Shown: positions 1 to 28,506 of the stretch, in pieces
How the letters are laid out: the number at the start of each line of letters is the position of its first letter
Numbering within the stretch: position 1 is the stretch's first letter
Origin: a virus
Taxonomy: Duplodnaviria > Caudoviricetes
Length of the DNA: 28,506 bases
IMG/VR virus record: IMGVR_UViG_3300047564_004945
Coordinates: 1-28,506 of that record
Reading direction: 5' to 3' (one strand)
Position numbers and translations under genes: made by a program
Notes under the pieces: model-generated
The model's database searches: none
What the model was told of the DNA's origin: nothing
The model's input: the letters and a program-made list of their open reading frames with translations, nothing else

Positions 1-2
1 AC

Positions 3-596
3 ATTGGAGTAGGAACCACAAACCCATCACAAAAACTTGATGTTTTTGGTAATTTAAGACTGAGAAATGGTCTTATTGATTTCTTCAATAATGTTGGTGC
101 CGCAGGTAGTGTTTTAATTTCTACAGGCGCTGGAGTAAGTTGGTCAGCACAAGCACCAGGAGGAGCAACTTTACAGAATGATGTTGCCACTAATGCAACT
201 TGGTATCCAACTTTAGCTAGTACTACATCTGGTACTTATACCACTGCTTATGTTTCAAATACGAAACTCCAGTATAATCCATCTTCGGGAACGTTATTTG
301 CCACGGTCTTTACTTCTTTATCTGATAGAAATAAGAAAACTAATATTCGCAATATAGATAATTCTATAGAAATTGTAAAACAATTAGATGGAGTAAGATT
401 TGATTGGGTAGAAGATGGTAGTCCTTCAATTGGTGTTATAGCACAAGATATTGAAAAAGTATTGCCGGAAGTTGTCCAAACAAATGACGACGGAATGAAG
501 ACGGTTTCCTATGGAAATATAATAGGAGTACTAATTGAAGCAATCAAAGAACAACAAATTCGCATAGAAGAATTGGAGAAAAAAGTAAATGCCTAA
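3..596 (+). CDS. Tail fibre protein, 3' part (5'-truncated by window), with C-terminal peptidase S74 / intramolecular chaperone domain
   Basis: Not in the ORF track. Frame 3 is open from the window start: IGVGTTNPSQKLDVFGNLR...YNPSSGTLFATVFTSL-SDRNKKTNIRNIDNSIEIVKQLDGVRFDW...IGVIAQDIEKVLPEVV...VSYGNIIGVLIEAIKEQQIRIEELEKKVNA*. SD-x-x-x-K-x-NI, G(V/L)IAQ and the terminal coiled coil are hallmarks of the S74 autocleaving chaperone. Stop TAA 594-596 overlaps the next ATG (589). Confidence 0.9.
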   Translation: MGVGTTNPSQKLDVFGNLRLRNGLIDFFNNVGAAGSVLISTGAGVSWSAQAPGGATLQNDVATNATWYPTLASTTSGTYTTAYVSNTKLQYNPSSGTLFATVFTSLSDRNKKTNIRNIDNSIEIVKQLDGVRFDWVEDGSPSIGVIAQDIEKVLPEVVQTNDDGMKTVSYGNIIGVLIEAIKEQQIRIEELEKKVNA

Positions 597-3500
597 TCAG
601 TTTTTCTCACCAGAAGGAGATCTTGAAAATTATTTTGTAAATGAGTACTGGTTGATTGATCAGTACATTGGAGATCAGTTGTGGATATGGGGATCTGATG
701 CTTACAGTCATGGACTAGGTATTGGTGTAATAAATTCAAGTAGACAAACTCCAGTTACGACTACTGCCGGTGGGACTAATTGGAAACAAGTTAGTCTTGG
801 ATACGAACATTCTGCTGCTATTAAAACTGATGGAACTCTATGGACTTGGGGTACAGCTAGATTTTTGGGTAATGGAGATACCACTAACAATAAATCTACT
901 CCAATTACCACCTTTGCTGGTGGAACTGATTGGAAGCAAATTACAACTAGTAGAAGTGCCTCATTTGCGATCAAAAATGATGGAACTTTATGGACTTGGG
1001 GATATATTGGAATAGCGGGAGTTAATCTGTCATCTTTTATACATTTAAGCACTCCTGTCACTACCTTTGCCGGTGGAACTAATTGGAGGTCGGTTTCTGG
1101 AGGTGCTTTTCATGTAGCGGCAATTAAAACCGATGGAACCTTATGGACTTGGGGTGAGGGAGGTGATGATCAACTTGGAAATGGAAGTGATGATAGCAGA
1201 CTTACTCCAGTTACCACCTTTGCTGGGGGAAATGATTGGAAGCAAGTATCTCCCGGAAGAGCATTTACTGCAGCAATCAAGACTGATGGAACTCTTTGGA
1301 CTTGGGGATTTAATGGATTTAATCCAGATGGACAATTGGGGACAAATGATTCAATTTCTAGATCTACCCCTGTTACCACTTTTGTTGGTGGAACTAACTG
1401 GAAACAAGTATGTGCTGGTGCAAATCATGCAGCAGCAATCAAGACTGATGGAACTCTTTGGACTTGGGGAAATTCTTTGTATGGTCAGTTAGGAAATGGG
1501 CCACTTAGAAGAAGATTTACTCCAGTAACTACCTTTGCCGGAGGAAACAACTGGGCAGATACTCCTACAACAAATCCAGAAGATCTTTATACTTTGAATT
1601 CTGCTGCTAATGGTGGTGCGGCAATCAAGACTGATGGGACTTTATGGATTTGGGGATCTGGTTTTAGTGGGCAACTTGGAAACAATCAATCAGATCTTTC
1701 ATACACTCCAATTACTGTATTTTCTGGTGGAACTAATTGGAAACAAATAAGCACTTCATCTTCTTTTGTATCGGCAATCAAGACTGATGGAACTTTATGG
1801 ACTTGGGGATCTGGAATTAATGGAAGACTTGGAAGGTATACTGCATCTCAAGTAGAGACACCAGTAACTACCTTTGCCGGAGGAAACAACTGGGCAGATA
1901 CTCCTGCAGTAGAACCAGAAGATCTTTATACCTTAAGTGCCGGGGGTAATCATACGGCGGCGATCAAGACCGATGGAACCTTATGGACTTGGGGTAATGG
2001 AATTAATGGACAACTTGGAAATGCCTCAACTTTAATTAACAATTCCACTCCAGTCACCACATTTGCTGGAGGGACCAACTGGAAACAAGTAAGTTCTGGA
2101 AGTAATTTTACGGCAGTAGTTAAGACTGATGGAACTTTATGGGTTTGGGGTGAGGCAAGTAACGGAAAACTTGGTAATAATGTCTTAGATAATAATAAGT
2201 CCACTCCAGTTACTACCTTTGCCGGAGGAACCAATTGGAAACAAGTAAGTGCTGGGACATTTCACACATCAGCAATCAAAACTGATGGAACTCTTTGGAC
2301 TTGGGGTGCTGGAACTAATGCACGACTTGGAACCTTATCTTTGGGGAGCAGAATTACTCCAGTAACTACCTTTGCCGGAGGAAACAACTGGGCAGATACT
2401 CCTACAGTAGAACCAGAAGATCTTTATACCTTAAGTGCCGGGGGTAATCATACGGCGGCGATCAAGACCGATGGAACCTTATGGACTTGGGGTAATGGAA
2501 TTAATGGACAACTTGGAAATGCCTCAACTTTAATTAACAATTCCACTCCAGTCACCACATTTGCTGGAGGGACCAACTGGAAACAAGTAAGTTCTGGAAG
2601 TAATTTTACGGCAGTAGTTAAGACTGATGGAACTTTATGGACTTGGGGATTTGGATCTGGCGGATCTAGCGGTCAACTTGGAAATTCTCAAACAATTGAT
2701 GTATCCACCCCAATTACTACATTTTCCGGTGGAACTAATTGGAAACAAGTAAGTTCTGGAAATGCTCATACTGCAGCAATCAAAACCGATGGAACCTTAT
2801 GGACTTGGGGTGTTACCGGTAATGGTAGACTTGGAAATTCATCAATAAGTGGCATCGTATCTACTCCAGTTACAACATTCGCCGGAGGAACTGACTGGAA
2901 ATATGTTGGATGTGGTAATAATCATACTACAGCAGTTAAGACTGATGGAACCTTATGGGTTTGGGGTGAGGGAATTTCTGGAAAACTTGGTAATAATGCC
3001 ATATCTAATAGGTCCACTCCTATTACCACATTTGCTGGAGGGACCAACTGGAAACAAGCAAGCGGTGGATTAAGTCATTCTGCAGCAGTTAAAACTGATG
3101 GAACATTATGGGCTTGGGGACAAATAACTTTTGGACAAATTGGAAGTGGTGGTGCATCTAGTCCATTAACACCAGTTACCACATTTGCAGGAGGAACTGA
3201 CTGGAAACAAGTTGATTGTGGAAATGTTCATACAGCAGCAATTAAGACCGATGGAACCTTATGGACTTGGGGTTACAATTCCAGAGGGGAACTTGGAATA
3301 AATGATCTAGTAAATAGATCTACACCAGTTACTACCTTTGCCGGAGGAACCAACTGGAAACAAGTGAGTGCATTTTCTTTTACAATGGCACTTAGAGATG
3401 ATGGAGTGAATAAACAACTTTATGTGTGGGGTAATACTTCTAATGGAAGACTTGGAAATTCTAGAACTGGGGAAACACTATTTGAGTATCCTATAGAGGT

Positions 3501-5805
3501 TTACGGATGGTTTACTAATTGGAAACAAGTAAGTTCTGGAAATGCTCATACTGCAGCAATCAAAACCGATGGAACTTTATGGACTTGGGGTACTGCAAGT
3601 AATGGACGACTTGGAAATGCATCTCTAATTAATAGAACCACTCCAGTTACTACCTTTGCCGGAGGAACCGACTGGAAACAAGTAAGTTGTGGAGATGCTC
3701 ATACAGTAGCAATTAAGACCGATGGAACTCTTTGGACTTGGGGTTTGGGGGGTAATGGTCAAATTGGAGATGCCTCAGTTATAAGTACCAGGTCCACTCC
3801 TATTACTACATTTGCCGGAGGAACCAACTGGAAACAAGTGAGTTCTGGTAGTAATTATACTACAGCAGTTAAGACTGATGGAACCTTATGGACTTGGGGT
3901 GCTGGAAATAGTGGAAAACTTGGAAATGCGGACACAACCAGTAGATCCACTCCAGTCACTACATTTGCCGGAGGAACTAACTGGAAACAAGTAAGTTCTG
4001 GTAATGACCATACAGTAGCATTGAGAGATGATGGAGTAAATAAACAACTTTATGTTTGGGGAAATGCAAACCAAGGAAGATTAGGAAATTCTATCATAAA
4101 TGTTACACCATCAGTCTTTACTCCTATTACTACCTTTGCCGGAGGCACCAACTGGAAACAAGTAAGTTCTAGTGGTAATCATACTACAGCAGTAAAGACC
4201 GATGGAACCTTATGGACTTGGGGTTATGGAGCTTTTGGGAGACTTGGAAATGCGGACACGACTAGTAGATCCACTCCAATCACTACATTTGCCGGAGGAA
4301 CCGATTGGAGACAAGTGAGTTCTGGTAATGATCATACTTCGGCAATCAAGACTGATGGAACCTTATGGACTTGGGGATATGGAACTTCTGGACGACTTGG
4401 AAATGCAGTAACAACGGGTAATATATCCACTCCAGTCACTACCTTTGCCGGAGGAACCAACTGGAAACAAGTAAGTTCTGGAAGTAATTTTACGGCAGCA
4501 GTTAAGACTGATGGAACCTTATGGACTTGGGGTAGTAATACTGAAGGACAACTTGGAATTTTTTCTTTTGTTGTTGCTGGATTATCTGCAATATGTAATA
4601 CAACTACTATATTATCTGGAACAACTAGTTTTAATCCCGTACCTAACAATGGTCAAAGAATAATAACAGATGGTTCTGGTGGGATTTTAACTAACATTTC
4701 AACATTGATATTAGGTCCAGCATCTTTGAGTCAATCTACAACTCCAGATTTTAAAAATCCTAGTCCTCAATATGCCCCTGATGATGATGGATTTTGGGAA
4801 TTAACTTTACCCTTTAATATTTCTTATAATGGAGTATCGTATAATAAAATTTATGTAAGTACTAATTCTTATATAACTTTTGGAACAAAACCTGCCGATG
4901 ATTATGATCAAACTATTAATTGGAATTATACAACTGCAACTCCACCAATTCCAAAAATACAAATTTCAACCGCTGATAGATCTGCCCAAAGAATTTATTA
5001 TGGTACGGAAGGAACTTCTCCAAATAGAACTTATCGTGTAAGATTTGAAGGTCATATTTCTTTTCAAAATGGGATACTCGGATCACCAACTTTAGTTTGG
5101 GAAATGGTTTTTTATGAAAATATATCAAATCAAATTGACATTCAACCTGGAATTAATGATGATGCTTCAGGTTCTTTTATCGGCGTTACATCTACTCCGA
5201 TCACTACATTTGCCGGAGGAACCAACTGGAAACAAGTCAGTGCTGGAAATAATAATACATTCGCAATAAAAACTGATGGAACCCTATGGACTTGGGGTTA
5301 TGGAGGATATGGAGAACTTGGGAATGGGATAATAATGGGAACCGATGTAGTAGATGGACGTGTACCTACACCAATTACGACATTTCTTGGAGGAACAAAT
5401 TGGAAACAAGTGCATAGTTCTGGTGGTGTGCAAATTGCTCTTAATGATGATGGTGTAAATAAAAGACTATATGTTTGGGGATCTAATTTTGATGATTATG
5501 AACTTGGACTTGGTAATCCTCAGAATTGGGTTCCAGTAGAAGTTGATGGTAATGCTACTAATTGGAAGCAAGTGGATGGTGGATATGGAAATACGGCAGC
5601 AATCAAGACTGATGGAACCTTATGGACTTGGGGTTATAATGGTGATGGTCAGTTAGGAAATAATACTATACAGAGTTTTCAAAATAGAGCATACACTCCA
5701 ATCACTACGACTGCTGGAGGAACCAACTGGAAACAAGTGTCCTTTGGAAGGATACATGTATCAGCAGTACAATCTGGAATTAATGCAGAATATCCACTCT
5801 CATAA
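589..5805 (+). CDS. Giant RCC1/BLIP-II repeat beta-propeller protein 1 (28 repeats, four predicted nested 7-blade propellers, plus an inserted ~211-aa NIDO-like domain); putative virion adhesin
   Basis: 28 copies of LWxWG-x(n)-G(Q/R)LG-x(n)-TP(V/I)TTFAGGTNWKQVSxGxxHTAAIKTDGT, matching the RCC1 consensus. Overlaps the tail-fibre stop codon. Adhesin role is inferred from context. Confidence 0.9.
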   Translation: MPNQFFSPEGDLENYFVNEYWLIDQYIGDQLWIWGSDAYSHGLGIGVINSSRQTPVTTTAGGTNWKQVSLGYEHSAAIKTDGTLWTWGTARFLGNGDTTNNKSTPITTFAGGTDWKQITTSRSASFAIKNDGTLWTWGYIGIAGVNLSSFIHLSTPVTTFAGGTNWRSVSGGAFHVAAIKTDGTLWTWGEGGDDQLGNGSDDSRLTPVTTFAGGNDWKQVSPGRAFTAAIKTDGTLWTWGFNGFNPDGQLGTNDSISRSTPVTTFVGGTNWKQVCAGANHAAAIKTDGTLWTWGNSLYGQLGNGPLRRRFTPVTTFAGGNNWADTPTTNPEDLYTLNSAANGGAAIKTDGTLWIWGSGFSGQLGNNQSDLSYTPITVFSGGTNWKQISTSSSFVSAIKTDGTLWTWGSGINGRLGRYTASQVETPVTTFAGGNNWADTPAVEPEDLYTLSAGGNHTAAIKTDGTLWTWGNGINGQLGNASTLINNSTPVTTFAGGTNWKQVSSGSNFTAVVKTDGTLWVWGEASNGKLGNNVLDNNKSTPVTTFAGGTNWKQVSAGTFHTSAIKTDGTLWTWGAGTNARLGTLSLGSRITPVTTFAGGNNWADTPTVEPEDLYTLSAGGNHTAAIKTDGTLWTWGNGINGQLGNASTLINNSTPVTTFAGGTNWKQVSSGSNFTAVVKTDGTLWTWGFGSGGSSGQLGNSQTIDVSTPITTFSGGTNWKQVSSGNAHTAAIKTDGTLWTWGVTGNGRLGNSSISGIVSTPVTTFAGGTDWKYVGCGNNHTTAVKTDGTLWVWGEGISGKLGNNAISNRSTPITTFAGGTNWKQASGGLSHSAAVKTDGTLWAWGQITFGQIGSGGASSPLTPVTTFAGGTDWKQVDCGNVHTAAIKTDGTLWTWGYNSRGELGINDLVNRSTPVTTFAGGTNWKQVSAFSFTMALRDDGVNKQLYVWGNTSNGRLGNSRTGETLFEYPIEVYGWFTNWKQVSSGNAHTAAIKTDGTLWTWGTASNGRLGNASLINRTTPVTTFAGGTDWKQVSCGDAHTVAIKTDGTLWTWGLGGNGQIGDASVISTRSTPITTFAGGTNWKQVSSGSNYTTAVKTDGTLWTWGAGNSGKLGNADTTSRSTPVTTFAGGTNWKQVSSGNDHTVALRDDGVNKQLYVWGNANQGRLGNSIINVTPSVFTPITTFAGGTNWKQVSSSGNHTTAVKTDGTLWTWGYGAFGRLGNADTTSRSTPITTFAGGTDWRQVSSGNDHTSAIKTDGTLWTWGYGTSGRLGNAVTTGNISTPVTTFAGGTNWKQVSSGSNFTAAVKTDGTLWTWGSNTEGQLGIFSFVVAGLSAICNTTTILSGTTSFNPVPNNGQRIITDGSGGILTNISTLILGPASLSQSTTPDFKNPSPQYAPDDDGFWELTLPFNISYNGVSYNKIYVSTNSYITFGTKPADDYDQTINWNYTTATPPIPKIQISTADRSAQRIYYGTEGTSPNRTYRVRFEGHISFQNGILGSPTLVWEMVFYENISNQIDIQPGINDDASGSFIGVTSTPITTFAGGTNWKQVSAGNNNTFAIKTDGTLWTWGYGGYGELGNGIIMGTDVVDGRVPTPITTFLGGTNWKQVHSSGGVQIALNDDGVNKRLYVWGSNFDDYELGLGNPQNWVPVEVDGNATNWKQVDGGYGNTAAIKTDGTLWTWGYNGDGQLGNNTIQSFQNRAYTPITTTAGGTNWKQVSFGRIHVSAVQSGINAEYPLS
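1861..2640 (+). repeat. 282-bp direct repeat (1861-2142 and 2359-2640) within RCC1 gene 1
   Basis: By-eye alignment: offset 498 bp, one mismatch seen (G1906 vs A2404). A partial third copy lies at 9197-9330 in gene 2. Confidence 0.9.
4561..5193 (+). other. In-frame non-RCC1 insertion domain (NIDO/nidogen-G1-like beta-rich domain) within gene 1
   Basis: ~211 aa between GQLGI and TPITTFAGG of repeat 25. Contains DDDGFWELTLPFNISYNGVSYNKIYVSTNSYITFG and GTSPNRTYRVRF, recalling the DD..LPF.F.F.G..Y..(I/V)YV.TNG.I.F motif of NIDO-associated domains. Confidence 0.6.
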
Positions 5806-5813
5806 GATAAATA
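5806..5813 (+). promoter_or_regulatory. Candidate T4-like late promoter (GATAAATA)
   Basis: Matches NATAAATA in the 20-bp gap before the ATG at 5826. The same motif occurs in two other intergenic gaps. AT-rich background limits confidence. Confidence 0.45.
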
Positions 5814-5825
5814 ATTTAAAAAAAT

Positions 5826-6575
5826 ATGGAAATCGCATTAATTCATAATAACTCATTAATACTTGGACCAATGGGACTAAATGTGCGTATGATTAATAGC
5901 GAATTGGAAGATCTTGAACTTGAAGATCGTATATCTTCTCAAAGTTTTAGAGATCTTCCAATTCATTTTTCGGATGGTTTAAGTCATCTTGTTTCGATAG
6001 AAAAAGAAATACCAATACATGATCTTAAATATCATAATATTGGCAATTACGCCTGGGAAATTGTAGAAGAAAATAATGTTCCGGTCAGTGTTAAATTAAC
6101 TTATACTATTATAGATAAAACTTTGGAAGAAGTCAAAGAACTTCGTAAAAAAGAAATTGCACCAATAAGAAAAAATAAAGAAAATACAGTTGCTAAAATT
6201 TTTGTTAATGGAAATCCTGTAGAAATATCAACTTCAAGAGAAGAGAGATTATTGCTAACTTCGAAATTATCTTCATTCACTGGGACTTGTAATTATAAAT
6301 TTAAAAATACTTGGGCATCAATTACTCCACAAAATCTTCAACAAATTATTGGAGAAATTGATGTAGTAGTTCAGCAGGCATTTGATTGGGAATTGCAAAA
6401 AATAAACGAAATAGATGAATGTGAAACTATTGATGATGTTTATAATGTTGTTTTGCTTGAAGATAAAGTTATGGAGAGAATGAAAAGAAATATGGAATCA
6501 AAAAATAAAAAAAAGTTGAGTTTATATGAATCCAATTCCAGTTCCGAATTAAATTCAGATTTTAATAATAATTAA
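5826..6575 (+). CDS. DUF4376-like phage tail-fibre-associated protein
   Basis: C-terminal half KTLEEVKELRKKEIAPIRKNKE...WASITPQNLQQIIGEIDVVVQQAFDWELQKINEIDECETIDDV resembles the helical DUF4376 pattern found next to tail-fibre genes. Confidence 0.65.
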   Translation: MEIALIHNNSLILGPMGLNVRMINSELEDLELEDRISSQSFRDLPIHFSDGLSHLVSIEKEIPIHDLKYHNIGNYAWEIVEENNVPVSVKLTYTIIDKTLEEVKELRKKEIAPIRKNKENTVAKIFVNGNPVEISTSREERLLLTSKLSSFTGTCNYKFKNTWASITPQNLQQIIGEIDVVVQQAFDWELQKINEIDECETIDDVYNVVLLEDKVMERMKRNMESKNKKKLSLYESNSSSELNSDFNNN

Positions 6576-6580
6576 AAACT

Positions 6581-9500
6581 ATGTCTTCCAATAGAGTTCA
6601 AACTAATTTTAGAGATAGTGATGGTATTGACTTAGGAACTAAATTAATTACCAAAGATTATTTGATCAGTGTCTATCCGGAGATTGGTCAGCAAATTGGA
6701 ATTCCTCCAGAACTTTGGATGTGGGGACAAGCAGGTTCAGGAAGACTCGGAAATAGAATTGCAACAGGTAGTATATCTACTCCAGTCACTACATTTACTG
6801 GAGGAACTGATTGGAAACAAGTAAGTACTGGTGCAAATAATACATTCGCAATAAAAACTGATGGAACCTTATGGTCTTGGGGATCAATTGTTACTTCAGT
6901 TCAATTTAATTCTTCATCTTCTGTTCCCAGAAGCGTTCCAATTACTGCTTTTTCTGGTGAAACTAATTGGAAACAAGTAAGTACTGGACAATTTAGTACA
7001 GCAGCAATCAAAACTGATGGAACTCTATGGTTTTGGGGTTCTAATTTTTCCAGAGTTTTTGGAAATAATGCTGTTTTAGGATCAGTAAATCCAGTTACTA
7101 CATTATATACCCAAGGAAGTTGGAAACAAGTAAGTCTTTCAAGTGATGAAATAGCAGCAATTAAGACTGATGGAACCTTATGGACTTGGGGTAGTAGCTC
7201 TGCTTCTTCTAACCTTGGTAGACCATATCCAGATTTTTATATATCAACACCAATCACCGTATCTTCTGGAGGAACTAACTGGGCAATTGTTGATACAGAT
7301 CCAGAAAATCTTTATACCTTAAGTGCTGGATTTCAACATACAGCAGCAATCAAAACTGATGGAACTCTATGGACTTGGGGTAATGGATTATATGGAAGAC
7401 TTGGAAATGCAGTAACGACAGGCAATGCATCCACTCCAGTTACTACATTTACTGGAGGAACCAACTGGAGGCAAGTAAGTGGTGGGGATCTTCATACCGC
7501 AGCAATTAAGACCGATGGAACCCTATGGACTTGGAGTTTTGGGGGAGATGGGCAACTTGGAAATGCAGATATAACCAATAAATCCACTCCCGTCACTACA
7601 TTTACTGGGGGAACGAACTGGAAACAAGTAAGCTCCGGACTTTATCATACATCAGCAATCAAGACTGATGGAACTCTATGGACTTGGGGAGTAGGAAATT
7701 ATGGCCAACTTGGAAATGCAATAATAACAGGCAATAGATCCACTCCAACCACAACATTTGCCGGTGGAACCAATTGGAAACAAGTAAGTTCTGGACTTCG
7801 TTATACCACAGCAATTAAGACTGATGGAACCTTATGGACTTGGGGATATGGAACTTCTGGACGACTTGGAAATGCAGTAACAACGGGTAATATATCCACT
7901 CCAGTCACTACCTTTGCTGGAGGAACCAATTGGAGACAAGTAAGTGGTGGAGGTGAACATACAACTGCAATCAAGACCGATGGAACCCTATGGACTTGGG
8001 GTGGTGGAAATTCTGGACAACTTGGAAATACGGGCATAACTAATAGATCTACTCCAGTCACCACATTTGCCGGGGGAACTAATTGGAAACAAGTCAATGC
8101 TGGAGGTTTTCATACAGCAGCAATCAAGACTGATGGAACCTTATGGACTTGGGGTGATGGTGGTTTGGGGGCACTTGGGAATTTCCAAGTAACTTTTAGA
8201 TCCACTCCAATCACCACATTTGCAGGAGGATCTAATTGGAAACAAGTAAGTTCGGGAAGTGCTCGTACAATGGCATTAAGGGATGATGGAGTTAATAAAG
8301 AACTTTTTACTTGGGGTAATGGATTATATGGAAGTCTTGGAAATGCAGATATAACCGATAGATCCACTCCTGTTACCACATTTGTCGGAGGAACCAACTG
8401 GGCAGATATAGATACTGATCCGGAAAATCTTTATACTTTATCTATATCGAGAGAAAGATCTGCCGCAATCAAGACTGATGGAACTCTATGGGTTTGGGGG
8501 AATGGGTCTTATTATTTGGGAATAGGTGATAATATAGAGTATACTTTTACACCAGTCACTACATTTACTGGAGGAATCAACTGGAAACAAATAAGTGTTG
8601 GATACAATCATACAGCAGCAATCAAAACCGATGGAACTTTGTGGACATGGGGAAGAAGTCAAGATGTTGGTATTGTTATTTTTAATATTAGTACTCCGGC
8701 AACTACCTTTGCTGGAGGAAACAACTGGGCAGATACTCCTACAGTAGAACCAGAAGATCTTTATACCTTAAGTGCTGGAAATTTACATACTTCTGCAATT
8801 AAGACTGATGGAACCCTATGGGCTTGGGGTAGTGCATCTTTAGGAACACTCGGAAATGCAGTCGCATCAGGTAATATATCTACTCCAGTAACCACATTTG
8901 CCGGAGGAACCAACTGGAAACAAATAAGTGGTGGAAATTCTCATACATCAGCAATCAAGACTGATGGAACCCTATGGACTTGGGGTAATGGATTTAATGG
9001 AAGACTCGGAAATAGAATTGCAACAGGGTCTAGATCTACTCCAATCACTACATTTGCCGGAGGAACCGATTGGAAACAAGTGAGTTCTGGTAATGATCAT
9101 ACTTCGGCAATCAAGACTGATGGAACTTTATGGACTTGGGGTAGTGGAACTAATGGACAACTTGGAAGACCGCAATTTATATCTGCAATAAGTACTCCAG
9201 TAACTACCTTTGCCGGAGGAAATAACTGGGCAGATACTCCTACAGTAGAACCGGAAGATCTTTATACCTTAAGTGCCGGGGGTAAACATACGGCGGCGAT
9301 CAAGACCGATGGAACCTTATGGACTTGGGGAGATAATGTCTATGGTCAACTCGGAACTAATGATTTATTTAGTAAAATAACTCCCGTCACTACATTTTCT
9401 GGAGGCACTAACTGGAAACAAATTTCTTGTAATGTTTATACGGAAGCAACTCCTTTCGGAGAAAGTATTTTTGCAATTAAAACCGATGGAACTTTATGGG

Positions 9501-12500
9501 GATGGGGTTCAAATGGTTCTGATAATTTTGGTAGACTTGGCATTAATTCAAGTATTAATATTAATATATCCACTCCAATTACTACATTTGCTGGAGGAAC
9601 TAATTGGAAACAAGTTTCATGCAAATACAACCACGTTTGTGCAATTAAGACTGATGGAACCTTATGGGTTTGGGGTACAGGAAATTTTGGAAGACTTGGA
9701 ACTAATAATCAATCAAATAACCTAACACCAGTTACTACATTCTCTGGAGGAACTAATTGGAAACAAGTTAGTGCTGGAGCATTTCATACGGTAGCAATCA
9801 AAACCGATGGAACCTTATGGACTTGGGGTATTAATAATAATAGACAACTTGGATTGAATACTGATACTGCCAATAAACTAACACCAGTTACTACCTTTGC
9901 CGGAGGAACCGACTGGAAACAAGTCAGTTCTGGTATTAATCAGACGGCAGCAGTTAAAACCGATGGAACCTTATGGGTTTGGGGTAATGGAGTTAATGGA
10001 CGACTTGGAAATGGCATTATAACAGGTAATAGATCTACTCCAGTCACTACATTTGCTGGAGGAACTAATTGGAAACAAGTGAGTTCTGGTAATGACCATA
10101 CAGCAGCAGTCAAAACCGATGGAACTCTTTGGACCTGGGGATTTGGAGGTTCTGGAAAACTTGGAAATTTGGTAGCGGTAGGTCTTAGTGTATCCACTCC
10201 TGTTACTACATTTGCCGGAGGAACTAACTGGAAACAAGTAAGTTCTGGTAATGACCATACAGTAGCATTGAGAGATGATGGAGTAAATAAGCAACTTTAT
10301 GTTTGGGGAAATACTAATTTATTAGCAGTAAATATTCTAAATGATAATGAACCAAAAACAACATTTACTGGAGGAACCAACTGGAAACAAGTGAGTTCTG
10401 GAAATCAACATACAGTAGCAGTCAAGACCGATGGAACCTTATGGACTTGGGGTTATGGATCTTTTGGGAGACTTGGAAATGCGGACACGACTAGTAGATC
10501 CACTCCAGTCACTACATTTACTGGAGGAACTGATTGGAGACAAGTAGGTTCCGGAAGTTTACATACATCAGCAATCAAAACTGATGGAACTCTTTGGACT
10601 TGGGGTAATGGAAATTCCGGAAGACTTGGAAATGCAGTAACAACCAATGTATCCACTCCTGTTACTACCTTTGCCGGAGGAACCAACTGGAAACAAATAA
10701 ATGTTGGACCTGGACATAATGCTGCAATTAAGACCGATGGAACCTTGTGGACTTGGGGTAATGGAATTAGTGGACGACTTGGAAATGCCTCAACTTCAAT
10801 TATCAACTCCACTCCTATTACCACATTTGCCGGAGGAACCAACTGGAAACAAGTAAGTTCTGGCACCAATCATACAGTAGCACTTTTTGATGATGGAGTA
10901 AATAAAAGATTATATTCATTTGGAGATATTACATATACTGGAACAGGATCAATACGATTTTTTGTTCCTACTCTTATTGATAATAATGTCAACTGGAAGC
11001 AAGTAAGTGCTGGATCTAGGCATACAGCAGCAGTTAAAAATGATGGAACTTTATGGGTTTGGGGTAATGGAACTACTGGGGCTCTTGGTGGGTTTTCTTC
11101 ATTTAATAGATTTACTCCAACCACAACATTTGCCGGAGGAACCAATTGGAAACAAGTAAGTTCTGGAGATGCTCATACAGCAGCAATTAAGACCGATGGA
11201 ACCTTATGGACTTGGGGTCGTGGAACTTATGGAAGACTTGGAAATGGTATTGTAACTGGTGATAGACTTACTCCAGTCACCACATTCGCCGGAGGAACCA
11301 ACTGGAAACAAGTGAGTGCTGGGGCTCTTCATACATCAGCAATCAAGACCGATGGAACCTTGTGGACTTGGGGTAATGGAATTAGTGGACGACTTGGAAA
11401 TGCCTCAACTTCAATTATCAACTCCACTCCTGTTACTACATTTGCCGGAGGAACCAACTGGAAACAAGTCAGTGCTGGAGAACTTCATACGGCAGCAATT
11501 AAGACTGATGGAACCTTATGGACTTGGGGTTATGGAAATTCTGGACAACTTGGAAATACGGGCATAACTAATAGATCTACTCCAGTCACCACATTTGCCG
11601 GGGGAACTAATTGGAAACAAGTCTTTACCAGTCTTTCTCATACAATAGCACTTAAAGATGATGGAATTAATAAGGAATTGTATATATTTGGTGAAAATAA
11701 TTATTTAATAGGGAATACTAATTCAACTACTAGTAATGGAAATATTCCTGCAACTACCTTTGCTGGTGGAACCAACTGGAAACAAGTAAGTATTTCGGGA
11801 AGAAATACGGCAGCAGTTAAAAATGATGGAACTCTATGGACTTGGGGTCTTAATGCAAAAGGAGAACTTGGAAATACTAAAACAGAAGAGAGATCAACTC
11901 CAGTAACTACCTTTGCCGGTGGAACTAATTGGAAACAAGTGGATGTTGGATACAATCATACAGTAGCAATCAAGACAGATGGAACTCTATGGACTTGGGG
12001 TTATGATTCGAATTTAGGAATTGGATCATTATTATTTGAGCAATATACTAGTACTCCAATAACTACTTTTGCCGGTGGAACTAACTGGGCAAATACGCCA
12101 ACATCAAATCCAGAAGATCTTTATACTATATCATCTTCATCAGGATTTAGTTTTGAGTTTGATTATGCATCGATGGCAATTAAGACCGATGGAACTTTAT
12201 GGGTTTGGGGCACAAATCAATATGGATCATTGGGTACAAATAATACGAATAATGCTTTTACACCAGTTACCACATTCACAGGGGGGACAAATTGGAAGCA
12301 AATAGTAGCAGGATATTATACTACGGCAGCAATTAAGACCGATGGAACTCTATGGACTTGGGGAGTGGAATTTGATGGTAGACTTGGTAATAATAAAGTT
12401 TCATCTGCAAATGTGCTTACTCCAATCACTACATTTGCGGGAGGATCTAATTGGAAACAAGTGAGTACTGGATATTCTGCAACTGGAGCAATTAAGACCG

Positions 12501-13456
12501 ATGGCACTTTATGGTTATGGGGTTATAATATAAATGGGCAAGTTGGTAATAATAATGATATTGAAGTTAATACTCCAGTCACCACATTTGCCGGAGGAAC
12601 CAACTGGAAACAAATAAGTTGTGGAGGATATACAACCGCAGCAATCAAAACTGATGGGACATTATGGGTTTGGGGTGCTAATTTTTATGGTCAACTTGGA
12701 GATCTTGGTTATGGATTTCAATCTCTTACTCCAATCACTACTTTTGCCGGTGGAACTAATTGGAAACAAGTAAGTTCTGGACAAAGTCACATTGCGGCAG
12801 TTAAGACTGATGGAACCTTATGGTTATGGGGAACGAATAGAAACGGAGAACTTGGAAATGGTGAATCTAATACATTTACAGATGTAGTTACTCCAATCAC
12901 TACTTTTGCCGGTGGAACTAACTGGAAACAAGTAAGTTGTGGAGGGGAACTATCGGATTCACGTTATTCATCTACAGCAGCAATTAAGACTGATGGAACT
13001 CTATGGACTTGGGGGTATAATTATTCTGGAGTATTAGGTATAAACACTACAGACAATTCATCTACTCCGGTAACTACATTTGCTGGTGGAACTGATTGGG
13101 TACAAGTTTCTACATCTGCATCAAGTACTTTAGCACTTAAAAATAATGGATCTTTATATGTTTTTGGAGTTACAGCATCCTTGGGAGTTAATTATTCAAA
13201 TGTTGTTAGTACTCCATCCACCACATTTGCAGGAGGATCTAATTGGAAACAAGTGAGTAGTTCGTATTCAACGGGAGCAATCAAAACTGATGGAACTCTA
13301 TGGACTTGGGGTCTTGCCGGAGCCGGTAAACTTGGAAACGGGACAATAATAGGTTCTATATTATCTCCGATTACCACATTTGCAGGTGGAACTGATTGGA
13401 AACAAGTAAGTATTGGTCCAAATAATGCAGCAGCAATCAAGTCCGTAGATTTTTGA
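6581..13456 (+). CDS. Giant RCC1/BLIP-II repeat beta-propeller protein 2 (42 repeats, six predicted 7-blade propellers, branched/nested); putative virion adhesin
   Basis: 42 RCC1-type repeats with the same scaffold as gene 1, after a 44-aa N-terminal leader with no signal-peptide-like hydrophobic core. Confidence 0.9.
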   Translation: MSSNRVQTNFRDSDGIDLGTKLITKDYLISVYPEIGQQIGIPPELWMWGQAGSGRLGNRIATGSISTPVTTFTGGTDWKQVSTGANNTFAIKTDGTLWSWGSIVTSVQFNSSSSVPRSVPITAFSGETNWKQVSTGQFSTAAIKTDGTLWFWGSNFSRVFGNNAVLGSVNPVTTLYTQGSWKQVSLSSDEIAAIKTDGTLWTWGSSSASSNLGRPYPDFYISTPITVSSGGTNWAIVDTDPENLYTLSAGFQHTAAIKTDGTLWTWGNGLYGRLGNAVTTGNASTPVTTFTGGTNWRQVSGGDLHTAAIKTDGTLWTWSFGGDGQLGNADITNKSTPVTTFTGGTNWKQVSSGLYHTSAIKTDGTLWTWGVGNYGQLGNAIITGNRSTPTTTFAGGTNWKQVSSGLRYTTAIKTDGTLWTWGYGTSGRLGNAVTTGNISTPVTTFAGGTNWRQVSGGGEHTTAIKTDGTLWTWGGGNSGQLGNTGITNRSTPVTTFAGGTNWKQVNAGGFHTAAIKTDGTLWTWGDGGLGALGNFQVTFRSTPITTFAGGSNWKQVSSGSARTMALRDDGVNKELFTWGNGLYGSLGNADITDRSTPVTTFVGGTNWADIDTDPENLYTLSISRERSAAIKTDGTLWVWGNGSYYLGIGDNIEYTFTPVTTFTGGINWKQISVGYNHTAAIKTDGTLWTWGRSQDVGIVIFNISTPATTFAGGNNWADTPTVEPEDLYTLSAGNLHTSAIKTDGTLWAWGSASLGTLGNAVASGNISTPVTTFAGGTNWKQISGGNSHTSAIKTDGTLWTWGNGFNGRLGNRIATGSRSTPITTFAGGTDWKQVSSGNDHTSAIKTDGTLWTWGSGTNGQLGRPQFISAISTPVTTFAGGNNWADTPTVEPEDLYTLSAGGKHTAAIKTDGTLWTWGDNVYGQLGTNDLFSKITPVTTFSGGTNWKQISCNVYTEATPFGESIFAIKTDGTLWGWGSNGSDNFGRLGINSSININISTPITTFAGGTNWKQVSCKYNHVCAIKTDGTLWVWGTGNFGRLGTNNQSNNLTPVTTFSGGTNWKQVSAGAFHTVAIKTDGTLWTWGINNNRQLGLNTDTANKLTPVTTFAGGTDWKQVSSGINQTAAVKTDGTLWVWGNGVNGRLGNGIITGNRSTPVTTFAGGTNWKQVSSGNDHTAAVKTDGTLWTWGFGGSGKLGNLVAVGLSVSTPVTTFAGGTNWKQVSSGNDHTVALRDDGVNKQLYVWGNTNLLAVNILNDNEPKTTFTGGTNWKQVSSGNQHTVAVKTDGTLWTWGYGSFGRLGNADTTSRSTPVTTFTGGTDWRQVGSGSLHTSAIKTDGTLWTWGNGNSGRLGNAVTTNVSTPVTTFAGGTNWKQINVGPGHNAAIKTDGTLWTWGNGISGRLGNASTSIINSTPITTFAGGTNWKQVSSGTNHTVALFDDGVNKRLYSFGDITYTGTGSIRFFVPTLIDNNVNWKQVSAGSRHTAAVKNDGTLWVWGNGTTGALGGFSSFNRFTPTTTFAGGTNWKQVSSGDAHTAAIKTDGTLWTWGRGTYGRLGNGIVTGDRLTPVTTFAGGTNWKQVSAGALHTSAIKTDGTLWTWGNGISGRLGNASTSIINSTPVTTFAGGTNWKQVSAGELHTAAIKTDGTLWTWGYGNSGQLGNTGITNRSTPVTTFAGGTNWKQVFTSLSHTIALKDDGINKELYIFGENNYLIGNTNSTTSNGNIPATTFAGGTNWKQVSISGRNTAAVKNDGTLWTWGLNAKGELGNTKTEERSTPVTTFAGGTNWKQVDVGYNHTVAIKTDGTLWTWGYDSNLGIGSLLFEQYTSTPITTFAGGTNWANTPTSNPEDLYTISSSSGFSFEFDYASMAIKTDGTLWVWGTNQYGSLGTNNTNNAFTPVTTFTGGTNWKQIVAGYYTTAAIKTDGTLWTWGVEFDGRLGNNKVSSANVLTPITTFAGGSNWKQVSTGYSATGAIKTDGTLWLWGYNINGQVGNNNDIEVNTPVTTFAGGTNWKQISCGGYTTAAIKTDGTLWVWGANFYGQLGDLGYGFQSLTPITTFAGGTNWKQVSSGQSHIAAVKTDGTLWLWGTNRNGELGNGESNTFTDVVTPITTFAGGTNWKQVSCGGELSDSRYSSTAAIKTDGTLWTWGYNYSGVLGINTTDNSSTPVTTFAGGTDWVQVSTSASSTLALKNNGSLYVFGVTASLGVNYSNVVSTPSTTFAGGSNWKQVSSSYSTGAIKTDGTLWTWGLAGAGKLGNGTIIGSILSPITTFAGGTDWKQVSIGPNNAAAIKSVDF

Positions 13457-13462
13457 TAAATA
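13455..13462 (+). promoter_or_regulatory. Candidate T4-like late promoter (GATAAATA)
   Basis: NATAAATA overlapping the stop of gene 2, ~25 nt upstream of the ATG at 13487. Confidence 0.45.
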
Positions 13463-13486
13463 CAACAAATTAACATAATATTCTTT

Positions 13487-14827
13487 ATGAACCCTCTTGA
13501 GTTGGTCACAAAAACACTATATTCGTTTGAAGAAAAGGAACTTACTACAAAAGTTCTTCAGGCATTTGGAAAGAGGGCAGAAACTTTCCAACAATATAAT
13601 GATGTAGCAAAGATTTTTTTTGAGATTAAAGAGTTCTCGAATGCGATTACTTATGGCGAAAAAGCACTTAAGTTGGCAAAGTCAAAAGAAGAACTTTATG
13701 TGACTGCAAAAAATTTAATTAACGCATACAATCAAAATAATTATCCAGAAAAAGCAATAACTCAAATTTCAAAAATCAAATCACAAAATCCTCAAGATAC
13801 TGAACTTCTTTTAGAGGAAACTTTTTCTTATTCTGCTCTTAATCAAAAAGAGAAATCTGAAAAACTTTTATTTGATCTGATTAAAAAATCATTACCAGAA
13901 GAAATAGAAAGAAAAGCATATCATAATCTTTCTGGTCACTACTTCCGCAAGGATGATATTCACACAGGACTTCAACATTTTCTCAAGGCAGGAGAAGTAG
14001 AAGCATATAAAAATCGGGAACTTCCACCATTTCCAAAGTGGGATGGGACAGTTATTCCAAATCAAACTATTGTAATTGATAGTCAGTGTGGTGCTGGTGA
14101 TGAAATTATTCACGTTCGTTTTATGAAACATCTTGAAGAACTTGGAATGAAACCAATCTGGACAACAACCAGAAGAGATATTCAAAAATTGTTCAATTAT
14201 AATGGATTTGAAACTGTATGTGTATGGGACAAACCAGATCTACCTAAAGATGCACAGTGGGTTTATGCTCTTGCACTTCCTTATTATCTCAATCTTAAGG
14301 TAGAAGATTTGGGACAAACACCTTACTTAAAACCACTCCCAGAAAAAGAAACGCAATATTCCTATCTACAAGAAGATCAAAACTATAAGATTGGAATGTT
14401 CTGGAACTCTGGTTCTGGATTTGAACAGGCACATTTCCGTTCTATAGATCCTCAACCATTATTTGATACACTCTCAAAAACAAGTGCATCTTTATATTCA
14501 TTACAACTTCCAGACCAAACACCACCAGAAGGATATGATGTAAAGACTTTTGATATTCCTAATCGTGACTTTACAGATACATTCTCACTTGTATCTCAAA
14601 TGGATCTGGTAATTACTTCCTGCACTTCGATTGCTCATATTGCAGCAGCACAAGGTAAGGAAGTTTGCGTCTTTGTTCCTATTATGGAGTATTATCTTTG
14701 GACTAGTTCCACAGGAAAATCTTGGTGGTATGGAGATAATGTTCATCTGTTTAAACAAAAGAAACCCAGAAACTGGGACGAACCTCTGAAACAATTGGAG
14801 GAGTTTTTAAATGATAGAGCAATATGA
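13487..14827 (+). CDS. TPR-repeat protein with C-terminal GT-B (GT9/heptosyltransferase-like) glycosyltransferase domain
   Basis: Helical TPR-like N-terminus (YNDVAKIFFEIKEFSNAITYGEKALKL; AYHNLSGHYFR). Then PKWDG...IVIDSQCGAGDEIIHVRF, KIGMFW, YSLQ and DFTDTFSLVSQMDLVITSCTSIAHIAAAQGK, the typical TPR+GT9-like signature. Confidence 0.8.
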   Translation: MNPLELVTKTLYSFEEKELTTKVLQAFGKRAETFQQYNDVAKIFFEIKEFSNAITYGEKALKLAKSKEELYVTAKNLINAYNQNNYPEKAITQISKIKSQNPQDTELLLEETFSYSALNQKEKSEKLLFDLIKKSLPEEIERKAYHNLSGHYFRKDDIHTGLQHFLKAGEVEAYKNRELPPFPKWDGTVIPNQTIVIDSQCGAGDEIIHVRFMKHLEELGMKPIWTTTRRDIQKLFNYNGFETVCVWDKPDLPKDAQWVYALALPYYLNLKVEDLGQTPYLKPLPEKETQYSYLQEDQNYKIGMFWNSGSGFEQAHFRSIDPQPLFDTLSKTSASLYSLQLPDQTPPEGYDVKTFDIPNRDFTDTFSLVSQMDLVITSCTSIAHIAAAQGKEVCVFVPIMEYYLWTSSTGKSWWYGDNVHLFKQKKPRNWDEPLKQLEEFLNDRAI

Positions 14828-15311
14828 TCTATCCTTCTTGAACCTACATAGCATATGTAATGTCTTGTACTCAAGTAAAACTAGTGATCACGGTCTTCTT
14901 ACAAAAGGGACTTCTAGTTTTAACTTTGGAATGCCAACATTGATGTATGAAGAGTTGCAGAGTTTAAACAAAATTATTAAAAAATATGTTAAACTGTACT
15001 GTGATAAGTATGATATTTCAAAACTTAAATTTATTAATAGTTGGTTTAATATTACAGAACCTGGAAGTAGATTAAAGGCACATAATCATGGGGAAAATGG
15101 TGAGAGTATTTTAAGCGGAGCATTTTATGTTTCTGTCGGTAAAAATTCAGTACCACTAATTCTTCCCAATACTTCTATCAAACCTTATCCTGGTTTGTTA
15201 ATTATTTTTCCAAGTTCATTCACACATTATACTGAAGAAGAACGGGAACAAAGGATAGTCATTAGTTTTAATATGGATTATGAAGAAAGCACTCGTTACA
15301 CTGGACATTAA
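14811..15311 (+). CDS. Putative 2OG-Fe(II) oxygenase (TIGR02466-like, phage type)
   Basis: SWFNI...AHNH...LSGAFYV...PYPGLLIIFPSSFTHYT...RIVISFN: HxH...H metal ligands and terminal R-x-x-x-S-x-N. Confidence 0.8.
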   Translation: MIEQYDLSFLNLHSICNVLYSSKTSDHGLLTKGTSSFNFGMPTLMYEELQSLNKIIKKYVKLYCDKYDISKLKFINSWFNITEPGSRLKAHNHGENGESILSGAFYVSVGKNSVPLILPNTSIKPYPGLLIIFPSSFTHYTEEEREQRIVISFNMDYEESTRYTGH

Positions 15312-16002
15312 TTACAATAAAGAAATCACTAAATTCACATATCCTTACATGAGGAAGTATGCTGAAAAGATTGGTGCAGATTTTATTATCATCAACGAAA
15401 GAAAGTTTCCACATCTCTCTTGCAATATGGAAAAGTTCCAGTTGTATGAGATTGGAGCAAATTATGATTGGACAATTTTTATTGATGCGGATGCTTTGAT
15501 ACATCCAAACTGTCCCGACTTAACAGAGATTTATGATAAAGACTGTGTGATTTTTAATCGTCATGACTACTATCCATTTCGTTTCAAGCACAATAACTAT
15601 GTAAGAAGAGATGGAAGAAACATTGCTGCCTGCACCTGGGTTTGTATCTTTAGTGATTGGACAAGACATGCTTGGAAACCACATGAAGATCCAGAGCAAT
15701 TTGTAGATCAAATTAATCCTATGGATCTAGAAAAGAATTTTGGATACGAACCTCACCATATTCTTGATGATTATTTGGTGAGTCGTAATATTGCAAAGTA
15801 TGGATTAAAGGTTGAAAGTTTTTATCAGTTAATTCCCAAAGACGGGAAAATGAACTACTGGTTTAATCATGAGTTCTGTGTGAGTGAAGAGGATAAAATT
15901 AATCTTCTTCAAATGTGGACGGATAAAATAGAAAAAGGTTCTTACCGTGAAGAGAACCAAATCGATGAACAATTATGGGCTTGGAAGAGAGGTATGCTAT
16001 GA
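15280..16002 (+). CDS. Putative GT-A fold glycosyltransferase
   Basis: YMRKYAEKIGADFII...EKFQL...YDWTIFIDADALI: DxD after a hydrophobic strand, as in GT8/GT34-like enzymes. Confidence 0.6.
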   Translation: MKKALVTLDINYNKEITKFTYPYMRKYAEKIGADFIIINERKFPHLSCNMEKFQLYEIGANYDWTIFIDADALIHPNCPDLTEIYDKDCVIFNRHDYYPFRFKHNNYVRRDGRNIAACTWVCIFSDWTRHAWKPHEDPEQFVDQINPMDLEKNFGYEPHHILDDYLVSRNIAKYGLKVESFYQLIPKDGKMNYWFNHEFCVSEEDKINLLQMWTDKIEKGSYREENQIDEQLWAWKRGML

Positions 16003-16778
16003 AGTTTTTATTTTTAGTTGGATCCGCACTGAAGCATTTTCAGGAAGATAAGTTTAGTGCCTATACAGAGGAGCAGAGATTTGAACAGACACTGGAAACA
16101 ATTAAGTCGGTTAGAGAAAAAGCACCAGAATCTTATATCATATTATTTGAATGTTCTTCCAGATCTATAGAAGAAAGACATAAAGAGATCTTAAGAAAAG
16201 AGTGTGATTTATTTCTGGAGTTTTATGATGAACCTGGATTGAAAGCACTTTATGCGAATATTCAAAAGGATTCTAAGTATATTACATACGGAAAATCTTT
16301 ATTGGAAACAAGGGGTCTACTGAATACTCTTTACTTTGTTCAGCAGCATAATTTGTTCAATGACAGTCAAAGAGTTTTTAAATTGACGGGAAGATATACT
16401 TTAAATGATTATTTTGATATTAAAGATTATGAAAGTAAATTTCTGGAAAATTATTATGTAATTAAAAAATATGATTATCTGACAGAAGAGCAGGAAAACT
16501 TTGATGAGAAAGAATTAGAAAATGTTTATGCCTATCTCTATGGTGCCAAAGGAATGATGGTGACTGGGTTGTGGTCTTTTGATAGATCACTGTTTTATGA
16601 TGCAGTATCTTCACTTGAAAAGGCATTTGTATATCTGGAAAGAATGATGCAGTATACTGCCGGAACTGATATTGAGCATTCTTTATATCGGTTTTTGAAT
16701 AAGAAAAATATAATTAGTATTCCAAATCTTGGATTAAGTGTCATTAAGGGAATGGAAGGAGTTCAATATAACATATGA
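15999..16778 (+). CDS. Hypothetical protein, possibly glycosyltransferase-like
   Basis: ORF track start is 15975, but ATG 15999 has an ATGA overlap with the upstream stop and GAGAGG just upstream, so it is the likelier start. Motifs RFEQTLETIKSVREKAP..IILFECS and VFKLTGRY resemble viral GT-like proteins. Confidence 0.55.
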   Translation: MKFLFLVGSALKHFQEDKFSAYTEEQRFEQTLETIKSVREKAPESYIILFECSSRSIEERHKEILRKECDLFLEFYDEPGLKALYANIQKDSKYITYGKSLLETRGLLNTLYFVQQHNLFNDSQRVFKLTGRYTLNDYFDIKDYESKFLENYYVIKKYDYLTEEQENFDEKELENVYAYLYGAKGMMVTGLWSFDRSLFYDAVSSLEKAFVYLERMMQYTAGTDIEHSLYRFLNKKNIISIPNLGLSVIKGMEGVQYNI

Positions 16779-17431
16779 AACTAGCAATCTTTTATCATAT
16801 CTCTCAACTTGCCTTTGGTGCTTTCATGTATCAATCTCAAGTACATAGACTTTATACATCTGGTCTAATTCAAAATGCAAACCATATTCACTTTGGTTTA
16901 AATGGTGACAAAGAACTTTTTAATGTTCCAGAAAATGCAACGGTAAAGATAAACACTAACTGGAAAGAAGAAACCGAAACATTAATTTCATTGAGAGATT
17001 TTTGTAAGGAGAATACTGATTACAAAGTTCTTTATTTTCATATGAAAGGATTGACTCATCAGAGTATGAATGGTGAGAGTTGGAGACTGATGATGGAACA
17101 TTTTGTAATTGATAAGTGGAAGGAATGTGTTGAGAAGTTAGATGAATATGATGCCGTTGGAAGTAATCTTAAAATTCTAGGACCGACAACTTGGAGTGAT
17201 GGTAGGCAATCTTGGGAGAAGGCAGGAACAAAGCATTTTGTAGGAAACTTTTGGTGGGCGAATGCTTCTTATATAAATCAATTAGATAATTCATTTTTGA
17301 CTTCTGATTTTAGATTAGATAGAGAGTTCTGGATTGGAACTGGGAATGGGAACATGAAATCTTTGTATCAACCAGATGATTATGAACCATATCAATATTT
17401 TTATAGGGAGGTAGATTATGTCAAAGTTTAG
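16775..17431 (+). CDS. Hypothetical protein, possibly glycosyltransferase-like (LYFHxKG / GNFWWA type)
   Basis: KVLYFHMKG, WRLMMEHF, HFVGNFWWANASYINQL, REFWIG: a motif set seen in viral glycan-island proteins. Start overlaps the upstream stop. Confidence 0.55.
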   Translation: MKLAIFYHISQLAFGAFMYQSQVHRLYTSGLIQNANHIHFGLNGDKELFNVPENATVKINTNWKEETETLISLRDFCKENTDYKVLYFHMKGLTHQSMNGESWRLMMEHFVIDKWKECVEKLDEYDAVGSNLKILGPTTWSDGRQSWEKAGTKHFVGNFWWANASYINQLDNSFLTSDFRLDREFWIGTGNGNMKSLYQPDDYEPYQYFYREVDYVKV

Positions 17432-17777
17432 ATCTTGTGGAGATTGTACGGCGTGTTGCTCTTGGTTAATAGGTGATGCCTTTGGATGGGAATTTGGATG
17501 TGGAAAATCTTGTAAATTTTTAGAAGAAGGTAGGTGTGGAGTTCATAAGGCACGACCAGAGGTTTGTAGAAATTACCAATGTGCCTGGAGTCAATCTTTA
17601 TTACCCGAAGAAATGAGACCTGATAAGTGTAACGTATTAATTTCTGTTGAAAATAATCATATGGGTCAATATCTAAAGGTACTTCCGATAAATAATAAAG
17701 AAATAAGTAATGAAATGTTAGAGTGGTTAAAAAATTGGAGTGAGAAAATGAATACTCCGATAGTTATTTCCAAGTAA
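17418..17777 (+). CDS. CxxCxxCC cysteine-cluster protein (YkgJ / putative Zn- or Fe-S-chelating family)
   Basis: RSCGDCTACC...SCKFLEEGRCGVHKARPEVCRNYQCAW matches the CxxCxxCC family pattern. Confidence 0.8.
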   Translation: MSKFRSCGDCTACCSWLIGDAFGWEFGCGKSCKFLEEGRCGVHKARPEVCRNYQCAWSQSLLPEEMRPDKCNVLISVENNHMGQYLKVLPINNKEISNEMLEWLKNWSEKMNTPIVISK

Positions 17778-17793
17778 AAATATTCCCATCTCA

Positions 17794-20700
17794 ATGCCAA
17801 CATTTTATAACTTTACACAAGACGGTCTTACATATAGTTTTGATGATATTTTCGTCAAAGCAGATTTGTTTCGCCAAGGAAATTTGTGGAATTGGGGTAG
17901 AGGTGTAGCAGGAGCTCTTGGTGATGGGTTTTCTAATAGTTTTAGATCGACTCCAATTACCACATTTGTTGGTGGTAGTAATTGGAAACAAATTAGTACC
18001 GGAGGTCAGCATACTGTAGCAGTTAAGACTGATGGAACTTTATGGGTTTGGGGGTATAATAATAGAGGACAACTTGGAAATGCATCTATAACTGATAGAT
18101 CAACTCCAGTTACCACCTTTGCCGGGGGAAACGATTGGAAACAGGCAGAAGGTGGAACTAGTCATACAGTAGCCATTAAAACTGATGGAACTTTATGGTC
18201 TTGGGGTATGAATGATCAAGGTCAACTTGGGGTAAATGCTAGAGATAATAGTAGTCCTTTTAGTAGATCAACTCCAGTAACTACTTTTGTTGGTGGAACT
18301 AATTGGAAACAAGCAAGTGCTGGATATCAATATTCTGCGGCAATTAAGACTGATGGAACTTTATGGACTTGGGGATATGCATATTTTGGACAATTAGGTA
18401 AAGGTGGTTTTTATACATTAGTTAGATCCACTCCAATGACAACATTTGCCGGTGGTAATAACTGGGCAGATACTTCGGATACTTATTCGCCAGAAGATCT
18501 TTATACTATAGGTGGTGGAACTTTTTTTAATTTAGCAGTTAAAAATAATGGAACATTATGGACTTGGGGTTATGGATATCGAGGACAACTTGGAAATGCA
18601 ACTATTGCAACTAATATTTCTACTCCGATTACAACTTTTTCTGGTGGAACTAATTGGAAAGAAATAAGTGCTGGAAATGATCATGTTGCAGCAATCAAGA
18701 CTGATGGAACATTATGGGTGTGGGGATATGCAAATAACGGCCAACTCGGAACAAGTGATTTAATACCACAAAGATCTACTCCAATCACAACCTTTGCCGG
18801 AGGAACCAACTGGAAACAAATAAGTTCTGGAAATAATAATACTGCAGCAATCAAAACTGATGGAACATTATGGACTTGGGGTGGTGGATTTAGTGGAGAA
18901 CTTGGAAATGCAGATACAACTCTTAGATCCACTCCAATAACCACATTTACTGGAGGAACCGATTGGAAGCAAGTAAGTGTTGGATCAGGTCACTTAATAG
19001 CAATTAAGACTGATGGAACCTTATGGACTTGGGGTAATAGTAACTTTGGACAACTTGGAAATGCGTCTTCAGTTAAAACATCAACTCCAGTCACAACATT
19101 TGCCGGAGGAACTAACTGGAAACAAGTGAGTGCTGGTCTTTATAGTTCTACGGCAATTAAGACTGATGGAACCCTGTGGACTTGGGGTATGGGAAGTAAT
19201 GGAAAACTCGGAACTAATCAAGTATCTTCCTCATCTACTCCAGTCACCACTTTTGCCGGAGGAACCAACTGGAAACAAGTTAGCTCCGGTGGTTATCATA
19301 CATCCGCAGTAAAAACCGATGGAACCTTATGGACTTGGGGGTTTAATCTTTATGGACAAATCGGAAATGCAAGTGTAAATCAATCATTAACGCCAGTTAC
19401 CACTTTTATTGGGGGAACTGATTGGAAACAGGTTTATTCTTCATGGCAATCTACATTAGCAATAAAGGATGATGGATTTAATACACGTCTTTATTTGTTT
19501 GGTAGAAATTATAATGCAGAACTTGGAAATAAGGATATAGGAACTATAACAGGAAATATATCTACTCCAGTCACCACCTTTGCCGGAGGAACTGACTGGG
19601 CAACAGTTGAAACAGATCTTTATACTTTAAGTGCTGGAGGATCTTCTTCTTCGGCAATCAAAACCGATGGAACTTTATGGACTTGGGGGAATAACGGTCG
19701 TGGACAACTTGGAAATGGTTCTACAACAAATAGATCAACTCCTATTACTACATTTGCCGGTGGAACAAATTGGATACAAGTTAGTAGTACATCTCAGCAT
19801 AGTGCAGCAATTAAGACCGATGGAACCCTATGGACTTGGGGTAATGGAACTTTTGGACGACTTGGAAATGCAGTTACAACTAATGCATCTACTCCAGTCA
19901 CAACATTTGCCGGAGGAACAAACTGGAAACAAGTGAGTTGCCGTGATGATACTACAGTAGCTGCTCATACCGCAGCAATCAAGACCGATGGAACCTTATG
20001 GGTTTGGGGTTTTGGTGGTAATGGAAGACTTGGAAATGGTGTTACTAATTTTAGTGGTACATCAACTCCAATCACCACCTTTGCCGGAGGAAGCGACTGG
20101 AAACAAGTAAGTTGTGGATTTACTTATACAGTAGCAATTAAGACTAATGGAACATTATGGGCTTGGGGTACGTGTCAAAATGGAGCACTTGGAAATGGAG
20201 TCATAACAGGTAATATATCTACACCAATCACCACATTTACAGGAGGAACCAACTGGAGACAAGTGAGTGCTGGTTTTGATACTACATCAGCAATTAAGAC
20301 TGATGGAACCTTATGGGTTTGGGGTTCGGGAGGTCGTGGGACACTTGGAAATGGAATAACAGCAAATGGTAGATCCACCCCAATCACCACATTTGCAGGA
20401 GGAACTAACTGGAGACAAGTGAGTGCTGGATCGCAGCATATAGCAGCAGTCAAAACTGACGGAACATTATGGACTTGGGGTTATACAAAAGGTGGGCAAC
20501 TTGGTATTGGATATGGGGCGTATGATTTTGGTAGTACTATTGAGTATAATGTAAGATCCACTCCTGTTACCACATTTGTCGGAGGATCTAACTGGAAACA
20601 AGTTAGTGCTGGAGGTCAGCATACAGTAGCACTCAATGATGATGGTGCAAATAAAAGATTGTACACCTGGGGATATAATCGAGATAATCAAATTGGAGAT

Positions 20701-22449
20701 AGTTTTTTTGTTGAGATTAATGATGCTCCTGGAAAAGTGGGGGATAGTTCTAATTGGAAACAAGTTTCTTGTTCATATCATTCTACTGCTGCACTTAAAA
20801 CTGATGGAACTCTTTGGACTTGGGGGGATAATGCACAAGGTCAACTTGGGACTGCTCAATTATTTAAAGGTAGTGCTGAACCAATTACTACATTTGCCGG
20901 AGGAACCGACTGGAAACAAGTCAGTGCCGGTGGATATTATTCAGTAAACATGATGGCAGCAATTAAAAATGATGCGACTTTATGGACTTGGGGTAATTCA
21001 TATCTTGGAATACTTGGAAATACAAAGTCTCCTCTTTCCACTGCACCCGAAACTGAACTTTATGTGTCTACTCCAATCACCACATTTGCCGGAGGAATAG
21101 ACTGGAAACAAGTCAGTGCCGGTGGATATCATATGTCGGCAGTTAAAACAAATGGAACTCTATGGACTTGGGGTAGTGGTACTCAGTATCAATTAGGTAT
21201 AGGATATGATCCTCTTCAACCATCTAGATCGACACCAGTCACAACATTTGCCGGAGGAACTAATTGGAAGTCCGTTGGATCTTCTGGAGGATACAATGTT
21301 TCTGCCATACAATACAACGATATTCTCACAAATCCACCAGATGTGTTTAGGTTATTTACTTGGGGTTATGGATTTACTGCTGCTCTTGGAAATGCATCAG
21401 ATGCATCAAATTCTTCCGTACCAATTACAACATTTGCTGGAGGAAGTAATTGGAGGCAGGTAAGTGTAGCAAGAGATGTTACATGTGCAATCAAAACTGA
21501 TGGAACTTTATGGATATGGGGAGATGCTGCAAGCGGTTTACTTGGTAATGGATTAACAACAGGTTTTATATCCACTCCAATCACCACATTCTCTGGAGGA
21601 ACTAATTGGAAACAAGTCAGTATTGAAACTTACCACGCAGCAGCAATCAAAACTGATGGTACTCTTTGGACTTGGGGAGAAGGATTTGCTGGTTATCTTG
21701 GAACTAATGATTTAAATGATAGATCAACTCCAGTCACAACATTTGCCGGAGGAACTAATTGGAAACAAGTTTCTTCAGGAAGATATCACGTAGCAGCAAT
21801 TAAAACTGATGGAACTCTATGGACTTGGGGTGGTAATGCTGATGGTGAACTTGGAAATGCATCTACATCTAATACATCTATATCCACCCCAATCACCACA
21901 TTTGCCGGAGGGACCAACTGGAAACAAGTCGCTGGTGGTTATGCACATACAGCAGCAATCAAGACTGATGGAACTTTATGGACTTGGGGTCTAGGTCAAG
22001 ATGGAAGAATTGGAAATGCAGTTATAACAAACACTAGCGTATCAACGCCAGTTACTACCTTTGCCGGAGGGACTAATTGGGAACAAGTTTCTTGTGGAAG
22101 TTTGCATGTAGCAGCAATCAAAACTGATGGAACTTTGTGGACTTGGGGAGGTACAGCATCTGGAGCACTTGGAGATGGTACTGCTTCTTTTTTAATTGGT
22201 CGTTCAACTCCAATTACAACGTTTGCCGGAGGAACCAACTGGAAACAAATAGGTGCTGGAGGATATTGTACTGCTGCAATTAAAACAGATGGAACTCTAT
22301 GGACTTGGGGAGTTGGAGATGATGGAAGACTTGGAAATAGAGTAACAACCGGTGATATATCCACTCCAGTCACTACATTTGCTGGAGGAACTAATTGGGA
22401 AAGTTTGGAATGTGGATATAATAGAGTTGGTACAATCAGAAAAAATTAA
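17794..22449 (+). CDS. Giant RCC1/BLIP-II repeat beta-propeller protein 3 (28 repeats, four predicted 7-blade propellers); putative virion adhesin
   Basis: 28 RCC1-type repeats with the same scaffold as genes 1 and 2, after a 30-aa leader. Confidence 0.9.
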   Translation: MPTFYNFTQDGLTYSFDDIFVKADLFRQGNLWNWGRGVAGALGDGFSNSFRSTPITTFVGGSNWKQISTGGQHTVAVKTDGTLWVWGYNNRGQLGNASITDRSTPVTTFAGGNDWKQAEGGTSHTVAIKTDGTLWSWGMNDQGQLGVNARDNSSPFSRSTPVTTFVGGTNWKQASAGYQYSAAIKTDGTLWTWGYAYFGQLGKGGFYTLVRSTPMTTFAGGNNWADTSDTYSPEDLYTIGGGTFFNLAVKNNGTLWTWGYGYRGQLGNATIATNISTPITTFSGGTNWKEISAGNDHVAAIKTDGTLWVWGYANNGQLGTSDLIPQRSTPITTFAGGTNWKQISSGNNNTAAIKTDGTLWTWGGGFSGELGNADTTLRSTPITTFTGGTDWKQVSVGSGHLIAIKTDGTLWTWGNSNFGQLGNASSVKTSTPVTTFAGGTNWKQVSAGLYSSTAIKTDGTLWTWGMGSNGKLGTNQVSSSSTPVTTFAGGTNWKQVSSGGYHTSAVKTDGTLWTWGFNLYGQIGNASVNQSLTPVTTFIGGTDWKQVYSSWQSTLAIKDDGFNTRLYLFGRNYNAELGNKDIGTITGNISTPVTTFAGGTDWATVETDLYTLSAGGSSSSAIKTDGTLWTWGNNGRGQLGNGSTTNRSTPITTFAGGTNWIQVSSTSQHSAAIKTDGTLWTWGNGTFGRLGNAVTTNASTPVTTFAGGTNWKQVSCRDDTTVAAHTAAIKTDGTLWVWGFGGNGRLGNGVTNFSGTSTPITTFAGGSDWKQVSCGFTYTVAIKTNGTLWAWGTCQNGALGNGVITGNISTPITTFTGGTNWRQVSAGFDTTSAIKTDGTLWVWGSGGRGTLGNGITANGRSTPITTFAGGTNWRQVSAGSQHIAAVKTDGTLWTWGYTKGGQLGIGYGAYDFGSTIEYNVRSTPVTTFVGGSNWKQVSAGGQHTVALNDDGANKRLYTWGYNRDNQIGDSFFVEINDAPGKVGDSSNWKQVSCSYHSTAALKTDGTLWTWGDNAQGQLGTAQLFKGSAEPITTFAGGTDWKQVSAGGYYSVNMMAAIKNDATLWTWGNSYLGILGNTKSPLSTAPETELYVSTPITTFAGGIDWKQVSAGGYHMSAVKTNGTLWTWGSGTQYQLGIGYDPLQPSRSTPVTTFAGGTNWKSVGSSGGYNVSAIQYNDILTNPPDVFRLFTWGYGFTAALGNASDASNSSVPITTFAGGSNWRQVSVARDVTCAIKTDGTLWIWGDAASGLLGNGLTTGFISTPITTFSGGTNWKQVSIETYHAAAIKTDGTLWTWGEGFAGYLGTNDLNDRSTPVTTFAGGTNWKQVSSGRYHVAAIKTDGTLWTWGGNADGELGNASTSNTSISTPITTFAGGTNWKQVAGGYAHTAAIKTDGTLWTWGLGQDGRIGNAVITNTSVSTPVTTFAGGTNWEQVSCGSLHVAAIKTDGTLWTWGGTASGALGDGTASFLIGRSTPITTFAGGTNWKQIGAGGYCTAAIKTDGTLWTWGVGDDGRLGNRVTTGDISTPVTTFAGGTNWESLECGYNRVGTIRKN

Positions 22450-22452
22450 TCC

Positions 22453-22468
22453 TAATTTGTGCTATAAT
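22453..22468 (+). promoter_or_regulatory. Candidate sigma70-type extended -10 promoter (TG-C-TATAAT)
   Basis: TAATTTGTGCTATAAT in the 41-bp gap upstream of the sulfotransferase; 15/16 identical to 28295-28310. Confidence 0.6.
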
Positions 22469-22490
22469 ATATAATAAAAATCAATAAAAT

Positions 22491-23273
22491 ATGAAAACAT
22501 TGTATTTTCTTGGAGGACTTCCAAGAAGCGGATCTACATTACTGGGATCACTTCTAAATCAACATCCTGACATTTATGTGTCTCCAACTTCTCCTCTGGG
22601 GGATGTTGTGTCTGATATTGAAAAAACTTTTGGACGAGTAGATGTTCAATTTACATTTGATCGAAAGAAAATATCGTATAATGTATACAAGGCAGTTCTT
22701 GCTAACTTTTATAATCATATTTCAAAACCAGTTATTTTAGATAAGCACAGGTTTTGGGGAAAGAATTTAGACACCGTACAGATGTTTCTTTCCAACAAAC
22801 CAAAAGTTGTTGCAACTTATCGTTCAATTCCTGAAGTTTTGACCTCATACATTTCACTGATAAACAGAACCAATCATAAGGATAACTTTATTGATAATCA
22901 TTTAAAAAAAGATAATTTACCAATTACAAATAGCAATAGAGCAGATTATATTTGGAGATACTATGTTTCTCCATCTTATGATAGTATGATATATGGATTA
23001 AAAAAATATCCAGATTGGGTTCATTTGATTGAATATAATAAATTAGTAGAAAATCCACAGGAAGAAATGAATAAATTATATGAATTTTTAGAAGTACCCA
23101 TGCATCAAAATGCCTTCGATGATATTTCAAATGCATGTGGGGAACAGAAAGATGATCAATGGGGTCTATTAGGTCTTCATGATATTCGTCCTAATCTTTC
23201 TAAAATTTCACAAAATCCTATTGATGTGATAGGAGAAGAAAATGTAAAACTTTATTCTAAATTTGATTTATGA
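22491..23273 (+). CDS. Sulfotransferase (PAPS-dependent, Sulfotransfer_3-like)
   Basis: N-terminal 5'-PSB loop FLGGLPRSGSTLLGSLLNQHP; LDKHR; YRSIPEVLTS (3'-PB R...S); IEYNKLVENPQEEMNKLYEFL. Confidence 0.9.
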   Translation: MKTLYFLGGLPRSGSTLLGSLLNQHPDIYVSPTSPLGDVVSDIEKTFGRVDVQFTFDRKKISYNVYKAVLANFYNHISKPVILDKHRFWGKNLDTVQMFLSNKPKVVATYRSIPEVLTSYISLINRTNHKDNFIDNHLKKDNLPITNSNRADYIWRYYVSPSYDSMIYGLKKYPDWVHLIEYNKLVENPQEEMNKLYEFLEVPMHQNAFDDISNACGEQKDDQWGLLGLHDIRPNLSKISQNPIDVIGEENVKLYSKFDL

Positions 23274-24073
23274 AAACTAGTTTGTTGGTAGTTCTTCAGA
23301 CACATTCAAAGGGGAACCGAGATGATAGTCAAGTACGATATTGTAATGCCCCTAAAATGGAGGTGGCATCAAGATGTACATTTTCTTTGATTGATAGTTT
23401 GAACTATGCTCAAGAACAATATCCAGATTATGAAATAGAACTACAGATATTTGATGATCATTCAGATCAAGAGTTCCTGGATATTCTTCAAAGACTTATT
23501 GATACCGCAAAGATCAAGATTAACTTAACACATCTTGAAACTTATGGTATAATGCCTTCTATACTCCGTTGTTATGAGCACGGAAAAGATCATGGAAAAG
23601 ATTGGGTATATTATGTTCAGGACGATTTTCTACATCAACAAAACTCGATTGAGTTGATGATACATGCCGCCGAACAATTCAGTTCTAATCTTGGAAAACC
23701 GGCAAGTGTTTTTCCATTTAATAAACCTGCCGAATATCATGATCCAGAAAATACCGCCGTTGCCTGTCATCTGGTAGTATCAAAAGATAGATACTGGAGA
23801 ACAAATATACATCCAGCATTTTCTTTGATGACACATATTAGTATCATCAAAAAGAATTGGGATATGTTTTATAAGATGGGGACAAGTGAAGTATCCTCAA
23901 CAATGGAAATGGATAGTATTTGTAAAATTTATTATGAGAGAGGGTACTATTGCTTCACTCCTATTCCATCTCTAGTTCTTCATATGCAAACAGAATGGGA
24001 TAAAGATTTCTTTATTGATTGGAAATCCTGGTGGAACGAATACAGTTTAGATAAGTTAGAAAATTATGTTTAA
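23270..24073 (+). CDS. Putative GT-A (GT2-like) glycosyltransferase
   Basis: LQIFDDHSD and WVYYVQDDFLH motifs; C-terminal PIPSLVLHM. ATGA overlap with the upstream gene. Confidence 0.65.
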   Translation: MKTSLLVVLQTHSKGNRDDSQVRYCNAPKMEVASRCTFSLIDSLNYAQEQYPDYEIELQIFDDHSDQEFLDILQRLIDTAKIKINLTHLETYGIMPSILRCYEHGKDHGKDWVYYVQDDFLHQQNSIELMIHAAEQFSSNLGKPASVFPFNKPAEYHDPENTAVACHLVVSKDRYWRTNIHPAFSLMTHISIIKKNWDMFYKMGTSEVSSTMEMDSICKIYYERGYYCFTPIPSLVLHMQTEWDKDFFIDWKSWWNEYSLDKLENYV

Positions 24074-24671
24074 TCACATACCATTACCAAATCCCGGTGT
24101 CACATCAAGTGTTCTTCCTGAAGAACTTTACAATGTTATTATGAATGAGATTGAAGAAATTCAATCTGATTGGAGTAATCATGAGAAGTGGAATGATGGT
24201 CTTGCAGGAAACATAGAAATGCAATATGGACTTCCAAAGTCTCTTCCATATCTTGAACCTTTTATGAATTTGATGTGTAAGTCTTATGGAGATCACTGGA
24301 ACTTTTTAAGAAAGAATGGAGATTTTCATTTTGAAGCAGGAAACCTTTGGGTCAATTTTCAAAAGAAGAATGAGTTTAATCCAGTTCATCATCATGGAGG
24401 AACATTTAGTTTTGTTTGTTGGTTGAAGGTTCCATACAAAGTGGAGAATGAATTAAATGCTCCTCATGTAAAAGAGTCAAAAAATAAAGCGGCATCGGCA
24501 TTTCAATTTTTATATCCAAATATTCTTGGAAACTTAACTCTTGAAACCCTATATGTTGATCATGACTGGGAAAGAAGAATAGTATTATTTCCCGCACACT
24601 TATCTCATTGTGTTTATCCATTCACTACGAGTGATGATTTTAGAATTTCTATCTCTGGTAATTTAGTATGA
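24066..24671 (+). CDS. Putative 2OG-Fe(II) oxygenase (cyanophage type)
   Basis: NLWVNFQKKNEFNPVHHHGGTFSFVCWLKVP...LFPAHLSHCVYPF...RISISGN. Confidence 0.8.
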   Translation: MFNHIPLPNPGVTSSVLPEELYNVIMNEIEEIQSDWSNHEKWNDGLAGNIEMQYGLPKSLPYLEPFMNLMCKSYGDHWNFLRKNGDFHFEAGNLWVNFQKKNEFNPVHHHGGTFSFVCWLKVPYKVENELNAPHVKESKNKAASAFQFLYPNILGNLTLETLYVDHDWERRIVLFPAHLSHCVYPFTTSDDFRISISGNLV

Positions 24672-25366
24672 AAAAAATTCAAGTATTTTTAAGGCATTGT
24701 TATTATTCTAAAATTCAAGAAAGTCCCGGAAAGAAAAGACCAGAGTGGTGGGATAAAGAAAAAGTATTTCAAAACTTTAAGAATACTCTAAATCCAGAAA
24801 CAACAGAATATACAATCGTATATGATAAGCATTATGGGGAAAGAGAAGATACATTCCTAAAGAATGAAACTAATGTTTATGAGATTGATTGTGGAAAAGA
24901 GTCTCAAAGTTTTATTAAAACAGTAAATCATATTCTCTCTCAAAATTTTGATGATGAAACTGTGGTTTATTTTGTAGAAGATGATTATGTACATCGTCCA
25001 GGTTGGGATAAAATTCTTTTAGATGGATTTACCCTACCTGTTCAGTACGTAACTCTGTATGATCATGGTGATAAGTACCAGGAGATGTATAAAGATTTTA
25101 TGACCAAGGTTCTCCATACTGAATTATCACATTGGATGCCGGTTCCATCCACAACGAATACCTTTGCAACCAAACTTAAATACTTAAAGGAAGATAAGAC
25201 TACTCATATCAAATACTCAATAAATCATGAGCCATCTTATGATCATGGTAAATTTTTAGAACTACATAGTAATGGAAGAAACTTAATATCCTGCATTCCT
25301 GGATATTCTACACATTGTGAATCGAATTTATTATCACCTTGCATTGATTGGAAGAAATACTTATGA
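24668..25366 (+). CDS. Putative GT-A glycosyltransferase
   Basis: VVYFVEDDYVH motif (similar to YYVQDDFLH of 23270-24073), VTLYDH, STTNTFA, IPGYSTH. Confidence 0.6.
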   Translation: MKKIQVFLRHCYYSKIQESPGKKRPEWWDKEKVFQNFKNTLNPETTEYTIVYDKHYGEREDTFLKNETNVYEIDCGKESQSFIKTVNHILSQNFDDETVVYFVEDDYVHRPGWDKILLDGFTLPVQYVTLYDHGDKYQEMYKDFMTKVLHTELSHWMPVPSTTNTFATKLKYLKEDKTTHIKYSINHEPSYDHGKFLELHSNGRNLISCIPGYSTHCESNLLSPCIDWKKYL

Positions 25367-27498
25367 ATTGGAAAGATGTACCTGGATTTTTTGATTCAGA
25401 TTTAGCATATAAGTTAGCGGTAAATACTTTTCCAGAAGGATCTGTCTTTGTTGAGATAGGTTCTTGGATGGGAAAATCTGCATCTTGTTTGGGGCAATTG
25501 ATTAAAGAGACCCAGAAAAGTATAAAAGTTTATGCGGTCGATACATTTGAAGGTAGCGAAGAACATGTAGAACTTATTAGAGATATTGAGGATCATTCAT
25601 CTTCTTTATTAGATTTGTTTAAAACATATACTTCTTTGTGTGGAGTATCAAATATTGTGACTCCTATTCAGGGAGCAAGTTTAGATGTGGTATCTAAATT
25701 TAAAGATGAAAGTATTGATTTTATTTTTATTGATGCCTCACATGATTATGAAAATGTTTTGGCAGATATTACTGCTTGGTATCCTAAACTTAAACCAGGT
25801 GGAATGATTGCAGGAGATGATTATGCCCCATGCTGGGGCGGAGTCATTCAAGCAGTTAACGAATACTTTAAAAATAAAACCGTATTTTTTCTAAATGGAA
25901 ATTTAGAATATACATATTCACAGAAAATTTGGCACTGGTGTCATACTAAACAATCAAATGAGGGTAAAAAAATGGATGTAACACTTTATGCAATTTGTAA
26001 AAATGAAGAAAGTAATGTTGAAAAATTTATTGAGAATTCAAAAAAGTTTTCACATACTGTAGTAGTTGATACTGGAAGCACTGATAATACGGTTCAACTT
26101 CTGAAAGATGCCGGTATTACTGTATACGAGCACCCACAAACCAGAGAAGAATTTGATTTCTCTGCCGCAAGAAATCAGGCACTTTCTTATGTTGAAACTG
26201 ATTGGGCATTCTCTGTAGATTTTAATGAGGAAATTTCGGACTTATTTGTTGATGGTCTTGAAGTAATTTCTGATGAATTTACTGCCTTTAAACATGAGAG
26301 ATATGATAAAGAGGGGGAAAATGAACCAACACTTGGACAGTCTGCTCATGTTCGTTTTCATAGAACTAAAAACTATACATGGGCAAGTGCAATTCATGAA
26401 ACACCAATGTTCATTCCAACAGAAAATCATTTGAATGAAGTCACTGTTGATACGACTATTAAAATCACTAAAGAAGTAGAACCCCCGACCGTAGATAAGC
26501 AATTATTCTATCTTTCTATTTGCGAAAGAGAGTATGCTAAAGATCCATCAAACACTTATTTCCTTTGGTTTATTCTTAAGCATTATTCCGATGTTAAAAA
26601 CTTTGATAAGGCAATTGAACTCGGGCAGAAATATTTAAATATTTCTAAACCATACTCTGATCCAAATAGAGTTAATGTTTTTATCATGACCAGTGTTGCA
26701 TTGTTAAGATCTGGAAACCTTCAACAGGCAGCAAATTATTCATTCCATGCACTCAGTGAGGCAATGAACTTTGATCAAAATTATATGGGATTGGCCTTTA
26801 CGAATCTATTAGAACTTGGTAAGTTAACACAAAATCCTAATATCATTGTATTTGCCACGGCATTTAGTTCGGAGACATTATCATTGACTGATAGGCACAA
26901 TGCGATTGATAAGTTGTTCCTGACAAATCTTGATGATACTCCTGCAACGGCATGGGGTGGACATCGTCAATTTGCTGAATGGATTGTTAAGTATCTTAAC
27001 CCTGAAGTAACCGTTGATCTTGGTGTTGATTATGGATTCTCCACGTTCTCTTTTGCTATTCCCAGAATTGGAAAGGTTTATGGCATCGATAACTTTAGTG
27101 GAGATGATTTTGTCGGAGAGGTAAATGCATATCCATTTGTATCTATGAAGAGAGAGAAACTACATCTTCAGGATAATTTGGAGTTCATTAATGGTGACTT
27201 TAACGAAGTGGCAAAAACCTGGGATAAGAAAATTGATATCCTTCACATTGATGGCAGTCATCATTATGATGATGTAAAGAAAGATTTTGAGACATGGAGT
27301 AAGTTCGTTAAAGATGATGGGGTAATTTTACTTCATGATACCTGTATTGAAAATCTAAATGGAAATGAGTATGGAGTTAAAAAATTCTTTGATGAAATTG
27401 ATTTACCTAAGGTAACTTTTACTCATTGCTATGGTCTTGGTGTAGTTTCAAAGAACAAAGATTTAATTGAAGCAGTTAAATCTACATTCAATCTGTGA
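25363..27498 (+). CDS. Multidomain fusion: class I SAM methyltransferase (Methyltransf_24-like) + GT2 glycosyltransferase + TPR-like + second Methyltransf_24-like domain
   Basis: N-terminal VEIGSWMGKS...AVDTFEG...IDFIFIDASHDYE...LKPGG..AGDDY. Middle LYAICKNEE...VVVDTGSTDNT...FDFSAARNQAL...SVDFNE...IHE. Helical region. C-terminal VDLGVDYGFS...IDILHIDGSHHYDDVKKDF...LLHD. ORF-track start 25348 is TTG; ATG 25363 (ATGA overlap) is preferred. Confidence 0.85.
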   Translation: MNWKDVPGFFDSDLAYKLAVNTFPEGSVFVEIGSWMGKSASCLGQLIKETQKSIKVYAVDTFEGSEEHVELIRDIEDHSSSLLDLFKTYTSLCGVSNIVTPIQGASLDVVSKFKDESIDFIFIDASHDYENVLADITAWYPKLKPGGMIAGDDYAPCWGGVIQAVNEYFKNKTVFFLNGNLEYTYSQKIWHWCHTKQSNEGKKMDVTLYAICKNEESNVEKFIENSKKFSHTVVVDTGSTDNTVQLLKDAGITVYEHPQTREEFDFSAARNQALSYVETDWAFSVDFNEEISDLFVDGLEVISDEFTAFKHERYDKEGENEPTLGQSAHVRFHRTKNYTWASAIHETPMFIPTENHLNEVTVDTTIKITKEVEPPTVDKQLFYLSICEREYAKDPSNTYFLWFILKHYSDVKNFDKAIELGQKYLNISKPYSDPNRVNVFIMTSVALLRSGNLQQAANYSFHALSEAMNFDQNYMGLAFTNLLELGKLTQNPNIIVFATAFSSETLSLTDRHNAIDKLFLTNLDDTPATAWGGHRQFAEWIVKYLNPEVTVDLGVDYGFSTFSFAIPRIGKVYGIDNFSGDDFVGEVNAYPFVSMKREKLHLQDNLEFINGDFNEVAKTWDKKIDILHIDGSHHYDDVKKDFETWSKFVKDDGVILLHDTCIENLNGNEYGVKKFFDEIDLPKVTFTHCYGLGVVSKNKDLIEAVKSTFNL

Positions 27499-28268
27499 AG
27501 ATAGTAATTGAAAATGGTTTATGGGAAACTGATTTTTTGCTGAAAGAAATTTTACCAAAAGGAGAAGTTTCCCATAATTTGAATGAGAGTTCTGAGGTTT
27601 TAATTTTTGCTTCCAGAGCACATTCATTTAATGAGATTTTATCAATAGTTGAAAAATCAAAACCAAAGATTATAATTTGCCTGTCTGATGAGTTAATTGT
27701 AGAAAACTTGCAACAATTTAATGAGTTAGGTAATTATTGTGATTTGTTTCTGAGACAATATCATCATCCACAGTATACATATACTTCAAATACAATCCAT
27801 ATTCCTCTTGGATATACGAATGGGTGTAAAGTTTTTAATGAAAATAAGGTTTTGAATTGGTCTTTTCTTGGTGAAATTAAAAATGACCGACAAGAAATGT
27901 TGAATGAGTTTCATAAGATTTCAAAAAATTTTGTTGGAAGATCTGCTCCAAAAGATTTAATGTGTAAGATATATTCCAAGTCTATTTTTGTTCCTTGTGG
28001 ACGTGGTAATTCTTCATTAGATTGTTTCCGTCTTTATGAGGCATCTATGAATGGTGCTATTCCTGTGGTGGTTGGATCAAAAGAAGAGATAGAATGTACT
28101 TTTAGATATGAAGAAAATCCCCCTTGGGTATTTGCGGAAACTTGGTCTGATGCTGTAGATACTTGTAAAAATCTTTTAGATACTGGATTAAGTAATAAAA
28201 CTGTGATAGACTGGTGGGATAAGAGGTTGGCAAATATTAAAGAAAAAATAAATCAATCATTTAATTGA
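27495..28268 (+). CDS. Exostosin-like (GT47-like) glycosyltransferase
   Basis: WSFLG...R..M; YSKSIFVPCGRGNSSLDCFRLYEASMNGAIPVV matches the exostosin C-terminal signature. GTG start in a GTGA overlap. Confidence 0.75.
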   Translation: MKIVIENGLWETDFLLKEILPKGEVSHNLNESSEVLIFASRAHSFNEILSIVEKSKPKIIICLSDELIVENLQQFNELGNYCDLFLRQYHHPQYTYTSNTIHIPLGYTNGCKVFNENKVLNWSFLGEIKNDRQEMLNEFHKISKNFVGRSAPKDLMCKIYSKSIFVPCGRGNSSLDCFRLYEASMNGAIPVVVGSKEEIECTFRYEENPPWVFAETWSDAVDTCKNLLDTGLSNKTVIDWWDKRLANIKEKINQSFN

Positions 28269-28270
28269 GT

Positions 28271-28278
28271 AATAAATA
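28271..28278 (+). promoter_or_regulatory. Candidate T4-like late promoter (AATAAATA)
   Basis: NATAAATA directly after the stop at 28268, in an AT-rich gap. Confidence 0.35.
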
Positions 28279-28284
28279 TTTAAA

Positions 28285-28310
28285 ACAAATTATATAATTT
28301 GTGTTATAAT
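28285..28310 (+). promoter_or_regulatory. Extended -10 promoter (TG-T-TATAAT, 28302-28310) overlapped by a perfect 18-bp palindrome (28285-28302)
   Basis: ACAAATTATATAATTTGT is its own reverse complement; TAATTTGTGTTATAAT matches the motif at 22453. Confidence 0.55.
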
Positions 28311-28334
28311 TAATCGTAATACTTCAAGATTCAC

Positions 28335-28506
28335 ATGACTGCAAATGATAACAATTTCGTAAAACTTGCTATTGAAAACGGTGGAAGCATTCATCCATTG
28401 GTTATACCATCAACAGATTTAAAAGGACCAGCACTTACAAACCCATCAATCTATGTTGATGGAGATAAAATTTTAGTTAATCTAAGAAACATTAACTACA
28501 CGTTAT
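28335..28506 (+). CDS. Hypothetical phage protein, 5' part (truncated by window)
   Basis: Not in the ORF track. ATG 28335 opens MTANDNNFVKLAIENGGSIHPLVIPSTDLKGPALTNPSIYVDGDKILVNLRNINYTL to the window end, downstream of the promoter motifs. Confidence 0.7.
   Translation, partial: MTANDNNFVKLAIENGGSIHPLVIPSTDLKGPALTNPSIYVDGDKILVNLRNINYTL

Follow-up and report, generated by a model that had tools for sequence, protein, structure and literature searches.

The three RCC1-repeat genes (g1, g2 and g3) of a freshwater cyanophage-like virus carry paired opening and closing motifs which enclose seven repeats at every level of a bracket-like arrangement, making it likely that each protein folds into a branching tree of rings. 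The genes lie in a stretch of 28,506 nucleotides, hereafter the window (Table 1). We consider it reasonably probable that each bracket forms its own ring in a loop of its parent, and that the resulting branched, multi-headed proteins are host-binding adhesins of the tail. That propellers are nested as such is very probable and, given nesting, the junction lies with good probability in the GxLG..TP loop. The 98 repeats proposed in a sequence-only reading were confirmed by strand count as 28, 42 and 28, all multiples of 7, and so was the balance of opens and closes (3/3, 5/5 and 2/2), the fifth close of g2 being atypical. With children subtracted, seven repeats are left in each of the 10 bracketed units and in each of the 4 roots. 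The same reading had all 14 seven-bladed propellers nested and every remaining root at seven; the count of 14 sevens stands, as do the roots of g1 and g2, but g3 gives a root of seven only after a 7+7 split at a tandem linker. Inserted units in the window thus number 10 and roots 4, and the final g3 propeller is a plain tandem domain, simply added on at the end. The sequence-only reading knew of no description of this recursive grammar, and none of nested or recursive RCC1 propellers was found in the literature searched, which lay mostly outside subscription journals. One apparent match to RCC literature, PMC12906663, was false: the RCC numbers there are strain names.

The repeats, of about 51 residues with SxG..H, LxxWG and GxLG motifs, belong to the RCC1-like beta-propeller superfamily, and PF00415, PF13540 and PF25390 are far above cut-off in g1, g2 and g3. 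Pfam matches were of RCC1 type only in all three genes, with WD40 families absent (WD40_RLD is described as an RCC1-like domain), and the three N-terminal leaders had no Pfam match. Repeats were counted as LWxWG-type strands, with hairpin hN coming after strand N. Their cores are near-identical (AIKTDGTLWTWG, TPVTTFAGGTNW), and within g1 window bases 2359-2640 are a 99.6% copy of bases 1861-2142; such copies were detected by exact-seed search and missed by self-BLAST.

Units in the window were marked by hand and then reproduced by an automatic parser. If markers are placed at random, the exact chance of an all-7 parse is 1.3e-4 for g1, 4.8e-7 for g2 and 1.7e-3 for g3. The fifth close of g2 (ALKNNGSLYVFG) has no 3-residue extension of the loop, and only its changed B and C strands identify it. 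With this fifth pair left out, g2 still parses into four units of seven and a 14-repeat root (P=5e-6).

Table 1. Features of the window (positions on the window; brackets in the trees mark opens and closes).
Position	Strand	Feature	Details	Source or remark
3..596	+	Tail fibre, C-terminal part	Peptidase_S74 intramolecular chaperone	Pfam PF13884 E 3.8e-16; PHROGs tail-fibre families
589..5805	+	g1, 1738 aa, 28 RCC1 repeats	Tree .....(.(..(.....)...)....).. = root + three-deep chain; opens h6,8,11; closes h17,21,26	
1519..5508	+	g1 unit h6-h26	Depth 1; open motif 1552-1596, close motif 5437-5481	Parser
1858..4086	+	g1 unit h8-h21	Depth 2; open 1891-1935, close 4018-4062	Parser
2356..3456	+	g1 unit h11-h17	Depth 3; open 2389-2433, close 3388-3432	Parser; weak ring match in model
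4558..5187	+	Putative foreign NIDO-like domain, ~210 aa	In GxLG..TP loop of g1 repeat 25	ESM Atlas; lead only
5826..6575	+	249-aa ORF between g1 and g2	Weakly DUF4376-like / tail-fibre-associated	phrog_10508 E 2e-6
6581..13456	+	g2, 2291 aa, 42 repeats	Tree ...(.....)(.(..(.....)...)....)..(.....).. = root + 5 units; opens h4,11,13,16,34; closes h10,22,26,31,40	
7247..8341	+	g2 unit h4-h10	Open 7280-7321, close 8273-8317	Parser
8366..11713	+	g2 unit h11-h31		Parser
8693-10942	+	g2 unit h13-h26	Inside h11-h31	Parser
9194-10324	+	g2 unit h16-h22	Inside h13-h26	Parser
12053..13186	+	g2 unit h34-h40	Open 12086-12130, short close 13133-13168	Parser
17794..22449	+	g3, 1551 aa, 28 repeats	Two sibling units in the root, a tandem propeller after it; opens h4,11; closes h10,17	
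18430..19527	+	g3 unit h4-h10	Open 18463-18510, close 19459-19503	Parser
19564..20697	+	g3 unit h11-h17	Open 19597-19629, close 20629-20673	Parser
21310..21351	+	Ordinary tandem linker	Between g3 root and last propeller	Like linkers in linear relatives

An alternative is that the repeats simply form consecutive 7-repeat rings, or larger ones, the markers being relics of gene growth. Total repeats are divisible by 7 in 88/126 marker-bearing relatives, which linear folding predicts too; the repeats are near-interchangeable and homogenised; and ten-bladed RCC1-like rings have been suggested, as far as the available text of PMC2716378 goes. Such a reading needs breaks at tight turns, however: repeats 7/8, 14/15 and 21/22 of g1 are joined by 4-residue KTDGT turns, while true linear relatives (P0059, P0037 and P0074) carry a longer linker after every 7th repeat, seen once in the window, before the last g3 propeller. 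The sequence-only reading had noted that a linear 7+7+7 arrangement does not explain the bracket spacing. Consecutive rings also leave unexplained the conserved bracket size, its sliding position, the avoidance of stalk-adjacent sites and the nested model described below, and we regard them as quite improbable.

The bracket rule was followed into relatives, which are not independent of each other, with a parser tuned on a first set and applied to a hold-out set that it had not seen. Seven repeats were found in 128 of the 138 units of the tuning set and in 49 of the 56 closed units of the hold-out set, and every unit held seven in 40/62 marker-bearing and 36/57 apparently complete proteins, respectively. 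Shuffling gave on average 6.6 (tuning) and 2.5 (hold-out) 7-units, with maxima of 16 and 10 in 2000 shuffles. Beyond the window, 76 proteins that obey the rule show 28 distinct trees, up to five levels deep. A child may be inserted at any of root sites 0-5 and the root still holds seven; stalk-adjacent child sites are used in 1/36 cases, and successive children on one parent lie 0, 2 or 3 sites apart, never 1 (15 cases). Markers were found in 0/40 single-propeller ORFs, and among 120 proteins over 3042 aa the open pattern was triggered in 2, both spurious. The expectation of balanced brackets with exactly seven repeats holds for most units, but it is not absolute: 6-repeat units occur in P0008, L011, P0160, P0163 and P0170, 4-repeat units in P0194 and P0087, and the root of P0121 has 10. 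No clean parse was obtained for 22/62 (tuning) and 21/57 (hold-out) proteins; many of those inspected, a part of the total including 11 hold-out cases, were due to missed strands, false markers or degenerate closes.

Comparison of orthologues at the level of repeats gave offsets of exactly +7 for g2 against P0014, which is without one unit of the g2 h4-h10 kind, for g3 against P0067/P0075 and for g1 against P0054/P0063. This indicates that orthologues gain or lose whole brackets. Homogenisation of the repeats made a blade-by-blade mapping of single-propeller orthologues onto the window roots uninformative, and the comparison draws on multi-propeller orthologues. Entry and exit loops co-vary more under nested pairing (rho 0.31; 91 units, 35 proteins) than under first-in-first-out pairing (0.13), and 0/1000 shuffles within proteins (0.14+/-0.04) reached the nested value. 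Two paralogues, one of g1 type and one of g2 type, share at 97.6% identity a 415-residue stretch that takes in a single unit with the loop on either side of it; each paralogue lies on an NCBI contig 190,745 bases long. In a tree of 92 innermost units the nearest unit lies in its own gene slot in 38 cases, against 26.7+/-5.5 when shuffled, so slot structure is only weak. Together with the hold-out relatives and the model of a 14-repeat relative, bracket gain and loss and loop co-variation support the proposed nesting.

The AlphaFold model of that relative, the complete protein P0154, is of moderate confidence (mean pLDDT 58.8, pTM 0.49) and was read through structural alignment ranges, not contacts. 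Its contiguous inner ring, residues 321-673, matches UVR8 (Z 37.4, rmsd 2.5, 339 aligned), its top structural match, and its discontinuous outer ring, residues 28..753, matches HERC2 RLD2 (Z 34.4, rmsd 2.4, 319 aligned); both are closed seven-bladed rings at rmsd 2.4-2.5. The P0154 model is thus nested; the model of the window's own double nest (g1 residues 424-1189; pLDDT 44.5, pTM 0.38) was too poor to confirm the outer ring. In the latter model the inner bracket matches UVR8 at Z ~20 with rmsd 5-6 A, no alignment extends beyond residue 552 of 766, and several run from ~18-28 to 513-518 with outer and inner blades mixed; the want of a clean nest here is a point for consecutive rings. A BFVD search returned other viral RCC1 proteins, with query TM-score <=0.41 among the matches listed.

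The junction had been placed in the GxLG..TP loop. The P0154 model puts it there, although the junction residues, 290-326 and 666-683, have pLDDT under 50, and a site one strand later is possible. In that arrangement the parent would keep the TP strand before the open, the open motif would be a linker into an open child of UVR8 type, and the strand after the close would be the child's last. It explains more simply why the D-A link is the sole place of added residues (9 long in 134/144 opens), and a second family lengthens this link likewise. The TP strand is canonical in 78/102 cases before opens and in 26/104 after closes (normal strands 740/812), which concentrates the odd residues in a single blade. 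Loops are canonical at 5/6 sibling junctions, and alignment places the open motif at the N-terminal entry of UVR8, an open propeller according to the available text of PMC4617170. Against the later strand, all 11 UVR8 alignments of P0154 end at chain residue 365-367, before the last outer strand of UVR8 (Pro ~371), whereas RCC1- and WD40-type alignments begin at the TP strand before the open; 29 of the 32 ranked 19-50 (non-RCC1 propellers, mostly WD40) span 298-305 to 662-664, that is, from this strand to the close strand. Both GxLG..TP loops are moreover specialised, co-vary and travel with the cassette, and Arg follows GxLG in 54% of loops before opens against 1% of normal ones. We therefore think the later site unlikely and retain the GxLG..TP loop. 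The putative foreign domain of g1 sits in a loop of this same kind, as proposed for child insertion; its ESM Atlas feature score was 0.92 to a cluster with 70% PF06119, while Pfam, PF06119 included, gave no match at E<=1.

With the junction in the GxLG..TP loop, the cassette is predicted to start at the GxLG motif of the parent and to pass by way of one stalk loop to the child's outer TP strand and a 9-residue open linker. Seven blades and the close hairpin would follow, and after them GxLG and the other stalk loop, which leads back to the outer strand of the parent. On this path the child would be a circular permutant closed in WD40 style, and the two loops would form a two-stranded stalk. 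Since repeat cores are near-identical, a double crossover could move the whole cassette with both stalk loops into any blade of any ring, and since cassette rings would themselves accept insertions, the process could be recursive. Selection for closed rings would hold the counts at seven and keep new branches off stalk-adjacent blades. We lean, if only slightly, towards a self-inserting permuted-propeller cassette with a matched two-strand stalk, recombinable into any blade of any propeller, copies of itself included, which builds dendrimer-like proteins out of a single chain by a context-free bracket grammar readable from sequence, acts as a strain-variable host-range diversifier and arose at least twice with different punctuation motifs.

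Solved RCC1-like domains (RCC1, RPGR, HERC1/2 RLD, BLIP-II, Kti13) share the repeat and the seven-bladed fold (PF00415/PF25390, PDB sequence matches, Z up to 35.5), and window roots resemble them in having C-D strands first and the A-B hairpin last. They match as single rings, however, whereas the window roots have complete rings of that repeat set into them, at blades and depths that vary. UVR8, a plant photoreceptor, stands free and has contiguous blades; the P0154 model instead closes blade 7 with the strand before the open. Another parallel is the triple WD40 propeller of Trm734 (BPA/BPB/BPC), in which, in the available text of PMC6847430, BPB leaves after c7 of BPA and returns to d7, a c-d loop insertion; the P0154 ranges agree with such an insertion of a whole propeller, at junction pLDDT under 50. 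Trm734 has one fixed insertion of divergent WD40 rings, whereas the phage cassettes are mobile and of one family, sit at many blades on up to five levels, are set off by punctuation motifs, and are gained or lost between strains. DDB1 also has three WD40 domains; the WD40 repeats of Trm734/DDB1-type clusters are not those found here.

The gene order in the window, fibre(S74)-RCC1-hypothetical-RCC1-TPR-2OG-...-RCC1-sulfotransferase, is that of a Kyanoviridae-like cyanomyophage tail module by comparison with the record of the Synechococcus phage S-SRM01 (Kyanoviridae); host and family were assigned from this likeness, the contig being without core genes. The S74 fibre ORF overlaps the start of g1 by 8 nt, and the PF14301 match of the 249-aa ORF (E 0.049) is below cut-off. 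S-SRM01 gp335, gp337 and gp344 lie in the same order behind the tail fibre with 55% identity and the same leader types in the first and third slots, but are single propellers of 6, 7 and 7 repeats without markers. The ancestral state was one closed propeller per gene, as these and the 40 marker-free single-propeller ORFs show. Mis-joining of near-identical repeats in short-read assembly is a highly improbable source of the trees. It could account for the one-repeat difference between the orthologues P0158 and P0170, perhaps a collapse, and Logan contigs (4 freshwater runs, 2 studies), which cover all 30 bins, break at repeats; none spans the stretch or the genes, and joints are indistinguishable from other phages' repeats. 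Yet mis-joins would not yield the 7-rule in all those other proteins and trees, and a separate IMG/VR contig, possibly sharing its source with the window, is 99.8% identical over 1-13528 with identical trees. No RNA holder is listed for the stretch.

On balance, synteny suggests that the g1-g3 products may be virion adhesins, whose heads, with loops variable from repeat to repeat, could bind host surface structures with more reach and avidity. It is possible, though somewhat less probable, that they instead act in the infected cell or scaffold neighbouring modifying enzymes, whatever their fold: g2 and g3 are surrounded by glycosyltransferase-, sulfotransferase-, 2OG-oxygenase- and methyltransferase-like genes (Pfam, PHROGs), PHROGs places RCC1 families outside 'tail', and the available part of the S-SRM01 paper is silent on these genes. 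An adhesin role is favoured by the S74 fibre adjoining a g1-type gene in 13/14 distinct loci with a recognised fibre and by the exchange of RCC1 gene slots between near-identical phages; hypervariable loops, varying head number and the NIDO-like insert would also fit surface binding. Modelled together, a fibre-tip trimer and the single-propeller g1 orthologue of locus L040 gave a complex score of 0.00 which, with the controls unfolded as well, counts neither for nor against. Adhesin gp38 of S16/T2-type phages likewise lies directly behind the long-fibre distal gene, a likeness to g1 in synteny; in S16 it attaches to gp37 via a short N-terminal domain, according to the available text of PMC9608196, and its head is glycine-rich with no propeller, unlike g1-g3.

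Repeat proteins are usually read as beads on a string and cut into consecutive windows, and here most such boundaries are likely wrong. A recursive insertion rule readable from sequence is a testable model for the evolution of branched, discontinuous multidomain proteins by plain homologous recombination, and it offers designers of multivalent binders a natural stalk-and-closure module. For freshwater cyanophages it may be a route by which receptor binding diversifies, through the number and geometry of heads, an idea that is testable in S-SRM01, an isolated phage that carries the unbranched form.

Splitting at the LWxWG-type strand gave the same repeat numbers as the sequence-only reading, 28, 42 and 28 for the RCC1-repeat genes g1, g2 and g3, and entry (open) and exit (close) motifs were balanced in each, as it had claimed (3/3, 5/5 and 2/2). 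All 10 units (brackets minus their nested children) and all 4 roots (repeats outside all brackets) contain seven hairpins; with random marker positions the exact probability is 1.3e-4 (g1), 4.8e-7 (g2) and 1.7e-3 (g3). The bracket feature is real and highly non-random. All 14 proposed counts of seven stand, but the last g3 propeller is attached through an ordinary linker and not bracketed, and the last g2 close lacks the loop extension. A 282-bp block beginning at an entry strand is duplicated inside the window at 99.6%, and g1 and g2 share several 120-140-bp blocks.

The first set of relatives comprised 120 proteins and 56 unique complete locus ORFs; with the window's own left out, the open motif was present in 62 of the proteins. 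With a parser revised twice on this set, every unit and root counted seven in 40/62 proteins, as did 128/138 units. The parser was then frozen for a second set of 203 new proteins, chosen by motifs and not by motif spacing (83 were short, 64 of these with the open motif): 49 of the 56 closed units had seven repeats (the others four times six and once each 4, 5 and 8), and 36/57 apparently complete proteins parsed entirely in sevens. Marker shuffling yielded on average 6.6 and 2.5 seven-repeat units in the first and second set (maxima 16 and 10), and markers were found in 0/40 single-propeller ORFs. Cleanly parsed proteins show 28 bracket patterns, nested to depth five and present in all three gene positions, and the child may sit at any of root sites 0-5, with the root count constant at seven. 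In clean relatives the open linker has 9 residues in 134/144 cases and the close turn 7 residues, not 4, in 136/145, with paired changes of the B- and C-strands. Linear relatives, unlike bracketed proteins, have a linker after each seventh repeat.

Several of the parse failures viewed came from strands that the parser overlooked, spurious markers or closes that had degenerated; the real exceptions included five proteins with 6-repeat units, two with 4-repeat units and one with a root of ten, so that the rule of seven proposed earlier holds in homologues for most units and not for all. Six-repeat single proteins and six-repeat brackets occur at L053 and in P0160, P0163, P0170, P0008 and L011; six-bladed rings may be tolerated, or one repeat may be collapsed in assemblies. 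Degenerate closes in P0075, P0016 and P0159 have lost the extended loop and kept the seven-spacing and the atypical next strand. P0089 is more distant and has 21 repeats; its hairpins 2 and 8 are variant and a linker stands at position 14, an arrangement that would again read as root(child)+tandem, marked by a further set of motifs.

Besides the grammar, whole-unit gain and loss and copying of a unit between paralogues were observed. Orthologous repeats are shifted by exactly seven across one bracket in g2 versus P0014, g3 versus P0067 and P0075, and g1 versus P0054 and P0063. A 415-residue stretch made up of one unit and the loops on either side is 97.6% identical in a g1-type protein, where it lies at the deepest level, and a g2-type protein, where it lies at the first; each carrier is recorded on an NCBI contig 190,745 bases long, hence probably in the same genome. 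The pre-open loop co-varies with the loop after its nested partner (rho 0.31, reached in 0/1000 within-protein shuffles, which gave 0.14+/-0.04; first-in-first-out pairing 0.13) in 91 units of 35 phylogenetically non-independent proteins, of which two belong to the window. Grandchildren occupied the two sites adjoining the child's own attachment in 1/36 cases, and successive children of one parent lay one site apart in 0/15. A closed ring predicts such avoidance, to which recombination tract-length need could contribute. The related locus L024 is practically identical to the window to ~16.5 kb, followed by a block ~70-90% alike, an allele-block exchange between near-identical phages.

P0154, a complete 14-repeat relative, was modelled from a 16-row alignment of the same bracket pattern (mean pLDDT 58.8, pTM 0.49; sheets near 80, connectors below 50), and its rings and junction were read from alignment ranges. 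UVR8 fits residues 321-673 (Z 37.4, rmsd 2.5, 339 aligned). HERC2 RLD2 fits as a rigid body over a range from 28 to 753 (Z 34.4, rmsd 2.4, 319 aligned), and five further RCC1-family rows span 28-29 to 751-753. Since the inner seven hairpins are already used, the second ring has only repeats 1-5 and 13-14, and the P0154 model is one of nested rings. The nested folding claimed from sequence is thus found in this model. In the model of the window fragment, g1 424-1189 (pLDDT 44.5), the inner bracket fits UVR8 only at rmsd 5-6 A, several rows mix levels and the outer ring's C-terminal blades are in no match.

The main structural rival also has nested rings, with the junction in the D-A link instead, the place where the extra residues lie; the outer strand is canonical in 26/104 post-close versus 78/102 pre-open cases, and in alignments the open motif falls on the entry of UVR8, described as an open propeller (PMC4617170). 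Against this, in P0154 the RCC1-type rows start at the pre-open TP strand, the UVR8 rows end just past the post-close GxLG, and 29/32 lower-ranked propellers align 298-305 to 662-664, which places the modelled junction in the GxLG..TP loop, as originally proposed, albeit with connectors of low pLDDT. Recursive propeller-in-propeller insertion is the best explanation of the bracket feature. Each unit is predicted to be a circularly permuted ring, held by a stalk of two loops. Double crossovers in conserved repeat cores would carry the cassette into any blade, again and again at deeper levels, and the seven rule would be kept by selection for rings that are closed and uncrowded.

Features of the window and related loci
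Feature	Position	Strand	Remark
Tail-fibre end with S74 chaperone	window	+	neighbourhood of g1
RCC1-repeat genes (n=3)	window	+	g1, g2, g3
TPR-, 2OG-oxygenase-, sulfotransferase-, glycosyl- and methyltransferase-like genes	window	+	
NIDO-like domain	window 4558-5187	+	in GxLG..TP loop of g1
N-terminal leaders	window 589-678, 6581-6712, 17794-17883		30-44 aa, slot-specific
Pre-S74 segment	window 165-320		~50 residues, just before cleavage site; also L002-L052 fibre ends
Enzyme genes interleaved with RCC1 genes	window 13487-28268		TPR/glycosyltransferase-like, 2OG-oxygenase, sulfotransferase, methyltransferase; order conserved
Six-repeat protein or bracket	L053 12602-13636		
g3 position of L024	L024 11414-12595		single 7-repeat propeller; versus window 17794-22449

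The window is one 28.5-kb contig with all main genes on the + strand; two studies account for the four freshwater metagenome runs in which it is present. Its best annotated relative, Synechococcus phage S-SRM01 (55% identity), has the same gene order, and its three RCC1 genes are single propellers of 344, 405 and 393 aa; from this likeness we infer a cyanophage origin. The leaders, conserved among phages whatever the propeller number and without a Pfam match, are likely attachment modules, and the pre-S74 segment, kept in fibres whose shafts are unrelated, collagen-like ones among them, is a possible docking site. The interleaved enzyme cluster may modify virion proteins. Inserts similar to the NIDO-like domain lie in other repeats of P0014 and P0024, and P0131 ends with one; this insert seems also to be mobile.

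Repeat and ring of the window proteins are ordinary RCC1-like. The WD40 protein Trm734 has one propeller inserted in the c-d loop of another (PMC6847430), as a single, fixed event; recursive nesting was not found described in the literature searched. A second family of roughly 4,400 aa with different entry and exit motifs (P0211, P0213, P0214, P0215, P0231 and P0088) has seven repeats in 23/27 closed units by a rough pattern modelled on P0214; three closes in these six proteins lack a partner and the roots are not clean. A second, independent origin of the grammar is plausible. The nested RCC1 proteins would be a new architecture from a known fold. The g1-type gene adjoins the S74 fibre in 13/14 loci and, behind it, holds the position of gp38-type adhesins in the gp37-gp38 gene order; the propeller loops are hypervariable and g1 has the NIDO-like insert, whereas g2 and g3 sit among modifying-enzyme genes. 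For gp38, attachment to gp37 has been described (PMC9608196). By gene position, the RCC1-repeat proteins are putative adhesins.

Follow-up and report, generated by a model that had tools for sequence, protein, structure and literature searches.

How does a single chain of 28 near-identical repeats determine which of them come together? Gene 1 of the window, by which we mean the whole 28.5 kb (28,506 nt) stretch of viral DNA analysed here, raises this question: a protein built of repeats is usually taken to be a tandem string, whereas here the layout appears to be a tree, legible from two motifs. The overall explanation that we favour, and hold with considerable confidence, is that gene 1 encodes four nested propellers in the tail-fibre region, likely forming a many-headed host-binding part.

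Source and organisation of the locus

The window likely derives from a freshwater T4-like cyanophage. Gene order at the gene 1 locus, behind a fibre gene, matches that of Synechococcus phage S-SRM01, the repeats being 61% identical and a neighbour gene 66%; a Serangoonvirus-like placement in the Kyanoviridae is a candidate based on this synteny and these two identities. The gene directly upstream codes for a distal fibre protein that ends in a chaperone domain, placing gene 1 in the position of a gp38, and the final codons of this upstream gene overlap the start of gene 1. Its S-SRM01 counterpart is annotated 'long tail fiber protein distal subunit', and Peptidase_S74 is matched at 33 of 51 loci, as it is upstream of gene 1. 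Genes 2 and 3, which carry further repeats, sit among oxygenase and transferase-like genes.

Table 1. Features of the window, with coordinates and the basis of each assignment
Feature	Position	Strand	Basis
Tail-fibre gene 3' end, Peptidase_S74 chaperone domain	3..596	+	Pfam, E 3.8e-16
Gene 1, 1738 aa, 28 RCC1 repeats, four nested seven-bladed propellers predicted	589..5805	+	ORF, Pfam, repeat count
N-terminal leader typical of the locus's first RCC1 slot	589..672	+	Same leader in single-propeller and nested alleles
N-terminal C-D hairpin, predicted partner of hairpin 28 (root velcro closure)	673..780	+	
Root, repeats 1-5	781..1551	+	In register with root of homologue P0076
OPEN linker (1552-1596) and ring A repeats 6-7	1552..1890	+	
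OPEN linker (1891-1935) and ring B repeats 8-10	1891..2388	+	One ring with 18-21 in model
OPEN linker (2389-2433) and ring C repeats 11-17, CLOSE 3388-3423	2389..3519	+	UVR8 superposition on model
Ring B repeats 18-21, CLOSE 4018-4053	3520..4152	+	
Ring A repeats 22-26, CLOSE 5437-5472	4153..5562	+	
Insert, ~210 aa, in C-D loop of repeat 24	4558..5187	+	
Root repeat 27, hairpin 28, slot-specific C-terminal tail	5563..5805	+	
DUF4376-like tail-associated gene	5826..6575	+	phrog_10508, E 2.2e-6
Gene 2, 42 repeats, same OPEN/CLOSE grammar	6581..13456	+	Repeat and bracket parse
Gene 3, 28 repeats	17794..22449	+	Repeat and bracket parse

Repeats and brackets in gene 1

Profile matches place gene 1 in the RCC1-repeat family (PF00415, RCC1, E 2e-188; PF13540, RCC1_2, E 3e-167; PF25390, WD40_RLD, above cut-off). 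A 'chromosome condensation' annotation would reflect repeat similarity only, and neither Ran exchange nor nucleosome binding would be expected in a bacterial phage. The gene encodes 28 A-B hairpins and 28 C strands, and the repeats and the three OPEN and three CLOSE motifs were all recovered where the initial annotation had placed them. OPEN consists of W, around 10 mostly acidic, Thr or Pro residues, and then LYTL replacing WKQV; CLOSE reads AL[RN]DDGVNK[QR]LY, and its B-C loop has 7 residues rather than the usual 4.

Reading the two motifs as brackets yields a root of repeats 1-5 and 27-28, ring A of 6-7 and 22-26, ring B of 8-10 and 18-21, and ring C of 11-17, a parse identical to that first proposed, with a total of seven repeats at each of the four levels. 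If three OPEN and three CLOSE motifs are placed among 27 whole repeats, seven at every level results from 819 of 2925 x 2925 placements (p = 9.6e-5).

Since 28 is also 4 x 7, the same repeats might form four ordinary tandem propellers (1-7, 8-14, 15-21 and 22-28), with OPEN and CLOSE as decorative loop variants, and the OPEN at repeat 8 and the CLOSE at repeat 21 do coincide with tandem boundaries. However, repeats 7, 14, 15 and 22 have no linker, and gene 3 provides an internal control for the nested versus the tandem reading: its root, with two sibling children, is followed by a true tandem propeller, and that junction uses a long B-C linker. Gene 2 is a branched tree of six rings which includes the 2+5(3+4(7)) subtree of gene 1, and genes 2 and 3 both obey the bracket rule.

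Two features of gene 1 lie beyond the first reading, namely the N-terminal C-D hairpin and the insert in repeat 24. The insert matched no Pfam or PHROG family, its best PDB sequence match has an E-value of only 0.54, and an Atlas NIDO cluster at 0.81 offers a lead only. The N-terminal leader may serve in attachment to the virion.

Seven repeats per level in homologues

We applied a stack rule that takes only the OPEN positions and a ring size of 7 as input, and returns the blade that should close each ring. The CLOSE signature was found on 134 of 150 predicted closing blades, compared with 17 of 1259 other blades. With one protein per architecture string (39 proteins), 91/107 predictions matched, against at most 26 when the OPEN positions were shuffled. 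Ring sizes of 5, 6, 8 and 9 gave 27/182, 19/146, 4/90 and 10/70 matches, and the tandem expectation of a CLOSE signature on every seventh repeat held in just 15/109 cases. Perfect parses were obtained for 47 of the 60 complete homologues outside the window, representing 26 architectures up to six levels deep; the other 13 parse imperfectly, and inner spans of six repeats occur in some homologues (P0013, L018 and the held-out L122). Among complete genes without OPEN, 39 of 40 have exactly 7 repeats. It should be borne in mind that the motif rules were tuned after the homologue strings had been inspected and that the homologues share ancestry; with the parser frozen, a small held-out set of new loci gave perfect parses for 3/5 complete nested genes and an innermost span of seven in 9/10.

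Single and nested alleles share the slot-specific N- and C-termini, and the proposed closures of the root and of ring A rest on gene 1 keeping both termini of the single-propeller alleles found at the same locus. In 44 of 107 tests, against 5.9 expected, the relatives' blade that best matched a displaced root blade occupied the same ring position. Blade-by-blade orthology of the inner rings mostly failed, because the loops turn over fast; the A-B and C-D loops are where the variable sites are located. Covariation was similar for split neighbours (z 1.7) and non-neighbouring blades (z 1.8), and the window's OPEN, CLOSE and linker wording was missing from 120/120 longer relatives.

An assembly artefact could also produce an unusual repeat order. 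Gene 1 contains a 282-nt near-exact duplicate (exact-block search) which unitigs fail to bridge, the contigs from 4 runs that match the gene do so in pieces, none of the listed ones spanning it, no RNA data set is listed as holding the gene, and some homologues are internally deleted copies (P0077 and L026 relative to P0057). Against this, a second record (L001), which may not be an independent sample, has the same order with one 21-nt gap, and mis-assembly should break the sum of seven, not produce 47 perfect parses. We therefore regard an artefact as extremely unlikely.

Predicted structure of the inner rings

Repeats 8-21 (aa 435-1188) were modelled with AlphaFold2, using model boundaries and 13 alignment rows that were both chosen for the 3+7+4 layout, and the best of five models was examined. 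Its mean pLDDT is 54.8 and its pTM 0.46, with linkers and D strands below 50. Alignments of 28 rows, in which the outer register was lost, and of 19 rows, which mixed architectures, had been dropped. A three-level homologue (P0048), modelled with 9 rows, reached a pLDDT of 32.3, too low for its model to be used.

This low-confidence model shows two UVR8-like rings of seven-bladed propeller fold, one of repeats 11-17 and one of repeats 8-10 with 18-21 (Z ~35 each). UVR8 chain 8gqe_B superposes on model residues 174-540 (Z 34.3, rmsd 2.8, 335 aligned) and on 8-734 (Z 35.3, rmsd 2.4, 309 aligned), and UVR8 also fits residues 176-526, that is, ring C (Z 35.0, rmsd 2.6, 334 aligned). A tandem range (~1-386 or 387-754) is absent among the 100 matches listed for the model. 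The contact between repeats 8-10 and 18-21 that the initial annotation required is thus present in the prediction, as ring B; together with the rule of seven, this ring points to homologous domains built from distant chain segments.

When repeats 8-17 and 18-21 were folded as two chains, the score was 0.40 (weak support), with 0.00 for the best of 3 controls; at scores of 0.60 or lower, the mark was reached by 18/157 solved complexes and by the two mismatched pairs that passed (2/215). Contacts agreed between runs to at least 85%, with partner pLDDT of at least 76. The score may reflect likeness to solved propellers, and the two-chain fold, which gave no interface, does not distinguish nested from tandem and to that extent leaves room for the tandem layout. 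The single-chain model, however, took the nested layout, and with the missing linkers, the 15/109 count and the gene 3 junction we consider tandem propellers highly improbable.

Split rings could also be completed between chains, in a domain-swapped oligomer carried by a trimeric fibre tip. Blades this alike could pair from one chain to another, and the fibre next to gene 1 carries an S74 chaperone; fibres with such chaperones are trimers. Yet an exact within-chain sum of seven over 26 architectures is what single-chain closure would lead one to expect, and the single-chain model closes ring B, so that we judge this arrangement very unlikely.

Taken together, the sum of seven in homologues, the termini shared with single-propeller alleles and, for the inner two rings, the model support the four-level nesting first proposed, and we consider it very probable that gene 1 forms four seven-bladed propellers, each inserted in the previous one.

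The seam between parent and child rings

That the chain leaves one ring to build another, as first suggested, still stands; the point of exit has been refined. We think it probable that the chain exits a child ring after strand D of the CLOSE repeat, and exit at the CLOSE loop was judged less likely. The link after CLOSE is canonical in 26/114 returns to a parent but in 9/10 cases before a sibling OPEN, while blade-to-blade links at other positions are canonical in 85-98%; this feature of the link played no part in selection. In UVR8 the chain begins with strand A, and its register matches that of the OPEN strand. Sequence register and UVR8 fit agree for a UVR8-type build of the children, with each blade contiguous in sequence and no velcro, but strand D of repeat 10 may sit on ring C in the model.

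This last point bears on a variant in which the nesting is right and the seam differs: strand D of repeat 10 would complete blade 17 and strand D of repeat 17 blade 10, or the C-D hairpins would be swapped, stapling the rings together. Velcro-type RCC1 and WD40 chains do align from model residues 136-157 to ~505-517, putting the D strand of repeat 10 close to ring C, and CLOSE blades lack the Trp of the C strand, which is also missing from the first C strand that follows the tandem junction of gene 3. On the other hand, that stretch of the model has a pLDDT of only 28-43, UVR8 rows reach model residue 540 in ring C, each OPEN is preceded by a B-C turn of the ordinary 4-residue length, 12 of 124 CLOSE blades retain the 4-residue turn, and the post-CLOSE link is altered only on return to a parent. 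We consider a swapped seam of either kind improbable.

A proposed model for folding and origin

With exit after strand D, the root would be the ancestral propeller, closed in RCC1 style where the N-terminal C-D hairpin pairs with hairpin 28, and each child an open UVR8-style ring running from strand A after the OPEN linker to strand D of the CLOSE repeat. Parent and child would be joined by two crossing D-to-A links. The four-ring stalk envisaged at first is retained but predicted to be bent rather than straight, because the entry and exit points of ring A lie just two blades from each other.

The initial annotation also noted that near-identical blades pose a problem of folding specificity. 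The problem is real in principle, and it may be solved by tethering. The OPEN linker would keep the growing arc from taking the next blade and start a new arc; the CLOSE blade would fit against the OPEN blade and shut the newest ring. The chain would then return to whichever unfinished ring was begun last (last in, first out), because the exit of the shut ring adjoins its entry, which is tied by ~10 residues to the last blade of the parent; no blade-specific code would be needed. As to origin, recombination in the conserved repeat DNA could move OPEN-to-CLOSE cassettes into any link, with selection retaining alleles that sum to seven. The links would use the conserved face (B-C turns and D-A links), so that in all four rings the variable A-B and C-D loops would stay available for binding.

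More broadly, the two motifs might act as push and pop in a generative grammar, with stack-like (last in, first out) folding of the nascent chain and cassette recombination giving linear and branched trees with as many as seven propellers or more, a multivalent and reconfigurable host-recognition head on the tail. We offer this only tentatively, as a possibility that falls short of being probable.

Role in the phage

The gene 1 product is a putative host-binding part of the virion, a role towards which we lean without great confidence. The gp38 of S16 has a binding domain of glycine-rich motifs, according to the available portion of PMC9608196. Gene 1 instead consists of RCC1 repeats and is not a gp38; judging by gene position, it may at most fill a gp38-like role at the fibre tip. 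The same architecture could alternatively serve as an internal or intracellular scaffold, ordering DNA or acting as partner of neighbouring modifying enzymes. The authors of the phAPEC6 study, in the part of PMC7247149 available, proposed DNA ordering for RCC1-like virion proteins, and genes 2 and 3 lie among oxygenase and transferase-like genes. However, the position of gene 1 directly behind the fibre gene and ahead of the DUF4376-like gene suits an exposed binding part, as do its fast-changing loops and the range of alleles, from 393 to 2936 aa, in the same slots. A scaffold thus seems to us possible but rather unlikely.

If the fold is confirmed, the at least 26 different trees carried by related phages would provide a natural series for asking how near-identical repeats pick their partners in discontinuous domains, and a rule for single-chain, branched, multivalent binders.

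Comparison with known systems

A literature search found no published description of a nested RCC1 propeller build; the 'RCC1' mentions in PMC12906663 are strain numbers, not the repeat family. As described in the available text of PMC4617170, RCC1 is velcro-closed and UVR8 is an open propeller of whole blades. Gene 1 shares their repeat type and seven blades, its root apparently resembling RCC1 and its children UVR8; those proteins are single domains, whereas gene 1 would combine both closure types on one chain, with rings inserted at OPEN and CLOSE marks.

The Si3 insertion of cyanobacterial RNA polymerase contains eight SBHM copies, several made from distant segments (PMC10895346, in part). 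The likeness lies in copies of one domain formed by an out-and-back chain rather than in tandem. Fold and role differ, gene 1 having RCC1 repeats and one insert in place of SBHM domains within beta-prime, so that it is Si3-like in topology only; one arrangement is described in that part of the source, against 26 tree shapes from two motifs here. Phage tail sheath proteins gain extra domains through an outgoing and a returning chain (PMC9230969, in part). There too a core is formed from both termini with domains added between, but the added domains are mostly Ig-like, unlike the core, and the portion of that paper available describes no repeat grammar.

In the triple propeller of DDB1, BPB is inserted into BPC. 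AMBRA1 likewise has a split WD40 propeller (PMC10665379, in part). Both resemble gene 1 in forming a propeller from two distant halves; in contrast to gene 1, each has one fixed insertion, no recursion, and blades that are not interchangeable.

Among phages, RCC1-like proteins of coliphage phAPEC6 appear in its virion proteome table, and the available part of that report states that their prokaryotic function is unknown (PMC7247149). S-SRM01 shares its gene order and repeat wording with the window, and its RCC1-like genes gp335, gp337 and gp344 have 6, 7 and 7 repeats and no OPEN. Through this cultured relative, the present reading gives a way to approach the so far unexplained cyanophage RCC1 genes.

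Repeats and brackets in gene 1

The 1738-residue product of gene 1 matches the Pfam RCC1 families and, when cut at strand A, resolves into 28 hairpins. Altered linkers, termed OPEN, stand at the start of repeats 6, 8 and 11 (n = 3); each retains the initial Trp of strand A, runs on for ∼10 residues and then resumes with a strand A of LYTL, as against the usual WKQV. Repeats 17, 21 and 26 (n = 3) are CLOSE blades: strand B contains Leu, the B-C loop is 7 residues long, and the first Trp of strand C is changed to Tyr. All six positions coincide with those of the initial annotation, which had proposed a four-level linear nesting, root(A(B(C))), and the bracket sums bear that layout out: 7 for ring C, 3+4 for B, 2+5 for A and 5+2 for the root (chance 9.6e-5). 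We consider it very likely that gene 1 encodes nested seven-bladed propellers. In such a protein OPEN would start a new arc, CLOSE would shut the newest ring, and a short tether would return the chain to the open edge of the parent, with folding proceeding last-in-first-out.

Gene 1 contains a 282-nt duplicate with one mismatch. The gene occurs in four runs, from freshwater metagenomes of two studies, whose contigs cover it in pieces without fixing repeat order; a further record, L001, possibly not an independent sample, also has gene 1 but lacks 21 nt inside the first copy of the duplicate. The C-D loop of repeat 24 carries a domain of ∼210 residues. Since similar inserts occur at other slots and other depths (6/51 loci; proteins P0004, P0014 and P0019), this domain seems to be a module that moves between loops; a NIDO-like identity is a lead only.

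Coordinates of features in the window
Feature	Position (nt)	Strand	Location
Gene 1	589-5805	+	
Duplicate, first copy	1861-2142		gene 1, repeats 7-9
Duplicate, second copy	2359-2640		gene 1, repeats 10-12
Loop insert	4558-5187		gene 1, repeat 24
Gene 2	6581-13456	+	
Enzyme-like block, first part	13487-17777		between RCC1 slots
Gene 3	17794-22449	+	
Enzyme-like block, second part	22491-28268		behind RCC1 slots

The bracket rule in other genes

The 42 repeats of gene 2 parse into six rings forming a branched tree. Genes 1 and 2 both hold a 2+5(3+4(7)) subtree, and near-exact DNA blocks of 77-138 nt are common to them. Gene 3 (28 repeats) comprises a root with two sibling children and one tandem ring, joined by a long B-C linker; its internal junction carries the slot's usual C-terminal wording.

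A pool of 120 proteins and 123 ORFs (51 loci) gave 181 distinct sequences, of which 109 passed the family filter; setting aside the window's own three and six incomplete members left 40 homologs without OPEN and 60 with it. Those without OPEN have seven repeats in 39 cases and six in one. To the remainder we applied a stack rule that takes OPEN positions as its only input and returns the predicted closing blades. The CLOSE signature fell on 134 of 150 blades predicted as closing versus 17 of 1259 others, and 47 of the 60 proteins parsed perfectly (26 architectures, two to six levels), although common ancestry means that these counts overstate independence. With one protein per architecture string (39), 91 of 107 matched, whereas none of 5000 shuffles gave more than 26; neither a different ring size nor a tandem reading works on this set.

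The 13 imperfect homologs were inspected individually (11 + 2). Four (L012, P0004, P0014, P0063) are seemingly parser misses with degenerate motifs, P0039 has its end out of frame, two are copies of P0057 with internal deletions, P0013 and L018 have inner spans of six repeats, and four were assigned no cause. Six-repeat inner spans, seen in P0013, L018:2931 and L122:14-2017, could represent rings of six blades, alleles that are defective, or a collapse in assembly. Because the motif rules had been tuned after the homolog strings were seen, we froze them and ran them on 81 further loci, which yielded 27 new family ORFs, five of them complete, nested and with <70% shared words. Three of these five parsed perfectly, and the innermost span was seven in 9 of 10. 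P0121 and other relatives of 3,000-4,850 residues are giant RCC1 proteins lacking the window's OPEN and CLOSE wording; the recurring shortened repeats of P0121 may be brackets of another dialect.

Predicted structure of rings B and C

Residues 435-1188 were modelled with AlphaFold2 from 13 in-register rows; of the five models we searched with the best one and read the topology from superposition ranges. Confidence was low (mean pLDDT 54.8, pTM 0.46; strands A-C ∼60-79, linkers <50), and the fragment ends and alignment rows were picked to suit the nested layout. UVR8 chain 8gqe_B fits model residues 174-540, repeats 11-17 (Z 34.3, rmsd 2.8, 335 aligned), and also 8-734 (Z 35.3, rmsd 2.4, 309 aligned), a span shared by BLIP-II and three further chains. 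The latter UVR8 fit requires that repeats 8-10 share a ring with repeats 18-21, so that this pairing, anticipated from the sequence, is present in the low-confidence model. No tandem range occurs among the 100 superposition matches listed, though the model was free to adopt one. The alignments of velcro-type chains begin at residues 136-157, which may put strand D of repeat 10 on ring C. A two-chain fold gave weak support and does not discriminate nested from tandem.

Probable crossings between parent and child rings

The B-C turn preceding each OPEN is ordinary and the 4-residue B-C turn is kept in 12/124 CLOSE blades, so neither is a likely inter-domain link. The D-to-A link behind CLOSE is canonical in only 26 of 114 returns to the parent, versus 9 of 10 when the next element is a sibling OPEN. 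On this basis, D-to-A links most likely form both parent-child crossings.

Ring geometry is consistent with this: only one of 33 insertions into child rings adjoins the ring's own seam, where 11 were expected (p 2.7e-5 assuming independence, which does not hold), and in rings with two seam positions the seams lie at least two blades apart (10/10). Entry-exit angles of ∼103 degrees in ring A and 154 in B lead us to expect that the rings of gene 1 form a bent chain.

Loops, relatives and role

In a propeller, the face that bears the A-B and C-D loops is opposite to the one formed by B-C turns and D-A links. The variable loops are A-B and C-D (up to 3.3 bits, with a pattern that fixes scaffold sites), and at most of these variable sites the first and second codon positions stand above the third. 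In a set of 50,697 phage records, the nearest relative in culture is Synechococcus phage S-SRM01 (61% identity); this phage has the same gene order, but its RCC1 genes, unlike gene 1, are unnested. RCC1-like proteins were located in the virion of coliphage phAPEC6, according to PMC7247149. Locus position, loop variability and this virion location make a host-binding role on the tail our best, and a reasonably probable, reading of the gene 1 protein. Its identity as gp38 is excluded by fold.

Locus order and evolution

The locus runs S74 fibre gene, RCC1-a, DUF4376-like gene, RCC1-b, enzyme-like gene block, RCC1-c. The 51 loci are truncated by contig ends and flanks; 33 of them have an S74 match, 37 the DUF4376-like gene and 48 the gene that follows RCC1-b. 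The N- and C-terminal wording is specific to each slot and identical between single-propeller and nested alleles, and gene 1 has both slot-a termini, which is evolutionary support for its outer ring.

In 44 of 107 tests, on 39 ordered pairs from 18 proteins, a root blade displaced by insertion found its best match at the same ring position in a relative of other architecture, versus 5.9 expected. Repeats 1-5 and 27 of gene 1 have counterparts in repeats 1-5 and 20 of P0076, a protein with different inner content. One cassette occurs at differing depths (19-23 in P0021, 15-19 in P0043). The close relatives P0023, P0032 and P0018 have a common root with sibling, nested or doubly nested contents. 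On a neighbouring-gene tree (28 rows) the nested state requires six changes, at least four of them forced, with labels that vary with how much of each locus the sequences cover. We infer that recombination may have built the nested genes, which fits the near-exact repeat blocks within gene 1 and between genes 1 and 2.

In the conserved enzyme-like block, two genes are 2OG-Fe(II) oxygenases, and labels in the matching S-SRM01 region give a TPR protein, a sulfotransferase and a glycosyltransferase. We speculate that these enzymes might modify the Ser/Thr/Asn-rich propellers.

Comparison with known systems

Insertion of one propeller into another is seen in the DDB1 triple propeller, where BPB is inserted into BPC. 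In the literature searched on this build and on phage RCC1 proteins (mostly non-subscription papers, judged largely from search listings), we found no description of nested RCC1 propellers. Within the family, the UVR8 propeller is described as open and that of RCC1 as velcro-closed (PMC4617170); UVR8, which begins with a strand A whose register matches that of the OPEN strand, is a precedent for the proposed child rings of whole blades. The combination of readable brackets with many tree shapes is apparently undescribed, whereas out-and-back domain copies are already known: Si3 forms copies of one domain by an out-and-back chain (PMC10895346).

Follow-up and report, generated by a model that had tools for sequence, protein, structure and literature searches.

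How a single chain of 42 near-identical RCC1 repeats is divided into folded units is the question raised by a 28,506-nt stretch of caudoviricete DNA (the window; IMG/VR virus record IMGVR_UViG_3300047564_004945, positions 1 to 28,506), in which a large RCC1-repeat gene (gene 2) lies downstream of a tail-fibre gene together with two paralogues, genes 1 and 3 (table 1). The source is a lake virus, a probable freshwater cyanomyophage that likely infects cyanobacteria. On balance, we favor the explanation that the gene 2 product folds into seven-bladed propellers joined in a branched tree, which likely acts as a multivalent host-binding head with its N-terminus anchored on the tail-fibre tip. A Ran-GEF or chromatin function is implausible, the name RCC1 being a fold label and the context that of a bacteriophage.

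Repeats and junction motifs of gene 2

Cut at the LWxWG strand, gene 2 yields 42 RCC1 repeats of the characteristic ~51 aa and matches the Pfam families RCC1 (E 2.9e-253), RCC1_2, and WD40_RLD (1700 bits against a cut-off of 150). Two motifs mark particular repeats: OPEN (W-A...-LYTL/I), an insertion of 9-10 aa in the D-to-A link, and CLOSE (AL-xDDGxNK), in which the B-C hairpin is 3 aa longer and is followed by LY or LF, not LW. OPEN occurs at repeats 4, 11, 13, 16, and 34, and CLOSE at repeats 10, 22, 26, 31, and 40. The first-pass annotation had given approximate positions for all ten; the OPEN motifs start at exactly those positions and the CLOSE motifs were recovered at theirs, one of the five, at 13133, being weak (no hairpin extension, marked by AL and LYVFG only).

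Parsed as brackets on a stack, these markers assign repeats 4-10 to unit a, 16-22 to d, 13-15 and 23-26 to c, 11-12 and 27-31 to b, 34-40 to e, and 1-3, 32-33, and 41-42 to the root, reproducing the earlier claim of six units with exactly seven repeats each. When five OPEN-CLOSE pairs are placed balanced on 42 repeats, 179,088 strings among 6.2e10 balanced placements give seven throughout (p=2.9e-6), and the same kind of count for gene 1 (OPEN 6, 8, 11; CLOSE 17, 21, 26) gives p=5.4e-4, both values being post hoc because the markers were defined on this window. The root thus parsed comprises three segments with insertions in two loops, which supports, from sequence only, the branched protein that had been proposed; we consider two-loop branching very likely. 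Units a and b are probably siblings in one root loop.

Alternatively, gene 2 might form six consecutive seven-repeat rings, with OPEN and CLOSE as duplication relics or surface decorations. The total of 42 (6 x 7) suits nested and linear readings alike, and any seven of the near-identical repeats could close. Gene 2, however, lacks linkers at 7/8, 14/15, and the later borders between consecutive sevens, in contrast to gene 3, where a long linker is present at the single tandem junction.

Table 1. Features of the window. Gene 2 units are predicted; their borders assume a crossing in the C-D loop, with a child that probably starts at strand D of the OPEN repeat and ends at the C strand behind CLOSE, and are therefore shifted by roughly half a repeat from the hairpin counts.
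Feature	Position	Strand	Basis
Tail-fibre gene, 3' end: conserved tip (141-320) and Peptidase_S74 intramolecular chaperone; 8-nt overlap with gene 1	3..596	+	
Gene 1, 28-repeat paralogue with four propellers, nesting depth three	589..5805	+	repeat cut, stack parse
Small gene between genes 1 and 2, 249 aa, weak PHROG tail-fibre match, position conserved	5826..6575	+	
Gene 2, RCC1-repeat protein, 2291 aa, 42 repeats, root(a, b(c(d)), e)	6581..13456	+	ORF, repeat cut, Pfam
Conserved N-terminal anchor, 44 aa; predicted docking on fibre tip and gene 3 N-terminus	6581..6712	+	alignment, complex prediction
Root propeller, segment 1, aa 45-221	6713..7243	+	motif parse; crossing site inferred
Propeller a, leaf, 373 aa, in root blade 3	7244..8362	+	motif parse
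OPEN, repeat 4	7280..7315	+	motif
CLOSE after repeat 10	8273..8317	+	motif
Propeller b, part 1; probable sibling of a, same root loop	8363..8689	+	motif parse
OPEN, repeat 11	8399..8434	+	motif
Propeller c, part 1	8690..9190	+	motif parse
OPEN, repeat 13	8726..8764	+	motif
Propeller d, innermost leaf, 385 aa	9191..10345	+	motif parse; low-confidence model ring aa ~890-1264
OPEN, repeat 16	9227..9265	+	motif
CLOSE after repeat 22	10265..10309	+	motif
Propeller c, part 2; c total 372 aa	10346..10960	+	motif parse
CLOSE after repeat 26	10880..10924	+	motif
Propeller b, part 2; b total 369 aa	10961..11740	+	motif parse
CLOSE after repeat 31	11648..11692	+	motif
Root propeller, segment 2, aa 1721-1823	11741..12049	+	motif parse
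Propeller e, leaf, 386 aa, in root blade 5, second branch	12050..13207	+	motif parse
OPEN, repeat 34	12086..12124	+	motif
Weak CLOSE after repeat 40, without hairpin extension	13133..13168	+	motif
Root propeller, segment 3, aa 2210-2291; three segments total 362 aa	13208..13453	+	motif parse
Gene 3, 28-repeat paralogue, root(a,b) and one tandem propeller via long B-C linker	17794..22449	+	

The bracket rule in relatives

By sequence, the bracket rule holds in gene 2 and its relatives. The out-of-sample check comes from the relatives: of 145 strict OPEN-CLOSE spans in the family, a set of related sequences that takes in genes 2 and 3 of the window and a near-identical gene 1, 137 are multiples of seven; the eight exceptions are four spans of 6 and one each of 4, 11, 18, and 33. 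Duplication relics would not preserve such multiples, although some members lack CLOSE, as in P0194, where OPEN is present. A full parse with seven at every node was obtained for 73 of 116 marked proteins (the automatic parse fails in 43), giving 26 architectures nested up to five deep. The total repeat count is a multiple of seven in 138 of 155 family proteins, and the number of propellers seen varies from one to seven. Single seven-repeat genes are the common state of this family as read from its sequences (32 of the 155 members), a state shared by all three orthologues in Synechococcus phage S-SRM01.

Two loops of one parent are in use in seven of the 26 architectures, and the 3+2+2 root of gene 2 recurs in three natural 21-repeat proteins, P0128, P0130, and P0133. 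Blades 2-5 take 59 of the 60 insertions located at blades 1-6, and the two occupied loops of one parent are two or three blades apart in all seven cases. Children would thus avoid the blades beside the parent's own attachment and never occupy adjacent ones, as expected from steric crowding.

Mis-assembly of near-identical repeats is an extremely improbable source of these architectures. Short-read unitigs break inside gene 2, none spanning the gene, and six-repeat children may be collapses; however, IMG/VR contig L001 carries an identical gene (0 of 6876 nt different), and errors would not yield counts of seven across 26 architectures. Unitigs from two studies cover several junction motifs of gene 2 with no differences.

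Predicted fold and crossing site

AlphaFold2 was applied to P0180, a natural 14-repeat relative (773 aa, 5+(7)+2) with a gene-2-type N-terminus, using an alignment of 61 rows from which single-propeller rows were left out and in which 20 of 60 rows lack OPEN at the query column. The best of five models (pLDDT 80.9-59.3), with pLDDT 80.9 and pTM 0.65, was used for fold searches. HERC2 RLD3 aligned to it with 353 of 366 residues over 44..770 (rmsd 1.8, Z 49.8), UVR8 with 346 residues over 325..690, its last strand missing (rmsd 1.6, Z 51.8), and many WD40 chains over ~315..679, corresponding to D of the OPEN repeat through C after CLOSE. In this one-level prediction seven blades close one ring, and the discontinuous root closes around a contiguous child (313-690), its ring completed from both sides in the manner of Trm734/DDB1 insertions. 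For gene 2 itself, a model of the c(d) piece, repeats 13-27, is poor (pLDDT 44.6); at that low confidence, block d in the middle closes as a ring and the first consecutive window does not.

Both models thus close the middle block and not the first seven repeats, and the reading as consecutive rings is very improbable. The bracket rule in relatives, the P0180 model, and the low-confidence model of repeats 13-27 all support the nested reading of the first-pass annotation, and we hold a nested fold of the gene 2 family to be highly probable, each child being predicted to form an independent closed propeller and each parent to close from discontinuous pieces.

Where the chain leaves the parent is less certain; a blade's C-D loop, as in Trm734, seems rather more probable than the D-to-A link, which we regard as unlikely. 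Under the former, the chain would exit the parent C-D loop, lay down the child's outer D strand first, and return after the child's last C strand, the child ring closing by a 1+3 velcro, a D-strand swap; parent and child would meet at an interface made up of the OPEN loop, the CLOSE hairpin, and the altered D strand of the parent. This crossing, in which a D strand begins the child, is seen in the P0180 model and not in the poor gene 2 model. Among ten long segments examined, seven were foreign domains inside a repeat, all seven in the C-D loop (the other three being fused repeats or C-terminal extensions); gene 1 repeat 25 has a ~200-aa foreign insert there.

An otherwise equally nested and branched protein of unchanged function, in which OPEN is the linker into a contiguous A-to-D (UVR8-like, 4+0) child, is improbable. 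It fits the constancy of OPEN, a D-to-A insertion of 10 aa in 168 of 185 cases and steadier than CLOSE, and more easily accommodates the ordinary C-D loops at sibling junctions (TP[VI]TTF in 11 of 11). It is also favored by the poor gene 2 model, in which UVR8 aligns to its last strand (212..587) and the post-CLOSE D strand sits in the child. In contrast, the confident P0180 model places the D strand of the OPEN repeat in the child, the return link is not longer (median 31 versus 32 residues, C start to W), and the foreign inserts lie in the C-D loop.

Propeller insertion at one or two levels is already known, and DDB1-type triple propellers have BPB inserted. In the parts of the source available, yeast Trm734, a triple WD40 protein, is described with BPB entered from BPA c7 via its own d1 and returning to BPA d7, and with BPA between d7 and a1 of BPC (PMC6847430), the same strand-swap topology as predicted for the gene 2 family. 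As described there, however, Trm734 has three fixed WD40 domains in one unbranched chain with insertion at the closing blade, whereas the gene 2 family has one to seven RCC1 propellers of near-identical repeats, insertions in blades 2-5, siblings, and branches; the variable propeller number and RCC1, not WD40, repeats exclude it from the Trm734/DDB1 family proper. Like solved RCC1-like domains (RCC1, UVR8, HERC RLDs, RPGR, BLIP-II; PF00415, PF13540, PF25390), gene 2 has the RCC1 repeat and the predicted seven-bladed fold, but those are single propellers, whereas in this family RCC1 propellers are predicted to sit inside RCC1 propellers, as many as five levels deep, with motifs dedicated to the junctions. 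The UBR5 RCC1 domain is discontinuous, but with unrelated inserts in the portion consulted (bioRxiv 10.1101/2022.11.03.515015). Repeated domains not in simple tandem also occur in Si3 of cyanobacterial RNA polymerase, where SBHM-2 to -5 are assembled from distant chain parts; these are small sandwich-barrel hybrid motifs in one conserved arrangement, with no branching or strain-level variation described in the sections seen (PMC10895346). No variable, recursive, branched propeller trees were found in the literature searched.

Fibre tip, probable host binding, and proposed growth of the tree

The RCC1 genes lie behind a fibre with an intramolecular chaperone, gene 1 directly and gene 2 two genes behind. 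The order fibre(S74)-RCC1-small gene-RCC1-TPR-2OG-...-RCC1-sulfotransferase is common to S-SRM01 and many IMG/VR loci, and the 8-nt fibre/gene 1 overlap occurs with 10 of 13 distinct fibre tips. In S-SRM01 (NC_070963.1), gp335, gp337, and gp344 follow the fibre gene in the same order, with 63% identity to a single-propeller relative; they are single propellers of 344-405 aa, whereas six are predicted for gene 2. These three genes carry only the annotation "regulator of chromosome condensation", and the text of the genome paper (PMC8557907) gave 0 matches to RCC1 or chromosome condensation.

Complex prediction placed the gene 2 N-terminus on the fibre tip with a score of 0.68, against 0.01 for the best of three controls; replacing the fibre gave 0.00, and among the three complex runs one reached only 0.01. 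In the tool's calibration, which applies only approximately in this case, 116 of 157 solved pairs and 2 of 215 mismatched ones attain the mark. At least 9% of contacts are common to the runs, and the partner pLDDT is at least 44; gene 2 residues 6-13 are predicted to contact fibre-tip residues 54-60, and the gene 1 N-terminus is not among the partner's confident contacts. No solved relative of the fibre tip or gene 2 anchor was found by sequence. Anchoring through the gene 2 N-terminus is likely on these models. The short N-termini of the paralogues would cap the trimeric fibre once the S74 chaperone is cleaved off.

Variable positions concentrate in the A-B and C-D loops, which in each propeller may bind host surface receptors; host binding by the gene 2 tree is fairly likely. 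Up to 14 propellers (4+6+4) per fibre could provide more avidity, reach, or receptor range. By analogy, gene 2 may work like gp38, which is one small adhesin of another fold. Membership of gene 2 in the gp38 family is excluded by RCC1 repeats over the whole protein (Pfam, PHROGs, fold search), and no gp38 was seen among the PHROGs hits of gene 2. In the portion of the source seen, the gp37-gp38 tip of T2, T6, and S16 likewise combines a cleaved-chaperone fibre with a cap from a separate downstream gene bearing variable loops (bioRxiv 10.64898/2026.05.12.724579); here, a shared tip is predicted for three paralogous RCC1 proteins, each of which can be extended into a tree.

The RCC1 fold serves generally as a scaffold for protein binding, and glycosyltransferase, sulfotransferase, and methyltransferase genes are interleaved with the RCC1 genes, so that the tree might instead be an intracellular binder, decoy, glycosylated shield, or drag/capture appendage. 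We consider this quite improbable, since the RCC1 genes sit behind the S74 fibre gene, which gene 1 overlaps, the predicted docking depends on the fibre tip, and S74-bearing fibres that lack a tip domain of their own rely on separate adhesins according to the part consulted (bioRxiv 10.64898/2026.05.12.724579).

A host-binding tree could have grown by double-crossover recombination copying an OPEN...CLOSE cassette into a constant repeat, selection purging repeat counts other than seven. P0012 shows matches of repeats 5-11 to 11-17 and of repeats 21-25 to 29-33 (0.73-0.93 versus a median of 0.59), a paired duplication that a two-level cassette copy predicts. No long level-to-level duplication remains in gene 2, and the close-side duplication of gene 1 has an offset of 3 where 4 is expected. 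A recursive grammar, in which one recombinable cassette grafts entire propellers into any of four loops of any other propeller to give strain-specific branched trees, three of them clamped as a heterotrimeric fibre cap, is a tentative proposal that we rate somewhat short of even. Such a cap would present 14 variable binding faces here, a dendrimer-like adhesin without a solved counterpart.

Repeat proteins usually grow as beads on a string, whereas the gene 2 family grows as trees up to five levels deep, with siblings, branches, and motif-marked junctions, in 26 architectures within a small sample. Such nested proteins will be misread when their domains are annotated as a tandem series or when the chain is cut into linear pieces for structure prediction. 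If the fold is confirmed, the family would offer a natural test case for the way in which near-identical repeats pair correctly over 1,500-2,000 residues, a rule ready for use in designing branched, multivalent single-chain proteins, and a candidate receptor-binding apparatus of freshwater cyanomyophages, with S-SRM01 as a cultured relative.

Organization of the fibre region and the gene 2 repeats

The 28.5-kb window is a phage tail-fibre region in which RCC1-repeat genes alternate with enzyme and TPR-like genes, an order common to the related IMG/VR loci and Synechococcus phage S-SRM01. The interleaved enzyme and TPR-like genes might serve to modify the Thr/Ser-rich fibre or the propellers. 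Among 50,697 phage records, 29 match a single-propeller relative and two do so above 60%, both of them S-SRM01, the nearest cultured phage (63% identity). S-SRM01 shares the gene order of the window, but its RCC1 proteins are single propellers; the host of the window's phage would be read from this likeness. In more distant phages (loci L026, L018, L020 and L027-L031), rows of three to five single RCC1 genes occur near fibre and sulfotransferase genes.

Features of the window and their positions
Feature	Position
Fibre gene, 3' end, with Peptidase_S74 chaperone	
Three very long RCC1-repeat genes (genes 1, 2 and 3)	589-5805, 6581-13456, 17794-22449
TPR-like, 2OG-Fe(II) oxygenase, glycosyltransferase, sulfotransferase and methyltransferase genes	13487-17777 and 22491-28268
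Insert in gene 1 repeat 25	4555-5187
Long linker at gene 3 repeats 21-22	~21300-21360

The repeat units form RCC1 propellers. Cut at every LWxWG strand, gene 2 comprises 42 repeats in the order C-D-A-B, strand names that we assume from the fold and that agree with DSSP of a model of P0180, a natural 14-repeat relative of the gene 2 type. Two junction motifs bracket each child propeller: OPEN is an insertion within the D-to-A link, and CLOSE is a B-C hairpin longer by three residues and followed by LY or LF instead of LW. The ten OPEN and CLOSE coordinates proposed for gene 2 in the first-pass annotation were all exact, and its six units of seven repeats, root(a, b(c(d)), e), were reproduced by a stack parse, the b(c(d)) part covering residues 575-1751; the CLOSE at 13133 is weak. 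Given balanced brackets, the post hoc probability of a seven-per-unit parse by chance, from exact enumeration, is 2.9e-6 in gene 2; in gene 1 it is 5.4e-4. A second contig carries gene 2 with 0/6876 differences, and unitigs from two studies cover several of its junction motifs, none spanning the whole gene. No RNA data set is listed among those that contain the gene. The parse of gene 3 is root(a,b) with one additional tandem ring. At its repeats 21-22 a long B-C linker, which recurs in the family proteins P0021 and P0158, joins the un-nested tandem propeller to the root.

Modelled nesting and the probable crossing from parent to child

P0180, folded from a 61-row alignment without single-propeller rows, gave a model with pLDDT 80.9 and pTM 0.65, confidence being at its minimum at both junctions. 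In a comparison with 48,161 solved chains, one HERC2 propeller aligns over 353 of 366 residues (rmsd 1.8) to model residues 44-770 and BLIP-II over 266 of 271 residues to 42-770; the match of UVR8 and other RCC1 chains covers ~325-690, and that of WD40 chains ~315-679. The modelled root is therefore discontinuous, with a child that begins at the D strand of the OPEN repeat and ends at the C strand of the post-CLOSE repeat. Foldseek searches with the same model name RCC1 folds, without ranges, and ESM Atlas matches are RCC1 viral clusters only.

We consider that the chain probably crosses from parent to child through the C-D loop, the location of all seven foreign domains (7/7) found inside a repeat. 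The classes of sequence around CLOSE agree with a special interface: the motif TP[VI]TTF in the D strand and link is present in 1390/1576 normal and 131/174 OPEN repeats and in 25/185 post-CLOSE repeats. Crossing at the D-to-A link, where OPEN itself is inserted, is a less likely arrangement. Crossing at the B-C hairpins, which would make the child a canonical 2+2 RCC1 unit, is improbable: the hairpin ahead of OPEN has a normal sequence, some members lack CLOSE, the true B-C crossing of gene 3 has a far longer linker, and both hairpins are intact in the P0180 model. One of the foreign domains, of ~200 residues and non-RCC1, occupies the C-D loop of gene 1 repeat 25; it has no match in Pfam, and an Atlas search returned weak leads, unnamed or NIDO-like, at 0.89-0.90. 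Inserts of similar size occupy the same loop in P0006, P0011, P0020, P0154 and locus L057.

An AlphaFold2 model of gene 2 residues 680-1480 (repeats 13-27) from a 10-row alignment reached a pLDDT of 44.6, too poor to count as independent evidence. As a weak hint, the ring that closes in it is block d, in the middle of the piece (residues 211-585), and, unlike in the P0180 model, the D strand following CLOSE belongs to the child. The bracket pattern of gene 2 is real, and the branched tree of propellers that the first-pass annotation had read from it is supported; its branching is predicted from the bracket grammar together with the one-level P0180 model.

The seven-repeat rule and the proposed growth of trees

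Relatives came from 239 proteins, each search contributing its best 120, together with 148 complete ORFs from IMG/VR loci. These amount to 301 distinct sequences, 155 of which pass a filter for the subfamily repeat. The repeat total is a multiple of seven in 138 of these 155. Junction markers are absent from 39, including 32 single propellers, and 73 of the 116 marked proteins parse with seven at every node, in 26 architectures. Strictly matched OPEN-CLOSE spans are multiples of seven in 137/145 cases, the exceptions being four spans of six repeats and one each of 4, 11, 18 and 33; since the sequences are related, these span and architecture counts are not independent draws. Nesting reaches five levels in P0003. 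Two loops of one parent, spaced by 2 or 3 blades, are occupied in 7/26 architectures, and the 21-repeat proteins P0128, P0130 and P0133, of about 1140 aa, have the 3+2+2 root of gene 2 with two leaves. Counted over blades 1-6, blades 2-5 host 59 of 60 insertions.

The automatic parse fails in 43 of the 116 marked proteins. Among 18 of these inspected, seven have a variant OPEN at which seven is restored, P0001 requires one unmarked CLOSE, P0021, P0158, P0177 and P0220 have OPEN with a degenerate CLOSE, P0194 has OPEN without CLOSE, and five still fail to parse. Children of six (or four) repeats occur in P0173 (L002:2931-5042), P0165, P0176, P0010 and P0143, and may represent variants with six blades, intermediates of recombination or collapses in assembly. 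Four 14-repeat proteins (P0221, P0235, P0227 and P0223) lack CLOSE and have another type of D-to-A insertion, which may be a junction motif of a second kind or one that has decayed.

We infer that OPEN...CLOSE trees grow by cassette copying. OPEN and constant repeat segments recur between genes as exact DNA blocks, 153 of them of at least 30 nt across genes 1-3, including 236 nt shared by gene 1 repeats 8-10 and 11-13 and 62 nt shared by gene 1 repeat 11 and gene 2 repeat 13. P0012 has matched duplications on either side, with offsets of 6 and 8, as expected for a two-level cassette copied into the innermost position. Duplication in gene 1 fits cassette copying on the OPEN side only, and gene 2 retains no long duplication trace. 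Position-specific descent of blades within gene 2 is not recoverable because its repeats share short exact DNA blocks. In a near-identical genome (L001) with an identical gene 2, gene 1 is seven residues shorter and gene 3 is a single 393-aa propeller (L074:291-1472), the window's gene 3 being a 1551-aa four-propeller allele; whole alleles therefore change quickly.

Predicted fibre-tip anchoring and relation to known systems

The short N-termini of the three paralogues are conserved within each paralogue, likeness between paralogues being weak. In the fibre, the final ~55 residues ahead of the chaperone are conserved and the upstream part is variable. Collagen-like Gly-X-Y repeats lie immediately upstream of this tip in the fibre genes of loci L004, L006, L009, L016, L033 and L072. 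A complex predicted from three fibre tips and three paralogue N-termini, in which gene 2 was the partner, obtained a score of 0.68, the best control reaching 0.01 and the version with the fibre replaced 0.00, on a scale whose mark is reached by 116/157 solved and 2/215 mismatched pairs, a calibration only roughly valid here. Runs scored 0.01, 0.81 and 0.68, with contact agreement of at least 9% and partner pLDDT of at least 44. The predicted contacts join gene 2 residues 6-13 to fibre-tip residues 54-60 and the gene 3 N-terminus; gene 1 does not figure in the confident contacts of the partner. Searches for solved sequence relatives of the fibre tip and the gene 2 anchor found none.

The variable positions belong to two loops, C-D (at its start and in its middle) and A-B, and those of the A-B loop align with the GWRHT motif of UVR8, which we take to be its interaction face. 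The propellers would bind the host.

Insertion of one propeller into another is itself already known. Trm734 nests one propeller in another and crosses from c to d, as is probable here (PMC6847430), Si3 has non-tandem repeats (PMC10895346), UBR5 has foreign inserts within its RCC1 domain (bioRxiv 10.1101/2022.11.03.515015), and gp37-gp38, a chaperone-bearing fibre capped by a separate adhesin, parallels the arrangement predicted for the window (bioRxiv 10.64898/2026.05.12.724579). In titles and abstract openings of the open-access literature, neither RCC1 propellers nested in one another nor phage fibres capped by RCC1 proteins were found, and the same holds for nesting that is self-similar, variable and branched and has its own junction motifs.
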